Origin: an uncultured Alphaproteobacteria bacterium | GTDB taxonomy: Bacteria > Pseudomonadota > Alphaproteobacteria > Bin65 | Direction: 5' to 3' | Assembly (NCBI GenBank): GCA_963730305.1 | Contig: CAVSRB010000004.1 | Coordinates: 1 to 64,000, forward strand | Length of the DNA: 64,000 nucleotides | Part shown: positions 1-64,000 of the stretch, piece after piece | How the letters are laid out: every line of letters begins with the position of its first letter | Position numbering within the stretch: the stretch's first letter is position 1 | Position numbers and translations under genes: made by a program | The notes under the pieces: model-generated | What the model was told of the DNA's origin: nothing | What the model saw: only the letters and a program-made list of their open reading frames with translations | Databases searched by the model: none

Positions 1-47
1 GGGAGGGAGTCATCGGGCGGCGTGCGTCGATCGTATCGCGGACTGTC

Positions 48-1448
48 TCAACCCGGCGGCCGCGGCAGGGCGATCGGGTGCTCGCGCTCGTAGGCGCGGG
101 CGGCGCGCAGGACCAGGGCGTCTTCGTAATGGCGGCCGACGATCTGGAGGCCGACCGGCAGCCCGTCGGCGAAGCCGCAGGGGATCGAGCAGGCCGGGTT
201 GCGCGACAGGTTGAACGGGTAGGTGAACGGCGTCCAGTCGACCCAGGCGTGGCCGTCCTGCTTGAACGGCGAGACCTGGCCGGCGGCGAAGGCGGGCAGC
301 GGCAGCGACGGCGTCAGCAGCAGGTCGTGGTCCTGGAAGAAGCGGTTGATCGCGAAGCCGATGTCGCGCCGCTGCATCTGGGCCCAGACCACCTGCTGCA
401 CCGAATAGGCGCCGCCGCGGAAGCCGATGTCGACCAGGCCCGGGTCCATCTCGCCCTTGGCCGCGGCGTCGAAGCCGCCGACCACGGTGTTGGCGACCGA
501 GAACCAGTGGATCGCGAAGACCTCGGCGACATGGGCCGGGTCGAGCGCCGGCTCCGCCTCGACGACGGTCGCGCCCATCGCCCGAAAAGTGTCGACCGCG
601 GCGGCGACCGCCTCGGCGACGCCCGGCTCGACGTGGGAGCCGCCGAGGGTCGGGCTGAAGGCGACGCGCAGGCCGGCGACGCCGTCCTCGAGGCCGGCGG
701 TGTAGTCCTCGGCATCGTCGGCGATGGCGTACCAGTCGCGCCAGTCGGGCCGGCCGATGACGTTGAGCATCAGCGCGGCGTCGGTGACCGTGCGGGTCAT
801 CGGGCCGACGTTGGCGAGCGTGCCGAACGGGCTGATCGGCCAGGCGGCGACCCGGCCGAAGGTCGGCTTGTGGCCGAAGATGCCGGAGAAGCCGGCGGGC
901 ATGCGGATCGACCCGCCGCCGTCGGTGCCGATGTGGAGCGCGCCGGCGCCGAACGCCGCGGACACCGCGGCGCCGCCCGAGGAGCCGCCGGGCGTCCGCT
1001 CCGGGTTCCAGGGGTTGCGCGTGATGCCGGTCAGCGGGCTGTCGGTGACGCCCTTCCAGCCCATCTCCGGCGTCGTCGTCTTGCCGAGCAGAACGGCGCC
1101 GGCCTCGCGCAGGCGGGCGACGCAGGGCGCGTCGTCCTCCCACGGCTGGGCCGGGTCGATCGCCTTGCAGCCGCGCAGGGTCGGCCAGCCCTTGGTCAGG
1201 ACCAGGTCCTTGATCGTGGCCGGCACGCCGTCGACGGCGCTGAGCGGCTCGCCCTTGTGCCAGCGCGCCTCCGCCTCCTTGGCCGAGGCCAGCGCCGACT
1301 CGTCGTCGATCAGCACGAACGGGTTGTGGCTGTCCTGAATTGCGTGGGCGCGGTCGAGCGCCGCCTGGGCCGCGTCGACCGGCGAGAGGTCGCCCGCGCG
1401 GTAACCCGCGGCGAGCTCGGCGGCGGAGAGCGTGGCGAGATCGGTCAT
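48..1448 (-). CDS. Amidase (amidase-signature family), 466 aa; start taken at internal ATG (MTDLATLSAAEL...) of the 747-aa fusion ORF
   Basis: GGSSGG amidase signature (TPGGSSGGAAVSAAFG), Ser-cisSer-Lys family features; ATG overlaps upstream NUDIX stop as ATGA (1445-1448); upstream 280 aa of the long ORF is Arg/Gly/Pro-rich shadow reading. Confidence 0.85.
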   Translation of the reverse strand: MTDLATLSAAELAAGYRAGDLSPVDAAQAALDRAHAIQDSHNPFVLIDDESALASAKEAEARWHKGEPLSAVDGVPATIKDLVLTKGWPTLRGCKAIDPAQPWEDDAPCVARLREAGAVLLGKTTTPEMGWKGVTDSPLTGITRNPWNPERTPGGSSGGAAVSAAFGAGALHIGTDGGGSIRMPAGFSGIFGHKPTFGRVAAWPISPFGTLANVGPMTRTVTDAALMLNVIGRPDWRDWYAIADDAEDYTAGLEDGVAGLRVAFSPTLGGSHVEPGVAEAVAAAVDTFRAMGATVVEAEPALDPAHVAEVFAIHWFSVANTVVGGFDAAAKGEMDPGLVDIGFRGGAYSVQQVVWAQMQRRDIGFAINRFFQDHDLLLTPSLPLPAFAAGQVSPFKQDGHAWVDWTPFTYPFNLSRNPACSIPCGFADGLPVGLQIVGRHYEDALVLRAARAYEREHPIALPRPPG

Positions 1449-2291
1449 TGGCGCAGCCCCTTGACGATGGCGACGTAGTCCGCGTCGTCGGGCGCGATCA
1501 GGCCGTGGCGGACCAGGAAGTCGATGACGACCAGGTTGCAGTTGAACTTGAACCGCTGCGAGGTGGCGACGACCTCGGCGACCCGCTCGATCGACCACAA
1601 CTCGAACTCGGAGATCTCGCCGTCGCGGTTCTTGGGCTCGAAGTCGGCCGGAACCTCGAGGTCGAAGCAATACTGGATGTCGGGCTTGATCCCGCCCTCG
1701 CCCTCGCAGCAATAGGTGATCGCGCCGACCGGCACCGCCCGGGCGATCAGCTCGTCGGGGATCGAGGCCTCCTCGTGCGCCTCCTTCTTGAGGTTCTCGG
1801 CGATGGTCAGGCCGAGCGGCTGGCCGCCGGCGACCATCTGGTCGAGCATGCCGGGATAGTTCTGGCGATGCTCGGCGCGGCGGCCGATCCACATCTTGAG
1901 CCCGTCGTCGGTGCGCACGTAACCGTTCAGGTGCAGTCCGCGCGCACCGATGCCGAAATAGCTGACCGCGGCCCGGTCGATCGCGAACAGCGGCTCCTGG
2001 TCGAAGCCGGCCGCGGCGCCGTAGAGCTCGTCGCGCAGCGCCGGGATGTCGCCCTTGTCGACCAGCGCCTCGACCACGGTCGCCATCGCCGTCGGACCGC
2101 GCTTCGTAGCCGTCGAGCTCGGGCAGCAGCGCCACGTCCTCCTTGCCGACGGCGAAGACCTTGTGGAAGTCGGCGAGCCGGCCGGCGAAGGCGTGGCGGA
2201 TCCAGCCGACCCGGACGTCGCCGACCTTGAAGGGCCGGAACTTCGACAAGTCGTAGCTGTTGCACTCGCGGATGCGGTCGAGAAAGCTCAT
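1445..2291 (-). pseudogene. NUDIX hydrolase with DUF4743-like N-terminal domain, interrupted by a frameshift near 2087-2100 (N-terminal 64 aa in one frame 2291-2100, NUDIX body 2086-1445 in another)
   Basis: 213-aa ORF 1445..2086 has Nudix-box-like GGQPLGLTIAENLKKEAHEEAS; in-window the N-terminal peptide MSFLDRIRECNSYDLSKFRPFKVGDVRVGWIRHAFAGRLADFHKVFAVGKEDVALLPELDGYEA runs in a different frame and dead-ends at the NUDIX ATG; I recall this being the usual N-terminus of DUF4743-NUDIX proteins, but that is memory, not a search. Confidence 0.6.
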
Positions 2292-2318
2292 GCGGAAAGG
2301 CCGTGGGTTGTTGGGGCG

Positions 2319-2678
2319 TCAGCCGCCGACCGGGTGATAGTCATAGGGGCCGATGCCCTGGATGACCATGAAGCGCGAGGTCGTATCCGCGACGTTGCGG
2401 ACGATGTGGGCGACCTTGGGCGGCACGATATGCTCGTTGCCCGGCTCCAGCCGGGTGGTGCTGCGCGGCGCCCGGGTCTCGATCTCGATCGCGCCTTCGA
2501 GGCAGATGAAGCGGTCGTCGATCACGCTGTGCCAGTGCCAGGGCACGCACTGGCCCGGCGCCAGGGTCAGCCGCACCGCGCGCAGGTCCGGCGTCTCGGC
2601 GACGACCTCGGTATTGTCGATGGAGAACTCATCTTCCCAGGGCCGGGTGTTGGCTTCCGGCATCGCACGCTCCCCCAT
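2319..2678 (-). CDS. Cupin domain protein (small, ~115 aa)
   Basis: Two-His cupin motifs (PWHWHSV ... PPKVAHIVRN); compact ORF; good codon bias. Confidence 0.7.
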   Translation of the reverse strand: MGERAMPEANTRPWEDEFSIDNTEVVAETPDLRAVRLTLAPGQCVPWHWHSVIDDRFICLEGAIEIETRAPRSTTRLEPGNEHIVPPKVAHIVRNVADTTSRFMVIQGIGPYDYHPVGG

Positions 2679-2780
2679 GTGAGCGCCGGCGGGCGCGGCG
2701 CGTTTTCACCCGATCATGGCAGGGCGAGGGCCGCCGGGTCCAGCCCGACGTGACCCGCGGCGCGCCCCGTTTCCGAGCGG

Positions 2781-3356
2781 CTAGAACCGCTCCGACAGCC
2801 AGATCGCCAGCCGCGAGCCGGCCTTGATCGCCCCGGTCAGCACCTCGTAGCCGGGGGCGTTGCGGGCGTCGTTGTCGAGGGCGGTGTCGCGGTGCTCGAC
2901 CTCTTCGCGGCGGAATTCCTCGATGGTCTCGCGCAGGTCGGCCTCGTCGTCGCCGAGCTGCTCGCGCTGGCGGGCGTAGTGCTCGTCGATCACCTCCTCG
3001 ACCGCGACGGTGCAGGCCATCGCCGCCTCGCGGCCGATCAGCGCCGTGCCGGCGCCGAGCGCGAAGCCGGCGACGTGCCACAGCGGCGACAGGATGGTCG
3101 GCCGCACCTGGCGGTCGACGATCAGCTTGTCGAAGGCGTCGAGGTGGCGCTGTTCCTGCGCCGCCATGTGGCGCAAGGTCGGGGCGTCGTCGGACTGGCC
3201 GAGCACGGCGAGCTGGCCGGCGTAGATGCGCGCGGCGCCGAACTCGCCGGCCTGGTCGACCCGGATCATCCGCTCGACCAGGGCGTCGCGGTCGGGATCG
3301 CCGGGCAGCAGGCCCTCGCCGGTGCGCCTGCCGGTTTTCCGGGGGCTTTCGGTCAT
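2781..3356 (-). CDS. coq7: Demethoxyubiquinone hydroxylase COQ7 family (ubiquinone biosynthesis), 191 aa
   Basis: Ferritin-like di-iron repeats (EQRHLDAFDK ... EEVEHRDTA), typical MTESPRK... start; ATG overlaps dsbB stop (ATGA at 3353-3356); long Arg-rich N-terminal extension of the ORF rejected. Confidence 0.8.
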   Translation of the reverse strand: MTESPRKTGRRTGEGLLPGDPDRDALVERMIRVDQAGEFGAARIYAGQLAVLGQSDDAPTLRHMAAQEQRHLDAFDKLIVDRQVRPTILSPLWHVAGFALGAGTALIGREAAMACTVAVEEVIDEHYARQREQLGDDEADLRETIEEFRREEVEHRDTALDNDARNAPGYEVLTGAIKAGSRLAIWLSERF

Positions 3357-3832
3357 GCCGGCCGCCGCGCGCGCAGCGCCGCCCACAAGGCGAACAGGCC
3401 GAGGGCGAGCGAGATCAGGAAGTTGTAGCCGGCCATCGAGATGCCGAACAGCGACCACGCGATCTCGTCGCAGCGGGCCGGCGGATGCTCGATCATCTTG
3501 CGCATCTGTTCCGGGCTGAGCTTGGTCATGTCGACCGCGCCGGAGCAGGACGGCAGCCCGGCCCACCACTTGTGCTCCACGCCGACGTGGAAGCCGGCGA
3601 TGCCGACCCCGACCAGCAGGATCAGCCCGCACAGGGCGAGTAGCCACGGCCGCGCGCCGGCGGGCGCGACGACGAGGGCGATCGCCGCGACGATCACCAC
3701 CGCGTCGTGGGGATAGCGCTGCCACAGGCACAGCTCGCACGGCGCCAGTCCGCCGATGAACTGGAAGCCGAGCGCGCCGAGCAGGAGCGCGCCGCTGCCG
3801 AGCGAGGAGCAAGAGGGCGAATTGCCGGTCAC
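3353..3832 (-). CDS. dsbB: Disulfide bond formation protein B (DsbB family), 159 aa
   Basis: Four TM helices, conserved Cys pair CELCLWQR and second pair in periplasmic loop (LPSCSGAV ... ARCDEIAW). Confidence 0.8.
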   Translation of the reverse strand: MTGNSPSCSSLGSGALLLGALGFQFIGGLAPCELCLWQRYPHDAVVIVAAIALVVAPAGARPWLLALCGLILLVGVGIAGFHVGVEHKWWAGLPSCSGAVDMTKLSPEQMRKMIEHPPARCDEIAWSLFGISMAGYNFLISLALGLFALWAALRARRPA

Positions 3833-3925
3833 GGGTCATGGCGAGAGACTATACGGACGGTCTGCACGGCGCGCACCCGCCGATTCGCCGCAAGGACGCC
3901 GGCGCGCTCCCCAGAGGACGGTCGC

Positions 3926-5221
3926 CTAGCCCGCGGCGCTGTAGCCGAACACGCCCGGCAGCCACAGCACGAGCTCGGGCACGAAGATCAGCGCCACCAG
4001 CACCAGCAGCAGCACGCACAGGAAGGGGATGACCTCGCGGATGATCGTGCCCAGGCGGACGCCGGACAGGCTGCTGAGCACGAACAGCAGCAGGCCGTAG
4101 GGCGGGGTCACCAGCCCGATCATGATGTTGAACACGATGACCACGCCGAAATGGACCGGGTCGACCCCGAGCGCCTGCATGGTCGGCACGAGCAGCGGCA
4201 CCAGGACCAGGAGCATGACCGCGACGTCGAAGAAACAGCCCAGGATCAGGAAGGCGATGTTGGTCACGATCAGGAAGGAGATCGGCGTCAGGTGCGCCCC
4301 GGCAAGCAGCCCGGCGAGGAGCGCGGGCACCTGCTCGTTGGTGATCGCGAAGTTGAAGATGAACGCGCCGCTGACCGCGACGGCGACGATGCTGGTCGCC
4401 TTCGCCGACTCGAGCAGGACGTCGAACAGCGACGCCAAGCCGATCACCCGGTAGACGCCGATCGCCAGGATCAGCGCGTAGGCAGCGGCGACCGCGGCCG
4501 CCTCGGTCGCCGTGGTCACGCCGGTATAGATGCCGGTCAGCAGGATCACCGGCATCATCATCGGCAGGAACGCGCGCAACAGGATGCGCGGATAGGCCCG
4601 CCAGGGGATCGGCGCCTCGGTCGGGAAGCGGCGGCGGCGTGCGATCAGCCAGACCGCGGCCATCAGCGACACGGTCAGCAGCAGGCCCGGCACGACGCCG
4701 CCGAGGAACAGCGCGCCGACCGAGGTGTTGGCGACCAAGGCATAAAGCACCAACGGGATCGACGGCGGGATGATCGGGCCGATGGTCGCCGACGCCGCGG
4801 TGACCGCGACCGCGAAGCCCTCGGGATAGCGGTTCTCGCGCCGCATCATCTCGATCATCACCTTGCCCGGCCCGGCCGCGTCGGCGACCGCGCTGCCGCT
4901 CATCCCGGAGAAGACCAGGCTGGTCAGGATGTTGGCGTGGGCCAGCCCGCCCCGGACCCGGCCGACGCAGGCGACGCCGAACTCGAGCAGGCGCTCGGTG
5001 ATCGTGCCGGCGTTCATGACGTTGGCGGCGAAGATGAACAGCGGGATCGCGATCAGCACGTAGCTGGCGAACAGCCGGCTGCTGATCTGCTCGAGAACCA
5101 GGCCGACGTCCTGGCCGGAGACGAACAGGTAGGCCACGCCGGAGCCGATCAGCGACAGCCCCAGCGGGAAGCCAAGTGCCGCGCCGACGACGAAGGTCAG
5201 GAACAGGATCGCGATGGCCAT
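3926..5221 (-). CDS. dctM: TRAP transporter large permease (DctM family), 431 aa
   Basis: Polytopic membrane protein with DctM-typical N-terminus and length; downstream of dctQ/dctP. Confidence 0.85.
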   Translation of the reverse strand: MAIAILFLTFVVGAALGFPLGLSLIGSGVAYLFVSGQDVGLVLEQISSRLFASYVLIAIPLFIFAANVMNAGTITERLLEFGVACVGRVRGGLAHANILTSLVFSGMSGSAVADAAGPGKVMIEMMRRENRYPEGFAVAVTAASATIGPIIPPSIPLVLYALVANTSVGALFLGGVVPGLLLTVSLMAAVWLIARRRRFPTEAPIPWRAYPRILLRAFLPMMMPVILLTGIYTGVTTATEAAAVAAAYALILAIGVYRVIGLASLFDVLLESAKATSIVAVAVSGAFIFNFAITNEQVPALLAGLLAGAHLTPISFLIVTNIAFLILGCFFDVAVMLLVLVPLLVPTMQALGVDPVHFGVVIVFNIMIGLVTPPYGLLLFVLSSLSGVRLGTIIREVIPFLCVLLLVLVALIFVPELVLWLPGVFGYSAAG

Positions 5222-5240
5222 GGGGAGGTGCGGATCGCGC

Positions 5241-5720
5241 CTAGCCGGCGCGGGCGCCCAGCGAGCGCAGGCCGACCACGGCGTCGAACAGGCAGCGCAA
5301 GGCGATGACGACGAAGAAGATGGCGAAGCTGCTGTGGACGAAGGCCATCGATATCTCCATCAGCGACGTGTGCTGGTCGGACGCGAAGATCAGGTAGTCG
5401 ATGACGGTCGGCGCCGCGGCGACGTAGAGCAGCCCGAACGCCCCGGCGGCGACCGAATCGACGATCACTTGCCAGCGCGGGCCCAGGACGTCGCGCAACA
5501 GGGCGAAGCGGATGTGCTGGCCCATCGGCACCAGGAGCGCGCCGGTCCAGAACACGATCCAGACGAACAGGATGGCGGCGAGCTCGTCCGGCCAGCCGAG
5601 CGGGGCATCGAAGACATAGCGGGCGACGATGTTGAGCAGGAAGGCGCCGAGCATGGCAGCGAAGGCGAGCACCGCTGCCAGCTCGGCGATCTTCCTGGCG
5701 ATCCCGAATGCGAGACGCAC
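5241..5720 (-). CDS. dctQ: TRAP transporter small permease (DctQ family), 159 aa
   Basis: 4-TM small permease between dctP and dctM. Confidence 0.8.
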   Translation of the reverse strand: MRLAFGIARKIAELAAVLAFAAMLGAFLLNIVARYVFDAPLGWPDELAAILFVWIVFWTGALLVPMGQHIRFALLRDVLGPRWQVIVDSVAAGAFGLLYVAAAPTVIDYLIFASDQHTSLMEISMAFVHSSFAIFFVVIALRCLFDAVVGLRSLGARAG

Positions 5721-5756
5721 GATCCGGGCTCCCGGCTAACGGACGATGCCGTCAGC

Positions 5757-6773
5757 CTATTTGGTCGCGCGGATCGCGTCGATGACGGCCTTGGGCCAGG
5801 TCTTCAGCTTGCCGGCCCGGGCATAGGTCGCCCACATGTGCTTGCGGAAGGCGGCGATGTCCGGGTGGGTGATGACGATGCCGCGCGACTTGAAGTAGGC
5901 GATCTGCTTCTGCTCGTCGGCGAGGCGCATCTTGTCGTTCCAGGCGCAGGCCTTCGTCGACGCGTCGACGACCAGGGCCTGCTGGGCCTTGGTCATCTTC
6001 TGGAACGCCTTCTCGGCGATCGCGAAGAACACCATCTGAACCATGTGGTTGGTCAGGACCACTTCCTTGGTGACCTCGTCCATCCTGGCCGCCCGGGTGA
6101 TCGTCACCGGGTTGTCCTGGCCGTCGACGGCGCCGTTCTTGATGGCGAGATAGGCTTCGGACATCGCCATCGGGGTCGGGATGATGCCCAGGCCCCGGCC
6201 CAGCAGCAGGAAGTCGGGCGCGCCGGGCATGCGCAGCTTGATGCCCTTCAGGTCCGCGGGCGTCTTGGCGTGGCGCACCTTGCTGATGTTGACCTCGCGC
6301 GTGCCGAGGTAGCAGTTGGCGAGGATGCGGATGCCCATCTTCTTGAGCACCGTCGCCTTGTATTTCGCGCCGAGCGGGCCGGCCCAGACCTTCTGGAGAT
6401 GGGCGTAGTTACGGAACAGGTAGCCGGCATTGTAGACCGACAGTTCCTTGACGTAGGCGGAGACCTCGAAGGTCGCCAGGGTGTTCATCTCCAGGTTGCC
6501 TCGGCGCATCGCCGGGATCTCGGTGCCCTGCTTGAACAGCGAGCCGCCCGGATGGACCGACACGTCGAACTGACCCTTGGCGCGCGTTTCCAGGTCGGCC
6601 TTGAAGCGCTCCATCGCCTTGACGAGGATTTCGCCCGGCGGCGCCGGCGCGGAGAAGCGCAGCCGGACCGCGTCGGCCAGCGCGGAGTTGGACAGGCTCG
6701 CCGCGGCGACGGCGGCCAACGCCGCAGCGCCAGCCAGGCGAGCGACGGGGACCTTGTGGAAGCTACGTTTCAT
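5757..6773 (-). CDS. dctP: TRAP transporter substrate-binding protein (DctP family), 338 aa
   Basis: Signal peptide + DctP-family SBP sequence; first gene of P-Q-M triad. Confidence 0.85.
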   Translation of the reverse strand: MKRSFHKVPVARLAGAAALAAVAAASLSNSALADAVRLRFSAPAPPGEILVKAMERFKADLETRAKGQFDVSVHPGGSLFKQGTEIPAMRRGNLEMNTLATFEVSAYVKELSVYNAGYLFRNYAHLQKVWAGPLGAKYKATVLKKMGIRILANCYLGTREVNISKVRHAKTPADLKGIKLRMPGAPDFLLLGRGLGIIPTPMAMSEAYLAIKNGAVDGQDNPVTITRAARMDEVTKEVVLTNHMVQMVFFAIAEKAFQKMTKAQQALVVDASTKACAWNDKMRLADEQKQIAYFKSRGIVITHPDIAAFRKHMWATYARAGKLKTWPKAVIDAIRATK

Positions 6774-6828
6774 GACACTTCTCCCTGTTCAGTGACTGCT
6801 TTCGCCGCCTCCGGCGGCGGTTCCACGA

Positions 6829-7566
6829 CTAGATCAAGGTGCCGCCCAGCGACTTGCCGCCGTCGGCGTAGAGCACCTGACCGGTGACGAAGTCGGTGCG
6901 GGCGTCGGTGAAGAAGGCGACCGCCTGGGCGATCTGATCCGGCGCGGCCGGCTTGCCACCCGGCTCCAGCGCCGACCACTTGGCGAAGTCCTCGGCCGGC
7001 ATGGAACGGGTCATCGGCGTGTCGGTGAAGCCGGGCGACACGGCGTTGACCGCGATCTGCCGCTCGCGCAGCTCCAGCGCCATCGCCCGGGTCAGCCCGA
7101 TCACCGCCGCTTTCGACGCGACGTAGTGCGGGAAGCCGACGCCGCCGACCGCCGCGCGCGAGGCGATGAAAACGATCCGGCCGCCCGCGCCCATCCGCTT
7201 GAGCGCTTCCTGGGCGACGATGAAGGACCCGATCAGGTTGACGTCGAGGATCCGGCGGAAATCGTCTTCGGTGACCTCGTCGATCGACTTGAGCCAGCTC
7301 ACCCCCGCCGCACAGACGCAGGCGGCGACCGACGGGTGCGCGGCGAGCGCTCCGGCGATCGCGGCCCGGTCGGTCACGTCGGCGGGGACCGCCTCCGCGG
7401 ACAGGCCTTCGCCAGCGAGGTCTTCGGCGACGCCGCGGACGGCCTCTTCCTGACGGTCGATCGCGAGGACATGAAAGCCGTCTCGGGCGAGGCGCCGGAC
7501 CACGGCGCGCCCGATGCCCTGACCACCGCCGGTCACGATCGCAACGCGCGCGGCGTCGGCGGACAC
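6829..7566 (-). CDS. SDR family NAD(P)-dependent oxidoreductase, 245 aa
   Basis: TGGGQGIGRA Rossmann motif, YxxxK (YVASKAA) catalytic motif. Confidence 0.85.
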   Translation of the reverse strand: MSADAARVAIVTGGGQGIGRAVVRRLARDGFHVLAIDRQEEAVRGVAEDLAGEGLSAEAVPADVTDRAAIAGALAAHPSVAACVCAAGVSWLKSIDEVTEDDFRRILDVNLIGSFIVAQEALKRMGAGGRIVFIASRAAVGGVGFPHYVASKAAVIGLTRAMALELRERQIAVNAVSPGFTDTPMTRSMPAEDFAKWSALEPGGKPAAPDQIAQAVAFFTDARTDFVTGQVLYADGGKSLGGTLI

Positions 7567-7568
7567 GC

Positions 7569-8510
7569 CTAGATCTCCCCCGCCACGGAAACCGAAAGAG
7601 CGCCGACACGCTCGATCTCGGCGTCGACCGTGTCGCCGACCGACAGGAAGGTCCGCTTCGGGAAGCCGACCCCCGCGGGCGTGCCGGTCAGCAGCACGTC
7701 GCCCGGCTCCAGGGTCATGATCCGGGACAGGATGGCGATCTGCTCGGGGATCGAGAAGACCATGCCGGAGGTCCGGGCATCCTGCTTGGTCTCGCCGTTG
7801 ACCGAGAGCTTGAGCGCCAGATCCATCGGGTCGCCGACGAAGGCGGCCGGCACCAGTTGCGGGCCCATCGGGCAGCTCGTGTCCTGCGCCTTACCGGCCA
7901 CCCAGTCGAGCTTGTAGAAGGTGTCCGGCGCCTGGTTGAGGTCGCGGGCGGACAGGTCGATGGCGACGGTGTAGGCGGCGATCGAGTCGAGCGCGTCGGC
8001 CTCGCTGGCGTTGCGGGTGCGGCGCCCGAACACCACCGCCAGCTCGACCTCCCAGTCGAGCATCGCGGTATCCGCGGGCTTGAGGACGGTCGCGCCCGGG
8101 CCGACGATGGCGGTGCGCGGCGGCTTGAAGAAGAAGAACAGCCGCTGGGCCTCCTTGCGCAGGTCCTGCACGCCCATCTCGGCCAGGTGATCGTAGTAGT
8201 TCGCCCCCGCGCACAGCACCTTGCCGGGATAGCGCAGCGGCGCCGCGAACGTGCAGTCCGCCACCGGGCGGCCGAGGTCGGCGGCGTCCGCCGGCGCGCG
8301 CTCGGCAATGGCGCCCAGCGCGGCGCTCGCCGCCGTCCAGTCCGCGAAACAGGCGACGGTCGACGCCGGCACGTCGGCGATCCCGAGCCGCTGCGCCGTC
8401 TCGGCGAGCGGCCACCATTGCCCGTCGACGATCAGGCCGTCGGTAGCCGCGGCCTCCGGGTTCGAGCCCGGCGCGGCCGGAGCGGAGAGTACGGAAGCGA
8501 GTGAAAACAA
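7569..8510 (-). CDS. Fumarylacetoacetate hydrolase (FAH) family protein, 313 aa
   Basis: FAH-fold C-terminal domain motifs (LLTGTPAGVG, DxE metal ligands), stop adjacent to SDR start. Confidence 0.8.
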   Translation of the reverse strand: MFSLASVLSAPAAPGSNPEAAATDGLIVDGQWWPLAETAQRLGIADVPASTVACFADWTAASAALGAIAERAPADAADLGRPVADCTFAAPLRYPGKVLCAGANYYDHLAEMGVQDLRKEAQRLFFFFKPPRTAIVGPGATVLKPADTAMLDWEVELAVVFGRRTRNASEADALDSIAAYTVAIDLSARDLNQAPDTFYKLDWVAGKAQDTSCPMGPQLVPAAFVGDPMDLALKLSVNGETKQDARTSGMVFSIPEQIAILSRIMTLEPGDVLLTGTPAGVGFPKRTFLSVGDTVDAEIERVGALSVSVAGEI

Positions 8511-8711
8511 CGCCTGTCACCTGTCGCGAATGTTGTCCCGGTTCCAACGGTAGCGGCGCCTGTTCGAATGTCAACATATTTTCGAAAATATGGAAATGAG
8601 GGTAACAAATGGCAATTTGCCAAAAGATGGAGATGGTATATCTCTAGGACATGCGGCCGCGGCGGCACCGATCCGGGTGCGCGCGGCGCCGCGACGACCG
8701 ACGAGGATCGA

Positions 8712-9380
8712 ATGTCTGAGACCGCCGCGGATCGGATCTACAAGCTGCTCCACGCCGACCTGCTCCGGGGGCGCTACCAGCCCGGCGACGCGCTGCGCTT
8801 CGCGGCGCTGCGCGCGGCCTACGACTGCGGCATCAGCCCGTTGCGCGAGGCGCTGTTCCGGCTCGAGACCAAGAAGCTGGTCGTCGCCGAGGGGCATCGC
8901 GGCTTCCGCGTACCGCCGATCTCCAGCGCCGAGATCCGCGACATCACCTCGCTCCGGCAGAAGCTCGACACCGACGCGCTGCGGCGGTCGATCGCGCGCG
9001 GCGACGACGAGTGGGAAGCCCGGTGCATCGGCGCGCTCCACCGGCTCAACAAGGCGACCACGGCGGCGATAAAGGATGTCGACGGCTGGGAAGCGCGGCA
9101 CCGGGCGTTCCACAACGCCCTGATCGACGCCTGCGACTCGCCGTGGCTCCTCTATATGTGCGAGCTGCTCTACGACCAGACCGAGCGGTACCGGCGGCTG
9201 CGCTTCTCGTCGACCGTCCAGCCCAAGCTGATCCGCGACATCGCCGACGAGCACCAGGCGATCCTCGACGCCACGCTCCGCCGCGACGCGGACGGAGCGG
9301 CGAAGCTGTTGTCCGAGCATATCGACGAGACCGCCGCCTTCGTGCTCGCCAACCTCGCGTCGGTCGACGACGCGGCCTGA
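8712..9380 (+). CDS. GntR family transcriptional regulator (FadR/FCD-type C-terminal domain), 223 aa; start at MSETAADRIYK
   Basis: N-terminal wHTH (ADRIYKLLHADLLRGRYQPGDAL), FCD domain; divergent from the FAH-SDR-TRAP operon. Confidence 0.8.
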   Translation: MSETAADRIYKLLHADLLRGRYQPGDALRFAALRAAYDCGISPLREALFRLETKKLVVAEGHRGFRVPPISSAEIRDITSLRQKLDTDALRRSIARGDDEWEARCIGALHRLNKATTAAIKDVDGWEARHRAFHNALIDACDSPWLLYMCELLYDQTERYRRLRFSSTVQPKLIRDIADEHQAILDATLRRDADGAAKLLSEHIDETAAFVLANLASVDDAA

Positions 9381-9398
9381 CCCCGTCGGCGATCCCGC

Positions 9399-9980
9399 CT
9401 AGACCAAGTAGGCGAGGAGGACGAAGCCACCGATGAACAGCGCCAGCGCGAACAGCGCGGAGAGGTGCAGGTTGTTTTCGATGAAGCGCTTGACCGGCGG
9501 CCCGAACCAGTAGAGCGCGCCGCAGACGATGTAGAAGCGCACCAGCCGCGAGGCGAGCGAGACCGCGTTGAAGGCCCAGAAGTCCATCTGCGCCACGCCG
9601 CTGGTGATCGTCACCGCCTTGTAGGGGATCGGCGACAGCCCGCCGATCGCGACGATCCATTCGCCGTACTTTCGGTACAACGCCTGGACCTCGGCGAACT
9701 GCGACATGTAGCCGTAGAAGTGAAGGATCGGCCGGCCGACCTCCTCGAACAGGAAATAGCCGATGGCGTAGCCGAAGCAGCCGCCGACCGCCGACGCGAT
9801 GGTGGCGTAGAGCGCGAGCTTCCAGGCGTCGCGGCGCACCGCGAGCACCATCGGGATCAGCAGGATGTCCGCCGGCAGCGGGAAGAAGGTCGCCTCGGCG
9901 AAGGCGAAGGCGCACATCCACCAGACCGCGTAGGGGCTGGAGGCCTTGGCCATGGTCCAGTCGTAGAGGCGTTGCAGCAT
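9399..9980 (-). CDS. DedA/YqaA-family (VTT domain) inner-membrane protein, 193 aa
   Basis: MLQRLYDW... FFPLPADILLIPM VTT-domain motif; N-terminal 227 aa of the long ORF is shadow; paralogue of next gene. Confidence 0.75.
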   Translation of the reverse strand: MLQRLYDWTMAKASSPYAVWWMCAFAFAEATFFPLPADILLIPMVLAVRRDAWKLALYATIASAVGGCFGYAIGYFLFEEVGRPILHFYGYMSQFAEVQALYRKYGEWIVAIGGLSPIPYKAVTITSGVAQMDFWAFNAVSLASRLVRFYIVCGALYWFGPPVKRFIENNLHLSALFALALFIGGFVLLAYLV

Positions 9981-10021
9981 GAGGCGCGCCGGTCCCGCTC
10001 GCAGAGCTTTGGGTGGGGTGG

Positions 10022-10603
10022 CTAGATTACGTAGGCGAGGAGGACGAAGCCGCCAACCAGCAGCAGGGCGAAAACCGTCATCGCCAGCTTCAGGTTGCGG
10101 TCCATGAAGTCCTTGATCCACGGACCGAAGATATAGAGCGCGCCGGCCAGGATGAAATAGCGCGCGCCGCGGCCGACGATCGAGGCCAGGGTGAAGGAGA
10201 CGAAGTCCATGCCGGCCACGCCGCTGGCGATGGTCACCACCTTGTAGGGGATCGGCGTCAACGCCCCGATCAGGACGAAGAACACGCCGAACTTGTTGTA
10301 CTCGGCCTGGACCCTGGCGAATTGGTCCATGCTCGAGTAGAGCTCGATCAGCGGCTTGCCCACCGTCTCGAACAGGCCCCAGCCGACCAGCCAGCCGAAG
10401 CAACCGCCGAGCACCGAAGCCGCCGTGCACCACGCCGCGAGCGCCCAGGCGCGCTGGCGCATCGCGATCACCATCGGGATCAGCAGGATATCGGCCGGGA
10501 TCGGGAAGAAAGACGCCTCGGCGAAGGCGAACGCCATCAGCCACCACACGGCGTGCGGATGCGCGGCCTTGGACAGTACCCATTCGTAGAGGCGCTGGAG
10601 CAC
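10022..10603 (-). CDS. DedA/YqaA-family (VTT domain) inner-membrane protein, 193 aa, GTG start (VLQRLYEW...)
   Basis: ~65% identical paralogue of 9399..9980 (FFPIPADILLIPM); the 563-aa ORF 10022..11713 is an upstream over-extension. Confidence 0.7.
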   Translation of the reverse strand: MLQRLYEWVLSKAAHPHAVWWLMAFAFAEASFFPIPADILLIPMVIAMRQRAWALAAWCTAASVLGGCFGWLVGWGLFETVGKPLIELYSSMDQFARVQAEYNKFGVFFVLIGALTPIPYKVVTIASGVAGMDFVSFTLASIVGRGARYFILAGALYIFGPWIKDFMDRNLKLAMTVFALLLVGGFVLLAYVI

Positions 10604-10956
10604 GGGAATATCCGGGCGGGTGGCGGGCCTTCCCTGTAGCAGCGGGAGCCCGCGGGAGCAATCACGCGGGGCCTGCGGCAGCCGTTGGCCGGGCCTGGAG
10701 GCGGGGCCGGCACGGGGACGCGCGTTTCGACGGCACGCTGCAAACGGGCCTCGCTGCTTGACCGGCGACTGGTTTCGGCCGCTTATGCTTCTCGTCGGCA
10801 ACCCATCGGTCCGGCTCGCCTGGCTGCCGAGCGCAGCCACCATCAGCCGTCTGACGGATCCCGTTCCTCGAAAGACCGTCGCCAGGCCTCGGCGCGGCGT
10901 CGGTCTTCGATGGCTGCACGTCGGACGGCCCGAAAAAAATACAAGGAAAAATCGGT

Positions 10957-11196
10957 ATGATTGGACGTAGCCTGATCTTCGCCTGCGCGGCGATTGTCGT
11001 TGCCAGTCCCGCTTTCGCCGGGCCGCTGACTTGCACCTACACGCTGCAGGGCAAAAGCACCGGAGCCGATGGCGGAAACCGGTACAATGTGACGCCCGGC
11101 CAGTGGAAGAAGGTCGACCGTCAGTGGGTCTATGTGATTCCCGACGGCAAGTGGAACGACGGCAACGACTGCCCCAAGTCTCCGCCGAAGAGCTGA
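10957..11196 (+). CDS. Small secreted hypothetical protein (79 aa, signal peptide, 2 Cys)
   Basis: AGGAAAAA RBS 6 nt upstream, classical signal peptide (ASPAFA/GP), locally lower GC, sits in ~1 kb otherwise gene-poor stretch. Confidence 0.45.
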   Translation: MIGRSLIFACAAIVVASPAFAGPLTCTYTLQGKSTGADGGNRYNVTPGQWKKVDRQWVYVIPDGKWNDGNDCPKSPPKS

Positions 11197-11669
11197 TATC
11201 GAGACGCCTCCAAAGTCGGATCAGCAGGATGGGGCCGGGCCCCGTCCTGCGATCCTGCCGACGTCTCCGATGCGGTTCGGGGCTGCCCGCGCCAAGGGCG
11301 CCGCTATGGGAGAATGTCACGCGCGGTCTTTGGCCATCGTCCGATGGCGGGCCGCGCCTGGACTCCGTTGTCGCGATGCTACCGAATGGCCCGTCCCCGG
11401 CTGGCGACCGCATAGCCAAGACCGGCGATGGCCCCGGTTCCTGGCCCCGCCATCGACCTCCTCCGCATCTTGCCCTCCGGCCCAGCCGAATTTCAGGTCG
11501 AGCGCGCCAGCTCCGTCGTTCGGAGCGGGCTGCGAGTATCGTGACGACATTGCCGGGCTGAAGCAGGACCAGGCTTTCCTGACACGGCGCCTGTCCCTTA
11601 TGGTCGGGAACCTTCTGCGCGGCGGGCTTGCCCATCGCGATATCCGGCAACCCGACGAGACGGCCCCTC

Positions 11670-12752
11670 ATGAAATTCGCCCACTTCGCGCACGTATGGA
11701 CCAAGCCGGGCATGACGCCCCATGACCGCTACGAACAGCTCTGGCAGGAACTGGAACTGTGCGACGCGCTCGGCTTCGACTACGGCTTCTGCGTCGAGCA
11801 CCACTTCACGCCCTACGAGAGCTGGATGTCGTCGCCGAGCCTCTACACCGTCGGCGCCGGCGTCAGGACCAAGAACATCCGGCTCGGCCCGATGGGCTAC
11901 GTCGTCCCGCTCTACAACTCGCTGCGCCTGGCCGAAGAGATCGCGATCATCGACCAGATGCTCGGCGGGCGCATGGAGGTCGGCCTCGTCCCCGGGATCA
12001 TGAACTCCTACTTCGAGCCGTTCGGGCTGGACTACGAGGACCGCAAGGCGCCGACCATGGAATACCCGGCCTACCTGCGGGCCGCCTACGGCGACGACCA
12101 GCCGTTCTCCTTCTCGGGCAAGATCCACAAGACGAAGAACGCGCGCATCTCGGTGATGCCGCAGCAGCGGCCCCACCCGCCGCTGTGGATGATGAGCCGC
12201 GATCCGGAAACGCTGGAGTTCCTCGCCGCCAACGGCATCAACACCGGCAACTTCCTGGTCTTCCCGCGGGAGGTCGCGGCTCCGCGCTACCGCAAGTACC
12301 TGGAGGACTGGCAGGCGGCCGGCTGGGACCGCAAGCCAAACATCGCCTACGCGACGACGGTCTATATCGACGAATCCGACGACAAGGCGATCGAGATCGG
12401 GCTCGAGCGGGCGAGCCGGGCCTACGAAGGCCTGTTGCCCTCGCCCGACGCCCCGTTCGAGGACCGCCTGCAGGAGTTCAAGGACCAGTTCGCGGCGCGC
12501 GGCGAAGATCCGGCCGGGGCGCAGCTCACCAAGATCTTCGACCCGAACTACATCCTGGAGAACGATCTGGTCTTCGTCGGCTCGGCCGAGACGGTGGCCG
12601 AGAAGCTGCACCGGGCCGCCGACACCGGCGTCTTCAACACCTTCATGGGCGAGTTCAACTTCTCCGACCTGCCGGCGGACGACCTGATGCGCTCGATCCG
12701 CCTGTTCGGCGAGAAGGTGATCCCCGCGCTGCGCGACTTCGAGCCGTTCTGA
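11670..12752 (+). CDS. LLM-class flavin-dependent oxidoreductase (luciferase-like monooxygenase), ~360 aa
   Basis: MKFAHFAHVW... TIM-barrel LLM family sequence; start moved to internal ATG. Confidence 0.8.
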   Translation: MKFAHFAHVWTKPGMTPHDRYEQLWQELELCDALGFDYGFCVEHHFTPYESWMSSPSLYTVGAGVRTKNIRLGPMGYVVPLYNSLRLAEEIAIIDQMLGGRMEVGLVPGIMNSYFEPFGLDYEDRKAPTMEYPAYLRAAYGDDQPFSFSGKIHKTKNARISVMPQQRPHPPLWMMSRDPETLEFLAANGINTGNFLVFPREVAAPRYRKYLEDWQAAGWDRKPNIAYATTVYIDESDDKAIEIGLERASRAYEGLLPSPDAPFEDRLQEFKDQFAARGEDPAGAQLTKIFDPNYILENDLVFVGSAETVAEKLHRAADTGVFNTFMGEFNFSDLPADDLMRSIRLFGEKVIPALRDFEPF

Positions 12753-12818
12753 GCAGACGGCGGACCGGGCCGCCGGAGTCCAAGCCGGCAGTCGGGCAGG
12801 ATCACCCGCGGCGACGCG

Positions 12819-14451
12819 TCAGGTTTCCCAGGGCCCGGGCTTGGGTGCATCCGACCGAGGAGCACCCGACTGGGACGCACTCGCCTCGGGCGGTTCCGGA
12901 GCCGCGGCCTCGGACTTAACAGTCTCGGACTTGGCAGTCTCGGATTTGGCATTCCCAGGACTGGCGGGCTGGGACGTGGCGGCGTCGGGTGCCGCCGGCG
13001 CCGACTGCACTGGGTCGGTCCTCGCCGGCCCGGTCTTGGCGGGCGGAGGCGCGCCCTGCGGCGCCGGACCGGCCGCGCCCTGCGGCGCCGGGGCAGGAGA
13101 GCCGGCAGCCCCGTTGGTCTTGCCCGCCACCCACTCCGGCAGCGAGATGCCGTGGCTGTCGAGCACGTCCTTGAGCGGCGGCACGGCCTTGATAGAGGCT
13201 CTGGATGAAGTCGGCGGTCGAGCCGTTGCCGTTGCCCGAATCCCAGACCGTGACCTTGTCGAACTTCAGATCCTTGATCGCGCCCATCTGGGTAGCCAGC
13301 AGCTGCTCGACCTTGTCGGCGACGATGAGCTGGACTGCCTTTTCCGGATCGCCGCCGGCGGCCGCGACGATCGCCTTCAGGCCCGCCGCCGTCTGCTCGA
13401 GGATCGCATTGATGCCGCGGGCCTCGGCTTCCTTGACCGAGTAGATCGCATCGGCCTCGCCGCGGGCGTGCTCGCGCTGCCGCTCGGCGTCGGCCTGGGC
13501 GGCGACGATGGTCTGCTTCTTCTGGGCCTCGGCAGGGACCACCTGCTCGGCGTAGAGACGCGCCTCCTCGCGCGCCGCCCGCGCCTGTTCGGCCTCGCGC
13601 TCGGCGGCGTAGGATTCCTGTTGGGCCTTCGCTTCCGCGACCTGCTTGGCGGCGGTCGCGCGCCGGTCGGCTTCGGCCTGCCGCTCGCTGAAGTCGGCGT
13701 TGGACTGGGCGATCGCCGCCTTCGAGTCGTTTTCGCCCTTGATCGCTTGCGCGTTGGCCTCGGCGATCTGGATGCGCTTGTCGCGGTCGGCCGCGGCCTC
13801 GCCGGTCGCGCCGGACCGGTCGTGCTGGGCGACCTCGACCTTGGCCTCGTTGATCGCCTTGGCCGCCGCCTCCTTGCCGAGCGCGTCGATGTAGCCGGAC
13901 TCGTCGGTGATGTCGCGGACGTTGACGTTGATGAGCTTGAGGCCGACCTTGGCCAGCTCGTCGCCGACGCTCTCGGTCACGTTCTTGATGAACTTGTCGC
14001 GGTCGGCGTTGATCTCCTCGATGTCCATGGTCGCGACGACCACGCGGAGCTGGCCGAAGATGATGTCGCGGGCCAGCTCCTGGATATCGTTGTTCTTCTT
14101 GCCGAGCAGCCGTTCAGCGGCATTCTGCATCACCGCCGGCTCGGTCGAGACGCCGATGGTGAAGCTCGCCGGCACGTTGATGCGGATGTTCTGCTTCGAC
14201 AGCGCGCCCTTCAGGTCGAGCTCGATCCCCATGGGACTGAGGTCGAGCCATTCCGACGCCTGGATGACCGGCCAGACGAAGGCGGCGCCGCCATGGACGC
14301 ACTTCGAGCTCTTGTCCTCGCCGACCTTGCCGTAGATCACCAGGATCTTGTCGGACGGGCAGCGTTTGTACCGGGTCAGCGCCGCGATGAAGAGAAAGGC
14401 AAACGCGATCGCGAAGACCGCGATGATGACGAGTACGACTGCTCCGCCCAT
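12819..14451 (-). pseudogene. Flotillin-like SPFH/band-7 protein (YqiK/FloA-like), interrupted by +1 frameshift at ~13188-13200; C-terminal Pro/Ala-rich tail
   Basis: SPFH domain and coiled-coil EA-rich region in 511-aa ORF; conserved C-terminal PPLKDVLDSHGISLPEWV motif continues in another frame (ORF 12819..13184) right after ...ADFIQSLY. Confidence 0.75.
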
Positions 14452-14482
14452 GGCTTAGGCTCCCTCGTTTGCGGCCGCCGAT

Positions 14483-15124
14483 TCACCGGTCGCCGCTGTA
14501 ATGCACACGCGCCGGTGCGACGAGCAGCGTGCCGCTGCCCGAAATGTCGATGACCCGGATTTCCGTCCCGGTCGGGATCGGCTCGGTCACGGAGACGTCC
14601 TTGGTGATCGCGGGAAGCTCGCGACGCTGGCCCTGGACGGTGACCAAGACCGCGCCCCGGCCCTCGCCCGCCGGCGGAATCGGATAGTAGACCTTGCCGA
14701 TCGCGCCGACGGCGTTGCGCAGCTTCATCGTGCCGCTCGACGACAGGCCATAGAGCTTGAACCAGACCCAGGCAACGCAGACGACCAGGACCGCGGCGAC
14801 GAAGAAGCCGAGGATCGCGGCGTTCAGGTCGGTCATCCCCGACCAGAGGCCCGAAAGGGTGATCCATCCGAAGGCGGCGAAGAACAGGATGATATTGCTC
14901 GTCTCGAACACGTGCATGCCCGCGACGTCCGTGCCCCCGTCCGTGCCTCCGTCTCCGCCATGGTCGCCGGAATGGTCGACGGCGTGCGAGACGCCGTGGT
15001 CGAGGTCGTGATCGCCCAGTCCGACGACACGCAGGATGGCCTGGATCGCCCAGATCGTGGTGAAGAAGACGACCACGCCCCACAGGATCTGGTGAAAGAG
15101 CGGGAGGTTTCCGTACCAATCCAT
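14483..15124 (-). CDS. NfeD-like/YqiJ-family membrane protein (flotillin partner), 213 aa; start MDWYGNLPLF
   Basis: N-terminal TM helices + C-terminal OB-fold (TLLVAPARVH...), GGAGAG RBS, directly upstream of flotillin gene. Confidence 0.7.
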   Translation of the reverse strand: MDWYGNLPLFHQILWGVVVFFTTIWAIQAILRVVGLGDHDLDHGVSHAVDHSGDHGGDGGTDGGTDVAGMHVFETSNIILFFAAFGWITLSGLWSGMTDLNAAILGFFVAAVLVVCVAWVWFKLYGLSSSGTMKLRNAVGAIGKVYYPIPPAGEGRGAVLVTVQGQRRELPAITKDVSVTEPIPTGTEIRVIDISGSGTLLVAPARVHYSGDR

Positions 15125-15336
15125 CGGTCTCTCCAACTCGGTCGGCGGGAGCCGGACGGCTGCTACCGAAGCGAACGTCGGTGCCCGGCCGGACACGGAA
15201 AGACGACGCCCGCGGGCGGCCCTCTTGAATCTGGCGCCGAAAAGTGGCGCCGCAAGCATTTATCATCGGCCGATTACAGACCGAGGTCCACCTTGTGGCC
15301 CGGCGTCGGGACGGACGAACCAGTTTCTATACGGTC

Positions 15337-15362
15337 GAAAAGGCGGTTACGGGTTACCGCCG
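15337..15362 (-). terminator. Putative intrinsic terminator downstream of 15434..17770
   Basis: On minus strand: hairpin GGCGGUAACCCGUAACCGCC followed by UUUUCG. Confidence 0.45.
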
Positions 15363-15433
15363 GACGCCGACGATGCCGGTCGGGATCGGACCTCGGCCGC
15401 TACCGGTCGCGTCGGCGCGCAGGGGAACGCGGC

Positions 15434-17770
15434 CTACGCCGCGCGCGCCTCGCTGAGCGCCCGCCACAGCTTCTCCGGGCTCGCCGGCATGTCGATGCGG
15501 TCGATGCCGAGCGGCCACAGGGCGTCGTGGACGGCGATCATCGCGCAGGGCAGGCCGCCGACCGTGCCGGCCTCGCCCGCACCCTTGATGCCGAGCGGGT
15601 TGGTCGGCGACGGCACCGGGTTGGTCTCGACCTCGATCATCGGCATGTCGCTCGCCCGCGGCATCGCATAGTCCATGAACGAGCCGGTCAGCAGCTGGCC
15701 CGAGCCCTCTTCCCACCGGACCTCTTCCAGGGTGACCTGGCTGATGCCCTGGACCACGCCGCCCTGGATCTGGCCCTTGAGCAGCAGCGGGTTCATCACG
15801 GTGCCGACGTCGTCGACGACGCAGTAGCGCTCGACCGTCAGCGTCCCGGTGTCCGGATCGATCTCGACCTCGCAGATGTGGCAGCCGTTGGGGAAGGTCG
15901 GTGCCTTGTGGGCGAAGGTCGCGCTGGCGCTGAGCCCCGTGTCCATGCCCTGGGGCAGGTTCATGTAGGCGTAGGACTGACGCGCCAGGGCGGTCAGCGA
16001 GATCATCTTGTCGGTGCCGCCGACGGCGAAGATGCCGTCGTCGAAGACGATGTCCTCGACCGCGGTCTCGAAATGGTGGGCGGCGAGCTGCTTGCCCTTC
16101 TCGACGACCCGGTCCGCGGCGAGCGAGAGCGCGCCGCTGGCGATGCCCGACGAGCGCGAGCCGAAGGTGCCATGGCCGTGGCGGATCGCGTCGGTGTCGC
16201 CCTGGACGTAGCGGATCTGCTCCATCTCCAGGCCGAGCTTGTCGGCGAGCAACTGGCGGAACACCGTCTCGTGGCCCTGGCCGTGCGAGTGGGTGCCCAT
16301 CAGCACGGTGGCGCTGCCGTCCTGGGCGAAGCGGATCTCGGCGGCCTCGTCGAACATGCCGGCCGACTGCTCGATCGCGTTGGCGATGCCGAGCCCGCGC
16401 AGCTTGCCGCGCGCTTCCGATTCCGCCTTGCGCGCGGCGAACCCGGCGACGTCGGCCATCGCCAGCGCCTTGTCCATGTTCTCCTCGAACTTGCCCGAAT
16501 CGTAGACGAAGTTCAGGCCCGTCTTGAACGGCATCGCGTCGGGCGGGATCATGTTGCGGCGGCGGATCTCGATCCGGTCGATGCCCAGCTCGCGCGCGGC
16601 GCGCTCGACCGCCAGCTCGATCATCAGCGCCGCCTCGGGCCGGCCGGCGCCGCGGTAGGGGCCGATCGGCACGGTGTTGACGAACACGCCCTGGACCTCG
16701 GCGTAGATCGCGGGCGTGCGGTAGACGCCGGCGGTCCCGCCCATGTTGCCGAAGGTCGGCGCCGGGCCGAAGAAGCCGGCATAGGCGCCGAGCGAGGCGA
16801 CGCTGCCGATGCGCATCGCCTGGAACTCGCCCTCCTTGGTCATCGCCAGCGCCACGTGCAGCCGACAGTCGCGGCCCTGGTCGTCGGCGAGGAAATGCTC
16901 GCTGCGGTCGGCGACCCACTTGACCGGGCGGCCGACCTTCTTGGCCGCCCACAGCACCAGCGCGTGCTCGGGGAAGGTGCTGCCGCGCAGGCCGAAGCCG
17001 CCGCCCATGTCGGGGCTGACCACGCGCAGCTTGCCGATCGGCATCTTCATGACGTGCTCGGCCAGGAAGTTGCGCGTGTCGTGGGGCGACTGGGTGCCGC
17101 TGTAGAGCGTGTAGCGGTCGGTGTACCGGTCGTACTCGCCCGTCGCGGCGCGGGTCTCCATCGGGTTCTGCGCCAGCCGGGTCACCGGCACGTCGAACTC
17201 GGTGACGTGCTCGGCGGCAGCGAAGGCGGCGTCGACGGTGGCCTTGTCGCCCATCTTCTGGACGAAGCAGACGTTGTCGCCGCAATCGTCCCACAGCACC
17301 GGCGCGTCGGCCTTGACCGCCTCCCCGGCGTCGGTGACCGAGGGCAGCTCCTCGTATTCGACCATGATCGCCTCGGCGGCGTCCTTGGCCTGGTTGAGCG
17401 TCTCGGCGACGACGAAGGCGACGTAGTCGCCGACGAAGCGGACCCGGTCGGTGACCAGCGGCGGCCGCTTGGGCACGTAGATCGGCTCGCCGTTGGCGCG
17501 CTTGAGCGGGATCAGGATCGCGGCCATGCACGGCATCTCGCCCAGCTCGTCGGCGGCCCAGTCGGCGCCGGTATAGATCGCGATCACGCCGGGCATTTCC
17601 AGCGCCTCCGAGGTGTCGATCGAGACGATGCGGGCGTGGGCGTGGGGCGAGCGCAGCACGTAGCCGCGCGCCTGGCCGGGCAGGTTGATGTCGTCCGTGT
17701 AGCGCCCGCCGCCGCGCAGCAGCCGCGGATCCTCGAACCGGGGCACCGCCTGTCCCATGCCGAATTTCAT
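15434..17770 (-). CDS. Xanthine dehydrogenase/CO-dehydrogenase family molybdopterin-binding large subunit, 778 aa (orphan, no adjacent small/medium subunits)
   Basis: N-terminal a/b-hammerhead and MoCo-binding domains (MKFGMGQAVPRFEDPRLLRG..., GGGFG), full length; no CODH-specific VAYRCSFR motif seen. Confidence 0.85.
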   Translation of the reverse strand: MKFGMGQAVPRFEDPRLLRGGGRYTDDINLPGQARGYVLRSPHAHARIVSIDTSEALEMPGVIAIYTGADWAADELGEMPCMAAILIPLKRANGEPIYVPKRPPLVTDRVRFVGDYVAFVVAETLNQAKDAAEAIMVEYEELPSVTDAGEAVKADAPVLWDDCGDNVCFVQKMGDKATVDAAFAAAEHVTEFDVPVTRLAQNPMETRAATGEYDRYTDRYTLYSGTQSPHDTRNFLAEHVMKMPIGKLRVVSPDMGGGFGLRGSTFPEHALVLWAAKKVGRPVKWVADRSEHFLADDQGRDCRLHVALAMTKEGEFQAMRIGSVASLGAYAGFFGPAPTFGNMGGTAGVYRTPAIYAEVQGVFVNTVPIGPYRGAGRPEAALMIELAVERAARELGIDRIEIRRRNMIPPDAMPFKTGLNFVYDSGKFEENMDKALAMADVAGFAARKAESEARGKLRGLGIANAIEQSAGMFDEAAEIRFAQDGSATVLMGTHSHGQGHETVFRQLLADKLGLEMEQIRYVQGDTDAIRHGHGTFGSRSSGIASGALSLAADRVVEKGKQLAAHHFETAVEDIVFDDGIFAVGGTDKMISLTALARQSYAYMNLPQGMDTGLSASATFAHKAPTFPNGCHICEVEIDPDTGTLTVERYCVVDDVGTVMNPLLLKGQIQGGVVQGISQVTLEEVRWEEGSGQLLTGSFMDYAMPRASDMPMIEVETNPVPSPTNPLGIKGAGEAGTVGGLPCAMIAVHDALWPLGIDRIDMPASPEKLWRALSEARAA

Positions 17771-17864
17771 GCCGTCTCTCCCTTTCCCGGTCGTCTCTTG
17801 GCTATCGCGCGCGGATTGTTACATAAGACGTCACCTCGTCCAGTGACAATTCCGGAGACCCCGC

Positions 17865-19961
17865 ATGACAGCCGGGACGACCGCAGACCGCGCCGCCCCG
17901 CCGGTGGCCAAGCGCGTGCCCGTCGAAGACGTCCGCCACGGCGACCGCCGGGTCGACGACTATCACTGGCTGCGCGACCCCGGCTATCCGCAGGTCGAGG
18001 ATCCGGAGATCATCGCCTACCTGGAGGCCGAGAACGCCTATCGCGAACAGGTGATGGCGCCGGTCCGCCCGCTCCAGGACGAGCTGTTCGAGGAGCTCAA
18101 GGGCCGGCTCAAGGAGGACGATGCGGGCGTGCCGGTCAAGAAGGGCGACTGGTACGCGACCTGGCGGTTCCAGCCCGACCACCAGTATCCGGTCCACTAC
18201 CTGATCCCGGCAGCCGACGGTCCCGACGCCGAGGGCCGGGTGCTGCTCGACGAGAACGCGCTGGCCGAGGGGCACGACTACCTGTCGGTGCGCATGGTCG
18301 AGCCGTGCCCCGGCTACCGCCGCTTCGCCTATTCGGTCGACGTCGACGGCTCGGAGAAGTTCGAAATCAAGGTGCGGCCGATCGACGGCGGCGAGGACCT
18401 GCCCGACCGGGTGCCCAACACCAACGGCACCTTCGCCTGGGCCAGCGACGGCGAGAGCTTCCTCTATCTCCGGCTCGACGACTCGCTGCGGCCGTCGAGC
18501 GTGTGGCGCCACCGGCTCGGCACGCCGGCCGAGGACGATGCGCTCGTCTACGAGGAGGCCGACCCGGGCTTCATGGTCTCGCTCGACGTGCCGCTCGACG
18601 AGACGCTGATCTTCATCGAGGCCGGCGACCACGAGACCAGCGAGGTCCGCTTCGTCCCCGCCGATACGCCCGATGCGGCGCCGACCCTGATCGCACCGCG
18701 CCGGAAGGGCCAGCAGTACAGCGCCGACCACCGCGACGGCACGCTCTACATCCTGACCGACGACCGCCACGAGAACCGGCGGCTGGTCACCGCGCCGGTG
18801 GCGACGCCGGGAACCGAGCACTGGCAGGAGATGATCGCACCGTCGGACGCGGTCTACCTGTCCGGCCACCTGGTGTTCCGCGACTTTCTGGTGGTGGTCG
18901 AGCGGGAGGCCGGCGTCCAGCACGTCCGCGTCCGCCGCTTCGCCGACGGCGAGAGCCACCGCATCGAATTCGACGAGCCGGCCTATTCGGTCCACCCGCG
19001 CGGCAACGCCGAGGCCGGGCAGACGCACCTGCGGCTCGGCTACCAGTCGCTGGTCACGCCGCCGACCGTGCTCGACTACGACATGGAGAGCCGCGAGCGC
19101 ACCGTCCGCAAGGTCCAGGAGATCCCCTCGGGCTACGACGCCTCGGCCTACGTCTCGGAGCGCGAATGGGCAACCGCGCCGGACGGCGAGAAGGTGCCGG
19201 TGACCATCGTCCGCCGCCGCGACACGCCGAAGGACGGCTCGGCGCCGCTCTACCTGTACGCGTATGGCAGCTACGGCGCGACCATCGACCCCTATTTCAG
19301 CCCGAACCGGCTGTCGCTGCTCGACCGCGGCTGGGTCTGGGCGCTGGCCCACCCGCGCGGCGGCTCGGACCTGGGCCGGCGCTGGTACCTGCAGGGCAAG
19401 CTCGAGCACAAGGTCAACACCTTCACCGACGTGATCGCGGTCGGCCGGCACCTTGCCGCCCAGGGCTACACCGCCGAGGGCCGGCTGACCGTCGCGGGCG
19501 GCAGCGCCGGCGGGCTGATGGTCGGCGCCTGCATCAACATGGCGCCCGACCTGTTCCACGCCGCCGCCGCCCACGTGCCCTTCGTCGACGTGCTCAACAC
19601 CATGCTCGACGACACGTTATGGCTGACGCCGAGCGAGTTCGTCGAATGGGGCAACCCGATCGCCGACGCGGACGCCTATTTCCGGATCAAGGGCTACAGC
19701 CCCTACGACAACGTCGAGGCCAAGCGCTATCCGCACCTGTTCGTCACCGGCGGGATCAGCGACCCGCGCGTGACCTATTGGGAGCCGGCCAAGTGGGTCG
19801 CCAAGCTGCGCGCGACCAAGACCGACGACAACCTGCTGGTCCTGCGCATGAACATGGGCGCGGGCCACGGCGGCGCATCGGGCCGCTACGAATCGCTGAA
19901 GGAGCTGGCCGAGGAATATGCCTTCCTGCTGCTGGTCTACGGCATGGCGGAAGGCGGGTAG
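17865..19961 (+). CDS. ptrB: S9A prolyl oligopeptidase family protein, oligopeptidase B-like, 698 aa
   Basis: N-terminal beta-propeller + C-terminal a/b-hydrolase with GGSAGG nucleophile elbow, Asp/His downstream. Confidence 0.85.
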   Translation: MTAGTTADRAAPPVAKRVPVEDVRHGDRRVDDYHWLRDPGYPQVEDPEIIAYLEAENAYREQVMAPVRPLQDELFEELKGRLKEDDAGVPVKKGDWYATWRFQPDHQYPVHYLIPAADGPDAEGRVLLDENALAEGHDYLSVRMVEPCPGYRRFAYSVDVDGSEKFEIKVRPIDGGEDLPDRVPNTNGTFAWASDGESFLYLRLDDSLRPSSVWRHRLGTPAEDDALVYEEADPGFMVSLDVPLDETLIFIEAGDHETSEVRFVPADTPDAAPTLIAPRRKGQQYSADHRDGTLYILTDDRHENRRLVTAPVATPGTEHWQEMIAPSDAVYLSGHLVFRDFLVVVEREAGVQHVRVRRFADGESHRIEFDEPAYSVHPRGNAEAGQTHLRLGYQSLVTPPTVLDYDMESRERTVRKVQEIPSGYDASAYVSEREWATAPDGEKVPVTIVRRRDTPKDGSAPLYLYAYGSYGATIDPYFSPNRLSLLDRGWVWALAHPRGGSDLGRRWYLQGKLEHKVNTFTDVIAVGRHLAAQGYTAEGRLTVAGGSAGGLMVGACINMAPDLFHAAAAHVPFVDVLNTMLDDTLWLTPSEFVEWGNPIADADAYFRIKGYSPYDNVEAKRYPHLFVTGGISDPRVTYWEPAKWVAKLRATKTDDNLLVLRMNMGAGHGGASGRYESLKELAEEYAFLLLVYGMAEGG

Positions 19962-19988
19962 ACGGGGCCGAGCGCGGGCAGGCGGACG

Positions 19989-20291
19989 CTAGTTCCCGAC
20001 CGCCAGTGTGCAGGTGACCTGGCGGCCATCGAGCTTGAGCCGCGCGGAAGCGCCCTTGGTCCAGAACAGCGTGTCGCCCTTCTGGTACTTGTCACCCGAG
20101 GCCGCCTTGACCGACGGCAGGACGACCGTGTCGAACCGGCTCAGGCTCAAAACGACGCTGCCGGGCCGTTTGATATAGTTCGCCGTGACCGTCGATCCGT
20201 CGTTGCAGCGATACACGATCGGCTTCATCCGAGCGGTCGCGGAACCGGCGAAGAGACAGGTGGCGATCAGGGGAATGAGTGCGAAGCGCAT
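19989..20291 (-). CDS. mliC: MliC-family periplasmic C-type lysozyme inhibitor, 100 aa
   Basis: Signal peptide, conserved Cys pair (YRCNDG ... QVTC) and FWTKG motif of MliC fold. Confidence 0.65.
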   Translation of the reverse strand: MRFALIPLIATCLFAGSATARMKPIVYRCNDGSTVTANYIKRPGSVVLSLSRFDTVVLPSVKAASGDKYQKGDTLFWTKGASARLKLDGRQVTCTLAVGN

Positions 20292-20425
20292 GGTCGATCT
20301 CCTGTTCGGCGTCGCTCTCCGGCCGTTCGATAGCCGGAGATTATGGCGCGGTCATGGAGGTCTAAGGAAAGATCACGGAGCCGGCCGCGAACGCAAGCCC
20401 CGAGGTATCGCTGCCGACGGCCGCC

Positions 20426-21151
20426 CTACACCCCGTCCAGGTCGGCGCGGTTGCACCAGTAGTCCCAGGTGCGGACCACGGCGGTGGGCATGCCGGTCAT
20501 CTCCGCGGTGAGCGCGACCTCGCCCTCGGACATGAAGGTGATGTCGCCGCCGATCCGGATCGCGTCCATCAACAGCCGGGCGTTGGTCTCGAGATAGATC
20601 GCGATGTGGACCGCCCGCTTGAGCGACTCCGCCGCGATCGCGCAGCCGTGGCCGCGCATCAGCGCCACCGTCCGGTCGCCCATCGTCTGGGCGAGGTCGC
20701 GACCCTGCTCCTGGGTGGTCACCAGGTGGTTGGTGTCGCCGAACTTGGTCCGGATGTCCCAGACCGGCACCGGGCTCGGCATGCCGCCGGAAGTATGAGT
20801 GATCTGGCGCAGCGGCACGCTGGTCACGCCGAACGGGATCACCGCCGGCGAATGGTTATGGATCACCGACATGACGTCGGGCCGAGCCTCGTAGAGCGCG
20901 CCGTGGATCGGCCGCTCGGAGTAGATCGGCCGGCCGCGCTGGTCGATCGGCTCGTTGTCGAGCGTGAATTCCATCAGGTCGTCGCGGCTGACGATGCCGG
21001 GGCTGCGCGAGCAGGACAGGAAGTACCGCTCGGGGTTGAGCGGATGGCGGATCGAGACGTGGCCATAGGCGTCGACCACCCCCTCGCGCTCGAGGATGCG
21101 GTTGGCCACCGCCAGGTCCCATAGCTGCTTGTCCAGATCGTCGTCGCTCAT
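20426..21151 (-). CDS. Class II aldolase/adducin family protein, 241 aa
   Basis: Zn-binding His triad context (VIHNHSPAV ... RGHGC), class II aldolase fold length. Confidence 0.8.
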   Translation of the reverse strand: MSDDDLDKQLWDLAVANRILEREGVVDAYGHVSIRHPLNPERYFLSCSRSPGIVSRDDLMEFTLDNEPIDQRGRPIYSERPIHGALYEARPDVMSVIHNHSPAVIPFGVTSVPLRQITHTSGGMPSPVPVWDIRTKFGDTNHLVTTQEQGRDLAQTMGDRTVALMRGHGCAIAAESLKRAVHIAIYLETNARLLMDAIRIGGDITFMSEGEVALTAEMTGMPTAVVRTWDYWCNRADLDGV

Positions 21152-21352
21152 CGGCGCAAACCCTCCCCGTCGTGTCGTTTCGTTGTGCCCGGCATGCTAG
21201 GGAGGCGGCGGCCCGCGCGCAATGCTGCGCGGACGGAGGCATCGATGCACGCGGCGAATGGCGCGGTGCGGGCCCGGCATGCTATGGACCGGGGTCGCTA
21301 TTGACCCGAATGCTGGGGGCGCCGCCTATCATTCGCGCCCTGTTCGCCCGGT

Positions 21353-21441
21353 GCCCCTGTGGCGGAATTGGTAGACGCGGCAGACTCAAAATCTGTTGTC
21401 CGGCAACGGACGTGGGAGTTCGAGTCTCCCCGGGGGCACCA
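21353..21441 (+). tRNA. tRNA-Leu (anticodon CAA), 89 nt incl. CCA
   Basis: 7-bp acceptor stem GCCCCUG/CGGGGGC, anticodon loop CUCAAAA, long variable arm, T-loop GGGAGUUCGAGUCUCCC, encoded CCA. Confidence 0.9.
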
Positions 21442-21560
21442 ATCATTCCCGAGGGAATGCGTGAAGCGCGAGTCCTCTGCGGTTCGTGCCAAGAAATGGC
21501 CGACCGCCGGGAAAGCGCGACAGCAAGAACCGTCGGCCGGGAACCGGAGGAAACCACCCC

Positions 21561-22103
21561 ATGAAATGGGTCACCAGAGACCATGTGCATATGGACCGGG
21601 TCGCCTGCCCGTGGCTGATCAAGCGGTTCGTCGATCCCGAGGCGGAGTTCGGTTTCGTCCCGTTCGGGTCCGACGTTCCGGCGCCGGAAGGCACGATCGC
21701 CTTCGCCTTGCCGGGGGCTGAGCTCGGTCCGCACGACGCCGACGGCTCCACCTTCCGGAAGATCCTGCGCAAGTACGAAATCGACGATCCGGCTTTGGAC
21801 ATGCTCGCCGCCATCATCGAATCCGGGATCACGCACGTCTTCAGCCAGATCAAGCACGGCAAGACGGACGTCGCCGCCCTCCCCCGCCCCGAGGGCGTGG
21901 GCCTCGACGCGCTCTCCCAGGGGATGATGTATCTCTGCGACGGCGACCTCGACGACATCGAGCGGAGCCTCGTCCTGTACGACGCGCTCTATGCCTATTG
22001 CCGCGGCAAGCTGCTCGAAGCCACCAGCCCCGAGCTGCGCGACCTGCCATTCCCGCAGCGCTGGGACGCCATCAAGGCCGAGCTCAACCGCGACGGCGGC
22101 TGA
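21561..22103 (+). CDS. Chromate-resistance ChrB-domain-like protein (Chrome_Resist family), 180 aa
   Basis: MKWVTRDHVHMDRVACPWLIKRFVDPEAEF matches remembered ChrB C-domain N-terminus; 25-codon N-terminal extension rejected. Confidence 0.5.
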   Translation: MKWVTRDHVHMDRVACPWLIKRFVDPEAEFGFVPFGSDVPAPEGTIAFALPGAELGPHDADGSTFRKILRKYEIDDPALDMLAAIIESGITHVFSQIKHGKTDVAALPRPEGVGLDALSQGMMYLCDGDLDDIERSLVLYDALYAYCRGKLLEATSPELRDLPFPQRWDAIKAELNRDGG

Positions 22104-22268
22104 CCCGGGCGCCGCTGTCTTCGACGACAGGCGCGGCGAGCGTGTGTCTGAGCTTGAGGCGGGTGTGGCGGTGCGGCTACACTCCGGCCCTCCTGACATC
22201 AGTTCGGACCTCCCGATGACATTACCTGCCACCGACCGCCCTCGCGGCGTTGCCCGGGCGCCGCTGGT

Positions 22269-23081
22269 TTGACCGACGCCAAAGCCACCGCCTCGGACGG
22301 CTGCCGCCTGGTCTATTCCCTGCTGGCCGACGCCGGGCCGGAGGCGCCGCGGCTGGCGCTGGTCCACTCGCTGGCGATGGACCGCCATTTCTGGGCGGGG
22401 GTCGCCGACGCGCTCGGCGGCGCGGCCTCGGTGCTGGCGCTCGACTGCCGCGGTCACGGCGAGTCGGGCAAGCCGGTCGGTCCCTATTCGGCGGACCTGT
22501 TCGCCGACGACCTCGCCGCCGTGCTCGACGCCGCGGACTGGGACGACGCCGTCGTCGCCGGCGCGTCGATGGGCGGCTGCGTCGCGCTCGCTTTCGCCGC
22601 CAACCATGCCGGCCGCACCCGCGGCCTCGGCCTGATCGACACCACCGCCTGGTACGGCGACGGTGCGCCCGACGCCTGGGCGGGACGGGCATTGAAGGCG
22701 CAGTCGGGCGGCATGGCCGCGCTGATCGACTTCCAGGTCAGCCGCTGGTTCAGCGACGGCTTCCGCGAGGCGCGCCGCGACGTGGTCGAGGCGGCGATCT
22801 CGACCTTCCTGCGCAACGACGTCGAGGCCTATGCCGCGACCTGCCACATGCTCGGCGCCTGCGACCTGCGCGCGGCCCTGCCCGGCATCGGCGCGCCGAC
22901 CCGGGTGGTCGTCGGCGAAGAGGACTATGCGACCCCGGTGGCGATGGCGACGGCGTTGCGCGACGGCATTCCGGGCGCGACGATGACCGTGCTCGACGGC
23001 GTCCGCCACTTCACCCCGCTCGAATGCCCCGAGCGGATCGCCGCCGAGCTCGAGACCCTGATCGAGGCAAGCCAGGCATGA
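22269..23081 (+). CDS. Alpha/beta hydrolase (3-oxoadipate enol-lactonase-like), 270 aa
   Basis: GASMGG nucleophile elbow, a/b-hydrolase fold; stop overlaps next start (ATGA). Confidence 0.8.
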   Translation: MTDAKATASDGCRLVYSLLADAGPEAPRLALVHSLAMDRHFWAGVADALGGAASVLALDCRGHGESGKPVGPYSADLFADDLAAVLDAADWDDAVVAGASMGGCVALAFAANHAGRTRGLGLIDTTAWYGDGAPDAWAGRALKAQSGGMAALIDFQVSRWFSDGFREARRDVVEAAISTFLRNDVEAYAATCHMLGACDLRAALPGIGAPTRVVVGEEDYATPVAMATALRDGIPGATMTVLDGVRHFTPLECPERIAAELETLIEASQA

Positions 23082-23953
23082 CCCCTTTCGAATTGATGGA
23101 GCCGACCTCCCTAAAGGAGGCGCTGGCGCTGCTCGACCCCGACGACCCCGACGTGCGGCCGTGCGGCGGCGGCACCGCGCTGATGCTGATGATGAAGGCG
23201 GGCGCGCTGAAACCGACCCGGCTGGTCAGCCTGAGGCGGGTCGACGGCGGCCTGCACGATATCGAGGCCGGTGCGGACGGTAGCCTACGCATGGGCGCAC
23301 TGACCCCGCTGGCGGCGGTCGAGCGGTCCGCCGCCGTCCGCGACCACGCGCCGGTGATCGCCCGCACCCTGCGGACCCTGTCCAACATCCGCGTGCGCAA
23401 CGTCGCCACCCTGGGCGGCCACCTCGCCCACGGCGACCCGCACATGGACCTGCCGCCGGTGATGATCGCCCTCGACGCGACGGTGACGCTGACCGGGCCG
23501 AGCGGATCGCGCGAGCTGCCGGCGGCCGACCTGTACACCGGCTTCTTCGAGACCGCGCTGGCCGGCGACGAGCTGATCACCGGCGTGAGCGTGCCGGCCC
23601 AGCCGAGGACCGCCGGCTACGTCAAGTGCACCACCCGCTCGGCCGACGACTGGCCGGCGCTGGGGGTTGCCGTGGCGCTCGACATGGACGGCGACACCGT
23701 GCGCGGCGCCCGGGTCGCGGTCAGCGCGGCGACCGAGCAGCCGGCGCGGCTGACCGAAGCCGAAGCGGCGCTGACCGGCGCGGCGATCGACGACGCCAGC
23801 CTGAAGCGGGCGGGCGACGCGGCGGCGGACGAAGCCGCCATCGTCGGCGACGCCCAGGGCTCGGCCGACTACAAGAAGCAGCTGCTGCGCGTGTCGCTCG
23901 GCCGCGCGGTCAGACAGGCGCTCGCCGCCGGACAGGAAGGAGCGGGCCGATGA
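23078..23953 (+). CDS. FAD-binding molybdopterin dehydrogenase medium subunit (CoxM/XdhB-like), 291 aa
   Basis: FAD-binding PCMH domain (VRPCGGGTALMLMMK...), CO-dehydrogenase flavoprotein C-domain; ATGA coupling on both sides. Confidence 0.85.
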   Translation: MTPFELMEPTSLKEALALLDPDDPDVRPCGGGTALMLMMKAGALKPTRLVSLRRVDGGLHDIEAGADGSLRMGALTPLAAVERSAAVRDHAPVIARTLRTLSNIRVRNVATLGGHLAHGDPHMDLPPVMIALDATVTLTGPSGSRELPAADLYTGFFETALAGDELITGVSVPAQPRTAGYVKCTTRSADDWPALGVAVALDMDGDTVRGARVAVSAATEQPARLTEAEAALTGAAIDDASLKRAGDAAADEAAIVGDAQGSADYKKQLLRVSLGRAVRQALAAGQEGAGR

Positions 23954-26220
23954 GCACGACCGCCAAGACCCGACAGGTCGGCCGCTCGCTGCCCCGGCTG
24001 GAAGCGCGCGAGAAGGTCACCGGCCGCGCCGAGTACATCCACAACCTGCGCCTGCCGGGCATGCTGCACGCCAAGATCTTCCGCAGCGACATCCCCCACG
24101 GACGGATCGTCAAGATCGACACCAGCGCCGCCGCGGCGGTCGAGGGTGTGTTCGCCGTCTACACCGGTGAGGACGTCAAGCGGGTGATCCCCGACCCCTA
24201 TTTCGGCCCCGCCTTCCACGACCAGCCGATCCTGGCGCTCGACAAGGTTCGCTACGTCGGCGAGGCGGTCGCGGTGGTGCTGGCCAGCGACCCGCACGTC
24301 GCCCAGGCGGCCGCCGACCTGATCGAGGCCGAGTACGAGGAGCTGCCGGCGGTGTTCGACGAGGTCGAGGCGATGAACTCGCAAGCCATCGTCCACGAGG
24401 AGCTCAAGCCCGCCGGCACCTTCCCGGACCTCAAGCACCTCCAAGGCAAGCGCGACACCAACGTCGCACTCGACTTCCACCTGCGCAGGGGCGACACCGA
24501 CAAGGCCTTTGCCGAGGCCGACCACGTGTTCGAGCACACCTTCAACACCCAGCGGGTGCTGCACCTGGCGATGGAGCCGCTGGTCTCGCTCGCCGAGACC
24601 ACCAGCGACCACACGGTGACGATCCACACCGCGTCGCAGAGTCCGTCCTTCGTCCGCATCGAGATCGCCCGGCTGCTCGGCTGGGCCGAGAACCAGGTGC
24701 GGGTGCGGACCGCCTATCTCGGCGGCGGCTACGGCGCCAAGCTCTACATCAAGCTGGAGGCGCTGGCGGTGGCGCTGGCCCTGCTCGCGCGCAAGCCGGT
24801 GCGGGTCGCGCTCGGGATGGACGAGGTCTTCCTACCATCAACAAGCACCCGACCACCTTCAAGATCCGCAGCGCGGTCACCAAGGACGGCAAGGTCACCG
24901 GCCGCGCCTGCGAGGTCTGGTGGAACGGCGGCGCCTATGCCGACATCGGCCCGCGGGTGACCCAGAAGTCGGGCTTCACCGCGGCGGGGCCCTACGACAT
25001 CGACAACGTCACCATCAATTCCTACGCGGCCTACACCAACCTGCCGCCGGCCGGCGCGCTGCGCGGCTTCGGCATCCCGCAGCTGGTCTGGGCCTACGAG
25101 AGCCACACCGACCTGATCGCCCGCGAGATGGGCATCGACCCGGTCGCGTTCCGGCGGAAGAACATCCTGCGCGACGGACGGCCCCAGGCGACCGGGACGG
25201 AGATGAAGGACGCCGCCTTCGACGCGGTGCTCGACCGCATCGCCGCAGCGGATGGACTGGGACAAGCCGTTCGACAAGGGCGCCGGCACGAAGCTGCGCG
25301 GCCGCGGGGTCGGCCTCGGCTTCAAGGCCTGCATCGCGCCGACCACCTCGGTCGCGATCGTCAACATGGGCGCCGACGGCAGCTGCACGCTCTATTGCGG
25401 CACCGTCGACATGGGCCAGGGCTGCGGCACGGCGATGGCCCAGATGGTCGCCGAGGTGCTCGACCTGGAGGCCGAGGACGTGCGGGTGGTCCAGCCCGAC
25501 ACCGACATCACCCCCTACGACATGGGCACGCTCGGCTCGCGCTCGCTGTTCCACATGGGTCACGCGGTCCGGCTCGCCGCCGAGGACGTCAAGGCCAAGC
25601 TGGCGGCGCTGGCCGACGAGCTCGGCCTGCCGCCCGGCTCCAACATCCCGATCCCGGAGATGTTCGTGAAGCGCTACGGCATGCGGGCCGGCAACATCAT
25701 CGGCACCGGCACCTTCGTGCCCAGCTACACCTCGCCGGACGCCGACGGGCTGACGCCGGACGCCACGCCCTTCTGGATGGTCGGCGGCGCCGGGGTCGAG
25801 ATCGAGGTCGACACCGAGACCGGCCACATCAAGATCGAGCGGCTGGTCAACGTCTGCGACGTCGGCACCCCGATCAACCCGGCCATCGTCGAGACCCAGA
25901 TCTCCGGCGGCGCGGTGATGCAGCTCGGCTTCACCATGTTCGAGGAGATGGCCTTCGACGAGGGCCAGCTCACCAACGGCACGCTCGCCGACTACCGCAT
26001 CCCCGGCTTCCACGACCTGCCGGCGACGATGGAGAACGAGGCGGTCGACGCGGTCCAGAGCTCGGGACCGTTCGGCGCCAAGGGCGTCGGCGAATCGGCG
26101 ACCTTCGGCGTCTCGCCGGCCATCGCCAACGCGATCCACGACGCCGTCGGGGTCCGGCTGACGCGCCTGCCGCTGACGCCCGAGGCCGTGTTCACGGCCC
26201 TACAGAATAAGGAGGGCTGA
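23950..26220 (+). pseudogene. Molybdopterin-binding large subunit (CoxL/XdhA-like, ~757 aa) split over three frames by two single-base frameshifts (~24835 and ~25250)
   Basis: Three consecutive ORFs (23950.., 24957.., 25252..26220) together give a colinear full-length large subunit: ...RVALGMDEVFL|TINKHPTTFKIRSAVTKDGKVTG... and ...DRIAAA|DWDKPFDKGAGTKLRGRGVGLG... Confidence 0.8.
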
Positions 26221-26224
26221 CGAT

Positions 26225-26713
26225 ATGGGGCCGCAATTCAAATCGATCCGCTTCACCCTCAACGGCGCGCCGGCGACCGCGACGGTCGCCACCCACCACA
26301 CCGTCGTCGAGATGCTGCAGGAGCAGTTCGGCCTGTTCGGCGCGCGCGAGAGCTGCGCCCAGGGCCTGTGCGGCTGCTGCACGGTCGAGGTCGACGGCAC
26401 CGCGATGACGGGCTGTCTGACCTTGGCCGCCTTCCTCGACGGCGCCGACGTGGTGACCATCGAGGGGCTCGACGCCGGCGGCGACCTCGACCCGGTCCAG
26501 GAGGCCTTCATCGAGACCGGCGCCTTCCAGTGCGGCTTCTGCACCTCGGGCATGATCCTGATGGCGCGCCAGCTGCTCGACGCCGATCCGGACCCGGACG
26601 ACGACACGATCCGCCACTACCTCTCCGGCAATCTCTGCCGCTGCGCCGCCTATCCCGAGATCATGAAGGCGGTGAAGCTGGCGGCGAAGAAACGGGCCGG
26701 CGCCGCGGCCTGA
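26225..26713 (+). CDS. (2Fe-2S)-binding small subunit (CoxS-like), 162 aa
   Basis: Plant-ferredoxin-like CAQGLCGCC and second cluster motif QCGFCTSG ... CRCAAY. Confidence 0.9.
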   Translation: MGPQFKSIRFTLNGAPATATVATHHTVVEMLQEQFGLFGARESCAQGLCGCCTVEVDGTAMTGCLTLAAFLDGADVVTIEGLDAGGDLDPVQEAFIETGAFQCGFCTSGMILMARQLLDADPDPDDDTIRHYLSGNLCRCAAYPEIMKAVKLAAKKRAGAAA

Positions 26714-26771
26714 CCGGCCCGGGCGCCGGCCTGCCCCACCCATCGAACCAGGCACATTCCAGGAGTTCAGC

Positions 26772-27149
26772 ATGCAGGCAATCTCGACGGACAACGCGCC
26801 CCCGGCCGGCGGCCACTACAGCCAGGCGATCGTCTCCAACGGCTTCGTCTTCGTCGCCGGCCAGCTGCCGATCAAGCCGGGCGGCGGGCGCGAGATCCCC
26901 GAGGGCATCGAGGCGCAGACCCGCCAGGCGCTGGAGAACCTGAAGGCGATCCTGGAGGCCGCCGGGTCGAGCATGGACAAGCTGGTCAGCGTCAATGTCT
27001 TCGTCACCGACGTCGCCCACTGGCCCGCGGTCAACGGCGTCTACGCCGAGGTGCTGGGCGACCACAAGCCGGCCCGCGCCATCTCGATCTCGCCCCAGCT
27101 CCACTTCGGCGCGCTGGTCGAGATCCAGGCGACCGCCGAAGCGGGCTGA
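26772..27149 (+). CDS. ridA: RidA/YjgF family reactive-intermediate deaminase, 125 aa
   Basis: Typical RidA length and motifs (GQLP ... VNVFVTD ... PARAISISPQL). Confidence 0.85.
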   Translation: MQAISTDNAPPAGGHYSQAIVSNGFVFVAGQLPIKPGGGREIPEGIEAQTRQALENLKAILEAAGSSMDKLVSVNVFVTDVAHWPAVNGVYAEVLGDHKPARAISISPQLHFGALVEIQATAEAG

Positions 27150-27180
27150 GCCGCAATCGCGCCGGCGGACGAACGGTCGC

Positions 27181-27924
27181 TCAGGTCTCCATCCCGCCGT
27201 TCGAGCCGATCATCTGGGCGGTGATGAAACCGCCCTCTTCCGAGCACAGGAAGCCGGCGAGCGCGGCGATGTCCGCCGGCTCGCCCAGCCGCCCCACCGG
27301 GACCTGGGGGAGCTGGACGACGTTGTGCTGCGCCATCGCCGGGTCGTCGTAGTCGCCGCGGATCGGCCCTGGCGAGATCGCGTTGGCGGTGATGCCGTGG
27401 GGCGCGAACTCCTTGCCGAGCGACTTGGTCAGGCCCCACAGCCCGTGCTTGGCGGCGCTGACCGGCGCGCGGCCGGAATAGCCCCGGATCGAATGCATGC
27501 CGGTGACGTTGACGATCCGGCCCCACTTGCGCGCGACCATGCCGGGCAGGAAGGCGCGGGCGGTATGGAAGGCGGCGTTCAGGTCGACGTCGAGCACGCG
27601 GTGCCAGTCCGCCTCGTCCATCTCCAGGAATGGCGTCGCCGGCCGGATCGCGGCGTTGTTGACCACGACGTCGACCGCGCCGAACCGGCCCAGCGCGTCG
27701 TCGGCGAGCGCTCGGATCGCGTCGCGGTCGCCCATGTCGGCCATCATCACCACGGCCTCGACCCCGTGGGCGCGGGCCAGCTCGGCGGTCTCCTCGCAGG
27801 CCGCGCGGTCGCGCGACCCGTTGACGATCACGGCGAAGCCGCGCCGCGCCAGCTCGAGCGCGATGGCGCGGCCGATGTTGCGCCCGGCGCCGGAGACAAA
27901 GGCGGTTCTGCTGGTGTCGGTCAT
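27181..27924 (-). CDS. SDR family oxidoreductase, 247 aa
   Basis: SGAGRNIGRA cofactor motif, NNAA, YxxxK (YSGRAPVSAAK). Confidence 0.85.
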   Translation of the reverse strand: MTDTSRTAFVSGAGRNIGRAIALELARRGFAVIVNGSRDRAACEETAELARAHGVEAVVMMADMGDRDAIRALADDALGRFGAVDVVVNNAAIRPATPFLEMDEADWHRVLDVDLNAAFHTARAFLPGMVARKWGRIVNVTGMHSIRGYSGRAPVSAAKHGLWGLTKSLGKEFAPHGITANAISPGPIRGDYDDPAMAQHNVVQLPQVPVGRLGEPADIAALAGFLCSEEGGFITAQMIGSNGGMET

Positions 27925-27940
27925 GCGGCTCTCCTCTCGC

Positions 27941-28676
27941 TCATCCCCAGATCAGCACGCTCACCCCGATCACCAGCAGGAACACCAGCCCGAAGCGGCG
28001 GTAGCCCGCGTCGGGTACGTGCTTGAAGGTCTGCACGCCCAGCCAGACGCCGACGAAGTTGGCCGGGATGACGGAGGCCACCAGCCACAAGAGGTGGCGG
28101 TCCAGGATGCCGGTGATCGACAAAGGCCACGATGCCGAACACGCCGATGATCGCGGTCAGCGAATAGGCGCTGGCCCGGGTCACCGCGGCCGCGGTGTTC
28201 TGGGCGAAGTAATAGAACACGAAGGGGATGCCGCCCATGCTGGTCGCCCCGCCGATCAGGCCCGAGGCCGCGCCGCAGGCGATGTCGCGCGGCGTGGTGT
28301 GCTCGCCCCGGAAGCGCCAGCCGCTCAGCAGCAGCATCGCGCCGACCACCAAGGTGCCGGCGATGACCCGGCGCATCACGTCCTTGTCGGCGATCACCAG
28401 CACGTAGAGGCCGAGCGGGAAGGTCACGACCGAGGCCCCGGCGATCCACAGGATCGAGCTCCAGCGCGTGTGCCGGAACGCGCCGGGCACCAGCGGCGCG
28501 CCGGCGATGGTGTCCTGCAGCCACGCCGCCGCGACCGCCTGGGCGGGGTCGATGAACAGGCTGTAGAGCGGCGTCATCACCATGTTGGCGCCGAAGCCGG
28601 TGAAGCCGCGGATGAAGCCGCCCGCGAAGACGACCAGCGCCGCCTGCCAGAAATGATCGGGAAGCCAGTCAGGCAT
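27941..28676 (-). pseudogene. TauE/SafE-family sulfite/anion exporter, frameshifted near 28120-28130 (C-terminal 60 aa in separate ORF 27941..28123)
   Basis: Internal repeat of 4-TM units with glycine-rich motifs; C-terminal helix ...HLLWLVASVIPANFVGVWLGV... continues in different frame. Confidence 0.65.
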
Positions 28677-28694
28677 GGACGGCGGCGCGACGGC

Positions 28695-29750
28695 TCATCC
28701 GGTCGGGCCCAACGGAGCGGGCACCGCCACGCCCAGGTCGCGGCCGAGCGCGACGAGCTGGCTCCAGACCCCGGCATCGACCGGCACGCCGTCGCGCAGC
28801 CGCGTCACCCGCTCGCGGTCGCCGCGCTCGCCGGGGGTCAGGATCTCGTCGAAGCCCTCGGCGCGGGGCAGCGCCCGGATCGAGGCGGCCAGCGCCGCGG
28901 TGTCGGCGGCGTAGGTCTCCAAGTCGGTGAAGGCCGAGACGTCGAGCGCCGCGACCAGCCCGTGCTGCCACGCGGGCCGGGCGAAGCCGGCATGGCCGGC
29001 GGCGAGCAACGGTATGCCGACCAGCACGCTCGACAGGCATTCGAGCATCAGCGCGAGCCCCGAGCCCTTGGCCCCGGCGATCGGCAGCGGCAGCGCGGCC
29101 TCGTTCGGGTCGGTGGTCGGCCGGCCGTGCGCGTCGAGCGCCGCGCCCTCGGGCAGGGCGATGCCCTCCGCCCGGGCGCGGGCGAGCTTGCCCCACGGGA
29201 TCGCCGCGGTGGACATGTCGAGCGCGATCGGCTCGGCCTCGGCGCAGGGCACGGCGATGGCGAGCGGCGTGGTCGAGACGCCGGGCGCGCGGCTGCCGTG
29301 ATAGGCCATGATCGGCTGCGAGCCGCCGCTGGCCAGCCCGATCATGCCCTCGGCCGCGGCCTCGCGCACGTAGAAGCCGATCGGCCCGGTATGGGTGGTG
29401 TCGCGCAGCAGCACCCAGCCGACGCCGAACTCGCGCGCGCGCGCAATTGCTTCGGCCATCGCCTGGCGCATCGCCCACGGGCCCGGCGCGCGGTCGCCCT
29501 CGAACACGCAGGTCGCGCCGCGCTCGGTGGCGATGGTCATGTTGGACTGGGCGTTCATCCGGCCGGCAGCGAGCGCGTTGAGATAGTTGGGCACGCGGAA
29601 GACGCCGTGGGAATCCTGGCCGCGGGTCTCGGCCCAGACCAGCACCTCGGCGACCGAGGCGGCCTCCTCGTGGCGCAGGCCTGCCGCCTGGAACAGGCCG
29701 GTGACGAAATGCTCCAGCGCCGCGGCGTCGGTGAGGACGGTATCGGTCAT
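28695..29750 (-). CDS. Ldh2-family malate/L-lactate/sulfolactate-type dehydrogenase, 351 aa; start MTDTVLTD
   Basis: Ldh_2 family hallmarks (DSHGVFRVPNYL ... HTGPIGFY ... GSRAPGVSTTPLAIAVP); GGGGAA RBS; 69-codon N-terminal extension rejected. Confidence 0.75.
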   Translation of the reverse strand: MTDTVLTDAAALEHFVTGLFQAAGLRHEEAASVAEVLVWAETRGQDSHGVFRVPNYLNALAAGRMNAQSNMTIATERGATCVFEGDRAPGPWAMRQAMAEAIARAREFGVGWVLLRDTTHTGPIGFYVREAAAEGMIGLASGGSQPIMAYHGSRAPGVSTTPLAIAVPCAEAEPIALDMSTAAIPWGKLARARAEGIALPEGAALDAHGRPTTDPNEAALPLPIAGAKGSGLALMLECLSSVLVGIPLLAAGHAGFARPAWQHGLVAALDVSAFTDLETYAADTAALAASIRALPRAEGFDEILTPGERGDRERVTRLRDGVPVDAGVWSQLVALGRDLGVAVPAPLGPTG

Positions 29751-29827
29751 CGAATTCCCCTGCCGCGCGGCGCCCGCGCCGCGATAGACTGGCCGCCGCG
29801 CACGCCCAGCCGACTGCGGAGGATACC

Positions 29828-30247
29828 GTGAAGAAACTGACGATCCTGGCCCTGCTCGCCGCCTGCCAGCTTCCCGCCATGGCGCCAGCCGCGCGGGCAG
29901 AGCTGTCGCCCAGGGTCTACGAACAAATGCGGAGCAAGGCGATATTCGAGGTGACACTCGCCGTCGAGTCCGTCGAGCGTTCGACGGCGTTGGCGAACGC
30001 GGAGATGCGGATCGATCGGGTGACCGTACGGGCGCGGATCCTGTCGATAATCCGCGGCGCCGGGCTCAAGAAAGACGCTACGGTGACCATCCGCTACACC
30101 CACACCGAGCACCTTAGACGCGGCTGGGTCGGACCGTCGCCGGTGCCGATCCTCGAAAAGGGCGAGCGCGTCCGAGCCTGGCTCAATCCGGCCAACGGCT
30201 ACCTTGTCCCGGCCGCGCGCGGCTGGAGCTTCGAGACGCTGCGCTAG
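29828..30247 (+). CDS. Secreted hypothetical protein (139 aa, signal peptide, GTG start)
   Basis: GGAGG RBS 6 nt before GTG; signal peptide LAACQLPAMAPAARA; no recognisable domain. Confidence 0.4.
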   Translation: MKKLTILALLAACQLPAMAPAARAELSPRVYEQMRSKAIFEVTLAVESVERSTALANAEMRIDRVTVRARILSIIRGAGLKKDATVTIRYTHTEHLRRGWVGPSPVPILEKGERVRAWLNPANGYLVPAARGWSFETLR

Positions 30248-30274
30248 GGCGCAGACCGCTGGCCCGGCCATTCG

Positions 30275-31873
30275 CTAGGCCCCGACCGGCCGCCAGGCCG
30301 GGTCGCCCGCCGCCCGCGCCTGGGTCGCGGCGTCGCGCAGCAGGCGGCGCAGGATGTTGCCGTTGCCCGGATTGCGCGGGATCTCCGTGGCGACGAAGTA
30401 GCCCTTGGGCCGCTTGAAGCCGGCGAGCGGCGAGGCCTTGAAATGGGCGTCGAGCACGGCCGGATCGACCGCGCGCTCGCCCTCCGCCGGAACGACGCAG
30501 CCGACCACGATCTGGCCCCAGTGATCGTCGGCCAGGCCGATCACGGCGCAGTCGGCCACGCCGGGCGCGGTGCGCAGCACGTCCTCGATCTCGCCGGGGT
30601 GGATGTTCTCGCCGCCCGACTTGATCATGTCGTCGGCCCGGCCGCACAGGGTGAAGTAGCCGCGCTCGTCCACGGTGATGACGTCGCCGGTGTAGTACCA
30701 GCCGTCGCGGATCTTCTCGGCGGTGGCGTCGGGCCGGTTGAGGTACTCGGTGAACATGGTGTCCGAGTCGGCAGCGATGATCAGCTCGCCCTCGTCGCCC
30801 GGGCCGATCAGGTCGTCCGGCCCGCCGCCCAGCCGGATGAAGCGCGTGCGGGTGTAATAGCCGGGCCGCAGCGCGTGCGGATCGCCGACCGGGTCGGGGT
30901 TGTAGCCCGAGCACATCGTCTCGGTGGTGCCGTAGATGTGGCGGATGGTGGCGTTCTCCCACTGGGTCGCCATGTGGTCGATCAGGTCCTCGGGGATGAT
31001 CGAGCCGCCATAGAGGACGAGCTCGAGCGAGCGCATCTTCTCCGGCGCGTAGGTGGGCGCGTTGACCATGGCGTAGTAGAGGGTCGGCGCGGCGAAGGTG
31101 TAGGTGATCGCGTTCCGCTCGATCGCGTCGACCGCCGCCGCCGGGTCGAAGCTCGACATCATGTAATAGGTGCCGCCGAAGCCAAGCGTGACCAGGAACA
31201 CGCCGTAGAAGCCGATGCAGTGGGCCAGCGGCATGAAGCCGAACGCGCGGGTATGCGGGCCGTGACGCAGGCCGCCCTGGGTCGCCAGCCAGACGATGCG
31301 GTGCTCCGACGAGCGGTGGGGCAGCACGGCGGCCTTGGGCAGCCCGGTCGTGCCCGAGGTGTAGAAGATCATGCACGGGTCTTCCGGGTCGGGCCGCGGC
31401 ACCGGCGGCAGGGTCGCCGGGTCGCCGACGCACTCGGAAAAGTCCGCCCCCGGCAGGGACGCCTCGCCGGGCGGCCCGAGCGCGACGGTGAACAGCGCGT
31501 CCGTGTTGGGCAGCGCGCCGGCGACGGCCTCGGCGACCTCGGGCTGGGCCATCACCACCGCGCCCTTCATGCCGGCCAGCTCGACCAGCTTGGCGACCTC
31601 GGCCGGCTTGAGCCGGGCGTTGATCAGCGCCGGGATCGCGCCGATGCGCTGCAGCGCGAGGATCGCCAGGGCATGCTCCCACACGCTCGGCAGGCAGGTC
31701 GCCACCCGGTCGCCCGCGCCGATCCCGCGCGCCGCGAAGCCGGCGGCGACCCGGTCCATTTCGGCGATCAGTTCGCGGTAGGTCAGGCGCCGGTCGGTGC
31801 GGTCGTCGACCAGCGCCGGATGGTCCGGCGTCCGCTCGGCCTGGTTCCAGACGAGGTCGTACATGGTCTGCAT
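30275..31873 (-). CDS. AMP-dependent synthetase/ligase (acyl-/aryl-CoA ligase class I adenylate-forming enzyme), 532 aa
   Basis: AMP-binding motif YTSGTTGLPKAA, GYGTTE-like IYGTTET, C-terminal ...KSGGENIHPGEIE. Confidence 0.9.
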   Translation of the reverse strand: MQTMYDLVWNQAERTPDHPALVDDRTDRRLTYRELIAEMDRVAAGFAARGIGAGDRVATCLPSVWEHALAILALQRIGAIPALINARLKPAEVAKLVELAGMKGAVVMAQPEVAEAVAGALPNTDALFTVALGPPGEASLPGADFSECVGDPATLPPVPRPDPEDPCMIFYTSGTTGLPKAAVLPHRSSEHRIVWLATQGGLRHGPHTRAFGFMPLAHCIGFYGVFLVTLGFGGTYYMMSSFDPAAAVDAIERNAITYTFAAPTLYYAMVNAPTYAPEKMRSLELVLYGGSIIPEDLIDHMATQWENATIRHIYGTTETMCSGYNPDPVGDPHALRPGYYTRTRFIRLGGGPDDLIGPGDEGELIIAADSDTMFTEYLNRPDATAEKIRDGWYYTGDVITVDERGYFTLCGRADDMIKSGGENIHPGEIEDVLRTAPGVADCAVIGLADDHWGQIVVGCVVPAEGERAVDPAVLDAHFKASPLAGFKRPKGYFVATEIPRNPGNGNILRRLLRDAATQARAAGDPAWRPVGA

Positions 31874-32416
31874 GGTCAGGCGCCTCCCCCCAGCGTGCGC
31901 GATGCTGGCTATCCTAACGGCGCGACAACGGTCGGCGCTATCCCGTTACCGGCAACCGCGCAGCCCGCCGGTGGCATGGCGTTTTCGCGGGCGCCCGATT
32001 CCTTGAGCGTCATGCCCGCGCAGGCGGGCATCCAGGCCGGTGGCGAAACTGGACCCCCGCCTGCGCGAGGGTGACGGGACAAGGAGTGCTGCCAAGCCGG
32101 CAGCGTCGGAAAACGCGCGAAGGTTATCATCGGTTATCTTTGGTTATCTTCTGGCAGTGGTCCCCGGCTCTCCGCCGCGCTTCGGCCAGGGTGGCGGAGA
32201 TTTTGAATGATCCAAAAAAGACTATTCCGCCCCGGCCGTCGAGCCGGGGCCTACCGAGGCCGGCAACCGCATATGGGAATTAATTCAGAAGCTGCAAGAA
32301 AGATCATCGGCTATCAGCACCCGGCCGCGCGCCCCGTCCGGCGCGAGAGCGGCTGGTCGTCGGCACACGGGGCTCGGGGCGCGCGGGGCTCGGCGCGCGG
32401 GGCGCGCCGTTTCCGG

Positions 32417-33781
32417 TCACCACCCGGGCCGGTCCCGCCACCACCAATCCGGCTTGAACCGCTTGCCGTAGCCCAACGCATTGTCCAGCCACAGCGCGAC
32501 CCGGCGCAGCGGACCGCCGGCCAGCTTCTTCCAGGCTCTGAAGTAGACCCGCCCCAGCCAGGTCTCCGGCAGCTTGTTGTAGGGGCACACCCGGATGCAG
32601 ATGCCGCACTCGGTGCCCTGGTTGGCCCAGAAGCCGAAGCATTTCTCGCCGTCGACGTTCCACTTCCGGATGCCGACGAAGTTCGAATCGTTGTGGAAGG
32701 CGCCGTCGGGCGCACCGTGGGGGATCGCCTTGGGCGGGCAGGCGTCGGCGCACTTGCGGCAGAGGTCGCAGAATTCCTTGACGCCGAATTTCTTCGGCTC
32801 GTCGTGGGCGAGCGGCAGGTCGGTGAAGATCTTGCCGAAGCGCAGGCGCGGCCCGTACTCGGGCGTGATGACCAGGCCGTGGCGGCCGTATTCGCCCAGC
32901 CCCGCCTGGATCGCGTAGGGCACGCACTGGGCGGTGTCGTTGAGCGAGGCGACCGCGCGGTAGCCCAGGTTGCGGATGAACTGGGCGATCGACATGAGAC
33001 AGAGGCCATCCTTCGAGTAGCCGAAGCCGGCGGCCACCCCGCCCAGCGCCGAGGGCATGGTCTGGATCACCTTGCCGGGCATCTCGGTGCCGATGACGAT
33101 GCAGTGGGGCAGGTCTTCGCAGTCGGCGTTGTCCTTCTCGGTCATCGTCTTGGCGTTGAACCGCCTGGTGTAGTGCCAGCGCAGGTCCGTGGACGTGATG
33201 CCGATCAGGTCGGCGCCGAAGATCTTGGCCGCCTGCTTGAGCTGGGCCGCCATCTCGGCCGGGTCGTCGACCGGCTCCTTCTCCGGCGCGGGCGGGGCGT
33301 AGGCGGTGAGGTCGTCGAGGAAGCCCTCGTGCCGCTCCTCGTGCAGGCTGCGCTCGATCAGCAGGTTGGCGCCGACCCAGGCGGCGTTGCGGATGGCGAA
33401 GTCGCGCCGGCGGTAACCCTCGGTGTTGCGCACGCCGATGCCGTGCATGAACATCGACTTGAACCAGGCGATCGCCTTGTCCGAGCGCACCCGTTCGTCC
33501 CACTGGGCGCGGGCGAAGGTGTCGTTGCACGCGTTGAAGCGCCGGAAGCCGTCCTCGATCTCGAAGCCGCAGGCCGCGTCGTAGGGCTGGTGCTTGGGCC
33601 CGTGATAGACCTCCTCCGGGGTCGGCGGGTTGTCGACCGAGAGCGGCGTCGGCCGGTTCGGCCGCGTTGTCGCCTGCGCGGCCGCCGGCGCGCCCTTCGG
33701 CGGCCTGGTCTTGCCCGGCCGCGTTGGCGGCGTGCCGACTGCCTGCCGGCCGGATGCTTGTTTGCCGGTACCCTGTGCCAT
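32417..33781 (-). CDS. Reductive-dehalogenase-like (RdhA family) corrinoid/iron-sulfur protein, cytoplasmic type, 454 aa
   Basis: C-terminal CDLCRKCADACP (Cx2Cx2Cx3CP) followed by CFGFWANQGTECGICIRVCP (Cx10Cx2Cx3CP), the RdhA arrangement rather than QueG; no twin-arginine signal; AGGAA RBS. Confidence 0.55.
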   Translation of the reverse strand: MAQGTGKQASGRQAVGTPPTRPGKTRPPKGAPAAAQATTRPNRPTPLSVDNPPTPEEVYHGPKHQPYDAACGFEIEDGFRRFNACNDTFARAQWDERVRSDKAIAWFKSMFMHGIGVRNTEGYRRRDFAIRNAAWVGANLLIERSLHEERHEGFLDDLTAYAPPAPEKEPVDDPAEMAAQLKQAAKIFGADLIGITSTDLRWHYTRRFNAKTMTEKDNADCEDLPHCIVIGTEMPGKVIQTMPSALGGVAAGFGYSKDGLCLMSIAQFIRNLGYRAVASLNDTAQCVPYAIQAGLGEYGRHGLVITPEYGPRLRFGKIFTDLPLAHDEPKKFGVKEFCDLCRKCADACPPKAIPHGAPDGAFHNDSNFVGIRKWNVDGEKCFGFWANQGTECGICIRVCPYNKLPETWLGRVYFRAWKKLAGGPLRRVALWLDNALGYGKRFKPDWWWRDRPGW

Positions 33782-33806
33782 GGCGTTCCTCCCCGAACGC
33801 GGGCCG

Positions 33807-34640
33807 CTACAGGAAGGCGCGGATCTCCCGGATCAGACCGGCCTCGTCCTCGCCGGCGACGTTGTGGCCGGTGTCGAGCTCGACCAGCGTGAGGTTGGCG
33901 TTCTCCGCCTTCATGCGCACGGCGTTCTCTTCGGAGAACATGTCCGACTTCCGGCCGCGGACGACCAGCACCGGGCAGGATATCGAGGCCAGCGTCTCCC
34001 ACAGGTCGACCGGCTGCTTGGGCGCCTCGCCGGTCTCCAGCACCTTCTTGAAGCGGTCGCGGAAGACCGTGTCGCGCTTGATCGCGAAGCCGCCGTCGAC
34101 CGGCCTGAGATAGGCCTCCATCCGGGCGCGCACCGCCGGGTTCGCCTTGTCGTGGCCGTAATAGTCGAGCGCCGCGTCGACCGAGGCGAAGGCGTCCGGC
34201 ACGCCCGCGACCGATCTGGTCACCCGGTCCGAGCCGGCCTTGGCGTTCTTGGGACTCCAGTCGACCAGGATCAGCTTCTCGACCTTGTCGCCGTGGCCGC
34301 TGGTGTAGAAGGTCGTGTTTCGCCCGCCCATCGAGTGGCCGATCAGGATCGCCCGGTCCCAGCCGAAATGGTCGAGCAGCGTGTCGATGTCCCCGGCGAA
34401 GGCCTTGAGCGAATAGTCCTTGTCCGGGCTCCAGGTCGAATCGCCGAAGCCGCGCATGTCCTGCGCCACCACCTCGCGGTCGGTCGCCAGCGCCGACGCC
34501 ACCCCGGCCCAGTCGTAGGAGAAGTAGGACAGGCCGTGGACGATCAGGATCGGCGTCGCCCCCGGCCGGCCGAACTTCCGGTAGTGCAGGGTGACGTCGC
34601 CCGACGGGCAGGTTCCGGTCTCGTGCGCAGGCAGGGTCAT
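33807..34640 (-). CDS. Alpha/beta hydrolase, 277 aa; start MTLPAHETG
   Basis: HGLSYFS oxyanion region, GHSMGG nucleophile elbow; 25 nt upstream of rdhA-like gene; 60-codon N-terminal extension rejected. Confidence 0.8.
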   Translation of the reverse strand: MTLPAHETGTCPSGDVTLHYRKFGRPGATPILIVHGLSYFSYDWAGVASALATDREVVAQDMRGFGDSTWSPDKDYSLKAFAGDIDTLLDHFGWDRAILIGHSMGGRNTTFYTSGHGDKVEKLILVDWSPKNAKAGSDRVTRSVAGVPDAFASVDAALDYYGHDKANPAVRARMEAYLRPVDGGFAIKRDTVFRDRFKKVLETGEAPKQPVDLWETLASISCPVLVVRGRKSDMFSEENAVRMKAENANLTLVELDTGHNVAGEDEAGLIREIRAFL

Positions 34641-34861
34641 CTCGCTTGGTCTCCTTCCCCGGTGGACTGGCGCGGCATCGTCCGTCGCGGGCCGGCGCGC
34701 CGTTTCCCGCCAACCTAGAGCGAAACAGACGGAAAGGGAATCGGTGCGGCCGACGTGACCGCCGTCACTGCGCGCATGGCGGGCCGGTGGCATGGTCCGG
34801 GCATGAAGGGGCCGCACCACGACGGCCCCGCCCAGGACAGGAACAGGAAAGACCCCGAGCC

Positions 34862-35152
34862 ATGAAGAAGACCGCGCTCTCGCTGATTGCCCCCAAGCTG
34901 GCCGCCGGCCTTTTGGTCGCCGGCGCGCTGACTGCCGGGACGGCCGCCACCGCCGCCGCCAGCCCGGCGATGAACCTGACGATTCCGCGCGTCGACCAGC
35001 AGCAGACCCGCGACGCCCGGCTCAGCAACGTCGGCTACTTCCAGTACCGCCGGGTCTGCCGGCCGGTGATCGCCTACCGGTACGGCCTGTACGGGTGGCG
35101 CCCGTACGTCGCCGGCTACCGCTGCTTCTACCGCTACCACTACGGCTACTAG
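34862..35152 (+). CDS. Small secreted Tyr/Arg/Gly-rich protein (96 aa, 2 Cys)
   Basis: AGGAAAG RBS, signal peptide, C-terminal YFQYRRVCRPVIAYRYGLYGWRPYVAGYRCFYRYHYGY; loosely reminiscent of BA14K-type small periplasmic proteins. Confidence 0.5.
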   Translation: MKKTALSLIAPKLAAGLLVAGALTAGTAATAAASPAMNLTIPRVDQQQTRDARLSNVGYFQYRRVCRPVIAYRYGLYGWRPYVAGYRCFYRYHYGY

Positions 35153-35448
35153 GCCGGTCGCGGCACCGAATGCGTGGCGGCGACGGGCCGGCGGGGTAAT
35201 CGCACTCTCCCAGGCTTCGCCAGCTATGTCCCGCACGCAGGGCGGTCGGCTCACCCGAGCCGGCCGCCCATCTTTTGCCGCCGAATGCGAGCGTTTCGGT
35301 GCCTTTCGACAACTGTTGCATTTTAGCAACGACCAGTCAGATTCGGCGGAACGGGCGCAAACCCGGGCCTTTGCGGCCCGAAGCCGTGCTATAAGCGAGT
35401 CGGTCATGCCATAATCCCATTTGTATGGGCATGCCGGGAGGGGAAAAA

Positions 35449-35748
35449 ATGGGCGTTCGCCTCGAGGTCTACGACCTCGGTGATTGTATCGTAACGGATG
35501 TTGCGGGACGAACACACTGGTTGCGCGAAGGTGTGGCCTTCGCGACACAAATCTTCGAAGACGGTATCGTCCATTTCGGCTACCGGTCGAGCTTGGCATC
35601 GGACGACCGGCTGGACCTACGCGTCGAGCGCACGGAAGTCAGCCGCCTGAAGCTCGCCGGCCTGGCCCGGCGGCGGCGCCTGCGCCTCGACGAGACGCGT
35701 GACCGCCGCGACCCACAGGTGCCCCGGGTCAGCCGCGACCGCCTCTAA
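35449..35748 (+). CDS. Hypothetical protein (~99 aa)
   Basis: Strong RBS GGGAGGGGAAAAAATG, AT-richer start; no domain recognised. Confidence 0.35.
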   Translation: MGVRLEVYDLGDCIVTDVAGRTHWLREGVAFATQIFEDGIVHFGYRSSLASDDRLDLRVERTEVSRLKLAGLARRRRLRLDETRDRRDPQVPRVSRDRL

Positions 35749-35864
35749 GCCGCGCGCGCCCCACCGCCTTTCGGCCTCCGGCGGCAAGAACCGGAGTGCC
35801 TTGATTCCCCCGACCGACGATTGTCCGATCCGCGTGGACCAGTAACGGCAGCGGAGGACGGCGC

Positions 35865-36590
35865 ATGAACGCGACGCAGGCGTCGGCGGACGACATCACC
35901 GATCGGATCCCCGAAGAGGCGCCGATCGGCGCGGCGCTGGACGCGGACGGCTATGCCGTCATCCCCCGCCTGCTGCGCGCGGCGGAATGCCGGGCACTGG
36001 CGGCGCTGTACGATGACGACGGACTGTTCCGCAGCCGCGTGGTGATGAGCCGCCACGGCTTCGGCCGGGGCGAGTACAAGTATTTCGACGAGCCGCTGCC
36101 GGCCCTCGTCGCGGCGCTGCGCACGGCGCTCTATCCGCCGCTCGCCGGCATCGCCAACCGCTGGAGCGCCGCGCTCGGCGACCCGGCGCGCTATCCGGCG
36201 GACCACGCCGCCTTCCGGACCCGCTGCCACCGGGCCGGCCAGACCCGGCCGACGCCGCTGCTGCTGCGCTACGGCGAGGGCGACTACAACTGCCTGCACC
36301 AGGACCTGTACGGCGAGCACGTCTTCCCGCTGCAGGCGGCGATCCTGCTCGCCGAGCCGGGCCGGGACTTCACGGGCGGGGAGTTCGTGCTGACCGAGCA
36401 ACGGCCGCGGATGCAGTCGCGGGCGGCGGTGGTGCCGCTCCGGCGCGGCGACGCGGTCGTGTTCCCGGTGCGCCATCGGCCGGTGCAAGGCTCGCGCGGC
36501 TTCTACCGGGTCACGATGCGCCACGGCGTCAGCCGGGTGCTCGGCGGCCGCCGGCACATGCTGGGCGTCATCTTCCACGATGCCCGGTAG
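35865..36590 (+). CDS. 2OG-Fe(II) oxygenase superfamily protein (prolyl-hydroxylase-like), 241 aa
   Basis: HxD...H facial triad context ([10 protein letters not shown] ... TMRHGVS), DSBH fold length. Confidence 0.7.
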
Positions 36591-36646
36591 CGGGCGTCGG
36601 CCGGCGGCGCGGGGAAAGGTGGTCGGGGAAAGGTGGTGCGCGGAGG

Positions 36647-38542
36647 CTAGTGGCGGAACAGGCGGCCGCCGTTGCCGCCGGGCTCCTCGAGCCGGCGGCG
36701 CACGGCCTGGCGGCGGACCGGCCGGAACGCCGACAGCTCCTCTTCGCTTTGCACGGCGGGATGCTCGTGCGGCGGAGCGGGTTCGCGCTGGTCGCCATAC
36801 GGATCGGCGGCCTGGTGCCGGTCGGCGGGTTGCGCGTGTTCGGCAGCCGGCGGCTGATGATAGTCCTCGTGGACCGGCGCCGGCTCCAGCGGCCCCTCCA
36901 CCGGCAGCGCCTCGTCGGGGCTGTCGAAGGCGGTGTCGCGATAGCGCCAGCGGTGGACGACCTGGTCGAGGAAGCGCTGGTCGAGGGTATCGGTCATCCA
37001 CATCGTCGAGACCGCGGCGGTGCCGCTGTGCGGCCGCTCGTGCTCGTCGAGCACCCGGAAATGCAGCCGGAAGGGGAAGGAGACGCCCTGGCCGATGACG
37101 ATGCCTTCGCCGTTGCGCAGCGCCGGCAGCACCGACAGCAGGCCCTGGAGCGAGTCGACGATCGACGCGCGGACGTATTCCTGGTCCTCGAAGCTGCTCA
37201 TGCGCAGCGCGATGATCGTGTTGCACTGGGACAAGAGGTCGCTCGACAGCTTGGTCGGGCGCTGGCTGACCACGCATAGGGAGACGCCGTACTTGCGGCC
37301 TTCCTTGGCGATCCGCGACAGCACGCGGCGCGACAGCTCGACCCCGGGCTCGTCTTCCGACGGCGAATAGCGGTGCGCCTCTTCGCAGACCAGCAGGATC
37401 GGGGTCGCCCGGTTGCTCCACAAGGCGAAGTCGAAGGTCAGCCGGCCGATCACCGCGACCACGACCGAGACGACTTCCGACGGCACGCCCGACAGGTCGA
37501 CGATCGACATCGGCTTGCCGTCGACCGGCACCCGGAACAGGCGGGCGAGCAGCAGCGCCATGCGGTCGCGGATGTCGAAGCTGCCGAACATGAAGCCGAA
37601 GCGCGCGTCTTCCTGGAGCGCCTTGATCCGCGCCCGGATGCGGCGATAGGGGCGGCGGTCCTCGGCATCGGAGGTCCGGCCCATCTCGTTCTCGAGGCGG
37701 CGGATCAGGTCCGACAGCCGGTAGGGGAAGGGCGTGTCGACGGTGATCGCCGAATCGGCCTCGCGGTCGCCCAGGTAGTCGCGGCGCGCGAGCGGGATCA
37801 GCTCGCCGAGGATCTCGGCCTCGGCGCTGCCGACGTCGTAGCGGCCGCCGAACAGGACCTGGAGCAGCTCCTCGAAGTTGAGCAGCCAGTAGGGCAGCTC
37901 GAGGTTGCGCGGCGACAGGATCTCGGCCTGGTCGGCGAAGGCGCGGCCATATTCGTTGTGGGGGTCGAGCAGGATGATGTGGGCGTTGGGGTGCTGCTCG
38001 ACCAGGCCGCGCAGGATCACCGTCGTCGCCGACGACTTGCCCGCGCCGGTGGTGCCGAGGATGGCGAAATGCTTGTTGACCAGCTCGTCGGTCAGGATGT
38101 GGGCGCCGATGCTGGAATCCTGGTGCAGGGTGCCGATCCGGATGTTCGACACTTCCGGCGGCGCATAGACCAGGGCCAGGTCCTGGTTGGTCGCGGCATA
38201 GATGGTGGTGCCGAGCGAGGGCATCATCGAGATGCCGCGGCGGAACTGGTGGCCCTCGCCGTCGCGGGTCGAGGCTTCGCCGAGCAGGGCGAGCTCGAAG
38301 ATCTTGAACTCGCGGTCCGACGCGGACTCGCGCGGCAGCGGGATCGAGAGCGCGGTGATCAGGCCGAAGACCGTGCCCTGCGCCGTGCGCATCTTCACCA
38401 GCGAGCCCATCTGCAGATAGTCGTGGACGGTCTCCTCGTTCTGGCCCTCGGCCGCCTCGACCATGCAGATCACGCTCGAGCCGGAGACCGAGACCACTCG
38501 GCCGATGGTCAGTTCGGGGGTCGTCGGGTGGGTGCCGTCCAT
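36647..38542 (-). CDS. HerA/FtsK-superfamily ATPase with N-terminal HAS-barrel and DUF87 core, 631 aa, acidic His/Pro-rich C-terminal tail
   Basis: HAS-barrel (GRVVSVSGSSVICMV...), Walker A ILGTTGAGKSSAT, ILLDPHNEY, Walker B ILLVCEEAHRY, HerA-typical AKEGRKYGVSLCVVSQRP...SQCNTIIALRMS. Confidence 0.8.
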   Translation of the reverse strand: MDGTHPTTPELTIGRVVSVSGSSVICMVEAAEGQNEETVHDYLQMGSLVKMRTAQGTVFGLITALSIPLPRESASDREFKIFELALLGEASTRDGEGHQFRRGISMMPSLGTTIYAATNQDLALVYAPPEVSNIRIGTLHQDSSIGAHILTDELVNKHFAILGTTGAGKSSATTVILRGLVEQHPNAHIILLDPHNEYGRAFADQAEILSPRNLELPYWLLNFEELLQVLFGGRYDVGSAEAEILGELIPLARRDYLGDREADSAITVDTPFPYRLSDLIRRLENEMGRTSDAEDRRPYRRIRARIKALQEDARFGFMFGSFDIRDRMALLLARLFRVPVDGKPMSIVDLSGVPSEVVSVVVAVIGRLTFDFALWSNRATPILLVCEEAHRYSPSEDEPGVELSRRVLSRIAKEGRKYGVSLCVVSQRPTKLSSDLLSQCNTIIALRMSSFEDQEYVRASIVDSLQGLLSVLPALRNGEGIVIGQGVSFPFRLHFRVLDEHERPHSGTAAVSTMWMTDTLDQRFLDQVVHRWRYRDTAFDSPDEALPVEGPLEPAPVHEDYHQPPAAEHAQPADRHQAADPYGDQREPAPPHEHPAVQSEEELSAFRPVRRQAVRRRLEEPGGNGGRLFRH

Positions 38543-38558
38543 ACAATTCTCTTCCGGT

Positions 38559-39428
38559 TCAGGCGACGCCGCGGGGCGCGGCCGTCATGTCTTGCGTTTC
38601 CGTGCCGGTGACGACCCGGATGGCGGGGAATGCCAGGGTGGCGACGCGGCGGCCGTCCTCGGCCGTCTTGAAGCCCAGCGTCGCGTCGTGGATGCTGGCC
38701 AGGAAGTTGGCGCGCATCTCGTCGAAGTCGGAGCGGCCCGAGGCTTCCGACGTCATGGTGGCGGCGGGGTCGGTGGCCTCGGTGCTGACGATCTGGAAGA
38801 CCATCTTGCCGTTGTCGACGCAGCGCACGACGACCTCGACCGCCGAACCGGCGGGCGACAGGCGGATCGCCTCGCCGAGCACGTCGATCAGCATCTGCTG
38901 GACGCATTCCTCGTCGGCATAGAGCGGCGGCAGGGCGCGGCCGAGCCGGGCCTGGACCTTGACGTCCTTGCCCTGGGCGAGCTCGCGCACCGACTGGTAG
39001 GCGGTGCGGATGACCGCGCCGACGTCGACCCGGATCTCGTGCAGCGCCCGGGCGGGCGGCAGCAGCATCGCGTGTTCCTGGTTGAAGGACTCGATCAGGC
39101 CCATCAGGTCCTGGCCGCTCGAATGGATGTCGTTGGCGTATTCGCGATAGCGCTCGGGCATCGGACCCCGCGCCTCCTCGCGCATCAGCGCCGAGAAGCC
39201 GATGATCGCGTTGAGCAGCGTGCGCAGCTCGTGGCTCATGTTGACGAGGTAGTCGGATTCCGCCCGGGTCTGCTCCAGCACCCGGCGCAGCGAGGTCGCC
39301 AAGGCTTCGGCGCGCTGCTGGGTGTCGCGCAGCGCCGTTTCGGCCTTGCGCTGGCGCACCAGGTGGCCGAGCTGTGCCGAATAGGTCGCCAGAAACGACG
39401 AGCCGCTCGTCTGATTACCAAACATCAA
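38559..39428 (-). CDS. Soluble histidine-kinase-like protein with intact HisKA H-box but degenerate HATPase_c (pseudo-kinase), 289 aa
   Basis: H-box NMSHELRTLLNAIIGFSALM; N-box Asn residues replaced (LIDVLGEAIRLS), G1 (VDNGKMVF) and G2 (ATLGFKTA) non-canonical; no TM segments; 16 nt upstream of herA-like gene. Confidence 0.6.
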   Translation of the reverse strand: MMFGNQTSGSSFLATYSAQLGHLVRQRKAETALRDTQQRAEALATSLRRVLEQTRAESDYLVNMSHELRTLLNAIIGFSALMREEARGPMPERYREYANDIHSSGQDLMGLIESFNQEHAMLLPPARALHEIRVDVGAVIRTAYQSVRELAQGKDVKVQARLGRALPPLYADEECVQQMLIDVLGEAIRLSPAGSAVEVVVRCVDNGKMVFQIVSTEATDPAATMTSEASGRSDFDEMRANFLASIHDATLGFKTAEDGRRVATLAFPAIRVVTGTETQDMTAAPRGVA

Positions 39429-39531
39429 AGGGCGATTCCCCCCGACTTCCCCGGATTCGAGGGTCGACCCTAGATCAATGTCGTTAACTACAAGTAAATT
39501 CGGCGTGCCCGTCAGGCACCTTTTGCCACCG

Positions 39532-40269
39532 TCAGTCGAGGCGCCGCGCGAGATAGTCGAACGTCGCGGCGACGATCTCGGGCTTCAACAGGAAGTCGTG
39601 CGCCTGGCGGCCGAATTCGGGGTCGACCGGCTTGATCGGCCCGACCGCCTCGGCGTCGAGCTGGAGCCGGGCCGCCCGCTCCATGAAATAGGCGAGATAG
39701 GTGGCCTCCTCGATGCCCGTCGCCGCGGTGAGCAACCCGTGGTGGGCGAGCAGGATCGCCCGCTTGCCGCCGAGCGCCTCGGCGATGATCCGGCCTTCCT
39801 CGTCGGCGATCGGCACACCCGGCCATTCGGGCAGCCAGGCGCAGTCGTCGTAGAGCATCATCGCGTCCATGTGGGCGGTGGCCAGCGGCCGGCCGGTCAT
39901 CGACAGCGCCGACGCCGCCGGCGGGTGGGTGTGGACGATGCAGGCGACGTCGGGCCGCGCCCGGTAGATCCAGGCATGGAAGCGCACCGCCGGGTTGGCG
40001 ATGCCGTCGCCCTCGACGGTGCGGATGTCGTCGTCGACCCGCAGCATCGTCTCGACGGTCGCCTCCTCGAAGCCCTGGCCGAGCGGCAGGGTCCAGTAGC
40101 CGCCGGCCGCGGCCCGCGCGGTGACCTGGCCGGCCAGCCCCGAGGCGTGGCCGTCGGCGGCGAGGATGCGCGCGGCCAGCGCCAGCGCCTCGCGCTGGTC
40201 GAGCGCCGGACGGCCGAGCCGGGCGGCGATCTCGTTCGACGCCCGGGTCCGGATGTCGTCGTCAGGCAT
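39532..40269 (-). CDS. Class II aldolase/adducin family protein, 245 aa
   Basis: CIVHTHPPAASALS ... LLAHHGLLT Zn-site context of class II aldolase fold. Confidence 0.8.
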   Translation of the reverse strand: MPDDDIRTRASNEIAARLGRPALDQREALALAARILAADGHASGLAGQVTARAAAGGYWTLPLGQGFEEATVETMLRVDDDIRTVEGDGIANPAVRFHAWIYRARPDVACIVHTHPPAASALSMTGRPLATAHMDAMMLYDDCAWLPEWPGVPIADEEGRIIAEALGGKRAILLAHHGLLTAATGIEEATYLAYFMERAARLQLDAEAVGPIKPVDPEFGRQAHDFLLKPEIVAATFDYLARRLD

Positions 40270-40419
40270 CGCGTTTCCCCCGGTCTCGCGCGGCGACGCG
40301 CCGCCTGTTGCATGGCGCGCCTTCGCCGGCCTTTGGCAACTTTACCTCCCGCCGATCCGCCTCTAAGGTTCGGCGAGACAGGCAGGTTTTACCAGATTGA
40401 CCATTCGGGAGGAATTACC

Positions 40420-41442
40420 ATGAAAATTCGTATGCTCGCCGCCGGTGCGGCGGTGGCTGCCGCGCTCGGCGCGACCCCCGCGAACGCGGTGACGACGCTG
40501 ACCTACGCGTCGTGGGTTCCGTGGACGCACCCGATCAACGTCAATCTCTACATCCCGTGGATGAACGCCATCGAGAAGGCGTCCAAGGGCGAGGTCAAGT
40601 TCCGCCGGCTGCCCAAGAGCATCGGTCATCCGCGCGCCTATCTCGACGCGGTGCGGACCGACCAGATCGACGCCGGCTTCAGCGTCCACGGCTATTCGCC
40701 CAAGCGCTTCGCCGTCTACCTGTTCGCCGAGCTGCCGTTCGCCGGCGACCGGGCGGTCGCCTCGTCGGTCGCGCTCCAGCGCACCCACGAGAAGTTCTTC
40801 GCCGACAAGAACTACTACCCGGGCACCAAGCTGATCGGCATGAACACCCATGGCCCGGGCCTGTTCCACCACCATTCCAAGTTCATCAAGTCGCCGGCCG
40901 ACATGAAGGGCCAGAAGATCCGCACCGGCGGGCCGATCCCGCGCCGGATCATCGAGTCCTGGGGCGGCGTCTCGATCCGGGCACCCGCGCCCAAGTCCTA
41001 CGAGATCCTGTCGGCCGGAATCGCCGACGGCATCACCTTCCCCTGGGAATCGCTGGTCAGCTTCAAGATCCTGAAGCTGGTCACCTACTCGACCTACATT
41101 CCGGGCGGCCTCTACAGCTCGAGCCATTACCTGGTCATGAACAAGAAGAAGTACGACTCGCTGTCGCCGGCCGGCAAGAAGGCGGTCGACATGTATTCGG
41201 GCCAGAACTTCGCGCGCATGGCGGGCAAGGCCTGGGACAAGATCAACGACGCCGGCAAGGCCGCCGCGATCAAGAACGGCAACCACATCATGACCGCGCC
41301 GAAGTCGCTGGTCGATGCGGTCAAGAAGCTGAACGTCAAGTTCGAGGCCGAGTATATCGCCGGCGCCAAGGCCAAGGGCGTCGACGGCGCCGTGGTGCTC
41401 AAGTACTACCGCGGCGAGGTCGCCAAGTTGCAGGCGAAGTAG
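40420..41442 (+). CDS. TRAP transporter substrate-binding protein, 340 aa
   Basis: Signal peptide (ANA/VT), TRAP SBP fold sequence; GGGAGGAA RBS; paralogue of next gene. Confidence 0.8.
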   Translation: MKIRMLAAGAAVAAALGATPANAVTTLTYASWVPWTHPINVNLYIPWMNAIEKASKGEVKFRRLPKSIGHPRAYLDAVRTDQIDAGFSVHGYSPKRFAVYLFAELPFAGDRAVASSVALQRTHEKFFADKNYYPGTKLIGMNTHGPGLFHHHSKFIKSPADMKGQKIRTGGPIPRRIIESWGGVSIRAPAPKSYEILSAGIADGITFPWESLVSFKILKLVTYSTYIPGGLYSSSHYLVMNKKKYDSLSPAGKKAVDMYSGQNFARMAGKAWDKINDAGKAAAIKNGNHIMTAPKSLVDAVKKLNVKFEAEYIAGAKAKGVDGAVVLKYYRGEVAKLQAK

Positions 41443-41641
41443 CCTGTCTCCATTCTGGGTTGAGAGGGCCGGCAGCCACCGCTGCCGGCCCTTTTTCTCG
41501 TCCGGCGCGCGCCCCGCCTGCGACCGAATGTCGGCCCCGGCGGATCCCCTGCGGTGCAACTTTACCGACCGTAAATATTTCTCTAAGGTCTTGCGCTTCC
41601 GCGCTGCGTGGACGCGCGTGGAAGACATAGGGAGGATAATC

Positions 41642-42664
41642 ATGAGAAAAGTACTCGTAGCAGCCGGCGCCTTTGCCGTGCTGTCGGCCGGCGCCATGCC
41701 GGCCACCGCAGCAACCACTTTCACCTACGCGTCGTGGGTGCCGCTGACGCACCCGATCAACATCTATCTCTACAAGCCTTGGATGAAGGCTGTGGAGAAG
41801 GCGTCGAAGGGCGAGATCAAGTTCCGCATCCTGCCCAAGAGCATCGGCCATCCGCGCGCCTACCTCGACGCGGTGCGCACCGGCCAGATCGACGCGGGCT
41901 TCGGCGTGTTCGGCTACTCGCCGAAACGCTTCGCGTCCTACCATTTCGCCGACCTTCCGGGCGCCGGCGACAATGCGGTGGCGGGGTCGGTCGCGCTTCA
42001 GCGGACCCAGGACAAGTTCCTCGCCAAGAAGAACTTCTTCGCGGGCACCAAGCTGGTCGGGCTCAACACGCACGGTCCGGGCCTGATCTTCACCCGCAAG
42101 GGCTTCATCAAGAAGCCGTCCGACATGAAGGGTCTGAAGATTCGCACCGGCGGGCCGATCCCGCGGCGGATCGTCGAGGCCTGGGGCGGCGTCTCGATCC
42201 GGGCGCCCGCGCCGAAGTCCTACGAGATCCTGTCGACCGGCATCGCCGACGGCATCACCTTCCCGTGGGAGTCGCTGGTCAGCTTCAAGATCACCAACCT
42301 CGTCACCTACGCGACCTACATCCCCGGCGGCCTGTACAGCTCGGGCTTCTTCTTCGTGATCTCCAAGAAGAAGTATGACGGCCTGTCGCCGGCGGCCAAG
42401 AAGGCGGTCGACAAGTATTCGGACGAGGCCTACGCGCGCATGGCCGGCAAGGCGTGGGACTATGACAACCACCTCGGCATCACCGCGGCCAAGAAGAACC
42501 ACAACCACATCATGACCGCGCCCAAGGCGGTGATCGATGCGGTCGCCAAGATCAACAAGACGTTCGAGGCGGAGTACGTCGCCGCCGCCAAGAAGCAGGG
42601 GGTCGACGGCGCCGCGGTGCTCAAGTATTTCCGCGCCGAAGTCGCCAAGCTGCAAGGCAAGTAA
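41642..42664 (+). CDS. TRAP transporter substrate-binding protein (paralogue, ~70% identical), 340 aa
   Basis: Colinear with 40420..41442 (TFTYASWVPLTHPINIYLYKPWMKAVEKASKGEIKFR...). Confidence 0.8.
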   Translation: MRKVLVAAGAFAVLSAGAMPATAATTFTYASWVPLTHPINIYLYKPWMKAVEKASKGEIKFRILPKSIGHPRAYLDAVRTGQIDAGFGVFGYSPKRFASYHFADLPGAGDNAVAGSVALQRTQDKFLAKKNFFAGTKLVGLNTHGPGLIFTRKGFIKKPSDMKGLKIRTGGPIPRRIVEAWGGVSIRAPAPKSYEILSTGIADGITFPWESLVSFKITNLVTYATYIPGGLYSSGFFFVISKKKYDGLSPAAKKAVDKYSDEAYARMAGKAWDYDNHLGITAAKKNHNHIMTAPKAVIDAVAKINKTFEAEYVAAAKKQGVDGAAVLKYFRAEVAKLQGK

Positions 42665-42667
42665 GGC

Positions 42668-43225
42668 GTGGCCGCCGACACAGACGCCGTGGCAGGCGGC
42701 CATCGTAAAGCGTTAGCGTTCTGGCTCGGCACGGTTCCGAGCCGGGCGCTGGCGCTGATTTCCTGTCTGATTCTGTTCTTGATGATGGCGTTGACCTTCG
42801 TGGACGTCGGGGGGCGCTACCTGTTCACCAGTCCGCTGCCGGCGCTCGCGGAGATCATCTCGTTCATGATGGCGGGTCTGGTCTTCGGCGCGCTGCCGAT
42901 GGTGTGCTTCTACGAAGGCCACGTGACCATCGACCTGTTCGACAGCTTCGTGCCGAAGCGGCTGAAGCGGTGGCAGGGGGTGGCGGTCAACGTGGTCTCG
43001 GCGGCCGCCATGGTGTTCATCGCCTGGCGCTTGTGGGACAAGTCGATGGACCATCTGACCTATGGCCAGGCCACCGACGAGCTGCTGCTGCCGCTGTGGC
43101 CGTTCAGCATGGGCATGGCGATCCTGTCCGTGGTCGCCGCGATCGCCCAGTTCGCCGCCGCCGGGGCCTATTTGATCGGCGTCCGTGACGATCCGGCCGT
43201 CGCCGCTGCCGGGAGAGCTACGTGA
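42668..43225 (+). CDS. dctQ: TRAP transporter small permease (DctQ family), 185 aa, GTG start
   Basis: 4-TM DctQ-like; GTGA overlap with dctM start. Confidence 0.7.
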   Translation: MAADTDAVAGGHRKALAFWLGTVPSRALALISCLILFLMMALTFVDVGGRYLFTSPLPALAEIISFMMAGLVFGALPMVCFYEGHVTIDLFDSFVPKRLKRWQGVAVNVVSAAAMVFIAWRLWDKSMDHLTYGQATDELLLPLWPFSMGMAILSVVAAIAQFAAAGAYLIGVRDDPAVAAAGRAT

Positions 43226-44991
43226 CCGACGCGCTTGTGGGCTTCGCGGCCCTCCTGTTCCTCTCCTTCCTGCGCGTGCCGATCGCCTTCTCGATGATCA
43301 TCGTCGGGTTCGCGGGCATGTGGGTCGCCAACAACCTGGGCGGCGCGCTGGCCAACGTCGGCCAGACCGCGTTCGACGCCGCGATCAGCTACGAGCTGTC
43401 GGTGGTGCCGCTGTTCGTGCTGATGGGCAACTTCGTGACCCGGGCGCGGCTGTCGGAGGAGCTCTACGCCGCATCCAACGCCTTCCTCGGCCACCGCAAG
43501 GGCGGGCTGGCGATGGCGACCATCGTCGCGTGCGGCGGCTTCGCCGCGGTGTGCGGCTCGTCGCTGGCGACGGCGGCGACCATGTCCAAGGTGGCGATGC
43601 CGTCGATGCGCCGCTACGGCTACGACGACGGCCTGGCCGCGGGCGCGATCGCCGCGGGCGGCACGCTCGGCATCCTGATCCCGCCCAGCGTGCTGCTGGT
43701 GATCTACGGCATCCTGACCCAGACCAACATCGGCAAGCTGTTCATGGCCGGCATCCTTCCCGGCATGGTCGGCGTGTTCTTCTACATGCTGGCGGTGCAG
43801 GTGGTGATCACGCTGTGGCCGGACCTGGGGCCGCGCGGCGAGAAGACCGACTGGGCCGGCCGGCTCAAGGCGCTGCGCGGCGTGTGGGGCGTGCTGCTGT
43901 TGTTCGCCATCGTCATGGGCGGCATCTACGGCGGCGTGTTCACCGCGACCGAGGCGGCGGGCATCGGCGCGGTCGGCTCGTTCCTGTTCTTCCTCGCCCG
44001 CCAGGAGACCGGCCGCCGGCTGGTCGACCATGTCGCCGTGGCGTCGACCGCCGGCACGATCGTGCTCGCGGCGCTGCTGGTGTTCCAGTGGGTGACCGGC
44101 GTCCTCGACACCCTGTTCGTGATCCGCCTCGCGGTCACCGCCGTGATCGTCACGGCGGCGCCGGTGGTGCTCTACCTCTACGTCGCCGGTCGCCCGGCGG
44201 CGGACGCGGCGGCCGACGCGTCGGGGCGCGTGACCCGGACGCTGGCCGCGTGGCGCGGGCGGATCGCCGCCCCCGGCGTCAGGCTCGGTTTGATCCTGAT
44301 CGCCGCCGCGCTCTTGCTGTCCTGGGGCGGCAGTGCGATGGGCGCCGCGATGGGCGCCCCGGGCGCGGCCGGGCTGGCGCCGTTCCTGCGCAGCAGCGGG
44401 GTCTATATCGCGGCGATCGTGATCATCGCCGGGCTGGTCGGCCGGCTGCTGATCGTGACCAAGACCTGGGGCACGCTCTACGACACGCTGTTCGAGAGCG
44501 CGACCACGACGGCGATGCTGTTCACGGTGCTGATCGGCGCCTTGCTGTTCGCCAACTTCGTCAACTTCACGACCTTCCCCCAGTCGCTGCTCGGCATCGC
44601 CGAGACCTTCAAGGAGAGCCCCTGGCTGGTCCTGATCGCGATCCTGGTCATCTACATCCTGCTCGGCTGCGTGTTCGAGAGCCTGTCGATGATCCTGCTG
44701 ACCGTGCCGATCTTCTTCCCGCTGATCAAGCAGCTCGGCCCGGGCTTCGGCCTCGGCCCGGAGGAGGTCTCGATCTGGTTCGGCATCGTCGTCGTGGTGA
44801 TCACCGAGATCAGCCTGATCACGCCACCGGTAGGGCTGAACGTGTTCGTCCTCCGCGGCGTCCTCCCGGACGTCCGAACCTCCACCATCTTCCGCGGAGT
44901 CACCGCATACTGGATCGCCGACCTGTTCCGGTTGTCGGTCATCGTCGCCTTCCCGATCCTGTCGCTGTTCCTGCCGCAGTTCGTCAAGTGA
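43222..44991 (+). CDS. dctM: TRAP transporter large permease (DctM family), unusually long (589 aa) with Ala/Arg-rich central insertion
   Basis: DctM N- and C-terminal halves conserved; ~150-aa insert (…VAGRPAADAAADASGRVTRTLAAWRGRIAAPGVRLG…) between them. Confidence 0.8.
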   Translation: MTDALVGFAALLFLSFLRVPIAFSMIIVGFAGMWVANNLGGALANVGQTAFDAAISYELSVVPLFVLMGNFVTRARLSEELYAASNAFLGHRKGGLAMATIVACGGFAAVCGSSLATAATMSKVAMPSMRRYGYDDGLAAGAIAAGGTLGILIPPSVLLVIYGILTQTNIGKLFMAGILPGMVGVFFYMLAVQVVITLWPDLGPRGEKTDWAGRLKALRGVWGVLLLFAIVMGGIYGGVFTATEAAGIGAVGSFLFFLARQETGRRLVDHVAVASTAGTIVLAALLVFQWVTGVLDTLFVIRLAVTAVIVTAAPVVLYLYVAGRPAADAAADASGRVTRTLAAWRGRIAAPGVRLGLILIAAALLLSWGGSAMGAAMGAPGAAGLAPFLRSSGVYIAAIVIIAGLVGRLLIVTKTWGTLYDTLFESATTTAMLFTVLIGALLFANFVNFTTFPQSLLGIAETFKESPWLVLIAILVIYILLGCVFESLSMILLTVPIFFPLIKQLGPGFGLGPEEVSIWFGIVVVVITEISLITPPVGLNVFVLRGVLPDVRTSTIFRGVTAYWIADLFRLSVIVAFPILSLFLPQFVK

Positions 44992-45148
44992 CGGGTCGAT
45001 AGATTGCGCCGGGCGGCAGCCCGGCGCGCAACGCAAGAGGCGGGCCCGGGTCCGCCTCTTGTCATTCGGGGCCGGCTGCGGGCACCATGCCGCCGACTTC
45101 CGGCCCTAACCCAGCCCCGGCCGCGGCCGACCGCAACAGGAGGATCCC

Positions 45149-46876
45149 ATGCCCGACGACAGCCGCGCGCGCACCAACCGGCCCAAATACCGCTCGCGCA
45201 TCACCACCGACGGCATGGACCGGGTCGCGCACCGGGCCTTCATGCGCGCCATGGGGCTCGACGACGAGGCGATCGCCCGGCCGATGATCGGCGTGGTCAC
45301 CACCGACGGCGAGACCACGCCCTGCAACATGGGCCTGTCGGACCAGGCCGCCCACGCCTACCGCGGCATCGCCGAGGCCGGCGGCACGCCGCGGGAATTC
45401 ACGACGGTGTCCGTGTCCGACGGCATCTCGATGCAGCACCAGGGCATGAAGTTCTCGCTGGTGACCCGCGAGATCATCGCCGACAGCGTCGAGGCGGTCG
45501 TCCGCGGCCACGTCTACGACGCGCTGATCGGCTTCGCCGGCTGCGACAAGACCCTGCCCGGCCTGATGATGGCGATGGTGCGGCTGAACGTGCCCGCGGT
45601 CTTCGTCTACGGCGGCGCGATGCTGCCGGGCAATCGGGACGGCAAGGACGTCACGGTGCTGACCGCCTACGAGGGCATCGGCAGCGTCATGGCCGGCACG
45701 ATGGACCAGGACGAGGTCGACGCCCTGGAGCTGGTCTGCGCGCCGACCATCGGCGCCTGCCCGGGCCAGTTCACCGCCAACACGATGGGCATGGTCTCCG
45801 AGGCGCTGGGCCTGGCCCCGCTCGGCTCGTCGATGATCCCGGCGGTCTATTCGGAGCGCGTCGGGGTCGCGCGCAAGGCCGGCCAGACCCTGATGGCGGC
45901 GCTGGAGAATGGCGGGCCGCTGCCGCGCGACCTGGTCACGCCGGTGAGCCTCGCCAACGCCGCCGCCGTGGTCGCGGCGACCGGCGGATCGACCAACGCG
46001 GCGATGCACCTGCCCGCGATCGCGCACGAGGCCGGCATCGACTTCGACATGGCCGCGGTCGCCGAGGTCTTCGACCGCACCCCGCTGGTCGCCGACCTGC
46101 AGCCGGGCGGCCGCTTCCTGGCCCGGGACGTCCACGCCATCGGCGGCGCGCCGGTGATCTTCAAGCTGCTGATGGAGCTCGGCTGCTTCGACGGCGCGGC
46201 GCTGACCGTCACCGGCGAGACCATGGCCGACGCGCTGAAGGCCTTCCCCGATCCCGACGGCGAGGTGGTGCGCAAGAAGGACAACGTGATCTCGCCCGAC
46301 GGCGGCGTGGTCGTGTTGAAGGGCAACCTGTGCCCCGACGGCGCGCTGCTCAAGGTCGCCGGCCTCAAGTCGCTCACCTTCAAGGGCCCGGCCCGGGTGT
46401 TCGACAACGAGGAGGACTGCAACAGGGTCGTCCAGGCCCAGGACTACCAGGCCGGCGAGGTCATCGTCATCCGCTACGAGGGCCCGCAGGGCGGCCCGGG
46501 CATGCGCGAGATGCTGGGCACGACGGCGCTGATCTACGGCCAGGGCATGGGCGAGCAGGTCGCGCTGCTGACCGACGGCCGCTTCTCGGGCGCGACCCGC
46601 GGCATGATGATCGGCTACGCCAGCCCCGAGGCCGCCACCGGCGGCCCGCTCGCGCTGATCGAGAACGGCGACGTCATCGAGATCGACGCCAAGGCGCGCA
46701 AGATCTCGGTCGAGCTGTCGGACGAAGAGCTGGCGGCGCCGGCGCGCGGCCTGGAAGGCGCCCGACCCGCGCCACCTCGGCGGCGCGCTGGAGAAGTATG
46801 CCCGGCTGGTCGGCCCGGCGAACAAGGGCGCGGTGACGCATTCGGGCAATGTGGAGTGGGAGGTGGAGGAGCACTA
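45149..46876 (+). pseudogene. IlvD/EDD-family dehydratase (sugar-acid/dihydroxy-acid dehydratase), ~575 aa, -1 frameshift at ~46745 truncating the conserved C-terminus
   Basis: [11 protein letters not shown]-terminus, Fe-S ligands (CDK...CPG...), AGGAGG RBS; conserved tail [41 protein letters not shown] is readable in another frame ending TAG at 46874-46876. Confidence 0.8.
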
Positions 46877-46947
46877 GGCTCCCGCTTCCCGACGGGCATA
46901 GCGACGGTTGCCGCCCGCCACCAGCCGGCGAGACTCTTGAGGAAGAC

Positions 46948-47640
46948 ATGACGAGTGCCGAAGGCGCCCTGGTGCTGTTCTCCGGGGGCCAGGATTCGAC
47001 GACCTGCCTCGCCTGGGCGCTCGACCGGTTCGAGCGAGTGGAGACCGTGGGCTTCGCCTATGGCCAGCGCCACCTGGTCGAGATGGACTGCCGGCCGCCG
47101 CTGCTGGAACGCCTCGCCGCGCTGCGGCCCGACTGGCGCGCGCGGCTCGGGCCGGACGAGGTGATCGACCTGTCGGCCCTGGGCGCGGTGTCGGAGACGG
47201 CGCTGACCCGCGAGGTCGCGATCGAGATGGGCGCGGAGGGGCTGCCCAACACGTTCGTGCCGGGGCGCAACCTGGTCTTCCTGACCTTCGCCGCGGCGCT
47301 CGCCTACCGGCGCGGGCTGCGCCACCTCGTCGCCGGCATGTGCGAAACCGACTATTCCGGCTATCCGGATTGCCGCGACGACACGATCAAGGCGCTGCAG
47401 GTCGCGCTCAACCTCGGCATGGAGCGGCGCTTCGTCGTCCACACCCCGCTGATGTGGATCGACAAGGCCGAGACGTGGCGGCTGGCCGCGGCGCTGGGCG
47501 GCGACCGGCTGGTCCGGCTGATCGTCGAGGATACCCATAGCTGCTATCTCGGCGACCGCGGCACGCGGCACGACTGGGGCTTCGGCTGCGGCGACTGCCC
47601 CGCCTGCGCGCTTCGCGCCGAGGGCTACCGACGCTTCATA
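46948..47640 (+). CDS. queC: 7-cyano-7-deazaguanine synthase QueC (~231 aa); C-terminal end uncertain (annotated to out-of-frame TAG at 47638-47640, i.e. assumes a terminal frameshift; called ORF has no stop until 47844)
   Basis: PP-loop [18 protein letters not shown], Zn-binding [10 protein letters not shown]; frame stays open through shadow of the convergent cupin gene, suggesting terminal frameshift or lost stop. Confidence 0.75.
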
Positions 47641-48197
47641 GCGGATCCGGCAGCGCCCGGCGGCCAGCTCACGCCCCCCCTCCGCGCCCCGTCGACCAGG
47701 ATGAAGGCGATCCGGCACACCTGCGTCCCGCGGTTCGACCAGGCGTGGTTGGTGCCGCGCTGGACGACCGTGTCGCCGGCCTTCAGGAGATACTCCTCCT
47801 CGTCGAGCAGCAGCCAGATCTCGCCGTCGAGGATCACCGCGTAGTCGACCGTCTCGGTCCGGTGCATCATCGGGTGGCGGGCGTTTTCGACGATGGCGTC
47901 GGCGGCGCCCATGTGCTCGAAGGCGGCGCGGCCGTCGACGGCGTCGAGCTGCGCCGGGTCCTCGGGCGCGAACTCGACGATGCGGAAGACGGTGCCGTTC
48001 GCGGGCGGCTGGAGCGGCATCGGGCCGTCGACCGTTTCTTCGGGCCCGTCGATCGGGGCGGGGGTCGCATGCGTCCGCCACAGGTTGGTGACCGCGGCGT
48101 CGGGGCCTTCGTTGACCCGTGCAGTGCCGTCGGACACGCAGACCGCCTTGCCGTTCGCGTCGTGCCCGGTGACCAGGCGGCGGACGGGCTTCGCCAT
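47625..48197 (-). CDS. Cupin domain protein, 190 aa (copy 1 of tandem pair)
   Basis: [19 protein letters not shown]... cupin barrel; ~75% identical to 48432..48965. Confidence 0.75.
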
Positions 48198-48259
48198 GAT
48201 CTTCTCCCCTCGTGCTGTCTCGGGCGGATGATAGCAGCGCTCGGAGGGAGCGTGTCACC

Positions 48260-48396
48260 CGTCATCGCATCCTTCGAGGCCGCCTTGCGGCGGCACCTCA
48301 GGATGAGCCTGAGTGTAACGGCGGTGGAGACCGAGACGTCGTCCTCGAGCTCATCCTGAGGCGCTCGCGACGCGAGCCTCGAAGGATGCGATGACG
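48260..48396. repeat. 137-nt palindromic intergenic element (21-bp perfect terminal inverted repeats CGTCATCGCATCCTTCGAGGC / GCCTCGAAGGATGCGATGACG plus inner IR CCTCAGGATGAGC / GCTCATCCTGAGG)
   Basis: Directly read; diverged second copy at ~49021..49131 upstream of the paralogous cupin gene. Confidence 0.7.
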
Positions 48397-48431
48397 GGCG
48401 GGGTGACCGCGGCCGAGAAGGCGCGGCGCGC

Positions 48432-48965
48432 CTACCCCCGTTCCCCGTCGACCAGGATGAAGGCGATCCGGCACAGCGCGGTCCCGCGGTTGGACCAGGC
48501 GTGGTTGGTGCCGCGCTGGACCACGGTGTCTCCCGCCTTCATCAGGTATTCGGTGTCGTCGAGCAGCAGGTAGATCTCGCCTTCGAGGATGACCGCGTAG
48601 TCCACCGTCTCGGTCTTGTGCATGAACGGGTGGCGGGCGTTCTCGTCGATGGCGTCGGCGGCGCCCATGTCGGCGAAGGCCGCGCGGCCGTCGAGCGTCT
48701 CGAGCTGCTCGGGGTCCTCGGGCGCGAACTCGACGATGCGGAAGATCGTGCCGTTCTTCGGCGGGTGCAGGATCAGCGGACCGTCGACCGTCTCCGTCGG
48801 CCCGTCGATCGGCGCGGGGGTGACCTCGGTCTGCCACAGGTTGGTCAGGGCGACGCCGGGCCGCGCCGGGCGTTCGAGGATGTTGGTCGCGACCCCGTCG
48901 GAGACGCAGATCGCCTTGCCGTTCGCGTCGTGCCCGGTGACGAGGCGGCGGATCGGTTTCGCCAT
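48432..48965 (-). CDS. Cupin domain protein, 177 aa (copy 2 of tandem pair)
   Basis: [19 protein letters not shown]...; 60-codon N-terminal extension of ORF is read-through of the palindromic element and rejected. Confidence 0.75.
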   Translation of the reverse strand: MAKPIRRLVTGHDANGKAICVSDGVATNILERPARPGVALTNLWQTEVTPAPIDGPTETVDGPLILHPPKNGTIFRIVEFAPEDPEQLETLDGRAAFADMGAADAIDENARHPFMHKTETVDYAVILEGEIYLLLDDTEYLMKAGDTVVQRGTNHAWSNRGTALCRIAFILVDGERG

Positions 48966-49020
48966 GGTGGTCCTCCCCCAGCTGGTTGTCGTCGGGATGA
49001 TAGCGGGGGGTGCGCGGCGT

Positions 49021-49131
49021 CGCATCCTTCGAGACGGCCGCGTTGCGGCCTCCTCGGGATGGAGACCAGGCCCGACTTCACGCACGGACTTCATCCTGAG
49101 GAGCGCCGAGAGGCGCGTCTCGAAGGATGGG
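49021..49131. repeat. Diverged second copy of palindromic intergenic element (IR CATCCTTCGAGACG / CGTCTCGAAGGATG)
   Basis: Same core as 48260..48396; both preceded by GGATGATAGC. Confidence 0.6.
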
Positions 49132-49216
49132 AGGACGGGCTCCACGGTAGCGTCCGCGCGGACCGGCGGCTAAACAAGAGCCACACCATCCGCGCATCAT
49201 CCGAGGAGACCGCCGC

Positions 49217-50110
49217 ATGACCGAGACCAAACCGCGCCTGGGCTATATCGGGGTCGGGCTGATGGGCGGGCCGATGACGGCGCGGCTGCTCGACGCCGGC
49301 TACCCGGTCACGATCTGGAACCGCACGGCGGAGAAGATGGCGCCGCTGGTCGCCAAGGGCGCGGTCGCCGCGGACGGTCCGGCCGGGGTCGCGGCCGAAG
49401 CCGACATCGTGATGATGTGCCTGACCGCCGCGCCCGCCGTCGAGGCGGTGGTGTTCGGCCCGGGCGGCGTCGCCGAGGCGGCGGACGACACCAAGATCCT
49501 GGTCGACTTCTCGTCGATGCGGCCGGACCTGACCCGCGACTGGGCGGCGAAGCTGCGCGACGCGACCGGCATGGGCTGGATCGACGCGCCCGTCTCCGGC
49601 GGCGTGCCGGGGGCCGAGGCGGGCACGCTGGCGATCATGGCCGGCGGGGCCCAGGCCGACTTCGACCGGGCCGCGCCGGTGGTCGCACACCTGGCCAGCC
49701 GCTTCACCCTGATGGGCCCGAACGGCGCCGGGCAGACCACCAAGCTCGCCAACCAGATCATCGCCGGCGGGACCATGATGCTGGTCGCCGAGTGCATCGG
49801 CTTCGCCCAGCGCGCAGGCGTCGACGCCTCGCGCATCCCCGAGGCGCTCAAGGGCGGCTTCGCCAATTCGATCCCGCTGCAGCTGTTCGGCCCGCGCTTC
49901 GCCGCCGGCACCTACGAGCCCAAGCTCGGCGCGCTGGAGACCATGATCAAGGACCTCGACACGGTCTGGGACGTCGCCCGTGACGCCACGCTGCCGATCC
50001 CGATGACCACCCAGGTGCTGGAGATGTTCCGGCTGCTCGCCAGCAAGGGCCTGGGCGACGAGGATGTGACCGCGCTGACCAAGCTCTACAGCGAGACGCC
50101 GTTCGGCTAG
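49217..50110 (+). CDS. NAD(P)-dependent 3-hydroxyisobutyrate/2-hydroxy-3-oxopropionate-reductase family dehydrogenase, 297 aa
   Basis: GYIGVGLMGGPM Rossmann motif, conserved catalytic Lys region (TTKLANQI). Confidence 0.85.
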   Translation: MTETKPRLGYIGVGLMGGPMTARLLDAGYPVTIWNRTAEKMAPLVAKGAVAADGPAGVAAEADIVMMCLTAAPAVEAVVFGPGGVAEAADDTKILVDFSSMRPDLTRDWAAKLRDATGMGWIDAPVSGGVPGAEAGTLAIMAGGAQADFDRAAPVVAHLASRFTLMGPNGAGQTTKLANQIIAGGTMMLVAECIGFAQRAGVDASRIPEALKGGFANSIPLQLFGPRFAAGTYEPKLGALETMIKDLDTVWDVARDATLPIPMTTQVLEMFRLLASKGLGDEDVTALTKLYSETPFG

Positions 50111-50269
50111 CGCCGGCTAATATTGCAGTGCGTCACGGCCAATTCAGCCTACAAAGCGGTCAAATTAAGGATTTTTAATAATCTTGATTGCATCGCAATA
50201 AGGACCCATGTCCTGATTCCTCCCTCGGCGACAGCCTCGCCGCCGCCTCACCCGGCATCCGTGACGGAC

Positions 50270-51466
50270 ATGGCCAACCGCAAGACCCAGAACCGATCCT
50301 ACGAATCGATTGCCCTCGTCCTCCAGGGCGGCGGCGCCCTCGGCGCGTACCAGGCCGGCGCCTATTGCCGGCTGATCAGCTCCGGCCACCCGCCCGACTG
50401 GGTCGCCGGCGTCTCGATCGGCGGCATCAACGCCGCGATCATCGCGGGCAACCCGCCCGAATTGCAGCAGCAGCGGCTGCGGGCGTTCTGGGAGACGGTG
50501 ACCCCCGACATCCCCTTCGCCGGCCGCAGCCTCAATGGCGACACCCATCGCGCCTTCGGCCAGTTCAGCGCGATGACCTCGATCGTCGCCGGCGTGCCCG
50601 GCTTCTTCGAACCGCGGATGCCCCCGGCTTGGCTACAGATGCCGGGCATCCCCCCGGCGCTGAGCTTCTACGACACCACGCCATTGCGCGGGACGCTGGA
50701 GAAGCTGATCGACTTCGACCGGCTCAACTGCGGCGACATCCGCCTGAGCCTGGGCGCGGTCGACGTGGCGACCGGCAACTCGATCTATTTCGACACACAG
50801 AAGCAGCGGGTGACCGTCGACCATATCCTGGCCAGCGGCGCGCTGCCGCCCGGCTTCGCGCCGGTCGAGATCGACGGCCGCTGCTACTGGGACGGCGGCA
50901 TCGTCTCCAACACGCCGCTGCAATACGTGCTCGACGAGCACCGCGAGCGGACCCAGCTCGTCCTCCAGGTCGACCTGTTCAGCGCGCGCGGCCCGGTGCC
51001 GGCGACGATGATGGACGTGATCGAGCGGCGGAAGGACATCGTCTATTCCAGCCGGACGCGGCTCAACACCGATGCGTATGGGGAGATCCAGAAGCTGCGC
51101 CACAGCGTCCGCCGCCTGCTCGACAAGCTGCCGCCCGAACTGGCCGAGGACGAGGATGCGCTGGCGGCGCGCCAGCTCGCGACCCGCGGCGACATGACCA
51201 TCGTCCACCTGATCTACCGCACCCGCGAGCACGAGCTCGCCTCGAAGGACTACGAATTCTCACGGGCGTCGATGGACGACCATTGGCACGCCGGGGAGCT
51301 CGACGCCGACCGGGCGCTGGCGCACCAGGAATGGTTCACGCCGCCGGCCGACGGCACCGGCGTCCGGGTCTACGACTTCGGCCGGCACAGCCACCCGGGC
51401 GGCGAGATGCCGGTCCCGGCGCAGCGCGACCGCACGCCCAAACGAAAGCAAAGGAGAGCCTCATGA
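50270..51466 (+). CDS. Patatin-like phospholipase with DUF3734-type C-terminal region, 399 aa
   Basis: [11 protein letters not shown] oxyanion motif, GVSIGG nucleophile, DGG Asp; start moved to MANRKTQ. Confidence 0.8.
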
Positions 51467-52239
51467 AACTCGACGGCAAGGTCGCCCTGATCACGGGCGC
51501 GGCCAGCGGCATCGGCCACGGCATCGCCAAGCGCTTCGCCGCCGCCGGCGCCAGGATCGCGATCGCGGACATCAACGGCGACGCCGCGGCCAAGGCGGCG
51601 CAGGAGCTGGGCGGGGCCGAGAAGGCGATGGGCGTGACCATGGACGTGACCGACGAGGACATGGTCAACGCGGGCGTCGCCGCGGTGGTCGACGCCTACG
51701 GCGCGGTCGACGTGCTGGTCTCCAACGCCGGCGTCCAGATCGTCCACCCGCTCGAAGACTTCCCCTTCGCCGAGTGGAAGAAGCTCTTGTCGATCCACCT
51801 CGACGGCGCCTTCCTGACCACCAAGGCCTGTCTGCCGCACATGTACGAGCAGGGCTCGGGCTCGGTGATCTACATGGGTTCGGTCCATTCCAAGGAGGCG
51901 TCGGCGCTCAAGTCGGCCTACGTCACCGCCAAGCACGGTCTGTTGGGCCTGGCCCGGGTGGTCTCCAAGGAGGGCGCCGAGCACGGCGTCCGCGCCAACG
52001 TGATCTGCCCGGGCTTCGTCAAGACGCCGCTGGTCGAGAAGCAGATCCCCGAGCAGGCCCACGATCTCGGCATCTCGGAGAAGGAGGTGGTCGAGCAGGT
52101 CATGCTCGGCGGCACCGTCGACAAGGAGTTCACCACGATCGAGGACGTCGCCGAGGTGGCGTTGCTGTTCGCCGCCTTCCCGACCAACGCGTTAACCGGC
52201 CAGTCACTGGTGGTCAGCCACGGTTGGTACATGAACTGA
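51463..52239 (+). CDS. bdhA: 3-hydroxybutyrate dehydrogenase (SDR), 258 aa
   Basis: [22 protein letters not shown]; ATGA overlap with patatin stop. Confidence 0.85.
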
Positions 52240-52376
52240 GCGTTGCGCCGGGCGCCACGGGGGCGCCCGGCGCGCGGACTTGTGCGCGCGGGGAATTGGC
52301 CGCACACTCCGCCGCGCTAATCCGGCCACCCTCGGCAACCGCAGGGTGGGCCACGGCCTGGGGGCATTAACGGGGC

Positions 52377-53507
52377 ATGATCAAGCGTTTCGTTATCGTC
52401 GGCATCCTGCTGGCCGTCGTGTTCGGCGGGCTGGCCGTCTTCCAGTACGTGCTGAAGCCGATGTTTATCGCCCAGTTCGTCGCCAACCTGAAGCCGCCGC
52501 CGGTGACCATCTCCGCAACCAAGGCCAAGCTGACGCCGTGGCAGCCGACCCTGACCACGATCGGCACCCTGCAAGCGACCCGGGGCGTCTCGGTGTCGCC
52601 ACTGGTCGGCGGCAGGGTCAAGTCGATCAACTTCAAGTCGGGCCAGCAGGTGACCGTGGGTACGCTACTGGTCACGTTGGACGATTCGATCGAGCAGGCC
52701 CAGCTCAAGGAGGCGCAGTCGGCGCTCAAGCTGTCCGAGCTCGACCTCCAGCGCGGCCTCGAGCTCTATCAGAAGAACAACTACCCCAAGGCGAGCCTGG
52801 ACAAGGCGCGGGCGCAGCGCGACCAGAACGAGGCCAAGGTCGAGTCGCTGCGCGCGACCATCAAACAGAAGAAGATCCACGCGCCCTTCACCGGGCGGCT
52901 CGGCATCCGCCAGATCAACCTGGGCCAGTATCTCTCGCCCGGCACGGCGATCGTGCCGCTGCAGGCGCTCGACCCGATCTTCGTCAACTTCTCGCTGCCG
53001 GAGACCGACCTCCCCAAGCTCGAAGTCGGGCAGACGGTGACACTGACCGTCGACGGCTATCCAGGCGACGACTTCCAGGGCCAGATCACCTCGATCGACG
53101 CCGAGGTCAACCAGAGCACGCGCAACATCCTGGTCCAGGCCACCTTGCGCAATCCCGGCTCGAAGCTGCTGCCCGGCATGTTCGCCAATGTGGATGTGCT
53201 CTACGCCGCCGAGATCAAGCGGGTGACGGTGCCGCAGACCGCGATCTCCTACAGCCTCTATGGCGACACCGTGTTCGTGATTACCAGCGGCAAGCCGGAG
53301 AAGCCGGGCGGCAAGGCGGTGATGACCGTCCAGCGCCGCAGCGTCAAGGTGGGGCCGCGGCGCGGCGACGTCGTCGCCATCCTGTCGGGGCTCAAGGCCG
53401 GTGATACGGTGGCGACCTCCGGGCAGATCAAGCTGCGCAACGGTGCGCGGGTGACGATCAACAACTCGGTCGAGTTATCGCCGCCGAAGGTACGGCCGAA
53501 GCCTTGA
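52377..53507 (+). CDS. RND efflux periplasmic adaptor (membrane fusion protein), 376 aa
   Basis: N-terminal TM anchor, coiled-coil hairpin, biotin-lipoyl and beta-barrel segments; overlaps pump start. Confidence 0.85.
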   Translation: MIKRFVIVGILLAVVFGGLAVFQYVLKPMFIAQFVANLKPPPVTISATKAKLTPWQPTLTTIGTLQATRGVSVSPLVGGRVKSINFKSGQQVTVGTLLVTLDDSIEQAQLKEAQSALKLSELDLQRGLELYQKNNYPKASLDKARAQRDQNEAKVESLRATIKQKKIHAPFTGRLGIRQINLGQYLSPGTAIVPLQALDPIFVNFSLPETDLPKLEVGQTVTLTVDGYPGDDFQGQITSIDAEVNQSTRNILVQATLRNPGSKLLPGMFANVDVLYAAEIKRVTVPQTAISYSLYGDTVFVITSGKPEKPGGKAVMTVQRRSVKVGPRRGDVVAILSGLKAGDTVATSGQIKLRNGARVTINNSVELSPPKVRPKP

Positions 53508-56500
53508 GCGCTCCGCCCTCCAACCGCGCGCCGCACGGCAACGGCGGCGAACGCGGCTTCACCGACACGTTCATCGAGCGCCCGGTGCTGGCGACGGTGA
53601 TCAGCCTGCTGGTCCTGCTCCTCGGCGTGCAAGCCTTCTACAGCCTGCCGGTCCGCCAGTATCCGAAGCTGACCAACACCCAGATCACGATTACCACGGC
53701 CTATCCGGGCGCCAACGCGGACCTGATCCAGGGCTTCATCACGACCCCGATCCAGCAGGCCGTCGCGAGCACCGAGGGTATCGACTACATGACGTCGTCG
53801 AGCACCCAGAACGTGAGCGTGATTACGTTGAACCTGCGGCTCGACGCCGACGGCGACAAGGCGCTGACCGAGGTGTTGTCGAAGGTCAACCAGGTCCGCA
53901 ACACGATTCCGTCGGAGGCCAACGAGCCGGTCGTGGTCAAGAAGACCGGCGATTCGACCGCGCTGATGTATATCGGCTTCAACAGCGCCAATATGACGCC
54001 GTCGCAGATCACCGACTATCTGACCCGGGTGATCCAGCCCAAGCTGCAGACGGTCAACGGCGTCGCCGACGCGAAGATCCTGGGCGGCCAGACCTTCGCC
54101 ATGCGCATCTGGATGAACCCCAAGCGGATGGCCGCGCTGGGCGTGACGCCGACCGACATCCAGAACGCGCTCAGAACCAACAACTACGTCTCCGCGCCGG
54201 GCCAGATCAAAGGCGACTACGTCCAGACCAACATCACCGCCGCGACCAGCCCGGAAACCGCCCGCGCCTTCGCCAACCTCGTCGTGGCGGCGCGCAACGA
54301 CACCCTGATCCGATTGCGCGACGTGGCAACGGTCGAGCTCGGACCGCAGTCCGTCGATTCGTCGTCGGTGTTCAGCGGGCTCAAGGCGGTCTTCGTCGGC
54401 GTCTACGCGACGCCGTCGGCCAATCCGCTGACCGTGATCAGCGACGTGCGCAAGGCATTGCCCGAAATTCGCCAGCAGCTTCCCGACGGGCTCAAGGCGA
54501 CGGTCGCCTACGACGCCACCGTCTTCATCCAGGCGTCGATCGACGAGGTCATCTCGACCATCGTCGAGGCGGCGGTGATCGTGATCGTGGTGATCTTCCT
54601 GTTCCTCGGCACCATCCGCTCGACCCTGATCCCGATCGTGACCATCCCGCTGTCGTTGATCGGCGTGTTGTTCCTGATGCTGGCGATGGGCTTTTCGGTC
54701 AACCTGTTGACCTTGCTCGCCATGGTGTTGGCGATCGGCCTGGTGGTCGACGACGCGATCGTCGTGGTCGAGAACATCCACCGCCACATCGAGGAGGGAA
54801 TGTCGCCGCACCAGGCGGCGCTGAAAGGTGCGCGCGACATCGCCGTGCCGGTCATCTCGATGACCATCACGCTCGCCGCGGTCTATGCCCCGATCGGCTT
54901 CCTCGGCGGACTGACCGGCGGCCTGTTCAAGGAGTTTGCCTTCACCCTGGCGGGATCGGTGATCCTGTCGGGGGTCATCGCGCTCACCCTGTCGCCGATG
55001 ATGTGTTCGAAGCTGTTGAGAGCCGACGCCAGCGCAGGCCGGTTCAGCCACTTCCTCGACCGGCGCTTCGAGGGGCTGAAGAACTGGTACGGACGGCGGC
55101 TCGGCCGGGTGCTGTTGTTCCGGCCGGTGGTGCTGATGGTCGCGGTCGTCGTGCTCGGCAGTTGCGTCTTCCTCTACACCGGTACGCGCAAGGAACTGGC
55201 GCCGACCGAGGACCAGGGCGCGGTCTTCATGCTGATCAAGTCGCCGCAATACGCCAACCTGGACTATCTCGAGAAATTCTCGAACCAGCTCGGCAAGATC
55301 TTCGAGAAGGTGCCCGAATACGCCAACTTCTTCCTGATCAACGGCAGCCCGACGGTGAACCAGGGCATCGCCGGCCTGCTGCTGAAGCCGTGGGGCGACC
55401 GCGATCGCAGCCAGGCCCAGGTGCTGGCGTCGCTGAAGCCCAAGCTGAACACCGTCGCCGGCCTTCAGGTCCTGGCCTTCCCGCTGCCGTCGCTGCCGGG
55501 CAGTACGGGCGGCCCGCCGCTCCAGTTCGTGATCAAGACCACCGCGGACTACAGGACGCTCTACGGCATTCTCGAGAAGTTGCAGTCGGCGGCCATGCAA
55601 AGCGGCCTGTTCGTCTTCCTCGATTCCGACCTGAGGTTCAACAACCCGCAGCTACAGGTCGAGATCGACCGCGCCAAGGCGAACGAGCTCGGCATCTCCA
55701 TGCAGGACATCGGCATCGCGCTGTCGACCATGTATGGCGGCAACTACACCAACCGCTTCTCCCTGCTTGGCCGCAGCTACCAAGTGATCCCACAGGTGCC
55801 GCGGAAATTCCGACTCAACCCGGATACCCTCAAGGGGATCTACGTGCGCACCAAGGGCGGCAAGCTGGTCTCGCTGGCGACGGTTACCCACTCGTCCCGC
55901 TCGGTCCAGCCCAACGCGCTGACCACCTTCCAGCAGCTCAATTCGGCGACGATCCAGGGCGTGATGTATCCAGGCCGGTCGCTGGGCGAGGGGCTGGACT
56001 TCCTGCAGAAGAAGGCGAAGGAGCTGTTCCCGGAGGGCTTCACGTACGACTTCCAGGGAGAGAGCCGCCAGCTCGTCCAGGAGGGCGACACGCTCGCGAT
56101 CGCCTTTGCGTTCGCCCTGATCGTGATCTTCCTGGTGCTGGCCGCGCAGTTCGAGAGCTTCCGCGACCCGCTGATCATCCTGATCGCGGTGCCGATGTCG
56201 ATCGCCGGCGCCTTGATCCCGATGAACCTGGGACTGGCTACGGTCAACATCTACACCCAGGTCGGCCTGGTCACGCTGATCGGCCTGATCAGCAAGCACG
56301 GCATCCTGATGGTCGAGTTCGCCAACCAGCTCCAGGCCGAGGAGAATATCGACAAGCACGCGGCGATCCAGAAGGCGGCCTCGATTCGGCTGAGACCGAT
56401 CCTGATGACCACGGCGGCGATGGTGGTCGCCATGGTGCCGCTGCTGATCGCCTCGGGCGCCGGCGCCAAGAGCCGCTTCGACATCGGCCTGGTGATCGCC

Positions 56501-56611
56501 GCCGGCATGACCATCGGCACGATGTTCACCCTGTTCGTGGTGCCGACCATCTACACCTACCTGGCCGGCGACCATCGCCCGACCGAGGCCGAGACGGCGC
56601 CCGCGGCCTGA
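53504..56611 (+). CDS. RND efflux transporter permease (AcrB/MexB hydrophobe/amphiphile efflux-1 family), 1035 aa
   Basis: 12-TM RND architecture, two large periplasmic loops, conserved TM4 D-D region (LAIGLVVDDAIVVVENI). Confidence 0.9.
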   Translation: MSAPPSNRAPHGNGGERGFTDTFIERPVLATVISLLVLLLGVQAFYSLPVRQYPKLTNTQITITTAYPGANADLIQGFITTPIQQAVASTEGIDYMTSSSTQNVSVITLNLRLDADGDKALTEVLSKVNQVRNTIPSEANEPVVVKKTGDSTALMYIGFNSANMTPSQITDYLTRVIQPKLQTVNGVADAKILGGQTFAMRIWMNPKRMAALGVTPTDIQNALRTNNYVSAPGQIKGDYVQTNITAATSPETARAFANLVVAARNDTLIRLRDVATVELGPQSVDSSSVFSGLKAVFVGVYATPSANPLTVISDVRKALPEIRQQLPDGLKATVAYDATVFIQASIDEVISTIVEAAVIVIVVIFLFLGTIRSTLIPIVTIPLSLIGVLFLMLAMGFSVNLLTLLAMVLAIGLVVDDAIVVVENIHRHIEEGMSPHQAALKGARDIAVPVISMTITLAAVYAPIGFLGGLTGGLFKEFAFTLAGSVILSGVIALTLSPMMCSKLLRADASAGRFSHFLDRRFEGLKNWYGRRLGRVLLFRPVVLMVAVVVLGSCVFLYTGTRKELAPTEDQGAVFMLIKSPQYANLDYLEKFSNQLGKIFEKVPEYANFFLINGSPTVNQGIAGLLLKPWGDRDRSQAQVLASLKPKLNTVAGLQVLAFPLPSLPGSTGGPPLQFVIKTTADYRTLYGILEKLQSAAMQSGLFVFLDSDLRFNNPQLQVEIDRAKANELGISMQDIGIALSTMYGGNYTNRFSLLGRSYQVIPQVPRKFRLNPDTLKGIYVRTKGGKLVSLATVTHSSRSVQPNALTTFQQLNSATIQGVMYPGRSLGEGLDFLQKKAKELFPEGFTYDFQGESRQLVQEGDTLAIAFAFALIVIFLVLAAQFESFRDPLIILIAVPMSIAGALIPMNLGLATVNIYTQVGLVTLIGLISKHGILMVEFANQLQAEENIDKHAAIQKAASIRLRPILMTTAAMVVAMVPLLIASGAGAKSRFDIGLVIAAGMTIGTMFTLFVVPTIYTYLAGDHRPTEAETAPAA

Positions 56612-56683
56612 GCCGGAGCCGAGCCTGGGCGATGGTATTCCACCGGCGCCGACGATAGGATCGCCGCCGGGAGGAACGCCTCG

Positions 56684-58429
56684 GTGGAACGCCGTCTCGC
56701 AGCCATTCTCGCCGCCGACGTGGTCGGCTACTCGCGGCTCGTCCGGGCCGACGAGGAAGGCACGCTCCAGGCGCTGCAGACGCTCAGGGCGGAGCTGATC
56801 GACCCGACCATCGCCGCGCACAACGGCCGCATCGTCAAGCTGATGGGCGACGGCATCCTGGTCGAGTTCGCCAGCGTCGTCGACGCGGTGCGCACCGCCG
56901 CCTCGGTCCAGCAGGCGATCGCCGCGCGCAACGGCGACGTGCCGGAGGACCGGCGCCTCGTGCTGCGCATCGGCGTCAACCTGGGCGACGTGGTCATCGA
57001 CGGCGCCGACATCCAGGGCGACGGCGTCAACGTCGCCGCGCGCCTGGAAGGCCTGGCCGAGCCCGGCGGCATCTGCATTTCCGACGGCGTCCACGAGCAG
57101 GTCCGCGACCGGCTCGACCACGCCTTCGAGGACATGGGGGCGCAGACGGTCAAGAACATCGACCGGCCGGTGCGCGCGTGGCGATGGACCGCGGAAGGTT
57201 CGGCGGCCGCCCCGGAACCGGGCGCCAGCGCCGACGCCGGCGTGTCGGACAAGCCGTCGATCGCCGTGCTGCCGTTCGACAACATGTCGGGCGACGCCGA
57301 GCAGGGCTATTTCGCCGACGGCATCTCCGAGGACATCATCACCGACCTGTCCAAGGTCTCGGGCCTGTTCGTCATCGCCCGCAACTCGTCCTTCGCCTAC
57401 CGGGGCAAGAGCCCGGACATCCGCAACGTCTGCCGCGAGCTGGGCGTGCGCTACGTGCTCGAAGGCAGCGTCCGCCGCGCCGGCGACCGGGTCCGGATCA
57501 ACGCCCAGCTCATCGAGGGAACCGGCGGCGGCCACGTCTGGGCTGACCGGTTCGACCGCGACCTCGCCGATATCTTCGCGGTCCAGGACGAGGTCACCCG
57601 CGAGATCGTCGGCGCGCTCAAGGTCGCGTTGACCGCTGGCGAGGAGACCCAGCGGGAGGGCCGGCGCAAGGTCGACCCCGAGGCCTACGACCTCTACGTC
57701 CGGGCGCGGGCGCACCTGTTCCGGTTCACCCCCGAAGCGAATCTCGAATGCCGCGCGTCGCTCGAAAAGGCGCTCGCACGCGACCCGACCCTGGCGGCGG
57801 CGCAAGCCATGATCGCGCTGTCGCTCGCTACCGACTATTTCAACGGCTGGAACGGCAGCAGCCTGGAGACGATGACGACGGCGCGACGGATCGCCGAAGA
57901 CGCCGTGCGGAGCGACCCGACCGAGGTCCAGGCCTATCACGCCATCGCGCTCACCAGGATGTGGAGCGGCAATCTCGACAAGGCCCTGGAAGCGGCCGAA
58001 AAGGCGCTCGAGCTCAATCCGAACTTCGCAGGCGGCGTGGTAGCGCTGGGCCAAGCGCGGGACTTCGCCGGCGACCACCGGGGCGCGATCGAGGCCGCCG
58101 AGAAGGCGCTCGCACTCGATCCGCATTACGATATCGGCATGCAGTTGCTGGGTCGCGCCCAGTTCGGCCTGGAGCAGGACGACGACGCCCTCAAGAGCTT
58201 CGAGCAGCGGCTGGCGCTCAACCCCAATTCCGATATGTCGCGCGCCTTCCTGACCGCCATCCACGGCCTCGCCGGCCGGCAGGACGAGGCGCGCCAGAAC
58301 CTGGAGAAACTGCGCGCGGTCAATCCGTCCTTCTCGGTCGAGGCGCTCCGCAAGATCTATCCCTACAAGTCGCCCGCCGTGATGGACCGCCTCGCCGACG
58401 GCCTGGCCAAGGCGGGCTTCACCGAATGA
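56684..58429 (+). CDS. Class III adenylate/guanylate cyclase catalytic domain fused to TPR repeats, 581 aa
   Basis: CHD motifs (LAAILAADVVGYSRL ... KLMGDGILVEF ... RIGVNLGDVV), C-terminal TPR array. Confidence 0.8.
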   Translation: MERRLAAILAADVVGYSRLVRADEEGTLQALQTLRAELIDPTIAAHNGRIVKLMGDGILVEFASVVDAVRTAASVQQAIAARNGDVPEDRRLVLRIGVNLGDVVIDGADIQGDGVNVAARLEGLAEPGGICISDGVHEQVRDRLDHAFEDMGAQTVKNIDRPVRAWRWTAEGSAAAPEPGASADAGVSDKPSIAVLPFDNMSGDAEQGYFADGISEDIITDLSKVSGLFVIARNSSFAYRGKSPDIRNVCRELGVRYVLEGSVRRAGDRVRINAQLIEGTGGGHVWADRFDRDLADIFAVQDEVTREIVGALKVALTAGEETQREGRRKVDPEAYDLYVRARAHLFRFTPEANLECRASLEKALARDPTLAAAQAMIALSLATDYFNGWNGSSLETMTTARRIAEDAVRSDPTEVQAYHAIALTRMWSGNLDKALEAAEKALELNPNFAGGVVALGQARDFAGDHRGAIEAAEKALALDPHYDIGMQLLGRAQFGLEQDDDALKSFEQRLALNPNSDMSRAFLTAIHGLAGRQDEARQNLEKLRAVNPSFSVEALRKIYPYKSPAVMDRLADGLAKAGFTE

Positions 58430-58914
58430 CCGCCGCCGCCAGCATCCCGCCGCTCGAAGGCGGCTGCACCTGCGGCGGCGTGCGCTATCGGCTGACCGCG
58501 CCGCCGTTGTTCGTCCACTGCTGCCACTGCACCTGGTGCCAGCGCGAGACCGGCTCGGCCTTCGCCGTCAACGCCCTGATCGAGTCCAGCGAGGTCGTCC
58601 TGCTCGACGGCGACGTGGTCCGCACGCCCGTGCCCTCGGCCAGCGGCAAGGGGCAGGTCTTCGCCCGCTGCACGCGCTGCGGCGTGACCTTGTGGAGCCA
58701 CTATTCCGGCATGGGCGACGCGATCGCCTTCGTCCGCACCGGCACGCTCGACGACACCGCGACGGTGGCGCCGGACATCCACATCTACACGTCGACCCGG
58801 CGGCCCTGGGTGATCCTGCCGGACGGCGTGCCGGCGGTGGCGGAATACTATCGCCGCGCCGATCACTGGCCCGCCGACAGCCTCGCCCGGTTCGAGGCCG
58901 CGGTCGCGGGCTAG
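58426..58914 (+). CDS. GFA (glutathione-dependent formaldehyde-activating / CENP-V) family Zn-binding protein, 162 aa
   Basis: CxC ... CHC ... C ... CxxC pattern (GGCTCGGVRY, HCCHCTWCQ, CTRCG); ATGA overlap with cyclase stop. Confidence 0.75.
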   Translation: MTAAASIPPLEGGCTCGGVRYRLTAPPLFVHCCHCTWCQRETGSAFAVNALIESSEVVLLDGDVVRTPVPSASGKGQVFARCTRCGVTLWSHYSGMGDAIAFVRTGTLDDTATVAPDIHIYTSTRRPWVILPDGVPAVAEYYRRADHWPADSLARFEAAVAG

Positions 58915-59050
58915 GTCAAATCGGCGCGATCTGGCCGCTGGACTCGCGTCATCGGTTCGGTTTTCTTATGATGCTGCAAGCGCGAAGGGATGATCCTCCG
59001 GTGCGCGACCATAGAATCATCGGGGGCACGATGAGAGGCGACTTCGCATC

Positions 59051-60424
59051 ATGGCGGAATTCCGTCGGCCCCGTTTCCCGAACGGGCCGTATCACTGTCG
59101 CACCGGTTACCGCGGGCCGCTGCTCGGCCTGACGCTCGCCGCGAGTTTGCTCGCCCTCGTCGGCGGCGCTGCGGATGCGCGCGCAGAAGGGAAGCCGCCG
59201 GCGAAGATCACCTACGCCGATATCCTGCGCGACCCCGACAATTTCGCGCTGAACCTCGCCTTCGCCCGTGCCGAGATCCGGCGCGGCCAGTTCCAGAGCG
59301 CGTCGACCGTCCTGAACCGGCTGGTCCTGCTCCGGCCGAACAGCCTCGCCGCCCGCGTGCTCTACGCGGTCGTGCTCTACCGGCTCGACAGCTTCAACGA
59401 GGCCAAGCGGCAGCTCGACCTGCTGCTGGCCCAGCCGCGCCTGCCCAAGCAATTGCGCAAGGAGTTGAGCATCTACCGCGCCGAGATCGGCCGGCGGCTG
59501 CGCAGCACCAACGTCCAGCTCATGACCTCGACCGGCGTGGCCGTCGACACCAACCCGAGCCGGCTGCCCAACGGCGACACCTTCGGCAGCCTGAACCTAT
59601 CGACCGCGGACAAGCGCAAGACCGACGTCGCGCTGGTCAACTATGCGCGCCTGTCGGTGGAGCACGACCTCGGCCTGCCCCAGCGGCAGGTGCTGTTCGG
59701 GTCGCTCGCCTACTACCACATGGAATACAAGGACACGCCGCGCGCCTCGCACCTGATCCTGTTCGGCAAGGCGGGGGCGCGCCTCCACTTCGGCGATTGG
59801 CAGGTGACGCCGAGGCTGGACGGCCAGTGGGCCTTCCTCTCCCACGAGCAGTTCATGCGCAGCCTGCAGGCGCGGCTGACGGTCGGCCGCGACCTCGGCC
59901 ACCGCACCCGCCTGTCCGGCTTCGTCGCCGCCGGGCCGCGGCTGTTCGACGGCCTGTCGGAATCGCCCGACCAGCGCCAGCGCACCGGCGCCGAATACCG
60001 AGGCGGCCTGACGCTGCGGCGGACGATCGGCGACAACATGGTGCTGAGGCTGGACGCCGAGTTCATCCGCCAGTCGGCGGCCGCCGACTATTACAGCCTC
60101 TCCGGCTACCGCCTGGCGCTCCATCACCGGTGGCGGTTCCACAACGGCATGTTCCTGCTCAGCCGCTTCGCCTGGCAGCTGGACCAGTATGACGGCCGCA
60201 ATTCAGCCGACGGGGTGGGCGACGCCCGGCGCGATTCGCGCTTCAACGTCGGCACGCTGCTGGGCGTGCCGCTGTTGACCATCGACCGCCGCCTGCCCGC
60301 CTTCTTCAACCGGTCCGCGGTGACGCTGGACGTGGACTACTGGACCAACGATTCGAACATCGGCCGCTACACCAACGACGCGTGGCGGTTCGTCGTCAGC
60401 TTCACCAAGCGGTTCGACCTGTGA
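59051..60424 (+). CDS. Outer-membrane beta-barrel protein with N-terminal TPR-like domain (DUF560/Slam-like), 457 aa
   Basis: Signal peptide, TPR-like helices (ALNLAFARAEIRRGQFQSA...), C-terminal ~300 aa of alternating amphipathic strands ending ...WRFVVSFTKRFDL. Confidence 0.5.
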   Translation: MAEFRRPRFPNGPYHCRTGYRGPLLGLTLAASLLALVGGAADARAEGKPPAKITYADILRDPDNFALNLAFARAEIRRGQFQSASTVLNRLVLLRPNSLAARVLYAVVLYRLDSFNEAKRQLDLLLAQPRLPKQLRKELSIYRAEIGRRLRSTNVQLMTSTGVAVDTNPSRLPNGDTFGSLNLSTADKRKTDVALVNYARLSVEHDLGLPQRQVLFGSLAYYHMEYKDTPRASHLILFGKAGARLHFGDWQVTPRLDGQWAFLSHEQFMRSLQARLTVGRDLGHRTRLSGFVAAGPRLFDGLSESPDQRQRTGAEYRGGLTLRRTIGDNMVLRLDAEFIRQSAAADYYSLSGYRLALHHRWRFHNGMFLLSRFAWQLDQYDGRNSADGVGDARRDSRFNVGTLLGVPLLTIDRRLPAFFNRSAVTLDVDYWTNDSNIGRYTNDAWRFVVSFTKRFDL

Positions 60425-60435
60425 GGAGCGAGACC

Positions 60436-61335
60436 GTGCGCCGCAAACCGATCACCCGCGCGACCGCCGCGCTCGCGATCATCGCCCTCGGCCCGATCAG
60501 CCTGGCGGGCCCGGCGTTCGCCCAGACCGGCAAGGAGGTGCGCGCCGGCGTCGCCGCCGCCATCACCGGCGACGTGCGCCGCGTGTCGTTCCGCACGCCG
60601 CACGCCAAGATCGGCCATGTCATCGCCAGCGGCGATCCGATCTATCTCGGCGACAAGATCACGACCGGGAGCAAGGGCCGGCTGCAGATCCTGCTGCAGG
60701 ACCGCACCACCTTCACCATCGGCTCGAACGCCGCGATCGTCATCGACGAGTTCGTCTATGACCCCAAGACGTCGAAGGGCAAGCTGTCCGCGCGCATCCT
60801 GAAGGGCGCGTTCCGCTTCGTCTCGGGTCGGATCGCGGCGCAGAACCCGGGCAACGTGAAGGTGAAGCTGCCAACGGCCGTGATCGGCATCCGCGGGACC
60901 ATCGTCCTCGGCATCGCCGACGGCACCCGGTCGGTCGTCGTGCTCGAGGGCGTCGGCCCCGAGAACAACATCGGCCAGGCGAAGAGCACCATCACGGTGA
61001 CCGCGGGCGGCCAGACCATCACGATCTACCGGACCGGCTGGGGCATCGTCATCCAGGGACCGGACACGCCCCCCGGTACGCCGATCCGCTTCGACGCCGC
61101 CGCGATCAACGCGATCCTGAAGTTCCTCGGCGACAATCTCGACGCGCTGGGGATCAACCCCGGCACGGTGCCGCCCTTCACCGTCGAGCCGCCGCGCGGC
61201 CCGATCTCGGGGCTGACCGAGCTGCTCCAGTTGATTCAGGACATTCAGAATGAGCTCAACCGGACGCCGGAGGTAACGCCGCCCCCACCACCGCCGCCGC
61301 CCCCGCCACCGTGCTGCTACTACGAAGAAGGCTGA
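60436..61335 (+). CDS. Secreted FecR-domain protein with C-terminal poly-proline and Cys-Cys tail (GTG start; ORF track start 60382)
   Basis: Signal peptide (AFA/QT), FecR-like beta-sandwich motifs (GDKITTGSKGRLQILLQDRTTFTIGSNAAIVIDEF), tail TPPPPPPPPPPPCCYYEEG. Confidence 0.6.
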   Translation: MRRKPITRATAALAIIALGPISLAGPAFAQTGKEVRAGVAAAITGDVRRVSFRTPHAKIGHVIASGDPIYLGDKITTGSKGRLQILLQDRTTFTIGSNAAIVIDEFVYDPKTSKGKLSARILKGAFRFVSGRIAAQNPGNVKVKLPTAVIGIRGTIVLGIADGTRSVVVLEGVGPENNIGQAKSTITVTAGGQTITIYRTGWGIVIQGPDTPPGTPIRFDAAAINAILKFLGDNLDALGINPGTVPPFTVEPPRGPISGLTELLQLIQDIQNELNRTPEVTPPPPPPPPPPPCCYYEEG

Positions 61336-61373
61336 TTCCGGCGCCGGTTGCGCGAGACCGCCACGGCCCCGCT

Positions 61374-61577
61374 CTAGACCTGCCAGAACCACTTGGCGCA
61401 TTCCTGGCGCCGGTCGGCCTCGGTGATGCCGATGTCGTGCAGTTGCCGGGCGTCGAGCACGAACAGCTGCCGGCGCGTCCGTGAGCGACGGCGCCAGGTG
61501 CGCGTCCGGGTGATCGCGATCCGGATCGGCCAGGCAAGCCGGGAACATCCGAACGTCCATATCCGCTCGGTCGTCAT
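61374..61577 (-). CDS. DUF1127 small protein, 67 aa
   Basis: C-terminal RRRSRTRRQLFVLDARQLHDIGITEADRRQECAKWFWQV matches DUF1127 hallmark (Arg-rich, DIGLtR, K.FW); GGAGG RBS; called from inside a longer spurious ORF. Confidence 0.65.
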   Translation of the reverse strand: MTTERIWTFGCSRLAWPIRIAITRTRTWRRRSRTRRQLFVLDARQLHDIGITEADRRQECAKWFWQV

Positions 61578-61723
61578 GGTCACAGCCTCCGCCGTCGTGC
61601 CGTCGTCATGGCCGCACCCTGACCCGAGAGGCCCGAAGGATGTTACGGTCGTTTCCGAAGCATCCGACCGGCCGTCGCGGGCATCCTTGCCGGAGCCGCC
61701 AGGGAGACGCCCCATGACCAGCA

Positions 61724-62421
61724 TGACCCGTTTCGCCGAGATCGCCGCCCAGGCCGGGAACCCGGCGCGCGCCACGATGCTGCACGCCCTCCTGGAGGGC
61801 CGCGCGCTGACCGCCAACGAGCTGTCCCAGGTCGCCGGCGTGGCCCCGCAGACCGGCAGCGGCCACCTGGCAAGCCTGGTCGCGGCGGGGCTGGTGTGCG
61901 TCCAGAAGCAAGGCCGGCACCGCTATCATCGGCTGGCGTCGCCCGCCGTCGCGCAGATGCTCGAAAGCATCATGCAGGTCGCCGCCGAGGGCGCGCCGAC
62001 ACCCTCACGGCTGGCCACGGGTCCGCGCGACGCCGCGCTGCGGGCGGGGCGGACCTGCTACGACCATTTGGCCGGCCGGCTCGGCGTCGCCCTGGCCGAT
62101 GGCCTCGCCGCCCGCGGCCATATCGAGCTCGACTGGGACGCGGGCCTGCTGACCGACAGCGGCAGCGCCCTGCTCGCGTCGATCGGCGTCGACATGGCGG
62201 CGCTGACGGGCCCGGGGCGCAAGTCGCACCGGGTCTTCTGCCGGCCGTGCCTCGACTGGAGCGAGCGCCGCCCCCACATCGCCGGCGCGGTCGGCGCCGC
62301 GCTGTGTTCGGTCAGCTTGGACAAGGGCTGGATCCGGCGGGTCGAGGGCAGCCGGGCGGTGGCGACGACCCCGGCCGGGCAACGAGCCTTGCGCGACTAT
62401 TTCGGGGTGACGGTCGGCTGA
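61724..62421 (+). CDS. ArsR/SmtB-family winged-helix transcriptional regulator with extended C-terminal domain, 232 aa
   Basis: HTH region LHALLEGRALTANELSQVAGVAPQTGSGHLASLVAAGLV; divergent from DUF1127 gene. Confidence 0.7.
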
Positions 62422-62508
62422 AACGCCGCCGGCCGGGCTTGACTGCCCCGCCCTGTCGTGCCGACATCAGGAGGTGTGACCAACTGATGACGGACCAGGC
62501 TCCCGCCG

Positions 62509-63288
62509 ATGCCCCGCTTTTCTGCCAACATCTCGATGATGTTCACCGAGCGTCCGCCGCTCGATCGGCCCAAGGCCGCGGCCGACGCCGGGTTCGCCGC
62601 CGTCGAGATCCAGTTCCCCTACGACACGCCCGCCGATGCCTGGGCGCGGGCGATCGAGGACGCCAAGGTCGGCGTGTCCGTGATCAACTTCCCGGTCGGC
62701 GACATGCACGACGGCGGACCGGGCCTGGCGGCGATGCCGGGACGCGAGGCCGCGTTCCGGGCGGCGGTCGCCGAGGCGGTGCCCTACGCCACCGCGCTCA
62801 AGCCGCGCAACTGCAACGTCCTGCCCGGCTTCCCGCCGGTCGACACGCTCGGGCGCGACACCTGCCTCGACGCGCTGGCCGGAAACCTGAGCCATGCCGC
62901 CGAGACCCTGTCGCCGCTCGGCGTCCGGGTGGTGACCGAGGCGGTCAACACGCAGGACCGGCCCGGCTTCTTCCTCAAGTCCAGCTCACAGGCGATCGAG
63001 GCGATCGACCGGGCGGGCCATCCCAACCTCGCGATCGAGCACGACCTCTATCACATGCATATCATGGAGGGCCGGCTGATCGAGCGGCTGGGCGAGATCT
63101 TCGGCCGGATCGGCCACATCCAGTTCGCCGATGCGCCGGGCCGGCACGAGCCGGGCACCGGGGAGATCGAGTTCGAACCGATCTTCCATGCGATCGACGA
63201 ACTCGGCTACGACGGCTGGGTCGCCGCCGAATACGTGCCCAGCAAGCGCACCGAGGAGACGCTGGACTGGCTGCAGCCCTGGCGGTGA
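62509..63288 (+). CDS. hyi: Hydroxypyruvate isomerase family (xylose-isomerase-like TIM barrel), 259 aa
   Basis: MPRFSANISMMFTE N-terminus and EHD/E metal-ligand pattern typical of Hyi/OtnI family. Confidence 0.8.
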   Translation: MPRFSANISMMFTERPPLDRPKAAADAGFAAVEIQFPYDTPADAWARAIEDAKVGVSVINFPVGDMHDGGPGLAAMPGREAAFRAAVAEAVPYATALKPRNCNVLPGFPPVDTLGRDTCLDALAGNLSHAAETLSPLGVRVVTEAVNTQDRPGFFLKSSSQAIEAIDRAGHPNLAIEHDLYHMHIMEGRLIERLGEIFGRIGHIQFADAPGRHEPGTGEIEFEPIFHAIDELGYDGWVAAEYVPSKRTEETLDWLQPWR

Positions 63289-63292
63289 CCGG

Positions 63293-64000
63293 CTAGGGCC
63301 GTTCCAGCGGAACGGTCAACGGGTTGTAGGAATAGAGCCAGTCGGACCGCTCGCGGTCCATGTCGCGCTTGGCGAACGCGTCGCGGAGCTGCTCGACGGT
63401 GTCGAGGTGGAAGAGCCAGCGGTTGTGCTGGGATTCGTCGACGATCCGGCGGGTGCGGGCCTTCCGGTTGTGCTCATACAGCCGGATCGCCTCCGGCACC
63501 GAGGCGCTGGCGTCCAGCGCCCGGGTCAGGACCGCGCCGTCCTCGACCGCCATCGCCGCGCCCTGCGCCATGTAGGGCAGGGTCGGATGGGCGGCGTCGC
63601 CGAGCAGCGTGGCGCGCTCGGTCGACCAGGTCTCCAGGTGGGGGCGGACGTTCAGCGCCCACTGATAGCATTCGGTCTTGTCGACGGTGTCGACGATGGT
63701 CTGGATGTCCGGGTGCCAGCCGACGAAGTCTTTCTTCAGCTCCTCCCACGGCCGCTTGAGGGTCCAGGACTCCTCGATCCATTCGTCCTGCTCGACGATG
63801 CCAACGAAGTTCAGCAGCTTGCCGCCGCGCAGGAAATAGATGACGGCGTGCTTGCCCGGCCCGACCCAGATCGACGACTTGCCCTCCAGGAAGTTGTCCG
63901 GCAGCCGCTCGGTCGGCACAGTCAGGCGCCAGGCGGAATCGCCGGTATAGGACGGCTTGTCCTCGCCGGCGATCTGACGGCGGACCGCCGACTTGATGCC
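63293..64000 (-). CDS. FAD-dependent aromatic monooxygenase (salicylate/3-hydroxybenzoate hydroxylase-like), C-terminal portion; gene continues beyond window end
   Basis: GDAAHPTLPYMAQGAAMAVEDG flavin-monooxygenase motif; reading frame open to position 64000. Confidence 0.75.
   Translation of the reverse strand, partial: GIKSAVRRQIAGEDKPSYTGDSAWRLTVPTERLPDNFLEGKSSIWVGPGKHAVIYFLRGGKLLNFVGIVEQDEWIEESWTLKRPWEELKKDFVGWHPDIQTIVDTVDKTECYQWALNVRPHLETWSTERATLLGDAAHPTLPYMAQGAAMAVEDGAVLTRALDASASVPEAIRLYEHNRKARTRRIVDESQHNRWLFHLDTVEQLRDAFAKRDMDRERSDWLYSYNPLTVPLERP

Follow-up and report, generated by a model that had tools for sequence, protein, structure and literature searches.

Genes and frame breaks in the window

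The window, i.e. the whole stretch of 64,000 nucleotides that we analysed, contains five genes whose reading frames are interrupted, encoding a DUF4743-NUDIX hydrolase, a flotillin, a large subunit of the XDH family, a TauE/SafE-family membrane protein and an IlvD/Edd-family dehydratase. It also carries an over-long gene for QueC, which converges with a cupin gene (Table 1). Frame breaks were located with a 7-state codon-position-GC HMM plus three-frame translations, and phase switches on the same strand, without a stop or start, lie at 2086, 13193, 24834, 25242, 28123 and 46756. All six breaks listed in an earlier note on this DNA are real, each being at most 8 nt from where that note had put it. 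Its count of six, probably seven, interrupted genes was too high, as the six events fall in five genes and QueC would be the sixth.

Table 1. Interrupted genes, lesions and neighbouring features in the window. Lesion positions are + strand coordinates and were obtained by alignment to relatives.
Feature	Position	Strand	Remarks
DUF4743-NUDIX hydrolase gene	1445..2291	-	Split by one extra base; repaired product 281 aa
Extra T	2092		NUDIX
Flotillin (SPFH/Band 7) gene	12819..14451	-	Split by extra A13192; repaired 543 aa
Extra A	13192		Flotillin
XDH/CoxL-family molybdopterin-binding large subunit	23950..26220	+	Two lesions; repaired 756 aa
Missing G	between 24833 and 24834		XDH, Leu codon CT-
Extra G25248 or A25247	25247–25248		XDH
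TauE/SafE-family membrane protein gene	27941..28676	-	Split by extra T28117; repaired 244 aa
Extra T	28117		TauE
IlvD/Edd-family dihydroxy-acid dehydratase gene	45149..46877	+	Extra base 46738 (or 46739/46740); repaired 575 aa
Extra G46738 or C46739/40	46738–46740		IlvD
QueC (7-cyano-7-deazaguanine synthase)	46948..47844	+	Domain intact, ORF over-long
Cupin_2 gene, convergent with QueC	47625..48197	-	190 aa as it stands
C7 homopolymer	47674..47680		Longest run within sequence that the HMM calls coding

Each lesion is a one-nucleotide indel, and reversal of that single base gives a full-length protein colinear with all homologues. The six verified events comprise five insertions, one deletion and no nonsense mutation, and GC3 is 0.9–1.0 on either side of the junctions. 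Pfam models run unbroken over the junction in the repaired NUDIX/DUF4743, TauE, IlvD (C-terminal domain) and XDH (MoCoBD_1) products; support for the flotillin and second XDH repairs comes from homologue alignments.

Two further HMM candidates were rejected: one at ~3357 is an ordinary DsbB/Coq7 gene boundary, and at ~36650–36860 a HerA-like ATPase has its disordered C-terminal tail. The search for other breaks in the window was negative. About 50 other genes have full-length Pfam matches, neither the window nor the broken genes contain nonsense codons, multi-base or larger indels, or IS elements, and everything else is intact. Rfam and tRNA scans of the window returned nothing relevant besides one tRNA-Leu.

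Individual lesions

For the NUDIX gene, the most parsimonious choice of extra base is T2092 (+ strand), an A in coding orientation. The DUF4743 model spans residues 3–114 of the repaired product, over the junction at about residue 66; an intact 281-aa relative (P0526) is near-identical to that product, and the related locus L082 is 99.13% identical to the window over 1376 nt, with its sole indel at 2092–2094. In TauE, the extra T28117 (A on the coding strand, GTC-G[A]T-CAC) is absent from both L001 (99.17% identical) and L083. The TauE model spans residues 13–239, over the junction, and the repaired protein is found verbatim in the public collection (P0361), with P0362 being a second intact relative.

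The extra A13192 of the flotillin gene is T on the coding strand (CTC-TA[T]-C-AAG). Homologues align without gaps over ...TADFIQSL(Y)KAVPPLKDVL..., two proteins of the same 90% cluster (P0528 and P0529) carry SL(Y/F)KAVPPL, and the junction reads CTCTA-CAAG in L084 vs CTCTATCAAG in the window.

In the XDH gene, a base is lost between 24833 and 24834 (the G of a Leu CTG codon) and one is gained at 25247–25248, so that the frames go 2 -> 1 -> 2 and the 138 codons between the lesions are out of frame. MoCoBD_1 spans residues 169–406, over the first junction, and homologues of 748–772 aa are colinear through both sites, i.e. DEVFLTI(N/T)KHP and IA(A/E)R(M/L)DW. At the DNA level, L083 has TTCCTGACC vs TTCCT-ACC in the window at the first site, and GCCGAA-CGG vs GCCGCAGCGG at the second. 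Another XDH-family large subunit, at 15434–17770, is intact.

The extra base in IlvD shifts the C-terminal 46 codons. ILV_EDD_C spans residues 372–561, over the junction, and the final 42 residues, translated in the shifted frame, match P0121 (575 aa, 85% identical overall) at every position. The junction reads GAAGC-CCGG in L165 and L166 vs GCGGCGCCGG in the window, and the extra base is the sole frame-disrupting indel in the coding sequence relative to these two loci.

QueC, the convergent cupin gene and the C7 run

QueC as it stands has 298 aa, vs 231–269 aa in 119 homologues. The QueC model is matched at positions 2–208 of 210, and the ORF continues for 68 codons beyond the conserved ...EGYRRF end, antisense through the cupin gene. 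The cupin, in turn, ends in 15 aa whose codons lie antisense to the QueC C-terminus. Shortening the C7 run to C6 reduces QueC from 298 to 251 aa, the cupin from 190 to 175 aa and their overlap from 220 to 35 nt. As one C fewer normalises both genes, a seventh event probably lies in the C7 run, where a surplus C would have lengthened both; the probable true stops would be the TGA at 47702–47704 for QueC (251 aa) and 47669–47671 for the cupin (175 aa). A 77%-identical cupin paralogue ends ...FILVDGERG* at 177 aa, but tails after FILIDG in the family range from 1 to 25 aa and are too variable for homologues alone to fix the cupin end. In a metagenome scan, no relative of the cupin exceeded 63% identity, which left no close comparator for the end of QueC.

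QueC had earlier been suspected of a frameshift near an out-of-frame TAG at 47638. The gene is indeed abnormal, in both its length and its 220-nt overlap, but that placement of the lesion is probably wrong and the C7 run is the better site. Repair by a base deletion using the TAG was rejected, as it destroys the cupin stop and lets the cupin grow to 262 aa.

Comparison with relatives

The lesions are private to this record: at all six sites, the gene is intact in all relatives compared. Relatives at 99.1–99.2% identity cover NUDIX (L082) and TauE (L001), and flotillin, both XDH sites and IlvD are covered by relatives at about 83–89%; relatives at 87–89% DNA identity (82.6% for L165) are intact at the six sites. 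Comparison with the closest relatives, which the earlier note had proposed as a check, returned intact genes at either distance.

Over 4264 nt aligned with the 99% relatives, there are 33 substitutions and only three one-base indels, namely two of the flagged frameshifts and one intergenic indel. The substitutions are synonymous in 26 of 33 cases; the synonymous to non-synonymous ratio is 6:1 inside NUDIX and 3:0 inside TauE, numbers that are small and compatible with very recent events. Judged from these alignments, the divergence of the flanking sequence is real and under purifying selection, and the mostly synonymous changes indicate that selection acted on the broken genes practically up to the present day.

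Programmed ribosomal frameshifting or transcriptional slippage giving full-length proteins has a negligible probability. The downstream frames do stay intact, which is the sole point in its favour and is nothing specific. However, the lesions lie in five unrelated families, the hundreds of homologues examined are all single-frame (including the 99%-identical relatives), there is no slippery heptamer, in-frame stop or poly-A/T slippage tract at any junction, and both +1 and -1 shifts would be required inside one gene (XDH).

Exact look-up of nine repaired protein variants of the genes other than TauE gave no match, which is uninformative given that relatives differ by at least one residue, and look-up of four intact neighbouring proteins and P0241 found no other assembly with the same proteins. 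A search of genome contigs with the prolyl oligopeptidase returned, among the matches listed, only relatives at ~50% identity and no usable synteny; local tblastn of the prolyl oligopeptidase-relative loci gave nothing useful.

Sequence context of the indels

The breaks had been ascribed to one-nucleotide indels in GC-rich runs. The six verified events are not of this kind: neither homopolymers nor GC-rich runs are involved, and no run at these sites is longer than two bases, in a window that has 382 runs of at least four and 10 of at least six, three other runs of six being inside intact genes. Finding six of six events in short runs is the expectation of random placement (P = 0.50), and in at least three cases the inserted base is unlike the base on either side (TauE G[A]T, flotillin TA[T]C and NUDIX G[A]C). 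A shared motif, e.g. a methylation-type context, was sought at the seven sites and none was evident. Classic homopolymer-length miscalls (of the 454, Ion Torrent or Nanopore R9 type) are contradicted at the six verified sites, which avoid long runs in spite of their abundance, and are highly improbable as a general account, even though the probable seventh event sits in a C7 run and published long-read consensus errors are dominated by homopolymer indels (PMC9262707, PMC12007338).

Origin of the indels

The six verified breaks, and probably the seventh too, very likely represent assembly or consensus errors and not mutations of the organism, as far as sequence can tell. The insertion-dominated spectrum, the private lesions, the purifying selection and the lack of other decay make error the best explanation; this much of the earlier reading (assembly indels, not pseudogenes) is upheld, whereas its homopolymer mechanism and its argument from rate fail. 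The gene calls supplied by the source consist of the broken fragments, which means that the indels are present in the public record, an unannotated NCBI/ENA entry, and all of them are on a single 778,331-bp contig, whose length points to long reads. We infer a platform of this kind: a long-read assembly with insufficient coverage or polishing, possibly a metagenome-assembled genome, whose consensus would have gained a base five or six times and lost one once, roughly one position per 9–10 kb being affected, gene callers then splitting the affected genes into fragments. A random-error regime would be needed, with low coverage, CLR-like insertions or a mixed-strain consensus, and the insertion-rich, non-homopolymer pattern would presumably be explained by random errors of low coverage or of CLR type. 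Polishing is reportedly necessary for metagenome bins at less than about 40x coverage (PMC9262707), and in a Nanopore-only draft 23.3% of genes were pseudogenised, 89% of them by frameshift, the sister assembly from short reads having 25 frameshifted genes (PMC12007338). Some points speak against consensus error: published Nanopore and HiFi errors are mostly homopolymer-associated, whereas the six events avoid homopolymers; and most natural pseudogenes are strain-specific, so absence from relatives is compatible with real mutations.

That the frameshifts are genuine and very recent, five to seven genes having been newly inactivated via, e.g., a bottleneck, relaxed selection or a mutator phase, is unlikely. 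XDH would have had to be hit twice independently, both times extremely recently, given the perfect conservation between the two sites; nonsense mutations, larger deletions and IS insertions are missing; and the substitutions in the broken genes are almost all synonymous. Mismatch-repair mutators make indels mainly in homopolymers, unlike the six events. On the other side, the lesions do stand in the deposited record, several functions could be dispensable or backed up (e.g. by the intact XDH-family subunit), and natural pseudogenes typically are strain-specific with a single lesion (PMC2916853). Among curated Salmonella pseudogenes, insertions make up 17% of single lesions, with short deletions at 141/346 and premature stops at 131/346 (PMC2916853); under this spectrum, at least five insertions in six events have P = 7e-4, a figure whose reference is not from a 70%-GC alphaproteobacterium.

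The gene count carries less weight. Broken genes number 5–7 of about 58 (9–12%), vs a natural pseudogene background of 1–5% of genes (PMC522871); for five of about 58, P = 0.0003 vs a 1% background and 0.03–0.16 vs 3–5% (0.16 at 5%). The count alone is not decisive against a 5% background, which it exceeds only moderately, a point in favour of genuine mutations. The rate had been called far above that of natural pseudogenes; it does exceed the background, but the case is weaker than was claimed.

It is very unlikely that the indels are real and record single-base mutations, biased to insertions and outside homopolymers, that arose very recently in a burst and inactivated ~10% of genes, including IlvD and QueC. 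If they were, they would point either to an unusual mutational process, such as base addition without a template or an error-prone polymerase, or to genome decay at its earliest stage, in an otherwise selected genome of free-living type.

Practical meaning

As probable consensus errors, these ‘pseudogenes’ are to be repaired, not interpreted biologically. The earlier warning that downstream interpretation would be misled is well founded, as the fragments have already been deposited as separate proteins: the public record feeds P0516, P0518, P0523–P0525, P0527 and the over-long QueC (P0241) to protein databases. Anything built on this record, be it pseudogene counts, pathway completeness (IlvD, QueC), completeness scores or protein-family alignments, will be misled, and six to seven events per 64 kb extrapolate to roughly 470–550 per 5 Mb. 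Homopolymer-aware polishing would leave most such errors in place, as only one of the seven events involves a homopolymer; frameshift-aware or read-based correction is needed. The database entries of two relatives, P0519 and P0517, likewise end in frameshifted junk, so the problem is wider than this record. The value of these observations lies in quality control, with no new biology unless the indels prove real.

Comparison with known systems

In prfB (+1) and dnaX (-1), which are programmed frameshift genes, the shift is conserved in homologues and needs slippery or stimulatory sequences. The genes described here resemble them in that a full-length product needs a change of frame at a defined point, but differ in that their homologues are unshifted, including 99%-identical ones, and in that no signals are present at the junctions.

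With natural pseudogenes (Liu et al. 2004, PMC522871; Kuo & Ochman 2010, PMC2916853), the broken genes share strain specificity, mostly one lesion per gene and ORFs recognisable by homology. Natural pseudogenes are, however, dominated by deletions and stops, with insertions at 17%, whereas here there are five insertions, one deletion and no stops, without IS activity, a larger deletion or a signal of relaxed selection.

Unpolished or low-coverage long-read assemblies and metagenome-assembled genomes (Sereika et al. 2022, PMC9262707; Kastor, PMC12007338) show the same splitting of genes into adjacent frames by single-base indels, at a density of the same order as in unpolished long-read drafts (one per 10 kb), with otherwise good substitution accuracy and a long contig (778 kb here). 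Published residual Nanopore and HiFi errors differ in being mostly deletions or length errors in homopolymers, whereas here only the putative seventh event is in a homopolymer and insertions account for five of the six verified events; the Kastor study (PMC12007338) likewise has insertion errors without a homopolymer link.

Frame breaks in the window

Spurious ORFs are everywhere in this gene-dense alphaproteobacterial DNA (~69% GC), whose closest homologues come from Stellaceae and 'Bauldia' MAGs, and coding phase was therefore called by a 7-state HMM on codon-position GC, each segment then being mapped to its stop-to-stop ORF. In the window, same-strand phase switches with no stop or start between were obtained at all six frame-break sites listed in the earlier note (see table), and three-frame translations show the conserved protein continuing in an adjacent frame at each. 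That note counted six interrupted genes; the six events sit in five. Two further HMM candidates were rejected, the one at ~3357 because it marks where DsbB meets Coq7 and the one at ~36650-36860 because it corresponds to a HerA-like ATPase's disordered tail. About 50 other genes of the window have full-length Pfam matches, and damage is therefore limited to the listed genes. The only RNA gene in the window (Rfam and ARAGORN), a tRNA-Leu(CAA), is apparently intact (56.7 bits).

Features of the window; the six verified lesions were placed by alignment to relatives (TauE, two relatives)
Feature	Coordinates (strand)	HMM phase switch	Lesion
NUDIX (DUF4743-NUDIX hydrolase)		2086	extra T2092
DsbB-VTT block	3926-9380		
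Minus-strand open frame	10022-11713 (-)		
VTT-monooxygenase spacer	10666-11668		
Flotillin		13193	extra A13192
Intact XDH/CoxL-family large subunit	15434-17770 (-)		
tRNA-Leu(CAA)	21353-21441 (+)		
FAD-binding subunit	23078-23953		
Broken XDH large subunit, lesion 1	23950-26220 (+)	24834	G missing after 24833
Broken XDH large subunit, lesion 2		25242	extra G25248 or A25247
2Fe-2S subunit	26225-26713		
Intergenic difference	26736-26737		
TauE		28123	extra T28117
4Fe-4S dicluster protein	32417-33781 (-)		
HisKA protein	38559-39428 (-)		
IlvD		46756	extra G46738 or neighbouring C
QueC and two cupin genes (~2.3 kb)	46948-49145		
First Cupin_2	47625-48197 (-)		
C7 run	47674-47680		probably one extra C
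Second Cupin_2	48432-49145 (-)		

Each break was given a one-base repair before the Pfam search, after which the junction is spanned by DUF4743 in NUDIX (residues 3-114), MoCoBD_1 in XDH (169-406), TauE in TauE (13-239), and ILV_EDD_C in IlvD (372-561). XDH homologues of 748-772 aa read DEVF-L-TI(N/T)KHP and IA(A/E)R(M/L)DW uninterrupted, a 575-aa homologue with 85% identity to IlvD ends in exactly the 42 residues that the shifted frame encodes, and the repaired TauE protein is present verbatim in the public protein collection. In flotillin the junction falls outside Band_7; in an exhaustive HMMER search, many homologues align as a single stretch beyond it, and an ungapped alignment runs across ...TADFIQSL-Y-KAVPPLKDVL.... 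The window holds two XDH/CoxL-family molybdopterin large subunits, and only the one neighboured by FAD-binding and 2Fe-2S subunit genes is broken, the other being intact at 778 aa.

Comparison with relatives

The DNA of relatives was reached via 90%-identity clusters of the source's own protein fragments, yielding loci L001 (Logan, ERR11523667; 99.17% identity to the window), L082 (JGI 3300004021; 99.13%), L084 (JGI 3300056877; 89%), L083 (GCA_947259335.1; 87%), L166 (JGI 3300057003; 86-90%), and L165 (GCA_040218925.1; 82.6%). The earlier note had called for comparison with the closest genomes, and all of these relatives are intact at the six sites; this record alone carries the lesions, and even near-identical strains lack those of NUDIX and TauE. 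The source's gene calls in the public protein collection are fragments, all from one 778,331-bp NCBI/ENA contig, and the indels therefore belong to the deposited record. Programmed frameshifting, in which the breaks would be functional, is excluded for practical purposes: the orthologues are all unshifted, slippery motifs are absent at the junctions, five unrelated families would be involved, and a single gene would need shifts in both directions.

Against the near-identical strains (4264 nt), 26/33 substitutions are synonymous (synonymous:non-synonymous 6:1 inside NUDIX and 3:0 inside TauE), so that this divergence is real and under purifying selection. One-base indels number three in the same comparison, two of them the flagged frameshifts. 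In intergenic sequence at 26736-26737, the window lacks a T found in L001 (CTGCCC-CACCC against CTGCCCTCACCC), a difference that could be natural or a further consensus error of the same kind.

L084 (6178-6457) has DsbB directly beside the VTT genes, where the window has a 5.5-kb block (TRAP transporter DctPQM, SDR, FAA hydrolase, and GntR/FCD regulator); the block is a gene-cluster insertion or deletion between the two. The VTT/DedA-family and luciferase-like monooxygenase genes lie ~1 kb apart, against only ~115 nt in L084; this spacer is non-coding in codon composition and has no Pfam match, Rfam match, or terminal repeats, and the one minus-strand frame open throughout translates to Arg-rich junk. 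A 454-aa protein with a 4Fe-4S dicluster domain matches the reductive-dehalogenase model in its C-terminal third only (profile 210-306 of 306) and resembles an RdhA-like or QueG-like enzyme that has diverged. A 289-aa HisKA protein, encoded immediately upstream of the gene for the HerA-like ATPase, has no HATPase_c domain at E < 0.001 and may be a kinase that is either divergent or truncated; no frame break was seen in its gene.

QueC and the convergent cupin gene

QueC has its whole domain (profile positions 2-208 of 210), yet its ORF extends 68 codons beyond ...EGYRRF, antisense through the convergent cupin gene, giving 298 aa as deposited vs 231-269 aa in 119 homologues. The earlier suspicion that QueC is affected thus holds as to the over-long ORF, but probably not as to its out-of-frame TAG at 47638: repair via that codon fixes QueC and costs the cupin its stop (190 -> 262 aa). 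Taking one C from the C7 run instead gives QueC of 251 aa and a cupin of 175 aa, reduces their overlap from 220 to 35 nt, and agrees with the end of the adjoining 77%-identical paralogous cupin (...FILVDGERG*, 177 aa). We infer that one extra C here is the likely seventh event; it would be the sole homopolymer-type one. QueC at this locus is absent from every close relative examined.

For the second of the tandem Cupin_2 paralogues (77% identical in protein sequence), the start is an internal MAKP rather than the first one available in its 237-aa ORF. QueC and both cupin genes are missing at this position in L165 (4539-4785), where a 3-hydroxyisobutyrate-dehydrogenase-like gene directly follows IlvD, and in L166 (5488-5649), where an unrelated ORF, GST-like by sequence alone, follows IlvD.

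Error or biology

Of the six verified lesions, five are insertions and one is a deletion, none being a stop, whereas among curated natural pseudogenes insertions make up 17%, against 141/346 for short deletions and 131/346 for premature stops (PMC2916853; P = 7e-4, the reference being Salmonella). Other signs of decay are lacking: neither nonsense codons nor IS elements nor larger deletions were found, and GC3 stays at 0.9-1.0 away from the junctions. All six lie in runs of <=2 bases, leaving the earlier appeal to GC-rich runs unsupported for them, and the inserted base differs from both neighbours in at least three. The window contains 382 runs of >=4 and 10 of >=6; ~89% of its bases are in runs of <=2, and 6/6 is the expectation under random placement (P = 0.50).

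Real recent mutations in the organism would fit the habit of natural pseudogenes, which are mostly strain-specific and single-hit, but are improbable given the insertion bias, the lack of lesions of any other kind, and the avoidance of homopolymers. A mismatch-repair mutator would give homopolymer events. The earlier argument from pseudogene rate survives in part: 5-7 of ~58 genes is above the natural background of 1-5% (PMC522871), although the count alone is only a modest excess (P = 0.03-0.16 at 3-5%).

Assembly or consensus indel error is thus the best explanation and, on indirect evidence, very probably the correct one, as first proposed, although the homopolymer mechanism then offered is wrong for all events but the seventh. 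The database entries of two relatives switch into out-of-frame junk, P0519 (NCBI MEQ8698068.1, 'Bauldia litoralis' MAG; ...KACIA|DHLGRRRQHG...) and P0517 (a JGI IlvD fragment; after ...VFDRT|), and frameshift artefacts therefore occur also in other metagenome-derived records of the lineage. All six to seven indels carry biological novelty only if real, and otherwise none; the record and its derived proteins need read-based or frameshift-aware correction. In indel density and its 778-kb contig, the record resembles long-read assemblies that are unpolished or of low coverage, where the breaking-up of genes by frameshifts is well documented (PMC9262707; PMC12007338), but it departs from their commonest published error mode in that the events here are non-homopolymer.

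Follow-up and report, generated by a model that had tools for sequence, protein, structure and literature searches.

A helically phased GGTTATC box dispersed through the intergenic DNA of a narrow high-GC alphaproteobacterial lineage

Three perfect GGTTATC heptamers, phased one helical turn apart, lie between an rdhA-like gene and a CoA-ligase gene in a stretch of 64 kb (the window, in what follows) of DNA from an uncultured alphaproteobacterium. The first-pass annotation of this locus saw in them either the binding array of a multimeric response regulator of the OmpR/PhoB type or an iteron-type array, and remarked that each heptamer contains TTATC, the core of a DnaA box. The question raised by the locus is whether such an array serves the adjacent catabolic genes, serves replication, or is part of something else.

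The GGTTATC array and its intergenic setting

The triple heptamer was read back identically: positions 32121–32151 are aGGTTATCatcGGTTATCtttGGTTATCttc, and the three perfect GGTTATC copies at 32122–32148, with a period of exactly 10 bp, are the only exact occurrences of GGTTATC or GATAACC in the 64-kb window. Shuffled windows contained a mean of 1.73 copies, so that the number of heptamers in the window is ordinary and their clustering is not. When up to two mismatches were allowed, GGTTATC-N3-GGTTATC was found twice against 0.11 expected, a number reached in none of 100 shuffles, and an exact triple array would be expected by chance about 3e-10 times per window, as calculated from the single-heptamer frequency. 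TRF described the array as 3.0 copies of period 10 with 85% matches and a score of 46, just under the usual TRF threshold. The two spacers within the array, ATC and TTT, are unequal.

The array sits in a gap of 543 bp between the stop of the rdhA-like gene (32417–33781) and the start of an AMP-binding acyl/aryl-CoA ligase gene (30275–31873), both on the minus strand. The former encodes a 4Fe-4S dicluster and the C-terminal part of a reductive dehalogenase domain (PF13484, PF12838, PF13486), and its stop faces the mosaic of boxes described below; the latter (PF00501, 1.5e-67; PF13193, 2.3e-13) lies downstream of the array, which on the coding strand reads as three GATAACC heptamers ending 248 nt upstream of the ligase ATG. 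Homologues of the ligase bear the source names 2-furoate-CoA ligase or acyl-CoA synthetase. Around the array the G+C content drops to 0.53–0.65, compared with about 0.7, in agreement with the earlier description of a locally AT-richer patch between the two genes. The gap is apparently the sole long non-coding stretch of the window, the other apparent gaps looking, by reading without annotation, like coding sequence missed by the GC3 filter that was used to call genes.

Besides the array with its flanks, which we call the A box, the gap contains a REP dimer, a D-like box, a possible reversed variant of the D box and a degenerate A fragment. The REP-type palindrome dimer (CGTCATGCCCGCGCAGGCGGGCATCCAG ... 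CTGGACCCCCGCCTGCGCGAGGGTGACG, 32008–32076; inverted repeat I1, with 28-nt arms that are 82% complementary) belongs to a repeat family separate from the A box, and its insertion point lies between that box and the promoter region of the ligase. REPs with 85% identity to it occur at two loci (L072 and L032) of a related metagenome-assembled genome (MAG), the second of which has a REP-to-A-box distance similar to that of the window (about 41–45 bp); the dimer is not present at the corresponding position in the two closest orthologous loci, L082 and L083. On the other side of the A box, the spacer contains a GC-rich hairpin (TCTCCGCCGCGCT / AGGGTGGCGGAGA, then TTTT on the plus strand; 32169–32200, inverted repeat I14), and folds at -24.1 kcal/mol (z = -0.6), which is unexceptional for its composition. 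Next to it, an A/T-rich patch at 32199–32228 reads GGAATAGTCttttttggATCATTCAAAAtc on the minus strand and could be a reversed D-type box (compare GGGAATAtAGTCATTCAAA at L007), a weak similarity judged by eye, without statistics. Two further features lie on the plus strand: the D-like A/T-rich box catatGGGAATTAATTCAgaag (32270–32291), a fuzzy match, with two substitutions at 32273–32287, to the family consensus tATAGGAATtATTTCA; and a degenerate partial A box, ATCATCGGCTATC (32303–32315; direct-repeat family D1), 92% identical to ATCATCGGTTATC at 32126–32138.

A consensus scan of the 543-bp gap found no promoter and no terminator. Rfam, run on the whole window at the gathering threshold and on the gap at an E-value threshold, returned only a tRNA elsewhere and sub-threshold matches, 4/6 of them on the REP palindrome; one of the sub-threshold matches was to CRISPR-DR28 and fell on the REP only. 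A CRISPR array was rejected, as the boxes differ from each other and the spacers are diverging orthologous DNA. Most of 35 spacers were also compared with 50,697 phage records as a test of foreign origin, and no match was found.

A dispersed box and its companions

A search for the exact triple array in one genome per species (GTDB) reported at least 81 stretches, 80 of them listed. Among the matches listed, one MAG, 'uncultured Alphaproteobacteria bacterium Biocath_Alpha_02' (CAMYMQ01, G+C 0.63–0.71), accounts for at least 30 array loci, spread over 29 contigs, and the matches outside the lineage or in other phyla were plain microsatellites of 10-bp period whose spacers do not differ. When metagenomes were scanned for the family-typical form, in which the first spacer is ATC, 24 matches were obtained, 22 of them in one assembly, MRWG01. 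This is a second related high-GC genome, and its 22 sites are further ones, none identical to a MAG site; several of them carry the exact 27-mer of the window followed by TTC. The same 27-mer, GGTTATC-ATC-GGTTATC-TTT-GGTTATC, recurs elsewhere in the related genomes (for example at L040, L086, L095, L096 and L103). In total, the box AAAA-N5-RAA-GGTTATC-ATC-GGTTATC-NNN-GGTTATC-TTC was found at no fewer than 52 other intergenic sites in the two related genomes. The array in the window represents a single copy of a short box, some 50 bp long, that is dispersed in the intergenic DNA of a narrow high-GC alphaproteobacterial lineage.

Viral contigs scanned for A and B arrays contained unrelated low-GC tandem repeats only, and no family member was found in phage records or in plasmids, the latter searched with the box by blastn. 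The first-pass annotation had not recognised GGTTATC as a described motif; likewise, no description of the motifs was found in the searched literature. Outside arrays, 4 lone heptamers were seen against about 7 expected in 337 kb, while arrays hold roughly 170 heptamers (an estimate from the number and length of arrays). Stray heptamers are thus not avoided, and there is no sign that stray sites harm.

Position profiles, taken over 32 and then over 54 copies, define the A box as a unit of about 50 bp, G.GGCG-AAAA-N5-RAA-GGTTATC-ATC-GGTTATC-wwh-GGTTATC-(w)TC-cGG, with three to five heptamer units per array across the family. In 19 of 32 copies the first spacer reads ATC, and positions 8–10 of the unit vary across the family. 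On the left, A/T-rich triplets at -13 to -11 and -3 to -1 continue the 10-bp register of the spacers within the array, the frequency of A being 0.76–0.88 at -11/-10 and 0.72–0.89 at -2/-1, and the segment from -45 to -14 is unusually poor in A+T (9–24%). On the right, T reaches 0.91 at +2, C/T 0.97 at +3 and G 0.59–0.69 at +5/+6. Each helical turn presents 7 specific bp and 3 A/T-rich bp, over about five turns. The window copy, at 32103–32154 on the plus strand, is consistent with this consensus throughout: its left flank gcgtcggAAAAcgcgcGAA (32103–32121) fits G.GGCG-AAAA-N5-RAA, with A/T triplets in the register of the array spacers, and to the right of the array TTC, then tGG (32149–32154), fits wTC-cGG.

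The A box is followed by other boxes phased at 10 bp, TGTCAKCAT, GTAAGGAAAAGTAAGGG and TGTCAGGTT, between which lie unrelated, unstructured, GC-rich spacers. In the MAG and MRWG01 loci the B box (TGTCAKCAT) has two to three units, and up to eight at L083, the C box reads GTMAGGAAAAGTAAGGG, the E box (TGTCAGGTT) has two to three units, and a single A/T-rich D box (tATAGGAATtATTTCA) stands at the far end of the mosaics. The phased units of A, B, C and E are all variants of KGTNAKS. Within the 8-kb loci, every B, C or E module shares its gap and its orientation with an A box, and in multi-module mosaics the A box takes the leftmost place in 24 of 28 cases (p = 2e-4). It is therefore the normally leading, fixed-orientation member of a polar mosaic of phased boxes.

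Between boxes lie about 37 bp of unique sequence. When the boxes were masked and the copies compared all against all by blastn, the shared segments were REPs, D boxes, one 18-nt palindrome match and the gene start of L082 and L083. Essentially nothing but REPs and D boxes is thus common to the masked copies, so that their spacers are unrelated. Neither did folding reveal excess structure in the spacers relative to shuffles (mean z of 0.1 and -0.2 on the two strands). Measured between the last unit of a box and the first of the box that follows, 15 of the 38 gaps fall at 42–47 bp and side clusters appear at 34 and 54–57; a Rayleigh statistic on these gaps was best at 10.5–10.75 bp (p about 0.001). 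This is suggestive of a phasing of about 10.5 bp between boxes, a signal to which the tight unimodal distribution of gaps contributes in part.

Conservation of the boxes and their placement relative to genes

The closest homologues of the ligase have 85%, 84%, 74% and 70% protein identity. The loci of the two closest (84–85%; L082 and L083) were found through the ligase protein, without use of the motif, and both keep the array on the same side of the gene, while their spacers and companion boxes differ, the order being B-E-C-C-A-gene at L082 and D-B(x8)-C-A-gene at L083. Compared with the window, L082 matches at 21 of 21 heptamer positions and at 20 of 60 flanking positions, and L083 at 20 of 21 and 36 of 60, respectively. 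The first-pass annotation had named absence of the array from close relatives with conserved synteny as the observation that would count against it; the array is present in both. The 74% and 70% orthologues (L084 and L085), in which the synteny of rdhA and ligase is retained across about 100 and 70 bp, respectively, have no array.

The MAG and the MRWG01 genome have six orthologous array sites in common, where the flanking proteins are 82–96% identical; both members of each pair were retrieved via the motif, so that the identity of their A boxes is subject to ascertainment bias. The B and C boxes had no part in this selection, and in one orthologous pair (L034/L105) they are identical at 36 of 36 positions, with 49% identity in the spacers and 80% at third codon positions of the flanking genes; at 0.8 per site, 36 of 36 has a probability of 3e-4. 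Modules have been gained or lost between orthologous sites, for example between L017 and L096, and unit number differs in one pair (three versus four, L008/L091). Slippage does occur in some boxes, as in the B box of L083, which has five identical units. Constancy of the boxes while the surrounding DNA decays requires selection and not recent copying, and we conclude from these sequence comparisons that the boxes are under purifying selection while the spacers drift.

Gene calling by a crude GC3 filter placed all but one of the at least 30 MAG arrays, as well as that of the window, in intergenic DNA. The arrays are surrounded by tandem genes in 19 cases, by convergent genes in 11 and by divergent genes in 4, and no class was significantly enriched relative to other gaps of the same loci (p = 0.17). 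The arrangement in the window is the commonest one. Genes flanking an array tend to run antiparallel to the GGTTATC direction (59/87, p = 0.001), and tandem pairs around arrays are split 15:4 (p = 0.02), with no bias among more distant genes, where the other tandem pairs number 42 (+,+) and 47 (-,-) in two sets combined. On the side of the array that corresponds to the ligase, there is a gene start in 30 of 46 cases and a gene end in 16; where a gene end faces the A side, the array starts 11–51 bp past the stop.

The neighbours themselves are varied. The Pfam matches of 83 neighbouring proteins span 129 families, led by GST (6) and AMP-binding (3); the apparent enrichment of GST was discarded, as it shrinks to about 4 independent loci on mixed sides. 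No protein gene was found to travel with the arrays, whose neighbours look ordinary as judged by eye. One IS1595-like ORF was seen 2 kb from one array copy.

At the ligase itself, three-way alignment A1 of the orthologous loci shows as invariant the heptamers and a gene-proximal block, TTAG(G/A)AT...GGGGGAGG...ATG, which is probably a -10 region with a Shine-Dalgarno sequence. In the window this promoter-proximal block, conserved with the two orthologues, occupies 31884–31916 on the minus strand (TTAGGATAG, -10-like, ... GGGGGGAGG, Shine-Dalgarno, ... ATG). The three loci differ in how far the array lies from the block (52, 68 and about 205 nt), the longest distance being that of the window, because of the REP-containing insertion of about 140 bp there. 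No -10-like element was found at a fixed distance across the 32 loci where a gene starts on that side; 16 other loci present a gene end. Given the variable distance, the dispersal of the box and the diversity of its neighbours, a dedicated operator was rejected: on the evidence of sequence and context, this array does not appear to be the CoA-ligase operator.

A putative docking array, its alternatives and known systems

The best explanation, to which we give somewhat better than even credence, is that the array belongs to a dispersed, selected and polar family of phased boxes in which the A box would function as a docking array at the level of DNA, with a putatively architectural role at gene boundaries. 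In this model, one face of the helix would be occupied by at least three copies of a putative sequence-specific DNA-binding protein, arranged head-to-tail in consecutive major grooves, the A/T-rich triplets supplying narrow or bendable minor grooves, and the A box together with its companions would give rise to a phased nucleoprotein segment of roughly 150–300 bp at gene boundaries. More speculatively, its role may be architectural, for example the insulation of transcription units or the handling of read-through or supercoiling, rather than the switching of the CoA-ligase gene. We infer protein binding from anatomy alone, that is from a unit of 7+3 bp repeated at a period of exactly 10 bp, from A/T triplets in register with it, from the phasing of one box with another, from the lack of RNA structure and from copies that face either way relative to transcription. 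Winged-helix (pho-box-type), MraZ-type and RHH-type arrays are bound by an oligomerising protein head-to-tail along one helix face, and the structural intuition behind the first-pass annotation was in this sense reasonable: the array is non-random, helically phased and built like the site of a multimeric protein. The part of that reading which made it a site dedicated to the ligase is the part that was lost, given the dispersal, the diversity of neighbours and the variable distance to the promoter. As a tentative extension, one that we rate as possible but doubtful, the KGTNAKS decamer boxes (A, B, C and E) and the A/T-rich D box might all be docking sites of related, lineage-specific DNA-binding proteins, assembling into a polar phased complex of about 150–300 bp, an undescribed kind of bacterial boundary or insulator of which the GGTTATC array would be the nucleating end.

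Readings of the array as a mobile relic, as an RNA-level element or as a gene-specific operator are less well supported than a docking array. Selfish or relict mobile DNA, in which the boxes would be transposase- or recombinase-binding ends or MITE-like fragments that spread themselves without host function, seems unlikely to us. It would account for the high copy number, lineage restriction and intergenic location, as in REP and MITE families, for the modules gained and lost between orthologous sites (including the three versus four units of L008/L091), for the REP elements in the same gaps and for the IS1595-like ORF near one copy. However, the copies have no terminal inverted repeats and no conserved internal sequence, sharing beyond the boxes only REPs, D boxes and one short palindrome; they have no conserved neighbouring gene and no viral, phage or plasmid copies were found; and their sites are positionally stable across genomes with flanking proteins 82–96% identical, the boxes remaining identical while their surroundings decay, which requires selection instead of recent copying. 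We consider less likely again that the boxes act in RNA, either as single-stranded motifs that an RNA-binding protein would recognise in untranslated regions, 3' or 5', or as a small-RNA family, read mostly as GAUAACC. The orientation bias, seen in 59/87 flanks and in the 15:4 split of tandem pairs and not among distant genes, is the main fact that the docking-array model leaves unexplained, and it could equally indicate an RNA-level or transcription-coupled role; the mosaic also usually begins right after the 3' end of a gene, and the boxes lie in unstructured sequence. Against this, about one third of the copies have the opposite orientation, there was no Rfam match, a simple scan showed neither promoter nor terminator, and the 10-bp phasing, the in-register A/T triplets and the inter-module phasing of about 10.5 bp are natural for B-DNA and not for single-stranded RNA.

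Control of the CoA-ligase promoter by an OmpR/PhoB-type response regulator or a similar activator bound to the three repeats we regard as improbable. The array does lie on the promoter side of the ligase, where it is the mosaic box nearest the gene in all three orthologous loci, a gene start is found on that side in 30 of 46 arrays, and the 7+3-bp unit with its A/T-rich spacer resembles winged-helix sites. Yet the 52 or more other sites lie beside unrelated genes, a gene stop is found 11–51 bp from the same side in 16 of 46 arrays, the -10-like block lies at 52, 68 or about 205 nt with a REP insertion tolerated in between, no promoter element keeps a constant distance, and the more distant orthologues maintain the rdhA-ligase synteny, with gaps of about 70–100 bp, without any array. 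In practical terms, the array should not be taken as the operator of the adjacent dehalogenase/CoA-ligase catabolic genes. A replication-type site, either a set of plasmid-style iterons or a weak DnaA-box cluster, is very improbable, its appeal being that the phased direct repeats contain TTATC, the first five bases of a DnaA box. The 9-mers TTATCATCG, TTATCTTTG and TTATCTTCT match TTATCCACA at 6, 5 and 6 of 9 positions, where 7 or more would be expected of a DnaA box, and the mismatching positions vary in the family, so that the TTATC core is best seen as coincidental. As for iterons, the units are of 10 bp as opposed to 17–22 bp, the neighbours are the rdhA-like and CoA-ligase genes with no rep gene or origin context, no plasmid matched, and the box occurs in dozens of copies per genome, over many contigs, with no polarity of GC skew relative to replication (17 positive versus 13 negative). 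Finally, we give almost no credence to chance or to a slippage microsatellite without meaning, even though unrelated genomes hold (GGTTATCNNN)n microsatellites and the TRF score falls slightly short of the usual threshold: the spacers inside the array differ (ATC, TTT), which is not what recent slippage leaves, and vary in the family; the triple array is hardly to be expected by chance in a window, as calculated above; and it is kept at orthologous sites with changed spacers, in a flank consensus common to more than 50 other copies.

If the A box is best read as a docking array within a polar mosaic, it has still to be placed among the interspersed intergenic repeats (REP/BIME, RIME, BOX, STAR) that are common in bacteria. 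The nearest concepts are the REP/BIME/RIME mosaics and, in architecture, STAR, and the A-box family differs from all of them. REP/BIME of enterobacteria and RIME of rhizobia are short non-coding intergenic boxes, present in tens to hundreds of copies, that favour gene ends, form mosaics and are lineage-specific; some bind architectural proteins such as IHF and gyrase, and their units are imperfect palindromes acting as hairpins. The A-box family is similarly dispersed, intergenic, lineage-specific and in mosaic with other boxes, and a true REP dimer lies in the same gap of the window. Its A, B, C and E boxes, in contrast, are non-palindromic direct repeats with an exact 10-bp period and no excess folding, and, unlike REP/BIME/RIME units, which abut, they have unique sequence of about 37 bp between them and a fixed polarity. 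The pneumococcal BOX element is modular, boxA-boxB(n)-boxC, with contiguous modules of 45–59 bp that are conserved throughout and predicted to fold. Modularity, polarity and an internal module of variable copy number (compare the B box, with 2–8 units) are common to both, whereas here only boxes of about 17–47 bp are conserved and the DNA between them is unrelated.

Among protein-binding sites, those of the Pho-box/OmpR family are head-to-tail repeats, about one per turn, of about 7 conserved bp and 3–4 A/T-rich bp. The likeness extends to the repeat per turn, to the conserved core with a W-rich triplet and to the core itself, which resembles TGTNA-type half-sites, box B (TGTCAT) being almost a pho-box heptamer. 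The period here is exactly 10 bp and not 11, the units number 3–8 and do not come in pairs, and the boxes occur at gene ends as well as starts, with no regulon coherence and no constant distance to a promoter. MraZ sites and RHH/ParR-type operator or centromere arrays likewise have at least three short direct repeats, recurring about every 10 bp, to which an oligomeric protein binds as it tracks the helix. A replicon carries one or a few of them, at a defined promoter or centromere, whereas the boxes here stand at dozens of gene boundaries.

In architecture the STAR elements of Staphylococcus aureus come close, being direct repeats of 14 bp whose spacers measure 40 bp or more; they occupy 32–39 intergenic loci per genome, are stable in position and sequence within lineages and are of unknown function (PMC3532100). 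As in STAR, the direct repeats described here are interspersed and intergenic, with a modal gap of 42–47 bp, at least 30 and 22 loci in the two genomes and six shared orthologous sites, and the base composition of the boxes contrasts with that of the genome; the likeness is one of architecture only, with no sequence similarity. STAR is a single GC-rich motif in an AT-rich genome, whereas here several A/T-rich boxes lie in a GC-rich genome, each one an internal array of heptamers phased at 10 bp, and the boxes have a preferred order. The family is confined to an uncultured, narrowly distributed and sparsely sampled lineage. The combination of its features predicts a specific protein partner, and makes it a clean system in which to study the role of these repeats at gene boundaries. 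What is unusual, relative to REP/BIME, RIME, BOX and STAR, is that the conserved parts are not hairpins but direct-repeat arrays at the exact helical period, and that the boxes, demonstrably under purifying selection, keep their polarity and preferred spacing while the DNA between them drifts.

The gene cluster and a repeat next to the rdhA-like gene

Genes for an alpha/beta-hydrolase, an rdhA-like Fe-S protein and an AMP-binding CoA-ligase form a cluster (window 32417-34820) that is conserved in relatives with a ligase 70-74% identical, as at 1371-5186 of L084 and 7451-11331 of L085, the more distant orthologous loci, and this conservation suggests that they make up a catabolic module acting on a halogenated or an aromatic acid. 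The stop codon of the rdhA-like gene is directly followed by a very G+C-rich tandem repeat of 7/14 bp (CGGGGCG; TCGGCGCGCGGGGC x3; window 32360-32406) with overlapping palindromes, which may be the terminator region of this gene. The only match by Rfam or ARAGORN in the 64-kb window was a tRNA-Leu(CAA) at 21353-21441.

A candidate promoter and REP-type palindromes

To the left of the array in L034, a locus of the related MAG CAMYMQ01, and also in L105, its orthologous site in the related genome MRWG01, and in L107, we noted a plausible Caulobacter-type promoter candidate, TTGAGG-N16-CTACAA, with GCTACAAC. This candidate is present in only a few loci and lies approximately 30-55 nt past the A box, a spacing which would place the conserved T-tracts beside the box at roughly the UP-element position.

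In the window, a REP-type palindrome dimer (32008-32076; 28-nt arms, 82% complementary) separates the array from the ligase promoter region. REPs approximately 85% identical to it occur in the CAMYMQ01 loci L072 and L032, and the dimer is absent from the matching position in L082 and L083, the two closest ligase orthologous loci. A second REP-like element of approximately 107 nt (gtcattccgagcgaagccgaggaacc...cgaaatgacg) was seen inside the mosaics of two MAG loci, L040 (approximately 7222-7327) and L080, its two copies being 82% identical.

Box growth, a mobile-element gene and probable phage iterons

In L083 (300-420), box B is enlarged to eight units, five of them identical (gctgacgaat), and boxes of this type can therefore expand through recent replication slippage, a mode of growth in which the window A box is unlike the L083 B box.

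Just one gene of a mobile element was seen close to an array, an IS1595/ISXO2-like transposase ORF (CPHCG zinc-ribbon motif), assigned by eye from its translation, approximately 2.1-3.1 kb right of the array in the CAMYMQ01 locus L008. Several (TGTCATCATT)n arrays were also encountered at 13328-13597 of L116 (IMGVR_UViG_3300027801_001983), a viral contig of 28% GC; these are probably phage iterons with no kinship to the GGTTATC box family, their likeness to box B reflecting convergence.

Follow-up and report, generated by a model that had tools for sequence, protein, structure and literature searches.

The locus raises the question of what kind of enzyme is encoded by an rdhA-like gene in an uncultured alphaproteobacterium, and on which class of compound that enzyme may act. 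In the window (the whole stretch of DNA analyzed, 64,000 nucleotides), the gene lies at 32417..33781 on the minus strand, starts with ATG and encodes a cytoplasmic 454-aa protein of the class-III B12 reductive dehalogenase family. The preliminary description had assigned it to the RdhA family rather than to QueG and had proposed a comparison of HMM scores, which bore out that assignment: the protein scored 186.7 bits against TIGR02486 (reductive dehalogenase; cut-off 160.35) and 59.2 bits against TIGR00276 (QueG), far under the cut-off of 200. PF13486 was also matched (31.1 bits, cut-off 24.3), with the match confined to the C-terminal part of the model. HMMER searches that included the PDB entries 4uqu and 4ras matched PceA with E values of 1e-51 and 1e-52, NpRdhA with 1e-25 and QueG with 1e-9. 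The AF2 model of the protein (pLDDT 76.9, pTM 0.80; low-confidence loops at residues 243-247 and 283-299) matched PceA in Foldseek with an E value of 3.5e-22 and a TMq of 0.65, and NpRdhA with E values of about 1e-16 to 3e-16 and a TMq of 0.58. TMq values were 0.57-0.65 for PceA and NpRdhA taken together, against 0.29 for QueG. The predicted fold therefore includes the RdhA core with its corrinoid-binding part, the absence of which had been named beforehand as evidence against the assignment. The protein is a soluble, non-respiratory, cytoplasmic member of the RdhA family and is predicted to bind a corrinoid and act as a dehalogenase.

The C-terminal part of the protein carries the arrangement of iron-sulfur motifs typical of RdhA proteins, CX2CX2CX3CP followed by CX10-12CX2CX3CP, as had been described from the sequence. 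The first [4Fe-4S] motif, CDLCRKCADACP (residues 338-349; 32735..32770, minus strand), has matches to PF13484 and PF12838 and its Cys residues are invariant. The second, C381-x10-CGICIRVCP (residues 381-400; 32582..32641, minus strand), consists of Cys381, ten residues and CGICIRVCP at 392-400. Residue conservation was counted over 254 aligned family members, and each of the eight Cys is kept in at least 253 of them, which argues against a chance match. From the start of one motif to the start of the other there are 54 residues, as in PceA, whereas a distance of 49 in NpRdhA is implied by the alignment gaps. Tyr255 (33017..33019, minus strand) corresponds to the catalytic Tyr of PceA (Tyr246) and NpRdhA (Tyr426) in alignments to 4uqu and 4ras, and is Tyr in 253 of the 254 sequences. 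It is accompanied by the Arg/Lys partner expected of an RdhA active site, since Arg314 (32840..32842, minus strand; Arg in 253/254) aligns with PceA Arg305 and NpRdhA Lys488. Trp385 (32627..32629, minus strand), present in all 254 sequences, aligns with PceA Trp376, where NpRdhA has Arg552, and the Asn matching PceA Asn272 is kept in at least 252. T7RdhA/A6RdhA (PMC10008544) was considered as a diagnostic relative and dropped, because its identical Cys spacing is found in PceA as well.

The first 70 residues contain neither an RRxFLK-type motif nor a hydrophobic stretch that would indicate a Tat signal, and no transmembrane helix is predicted in the protein because the maximum 19-residue Kyte-Doolittle mean is only 0.98. 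There is also no RdhB candidate, since neither strand of 29800-35300 holds a small ORF with at least two TM-like segments. The lack of a Tat signal and of an RdhB gene had both been noted earlier, as had an Ala/Pro-rich N-terminus, and these observations held. The basic N-terminal extension of about 45 residues (33647..33781, minus strand) is rich in Ala, Pro, Lys and Arg, is predicted to be disordered (pLDDT <50 at residues 1-39) and is not a Tat signal. It is common only to the close relatives P0001 and P0013, while most homologues start at about residue 40.

Among characterized enzymes, PceA (Sulfurospirillum multivorans, 4UQU; Desulfitobacterium, 8Q4H) is the closest match in both sequence and fold, with identical Cys spacing and with the equivalents of Tyr246, Arg305, Asn272 and Trp376 all kept. 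The window protein differs from PceA in lacking a Tat signal, an RdhB anchor and membrane association, in an N-terminal half that is only weakly similar in sequence, and in a gene context that is catabolic and not respiratory. A respiratory RdhA was rejected for want of a Tat signal, an RdhB gene or a transmembrane helix. QueG, an epoxyqueuosine reductase, shares distant homology with the protein, and a queC gene lies 13 kb from the rdhA-like gene, but the QueG model score far below its cut-off, the low TMq and the truncated second Fe-S motif led us to reject that identity too, so that a respiratory RdhA or QueG is scarcely credible here. The preliminary description had favored a catabolic dehalogenase of the type of NpRdhA (Nitratireductor pacificus, 4RAS) and BhbA (Comamonas sp. 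7D-2). The window protein is cytoplasmic and Tat-less like these enzymes, shares their core fold and catalytic Tyr, and matches NpRdhA significantly at the level of both sequence (1e-25) and Foldseek (about 1e-16). However, the alignment to NpRdhA that had been suggested earlier starts only at residue 345 of 704 and covers residues 345-616, the window protein being 454 aa long and without the N-terminal vestigial cobalamin-binding domain of NpRdhA and BhbA. Pfam likewise detected no counterpart of the C-terminal NAD(P)H-ferredoxin-reductase domain of BhbA and the self-sufficient types. The pair that binds the substrate hydroxyl in NpRdhA, Lys488 and Arg552, is replaced by Arg314 and Trp385, as in PceA, and the motif spacing differs as well (54 versus 49). 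In a plasmid search, BhbA was 30% identical (E 5e-22), below the 35-37% of respiratory PceA-type proteins; that search matched distant RdhAs alone, none of them from the short Tat-less family described below. With the PceA match so much stronger than that to NpRdhA, an NpRdhA/BhbA-type enzyme is most improbable.

The protein instead falls into a family of short Tat-less proteins, which we define by a length of about 390-450 aa, at least 40% full-length identity, a partial PF13486 match and a motif spacing of 54 residues, all of which the window protein shows. Such enzymes had been called rare, which is not the case given the thousands of metagenomic members: two homologue searches matched 2164 and 3775 database clusters, and 460 family loci were found among species-representative genomes. 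Identity within the family is 40-92% across at least seven phyla, and the mean column identity of the family alignment is 60%. RdhAs are normally very divergent, and conservation at this level across phyla is unusually high. It could reflect a single conserved substrate, possibly a non-halogenated one. The family is distributed very widely in aerobic or marine uncultured lineages, and many JGI annotations label its proteins epoxyqueuosine reductase. Judged from its sequences, it is a large, strongly conserved family distinct from both the respiratory RdhAs and NpRdhA/BhbA.

Proteins of similar build have appeared in the literature. Ros_A3X954 of Roseobacter sp. MED193, a Tat-less RDase of 395 aa that debrominates 2,6-dibromophenol, and A0A2T7UTL8 of Pararhodobacter aggregans have been described as short RDases without a Tat signal that act on 2,6-dibromophenol and 2,4,6-triiodophenol (PMC13101508). 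According to its published description, Ros_A3X954 has a partial PF13486 match spanning about 95 residues and stopping 14 residues short of motif 1, together with a motif spacing of 54 residues; compared with the window protein, all three features lie at a constant offset of +55/56. P0191 and P0193, two family members that share 41-44% identity with the window protein, carry both published Ros_A3X954 motif strings exactly. They surfaced through a full-length paralogue query whose matches included no named Roseobacter protein, and a 73-aa motif-centered query for Ros_A3X954 relatives returned three fragments only. From the published features and motif strings, Ros_A3X954 probably belongs to the same family, with the difference that no ligase partner has been reported for it or for A0A2T7UTL8. 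[quoted passage not shown] By description they resemble the window protein, which is also short, cytosolic and devoid of that domain.

Two neighbors of the rdhA-like gene had been grouped with it as a possible catabolic module. The first, a 277-aa alpha/beta hydrolase (33807..34640, minus strand) with a GHSMGG nucleophile motif and a PF00561 match (E 2e-27), is located as described: its ORF ends at 33807, upstream of rdhA and in the same orientation, and leaves 25 nt to the rdhA ATG. No NCBIfam model scored above cut-off for it, and it has no specific PDB relative, although E. coli YbfF is among the weak matches. YbfF also has acyl-CoA thioesterase activity. A comparable upstream copy occurs only in the closest relative (MAG CAMYMQ01, locus L009; 92% identical), and the link is lineage-specific and a recent addition, so the hydrolase did not hold up as a meaningful partner. 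The conserved neighbor is the second gene, encoding a 532-aa AMP-binding ligase of the ANL family (30275..31873, minus strand) homologous to 4-chlorobenzoate:CoA ligase (CBL). It matches PDB 3cw8/1t5d over its full length (E 4e-122, 411 bits), well above other ANL enzymes (next best 222 bits), and is 43.8% identical to CBL over 498 positions. The earlier claim of an aryl- or acyl-CoA ligase just downstream was right as to the direction and the aryl type, but the gene is not immediately adjacent, being separated by a gap of 543 nt. The gap contains three direct GATAACC repeats with 10-nt spacing (32122..32148, minus strand; 0.02 expected by chance), a candidate operator, and a GC-rich hairpin (31990..32090, minus strand; MFE -62.5 kcal/mol, z -6.0) that matches no Rfam family. 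Both are kept in L009. The length of the gap, and the strong hairpin and presumed operator within it, make co-transcription of the two genes in the window doubtful.

The pairing itself recurs widely. Loci were compared for the best-matching 80 of the 460 genome loci, all from MAGs and drawn from Alpha-, Beta- and Gammaproteobacteria, Bacteroidota, Acidobacteriota, Chloroflexota, Marinimicrobia and Gemmatimonadota. An ANL ligase gene lies within 6 kb of rdhA in 64 of these 80; in 44 it is the immediate neighbor in the same orientation. The usual order is rdhA then ligase, and no further gene family recurs widely among the neighbors. The roughly 16 loci with no ligase nearby are mostly non-proteobacterial. 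In close relatives an orthologue 66-74% identical to the window ligase follows directly downstream of rdhA, while across subfamilies the partners are not orthologous, being CBL-like here and generic ANL or DhbE-like in others. The best PDB matches of the generic ANL partners are malonyl- or feruloyl-CoA synthetases or feruloyl- or 4-coumarate-CoA ligases. That ligases which are not orthologous recur beside rdhA argues for a functional rather than an inherited linkage. No description of such a link was found in the available literature, which is not proof of absence.

The window ligase shares the P-loop and the A5, A7 and A8 motifs with CBL/FcbA (1T5D/3CW8), but its A10 motif, PRNPGNGNILRR (30344..30379, minus strand), is non-canonical, with Asn506 standing where CBL has the invariant catalytic Lys492, and with a one-residue insertion. 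Every co-oriented, RdhA-linked orthologue whose C-terminus can be read has this Lys-less A10, whereas CBL-like homologues away from any rdhA retain the catalytic Lys. That the Lys is lost throughout the RdhA-linked lineage is biochemically puzzling, and without it the enzyme may work otherwise than an ordinary CoA ligase. Eight residues which we take to form the 4-halobenzoate pocket of CBL were also compared; five are identical in the window ligase and fixed in all 17 orthologues, and the changes at these presumed pocket positions are F184W, A280G and N311C. The retained residues suggest that the ligase still sees a para-substituted benzoate. It differs from CBL in being paired with an RdhA protein and not with a crotonase-type 4-chlorobenzoyl-CoA dehalogenase.

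Taken together with its position beside rdhA, the conserved ligase hints at a halogenated aromatic acid, benzoic or phenolic, as the substrate. We give about even odds to a cytoplasmic dehalogenation of such an acid that is coupled to CoA chemistry, the free acid being dehalogenated first. A low-potential donor, for example ferredoxin or flavodoxin, would reduce the two [4Fe-4S] clusters and through them the corrinoid, which would reductively remove the halogen from the aromatic substrate with a proton from Tyr255 and Arg314; the product would then enter CoA-dependent catabolism. In this scheme the substrate class, the sequence of the reactions and the electron donor are all inferred. Points against it are the Lys-less ligase, the 543-nt gap, the roughly 16 of 80 loci with no ligase, the lack of reductase, ferredoxin and B12 genes among the window genes scanned, and the high conservation across phyla. 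The reverse order has a smaller but real claim, in which the ligase activates a halobenzoate, RdhA dehalogenates the haloaryl-CoA and the hydrolase, acting as a thioesterase, frees the acid; this would be a reductive, B12-dependent counterpart of the 4-chlorobenzoate ligase/dehalogenase/thioesterase route. The three gene functions parallel that pathway, the presumed CBL pocket is partly kept, the ligase link spans subfamilies, acyl-CoA dehydrogenases occur in some loci, and YbfF, which also has thioesterase activity, is among the weak matches of the hydrolase. Weighing against this order, the hydrolase is shared with L009 only, the ligase lacks its adenylation Lys, and the usual gene order places rdhA before the ligase. 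In the literature searched, moreover, reductive dehalogenation at the CoA level is carried out only by ATP-dependent benzoyl-CoA reductase and not by RdhA (PMC6922536), while characterized catabolic RdhAs use free halophenols and halo-hydroxybenzoates (PMC13101508; PMC12219181).

Dehalogenation of the free acid must also be weighed against a reaction that removes no halogen, the protein being a class-III B12 reductase acting on an epoxide or another leaving group of an aromatic or acyl compound. The high conservation over at least seven phyla and the wide distribution in aerobic or marine lineages suggest one common natural substrate, and the frequent JGI annotation as epoxyqueuosine reductase also speaks for such a reaction. 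QueG provides a precedent, in that its RdhA-like fold supports non-halogen chemistry. We nevertheless regard this as improbable, because the PceA-type Tyr/Arg/Asn set and the Trp376 equivalent are invariant, TIGR02486 scores above its cut-off and the QueG model far under, a gene of the WelO5 family (halogenase-type) adjoins one homologue, and Ros_A3X954, probably a family member, debrominates 2,6-dibromophenol (PMC13101508). A further suggestion, unlikely but worth stating, is that RdhA makes up an undescribed two-enzyme unit with the Lys-less CBL-like ligase, and that this unit would carry out B12-dependent reductive dehalogenation on an activated carboxylate, either a haloaryl-CoA or a haloaryl-adenylate. 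If so, it would be a widespread way in which uncultured bacteria of marine and soil habitats consume halogenated aromatic acids of natural origin.

The enzyme probably helps in the breakdown of naturally halogenated aromatic acids. Few cytoplasmic reductive dehalogenases have been characterized; as catalysts they are candidates for a part in the natural organohalogen cycle and for use in bioremediation, and the finding that the sole recurrent neighbor is an aromatic-acid-type CoA ligase gives a concrete, testable hint as to the substrate class. A scan of roughly 40 genes of the window (about 7.5 kb to about 53.5 kb) turned up no B12 gene and no reductase or ferredoxin gene. Near rdhA no cobalamin riboswitch or other known RNA was detected, the intergenic region giving sub-threshold noise only, and the sole Rfam match in the entire window was a tRNA at 21353-21438. 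Molybdenum hydroxylase genes are located at 23.6-26.7 kb, and their scores for 4-hydroxybenzoyl-CoA reductase are far below cut-off and not above those for xanthine or aldehyde dehydrogenase. Elsewhere in the family, one rdhA locus (L092) is accompanied by genes for arylsulfotransferases, a UbiD decarboxylase and a TRAP transporter.

The rdhA-like ORF (32417-33781, - strand) encodes a 454-aa protein in which the two Fe-S motifs of the preliminary description were confirmed, the first (CDLCRKCADACP) at residues 338-349 and the second (Cys381-x10-CGICIRVCP) at residues 381-400. The window has a G+C content of ~69%, and from ~31.5 to 42.7 kb it is syntenic with the L009 contig (Biocath_Alpha_02, an uncultured alphaproteobacterial MAG) at 75-88% nucleotide identity. 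The lack of a Tat signal and of an RdhB gene also held: there is no twin-arginine motif in residues 1-70 and no small multi-TM ORF in 29.8-35.3 kb. The peak 19-residue Kyte-Doolittle mean is 0.98. Residues 1-45 make up the Ala/Pro-rich N-terminus already remarked on, a basic, predicted disordered stretch common to the closest relatives only. An alpha/beta hydrolase gene (PF00561, E 2e-27) ends 25 nt upstream of rdhA on the same strand (-), and an AMP-binding ligase gene (30275-31873, - strand) lies downstream. Both neighbors had been recognized from the sequence, but the ligase is separated from rdhA by 543 nt and is not just downstream as had been stated.

Both HMM comparisons suggested at that stage favored an RdhA, with 186.7 bits against NCBIfam TIGR02486 (reductive dehalogenase, cut-off 160.35) and 59.2 bits against the QueG model (cut-off 200). 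Among solved structures, the closest sequence matches were to PceA (8Q4H, E 6.5e-52; 4UQU, E 4.5e-51), followed by NpRdhA (4RAS, E 1.3e-25) and then QueG (E 1.7e-9). An AlphaFold2 model built from a 31-sequence alignment (pLDDT 76.9, pTM 0.80) superposed over its full length on PceA in Foldseek (E 3.5e-22, TMq 0.57-0.65), on the NpRdhA core with an E of about 1e-16 (TMq 0.58), and poorly on QueG (TMq 0.29), which together with the QueG model score rules out a QueG identity. In HMMER alignments, Tyr255 corresponds to PceA Tyr246 and NpRdhA Tyr426, Arg314 to PceA Arg305 and NpRdhA Lys488, Asn281 to PceA Asn272, and Trp385 to PceA Trp376, where NpRdhA has Arg552. Each of these four residues and the eight cysteines is kept in at least 252 of 254 aligned family members. 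The scores, modeled fold and conserved residues identify the protein as a bona fide RdhA-family member, and it is cytoplasmic, with an active-site set like that of PceA, not NpRdhA.

The protein had been assigned to a rare NpRdhA/BhbA type, and neither part of that assignment survived. NpRdhA is 704 aa long and the alignment starts at its residue 345, leaving its N-terminal vestigial cobalamin-binding domain without a counterpart; the window protein has no reductase domain. The motif starts are 54 residues apart in the window protein and PceA and 49 in NpRdhA (implied by alignment gaps), and BhbA from Comamonas sp. 7D-2 shares 30% identity with the window protein. The missing domains, the spacing, the change from Arg552 to Trp385 and the BhbA identity exclude this type, and PceA is the closer match. 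The best PLSDB plasmid matches were likewise respiratory-type RdhAs, from Trichlorobacter lovleyi (37%) and Sulfurospirillum (34.5%). As for rarity, homologues that match over their full length (about 390-450 aa; 40-92% identity, median 52%) are very abundant, forming 2164 clusters in one search (E <=1e-5) and 3775 in another (E <=1e-20), with 460 confirmed loci in species-representative genomes. The best 80 of these 460 loci are all in MAGs, namely Alphaproteobacteria and Rhodospirillaceae (with sponge-associated and Tara bins among the two), Burkholderiales, Gammaproteobacteria, Chitinophagales and other Bacteroidota, Acidobacteriota, Chloroflexota, Marinimicrobia and Gemmatimonadota, and several MAGs carry two or three rdhA copies. 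An alignment of 31 members drawn from several phyla has a mean column identity of 60%, N-terminal half included, which is unusually tight for RdhAs.

The window protein is instead a cytosolic RdhA of the known short Tat-less type. One such enzyme, Ros_A3X954 from Roseobacter sp. MED193, was purified in a 2026 paper; it has 395 aa and no Tat signal, its PF13486 match is confined to residues 174-269, and its motifs are CDICTKCADACP at 283 and CAICMRVCP at 337 (PMC13101508). This oxygen-sensitive enzyme debrominates 2,6-dibromophenol with a kcat of 1.1 s-1 and shares 72% identity with a Pararhodobacter enzyme for which deiodination of 2,4,6-triiodophenol has been reported (PMC13101508). Relative to Ros_A3X954, the PF13486 stretch (230-324) and both motifs (338, 392) of the window protein are shifted uniformly by +55/56; in 395-aa family members such as that of locus L079, the motifs are at 283 and 337. 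Two marine Rhodospirillales members (P0191 and P0193), which share 41-44% full-length identity with the window protein, contain both published motif strings exactly. From these comparisons, Ros_A3X954 probably belongs to the same family. The "simplified cytosolic type" of a cold-seep survey, about 395 aa and without the vestigial domain (PMC12219181), fits the same architecture.

All ORFs within 6 kb of rdhA were clustered for the best 80 genome loci. The sole widely shared neighbor was an ANL (AMP-binding) ligase (64 of 80 loci); in 44 loci it sits right next to rdhA in the same orientation (39 downstream, 5 upstream of rdhA). The hydrolase, previously taken as a meaningful partner, recurs upstream in L009 only (92% identical), with a weak opposite-strand match in L039; the ligase is the partner that matters. 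Relatives 66-84% identical usually have a 420-aa RdhA followed, about 20-30 nt on, by a ligase of about 523 aa that shares 66-74% identity with the one in the window, and then by a 307-aa remote QueG/RdhA-like protein and a 656-aa DhbE-like ligase; of these four the window retains only the first two. Subfamilies 53-60% identical have a non-orthologous ligase (25-30% identity) next to rdhA; one sampled example, from L055, is a generic ANL enzyme whose best PDB matches are malonyl- and feruloyl-CoA synthetases. The nearest matches of the L092 ligase are feruloyl-CoA synthetase and 4-coumarate-CoA ligases. This marine Rhodospirillales MAG locus, whose rdhA is of a subfamily with the second motif string of Ros_A3X954 and an almost identical first motif, also encodes three arylsulfotransferases, a UbiD decarboxylase and a TRAP transporter, a phenolic-acid context. 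That differing ligases accompany a conserved RdhA points to a functional link with a carboxylic acid or thioester, and this family-wide linkage is a modestly novel side result.

Other neighbors are lineage-specific and include TetR regulators, acyl-CoA dehydrogenases, ThDP enzymes and a 1176-aa flavoprotein. The latter has a Pyr_redox_2 domain and segments rich in Cys, is conserved upstream of rdhA and its ligase in Burkholderiales MAGs (L052, L058, L060, L063, L065, L068, L069) and is a possible electron donor. Many relatives' loci contain one or two small remote QueG/RdhA-superfamily members of 300-355 aa (e.g., L001 10916-11839, L002 9265-10269, L049 8520-10576), with variant Fe-S motifs and scores below all curated models; these are absent from the window. 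In a Chitinophagales MAG (L003/L033), a 58%-identical homologue sits inside what looks like a biosynthetic cluster, which also has several PhyH dioxygenases, a WelO5-family (halogenase-type) gene, KASIII, an AMP-ligase, two radical SAM genes and a 77-aa ORF that may be an ACP, which hints at one pathway with both halogenation and dehalogenation.

The best solved relative of the window ligase is 4-chlorobenzoate:CoA ligase (CBL; E 4e-122, 411 bits, next entry 222 bits; 43.8% identity over 498 positions). At what we take to be the CBL aryl-pocket positions (184, 207, 249, 280, 303, 305, 310 and 311), it has F184W, H207, F249, A280G, I303, G305, M310 and N311C, fixed across the 17 orthologues except for one with Ala at 311. 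The CBL A10 motif is LPKNALNKVLRR with catalytic Lys492, whereas the window ligase has PRNPGNGNxLRR (30344-30379, - strand), with Asn and a one-residue insertion at the Lys position. IPRNPGNGN(I/L/V/M/F)LRR is present in the window ligase and every co-oriented RdhA-linked orthologue with a readable C-terminus. This ligase lineage is seen in L010-L024 and L095-L098; all other ANL ligases examined have the lysine. A reciprocal metagenome scan found the Asn variant in 4 of 4 loci with a ligase at least 69% identical, three with rdhA upstream and the fourth on a contig ending before any upstream sequence. CBL-like homologues at 50-60% identity, L104 excepted, have no adjoining rdhA, and those not linked to RdhA keep the Lys wherever the motif is readable, as do the 58%-identical ligases of L053 and L104, which lie on the opposite strand to an rdhA. 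The missing Lys lowers confidence in the partner as a conventional CoA ligase; a lineage-specific ligase of this kind is also modestly novel.

Between rdhA and the ligase lies a GC-rich hairpin (31990-32090, - strand; -62.5 kcal/mol, z -6.0), kept in L009, with no U-run and no Rfam match; at this position most relatives have just 20-30 nt. Three direct GATAACC repeats with 10-nt spacing (32122-32148, - strand), also kept in L009 and with 0.02 matches expected by chance, look like a candidate transcription-factor operator upstream of the ligase.

The protein's family, its fold, its catalytic and cluster residues, its place in the cytoplasm and the linkage of its gene are established. Beyond these, we propose that a corrinoid would remove halogen from an aromatic acid or phenolic, with the two [4Fe-4S] clusters feeding it from a ferredoxin-type donor and Tyr255 and Arg314 protonating the product, while the ligase would join the pathway to CoA-dependent catabolism. 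NpRdhA requires ferredoxin plus a reductase (PMC6922536). Dehalogenation could precede or follow CoA activation. The CBL-like pocket and the hydrolase/dehalogenase/ligase gene trio would suit a CoA ester as the dehalogenated species, but characterized catabolic RdhAs act on free substrates (PMC13101508; PMC12219181) and rdhA usually precedes the ligase, so dehalogenation of the free acid first ranks somewhat higher. It is also possible that the family performs a non-dehalogenating reduction, with which its unusual conservation would be consistent.

Of the roughly 40 window genes scanned (about 7.5-53.5 kb), none is for the biosynthesis or salvage of B12 and none encodes an obvious redox partner. 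A xanthine-dehydrogenase-family Mo enzyme has a large subunit that appears split in two frames (23626-24957 and 25207-26217, + strand) by a frameshift, pseudogenization or assembly error, and its 2Fe-2S subunit comes next (26225-26710); the best NCBIfam matches, 4-hydroxybenzoyl-CoA reductase among them, are all far below cut-off. A second alpha/beta hydrolase (22269-23078, + strand) resembles the 3-oxoadipate enol-lactonase PcaD (200 bits, cut-off 256), a hint of aromatic catabolism nearby. The queuosine biosynthesis gene queC (46837-47841, + strand) is 13 kb from rdhA and unrelated to it; its presence indicates that the organism makes queuosine precursors.

Follow-up and report, generated by a model that had tools for sequence, protein, structure and literature searches.

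HerA ATPases are known as motors coupled to NurA in DNA end resection or as the ATPase component of two-part anti-phage systems. In the SIR2-HerA (Nezha) and HerA-DUF4297 systems, a hexameric HerA with an N-terminal beta-barrel is encoded in an operon immediately downstream of its partner, an NADase or nuclease effector. The archaeal and bacterial HerA-NurA systems follow a similar two-gene logic, in which a dimeric partner works on a hexameric ring of the same ATPase family. Histidine kinases, for their part, are known to be fed by ligand-binding or membrane sensor domains. In KaiC-SasA/CikA, the nucleotide state of a hexameric ATPase is read by a sensor-less kinase and the output passes to an unlinked response regulator. 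In addition, DivL, RetS and ChpT combine a DHp domain with a CA fold, have impaired or absent autokinase chemistry, and act through contacts or phosphotransfer.

The operon described here was found in a 64,000-nucleotide stretch of DNA from an uncultured alphaproteobacterium (the window) and shares features with each of these systems. Its ATPase is related in sequence to the HerAs of SIR2-HerA and HerA-DUF4297 (8wiv, 3e-68; 8xau, 9c1m, 8j4u) as well as to 8ziq and the HerA-NurA-type 4d2i (1e-19), with the closest structures all coming from defence systems and with SIR2-linked relatives at 43-44% identity. The partner gene is likewise immediately upstream, but it encodes a histidine kinase or pseudo-kinase, and the module is vertically inherited, has housekeeping flanks and a conserved CtrA-type promoter, and misses the anti-phage cut-offs. 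Unlike HerA-NurA, it has no NurA, and its scores against repair-type equivalogs are far below cut-off. The likeness to KaiC-SasA/CikA that we propose is one of concept, as the ATPase is of the FtsK/HerA rather than the RecA/KaiC type, the kinase has only an N-terminal helix in place of the thioredoxin-like KaiB-fold domain of SasA, and the kinase-HerA interaction is putative. Compared with DivL, RetS and ChpT, the window protein is far smaller (288 aa), has none of the ATP-binding boxes left, is without PAS or receiver domains, matches only HisKA in Pfam and is strictly linked to herA.

The operon and its two proteins

The locus is a self-contained operon on the minus strand, in which its own promoter is followed by a pseudo-histidine-kinase gene and then by a HerA gene. 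The upstream open reading frame at 38559..39428 yields a 289-codon product containing the H-box NMSHELRTLLNAIIGF (39195..39242). This reading frame, as originally predicted, is real, but its start is more likely the ATG at 39425 than the TTG one codon upstream at 39428, which places the gene at 38559..39425 and gives a 288-aa product identical to database protein P0001. Translation, Pfam, alignment, AF2 modelling and Foldseek all contribute to its assignment. HisKA was the sole Pfam family matched at E≤0.01 (1.4e-11), and no HATPase_c match was obtained at that threshold. His66 (codon 39231..39233) sits in NMSHELRT within the H-box, as expected of the phospho-acceptor of a DHp helix. When the protein was aligned with 32 intact orthologous partners, the N-box LLSNAVKFT of the latter was seen to be replaced by LGEAIRLS (Asn to Glu), the G1 (DTGxGM), F (PFGQV) and G2 (GTGLGLPI) boxes were missing, and the ATP lid had lost about 20 residues. 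This careful alignment bears out the earlier view that the H-box is kept and the ATP-binding boxes are degenerate.

The AF2 model of the pseudo-kinase (pLDDT 86.5) consists of a long helix at residues 9-83, a second DHp helix at 92-119 and a C-terminal alpha/beta CA-like domain (38625..39041, delimited from alignment, AF2 and Pfam). The predicted lack of any membrane or sensor domain beyond an N-terminal helical stretch agrees with this model, which contains no such segment. The N-terminal helix carries the family-signature motif SFLATYSAQLG (39366..39398), a region modelled as helical with pLDDT above 90. Foldseek retrieved histidine-kinase cores at 1e-14 to 1e-11, including GacS, RetS and DivL, and RetS and DivL are among the best matches in both fold and sequence. 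The dN/dS ratio is 0.18 for the N-terminal and DHp part, which clearly points to purifying selection, and 0.41 for the CA-like part; against the related locus L004 the CA-like domain reaches a ratio of about 1, at a dS that looks saturated. As judged from the alignment and the predicted structure, the window kinase has lost its ATP site and kept a kinase-like fold, and so the pair probably works through binding rather than autophosphorylation.

The HerA gene (36647..38542, 631 aa) begins with an ATG at 38542, after a 16-nt spacer (38543..38558) that contains the Shine-Dalgarno-like GGAAGAG and confirms the short distance first reported. Its product was identified as a HerA-family hexameric ATPase by DUF87 (PF01935; 5.2e-42, residues 134-367), by the full-length PADLOC HerA model (3.7e-119; the PDLC04105 alignment spans residues 10-536) and by its PDB relatives. 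A HAS-type N-terminal beta-barrel is predicted at residues 12-116 (38195..38509) from the AF2 secondary structure. The Walker A motif GTTGAGKS (residues 163-170, 38033..38056; invariant at G163, T164, G166, G168, K169 and S170) and the Walker B motif VCEEAH fall in family-invariant columns, so that the initial description of a HerA-type ATPase with a HAS-barrel and both Walker motifs is upheld. The acidic His-/Pro-rich tail of about 100 aa, also foreseen, corresponds to residues 531-631 (36650..36952), which are disordered in the model (pLDDT ~30) and end in ...GGRLFRH. Across orthologues this tail varies from 0 to 180 aa and includes a short conserved basic C-terminal peptide; dN/dS is 0.46 in the tail and 0.13 in the HerA core. 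More than 7,900 HerA homologues were found, and Pro68 and Pro70 in the SIPLP loop of the barrel are specific to the kinase-linked ones, although this signal is weak. Scores fell far below the cut-offs of both the repair-type NCBIfam HerA equivalogs (NF040819, 155 against 970; NF040937, 103 against 800) and the anti-phage ones (NF042944, 256 against 850; NF042943, 130 against 800).

No NurA, SIR2, DUF4297 or response regulator was present among the candidate ORFs scanned from about 30 to 45 kb, so that none of the known HerA partners lies adjacent to the operon, as had been noted, or just outside it. The neighbours in the window are an aldolase_II, a TRAP transporter, an Oxygenase-NA (2OG-Fe), an alpha/beta hydrolase and an AMP-binding enzyme, and several further ORFs in this interval had no family match. 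The Oxygenase-NA gene is convergent and downstream, and the closest relative, L001, is the only one that has kept it there.

Kinase-HerA pairs across alphaproteobacteria

A soluble histidine kinase of 283-313 aa is encoded directly upstream of a HerA orthologue, on the same strand, in 33 non-redundant loci, with a gap between the genes of -10 to +209 nt. These loci span Hyphomicrobiales and Rhodospirillales-type lineages and include Hyphomicrobium, Rhodobiaceae, Methyloligellaceae, Parvibaculum, Stellaceae, Kiloniellaceae and Micropepsaceae. The kinase and HerA are the only two genes conserved across the compared loci, and homologues are syntenic in every lineage examined. The two proteins have diverged together (pairwise distances, r=0.90; none of 2000 Mantel permutations as high), and the HerA tree, in which the window HerA groups with L001 and L009, agrees with taxonomy. 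The flanks in 17 loci are housekeeping genes rather than defence islands, and include the genes for a DegP-like protease, Psd, Pss, Band7, Ppx and RlmE. PADLOC matches in these flanks are to generic domains, in at most 5 of 140 ORFs, and at the window locus PADLOC gave no effector match. IS elements occur near some orthologous loci, and no response regulator is encoded near the compared kinase-HerA loci.

We define here a family of HerA-linked short histidine kinases (~290-345 aa), in which an N-terminal motif helix is followed by the DHp domain and the gene is directly upstream of herA. The window protein, with SFLATYSAQLG and a distance of 16 nt to herA, belongs to it. Of the 35 aligned partners, degenerate ones included, nearly all share the N-terminal motif SL[LIM]xx[YF]xxx[LF]G. 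The kinase core of intact members is generic, as it resembles DivJ, PdhS, TorS, BarA and LuxQ about equally and reaches no equivalog cut-off. In L011 the kinase is split by an IS element, in L008 it is apparently frameshifted, and in several HerA lineages, Bradyrhizobium and others nested among kinase-linked ones, it has been lost outright, which means that HerA has a function not needing the kinase. The ancestral and common form of the module is an intact sensor-less histidine kinase with HerA, and the window holds a degenerate derivative. A genuine two-gene module with a pseudo-kinase partner is therefore borne out by the conserved pairing and the lost boxes. The arrangement had seemed unfamiliar, and no known HerA partner is nearby, but with 33 kinase-HerA loci the pairing is not peculiar to this genome. 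Kinase-HerA modules are found widely among alphaproteobacteria, where they are passed on vertically, and they seem not to have been described before, as the literature searched yielded no description of them.

Degenerate kinases mark a small subfamily, of which the window is a member. Pseudo-kinase genes followed directly by HerA occur in L004 (P0008), L092 (P0253), L093 (P0274) and L009, and in L005 the pseudo-kinase (P0009) is followed by a short downstream fragment that was not matched to HerA. At least five pseudo-kinase lineages, with identities as low as 34%, have preserved the ORF at full length (286-345 aa), and it lies 4-30 nt before herA wherever the downstream sequence suffices. The C-terminal block DFDEMRANFLASIHDATLGF..DGRRVATLAFP hardly varies between members that share 75-83% identity. 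The window-type and P0274 lineages retain the phospho-acceptor His together with the E-L-R-T-L-L-N around it, and three of five related lineages have another residue in place of the His (Tyr, Tyr and Asp), Tyr being the one that DivL also has in this position. The original prediction of a phospho-acceptor pseudo-kinase is as such correct for the pseudo-kinase, but a role for the retained His is doubtful given these replacements.

The promoter region

A conserved promoter of CtrA type is predicted upstream of the operon, with the box in its -35 region followed by a -10-like element, an arrangement that sequence comparison likens to promoters of the CtrA regulon. The CtrA consensus is TTAA-N7-TTAAC, with the extended rhizobial form GTTAACC-N5-TTWAMC (PMC7200025, PMC4914127), and the extended form is present in many orthologous loci. 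In the window, the CtrA-box-like element TTTACTTGTAGTTAAC (39483..39498, minus strand) agrees with the consensus at 8 of 9 positions. No other site in the 64 kb departs from the consensus at one position or fewer, and 0.22 such sites are expected. In its position and architecture the element is conserved across 37 loci. The -10-like element CTAGGG (39468..39473, minus strand) lies 9 nt downstream of the box and is invariant in the window, L001 and L004; its CTA is kept at the N9 spacing in most loci. The composite TTAA-N7-TTAAC-N9-CTA scores at least 10/12 within 160 nt upstream in 18 of 37 loci, and in a background of 895,000 positions only 23 sites score as high, 18 of them being the operon sites themselves. 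At 9/12 or better it is found in 26 of 37 loci, at -44 to -73. The CtrA-like box is also kept in many loci that have HerA and no kinase. A scan for sigma-70 consensus promoters found none for the operon, and no CtrA regulon study or dataset naming the gene pair was found in the literature searched. We infer that CtrA binds the operon promoter, and this predicted promoter is what would link the module to the DivK/CtrA network.

The perfect 12-bp palindrome AGGGTCGACCCT (39460..39471), put forward as a candidate operator, does exist, but as an operator it was rejected. Its right half is unconserved in orthologous loci, and the half that is conserved, the left, coincides with the -10-like element of the CtrA-type promoter, so that the palindrome is a chance extension of this element; the window has 48 perfect 12-bp palindromes against 35±5 in shuffled sequences. 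A GC-rich hairpin at 39505..39519 (minus strand), located by folding, lies beyond the end of the upstream aldolase_II gene (stop codon 39532..39534). A hairpin is found at the equivalent place in the window, L001 and L004, where it is built from different sequences. The terminator consensus scan reported none at 39505..39519 and the U-tract is weak; as a terminator-like element, the hairpin separates the aldolase_II gene from the operon promoter.

Function of the module

The reading that we prefer, at a probability of roughly 45%, is that of a signalling module under CtrA control, with the HerA hexamer providing the input to a kinase or a pseudo-kinase adaptor. Because the -35 region is a CtrA-type box, the module would be on together with the CtrA regulon (cell cycle, dispersal). 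In the ancestral form, the sensor-less kinase of about 300 aa has a single non-catalytic part, the conserved N-terminal helix running straight into the DHp domain. In SIR2-HerA, the N-terminal alpha1 helix of SIR2 is held between two HerA beta-barrel domains (PMC11472057). By analogy, the helix with the signature motif may dock on the HerA hexamer, probably between the N-terminal beta-barrels, and the nucleotide- or DNA-bound state of the ring could then set the output of the kinase to an unlinked response regulator, with a signalling logic like that of KaiC-SasA. In the Bauldia-like lineage of the window, the kinase would be unable to bind ATP or to autophosphorylate and may survive as a dimeric adaptor of DHp/CA fold bound to HerA, acting as DivL or RetS do, through scaffolding or by forming heterodimers. 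A phosphatase or phosphotransfer role in the style of ChpT is conceivable because the His is retained, but it would be less likely. The physical contact of kinase and HerA, the direction of signalling and the cellular role are ones that we infer.

A defence function had been suggested from the sequence, and the locus could be an anti-phage system of the HerA class in which the kinase-like protein replaces the effector or acts as a trigger sensor. Among HMMs the ATPase matches PADLOC HerA models best, its nearest solved structures are defence HerAs, the layout with a partner gene immediately upstream is alike, SIR2 takes the partner position in the alphaproteobacterial relatives with 43-44% HerA identity, and there are IS elements near some loci. 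However, the anti-phage equivalog scores are far too low, the partner is without a toxic effector domain, kinase and HerA co-diverge, and PADLOC finds little in the flanks; a HerA tree that follows taxonomy, housekeeping surroundings and a CtrA-type-box promoter kept across orders, which is unusual for mobile defence genes, also make this improbable. Repair or end resection, with an unlinked nuclease replacing NurA and the kinase gene as an unrelated neighbour, would suit a HerA family member with a HAS barrel and an intact ATPase, and the Oxygenase-NA next to it is annotated in Pfam as acting on damaged DNA. It is nevertheless very improbable, as NurA is absent among the scanned ORFs, the repair-type equivalogs are missed by a wide distance, the oxygenase is a conserved neighbour only in L001, and the kinase linkage holds over 33 loci.

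Other explanations concern the pseudo-kinase itself. It could be a decaying relic next to a HerA that works alone, as in Bradyrhizobium and sphingomonads, with the ORF persisting since stop codons are rare at 70% GC. All ATP-binding boxes are lost, the phospho-acceptor is not constant, the CA-like domain outpaces the rest 2-4 times in its evolution, with a dN/dS near 1 against L004, and the kinase is lost or disrupted elsewhere in the family. Such decay is unlikely, however, in view of the full-length ORFs kept close to herA in the pseudo-kinase lineages, the purifying selection on the N-terminal motif and DHp, the nearly invariant C-terminal block and the confident AF2 fold. It is also unlikely that the protein is a histidine phosphotransferase or phosphatase, ChpT- or Spo0B-like, acting between receiver domains, with HerA co-regulated and no physical partner. 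A DHp domain with its His and a CA-like domain unable to bind ATP is the ChpT architecture, the motif around the His is intact in two lineages, and the CtrA-type promoter puts the pseudo-kinase in a fitting regulon. But sister lineages of like gene order have Tyr or Asp for the His, so that phosphotransfer cannot be the conserved function of the subfamily; HisKA is the sole Pfam match and hence there is none to the ChpT family (HPTransfase), and the strict linkage to HerA and the parallel divergence of the two proteins speak for a coupling, be it physical or functional.

Within the preferred reading of a CtrA-controlled signalling module, a more far-reaching and rather doubtful version is that the HerA ring serves as the sensory input of a two-component pathway, a chromosome- or DNA-engaged motor being read by a dedicated sensor-less kinase, or in the window lineage by a DivL-like pseudo-kinase, that feeds back into the CtrA circuit transcribing the module.

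To summarize, HerA may have a third use, as suggested by its vertically inherited pairing with a sensor-less kinase behind a promoter of CtrA type. The window lineage is a natural experiment in which the chemistry was lost and the pairing kept, separating binding from phosphorylation, and it illustrates how defence-type and housekeeping HerA ATPase scaffolds can be sister groups. The kinase-HerA module offers a testable route for DNA or chromosome status to reach the cell-cycle network. If HerA does act as a kinase input, two-component signalling in bacteria would gain a new class of input, and HerA a role outside both defence and repair.

The kinase–HerA pair in the window and elsewhere

The two-gene operon in the window is a degenerate derivative of a conserved arrangement in which a gene for an intact histidine kinase directly precedes herA. 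The pseudo-kinase ORF (38559..39428, minus strand) has a 289-codon translation containing NMSHELRTLLNAIIGF, and an ATG at 39425, one codon into the ORF, gives the 288-aa public-database protein P0001. The herA gene (36647..38542, minus strand) follows after a 16-nt spacer and encodes a 631-aa product. Beyond its stop codon, at a distance of 56 nt, ends a convergent Oxygenase-NA gene (PF09859, 2OG-Fe(II); 35865..36590, plus strand); this convergence is shared with the 75%-identical L001 and absent from more distant loci. On the other side lie a class II aldolase gene (39532..40269, minus strand) and a plus-strand TRAP transporter cluster (about 40400..45000) comprising two DctP-type binding proteins, DctQ and DctM, which are the true genes at the position of an over-extended 654-aa ORF (39478..41442, plus strand). 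Also in the stretch of about 30–45 kb are ORFs for an alpha/beta hydrolase and an AMP-binding enzyme, and several without a family match. The original prediction held that HerA lacks a known partner, and indeed no NurA, SIR2, DUF4297 or response regulator was found among the candidate ORFs scanned in this region of about 30–45 kb. Rfam returned no RNA element at the locus, its sole match in the whole window being a tRNA gene (21353..21438, plus strand).

Homologues of HerA are numerous (more than 7,900, many of them more than 50% identical) and close relatives of the pseudo-kinase are few. A named entry in the HerA cluster suggests that the organism of the window is close to Bauldia (Kaistiaceae, Hyphomicrobiales). 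In L007 and L008, two loci with a HerA about 55% identical, a protein of 311–322 aa with HisKA and HATPase_c domains is encoded immediately upstream of herA, and in the locus L009 this place is taken by a 325-aa protein with no Pfam match. The scan was based on a HerA alignment and used one genome per GTDB species; the best 80 of at least 597 confirmed relatives were kept. Together with the loci examined earlier, these gave at least 33 non-redundant loci in which a same-strand kinase of 283–313 aa ends between -10 and +209 nt before herA, and the pairing first seen in the window is thus kept elsewhere. The intact HerA-linked kinases carry canonical H (NMSHELRTPLNAIIGFS), N (LLSNAVKFT), G1 (DTGxGM), F (PFGQV) and G2 (GTGLGLPIA) boxes, and the N-terminal motif SL[LIM]xx[YF]xxx[LF]G is common to the HerA-linked kinases. 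Individual copies can be disrupted: an insertion sequence in L011 (3797-5978) splits the kinase partner into a HisKA fragment, transposase genes and a HATPase_c fragment, and in L008 (4896-5864) the frame is lost past the G1 box through a frameshift or an assembly error.

All-against-all clustering of ORFs within 5 kb showed that the kinase and herA are the only genes conserved across loci, with neither a third conserved gene nor a response regulator in these 5-kb surroundings; the other widely shared clusters fall inside the two genes and resemble overlapping shadow ORFs. Pairwise distances of the kinase and HerA are correlated (r=0.90), and none of 2000 Mantel permutations reached as high a value. 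A neighbour-joining HerA tree groups the sequences taxon-wise into clusters for Hyphomicrobium, Rhodobiaceae, Stellaceae, Bradyrhizobium and sphingomonads. The kinase is absent from the Bradyrhizobium clade, which is nested within the kinase-linked HerAs, and from several other lineages; no hidden kinase emerged when the upstream ORFs of HerA-only loci (Bradyrhizobium, sphingomonads, Geminicoccaceae) were all searched with a profile. The genes upstream of HerA-only loci are lineage-specific, such as Alph_Pro_TM, PmbA/TldD, a GHMP kinase and a divergent GGDEF-EAL gene. Three contigs labelled Leptospira interrogans LS0056 (L027), Frankia sp. RB7 (L086) and a Thiohalocapsa MAG (L022) carry HerAs nested in the Hyphomicrobiaceae, Bradyrhizobium and Stellaceae clades, respectively, and this placement within alphaproteobacterial clades makes contamination or mis-binning likely.

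In the literature searched, whose coverage was incomplete, no pair of HerA or DUF87 with a histidine kinase and no link of HerA to CtrA was described, and neither the 2026 Sir2-HerA classification nor the supplements of the Hyphomonas CtrA ChIP-seq study mention a kinase–HerA pair. An earlier description could conceivably exist, and we rate the kinds of system behind the pair, namely HerA two-gene modules and ATPase-coupled kinases, as known.

Degeneration of the kinase and features of HerA

In Pfam, the pseudo-kinase matches HisKA alone (1.4e-11). Careful alignment with the intact partners bore out the prediction of degenerate ATP-binding boxes beside an intact H-box histidine: the phospho-acceptor His66 and the DHp domain are retained, while the N-box Asn is replaced by Glu (LGEAIRLS), the G1, F and G2 boxes are gone and about 20 ATP-lid residues are deleted. 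The AF2 model (pLDDT 86.5) consists of an unbroken helix (residues 9–83), a return helix (92–119) and a five-stranded alpha/beta domain, and Foldseek matched it to kinase cores with E-values of 1e-14 to 1e-11, the top matches including GacS, RetS, ShkA, HK853 and DivL. Family scores are about equal for the DivJ/PleC/PdhS family and for TorS, BarA, LuxQ and HrmK, all far below cut-off. Of 1.84 billion cluster representatives searched exhaustively with HMMER, only 28 matched below 1e-30, and the nearest relatives are other degenerate HerA-linked proteins. The relatives P0002–P0009 match HisKA only, and the next relatives are intact kinases at about 33% identity. One cluster entry of P0001, P0241, is named 'Amt family ammonium transporter' by JGI, apparently an error of annotation.

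The function that this subfamily conserves is not phospho-His chemistry. The histidine is kept in P0008 and in P0274, which has a degenerate CA domain with an acidic insert; it is replaced by Tyr in P0009 (MSYKLRT) and P0253 (NMNYELRT) and by Asp in the L009 partner. A HerA orthologue directly follows the pseudo-kinase gene in four lineages, represented by L004 (P0008), L092 (P0253), L093 (P0274) and L009; the two contigs with P0009 (L005, L006) stop 34–40 residues into the next ORF, a fragment not matchable to HerA. The window, L001 and L009 fall together in a single HerA subclade of the neighbour-joining tree, with which a one-time loss of the ATP site is consistent. Against L001, dN/dS is 0.18 for the N-terminal helix and DHp domain of the kinase, 0.41 for its CA-like domain, 0.13 for the HerA core and 0.46 for the HerA tail, values which indicate that the pseudo-kinase gene is maintained by selection. 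The same comparison with the 57%-identical L004 is uninformative, as dS looks saturated or biased at the 70% GC that is also typical of the window (about 70%).

The assignment of the second gene to a HerA-type ATPase with a barrel, Walker motifs and a tail of about 100 aa holds by Pfam (DUF87/HerA, 5e-42), PADLOC (HerA model over residues 10–536, 3.7e-119), alignment and AF2. The invariants of a 25-sequence family, among them Walker A (G163–S170), VCEEAHRY and AKEGRKYG, are all kept, and the NCBIfam HerA equivalogs score far under their cut-offs (256 vs 850, 155 vs 970 and 130 vs 800). The AF2 model has an N-terminal beta-barrel (12–116), the ATPase core and a disordered tail (residues 531–631; 36650..36952, minus strand). 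Such a tail is missing in Rhodospirillales-type HerAs and is 40 to 180 residues long and Pro/Ala/Gln-rich in Hyphomicrobiales (L021, L024–L027, L032–L047 and L074–L090). Its last residues are a short, conserved basic peptide (GGRLFRH in the window; SLRERLMKR, SLIKQFRT and SLLKKPLR elsewhere), which we would guess to be a tether to the membrane or a partner. Constraint on the barrel showed no clear relaxation after kinase loss (barrel/core distance ratio 1.31 vs 1.37).

A probable CtrA-type promoter

A GC-rich hairpin after the aldolase stop codon occurs in the window, L001 and L004, equal in position and different in sequence, which suggests that the operon probably has its own promoter. A sigma-70 consensus promoter scan of the locus gave no match. 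An alignment of the intergenic region (window, L001–L003 and L004) contains the invariant block AATTTACTTGTrGTTAACGwCrTTGnnCTAGGGTCG. The palindrome AGGGTCGACCCT (39460..39471), put forward earlier as a candidate operator, is present, but was rejected in this role since its right half is not conserved in the same alignment and perfect 12-bp palindromes are unremarkable in number (48 in the window against 35±5 in shuffles). Its left half is merely the -10-like CTAGGGTC.

TTAA-N7-TTAAC is the CtrA consensus (PMC7200025), and boxes resembling it stand 44–73 nt upstream of the start across kinase–HerA loci. Among the 33 loci, 15 have a box scoring 8/9 and 15 a box scoring 7/9, compared with shuffle rates of 1.6% and 13%. 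A CTA-containing -10-like element lies 9 nt beyond the box, and the composite 12-position pattern reaches at least 10 in 18 of 37 loci; only 23 sites score as high across the 895,000 positions that make up these loci, and 18 of the 23 are the promoter sites. On both strands of the window, only the box at 39483..39498 (minus strand, the orientation of the operon) fits TTAA-N7-TTAAC with one mismatch or none, where chance would give 0.22 such sites. The extended rhizobial form, GTTAACC-N5-TTWAMC (PMC4914127), is visible in many kinase–HerA loci. Many kinase-less HerA loci also keep CtrA-like boxes, including a perfect one (9/9) at -120 in the HerA-only locus L063 and a conserved GTAAA-N7-TTAA in the Bradyrhizobium HerA-only group, which points to a CtrA link that is HerA's own and older than kinase loss. 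In five of the HerA-only loci (L074, L078, L080, L085 and L090) a CtrA-like box is found about 180–210 nt upstream of herA.

Possible roles of the module

The original prediction left open a signalling-coupled DNA/defence ATPase or a new effector/sensor pair. Defence would be in keeping with defence-system HerAs being, along with Sulfolobus HerA, the closest solved structures, and with L066 and L067, in which a SIR2_2 protein upstream of herA forms a classic SIR2-HerA defence pair on a separate HerA branch. These pairs (L066:4919-6001 and L067:4850-5995) come from Pelagerythrobacter marinus and an alphaproteobacterial MAG, and their HerAs are 43–44% identical to that of the window, making defence-type and kinase-linked HerAs fairly close relatives. 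The defence reading is nevertheless weakened by a HerA tree congruent with taxonomy, by a promoter conserved across orders and by housekeeping flanks in 17 loci (DegP-like proteases, Psd, Pss, Band7, Ppx/GppA and RlmE), where PADLOC matches are limited to generic domains and to no more than 5 of 140 ORFs; a signalling role is what we infer instead. A repair reading finds neither NurA nor any conserved nuclease among the ORFs scanned.

The loss of the ATP site could also mark the kinase-like gene as a relic, a reading weakened by purifying selection on its N-terminal part and by a full-length ORF being kept in five or more lineages with identities as low as 34%. The retained His66 would suit a ChpT-like role, which is weakened by replacement of the histidine in sister lineages.

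In the signalling reading, the kinase would contact HerA and CtrA would bind the promoter. The kinase has no sensor domain, and its sole family-specific element is the N-terminal helix, which runs into DHp helix 1 and stays conserved in members that have lost catalysis. The entry to DHp helix 1 is the usual input site of kinases. In SIR2-HerA, SIR2 docks by its N-terminal alpha1 helix between two HerA beta-barrels (PMC11472057); from this precedent, and with HerA as the only invariant genomic partner, we infer a complex of kinase dimers docked on the HerA hexamer. The kinase helix has no evident sequence similarity to the SIR2 N-terminus of L066 and L067. The ATP- or DNA-bound state of HerA could then control kinase/phosphatase output to an unlinked regulator, a logic like that of KaiC-SasA. 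In the window lineage the autokinase is dead and the protein probably serves as an adaptor comparable to DivL or RetS; a role as a phosphatase or phosphotransfer protein is less likely and is kept as an option because the histidine is retained. Activation of transcription is the typical effect of CtrA boxes that overlap the -35 region, and the CtrA-type promoter would make the module part of the cell-cycle and dispersal regulon.
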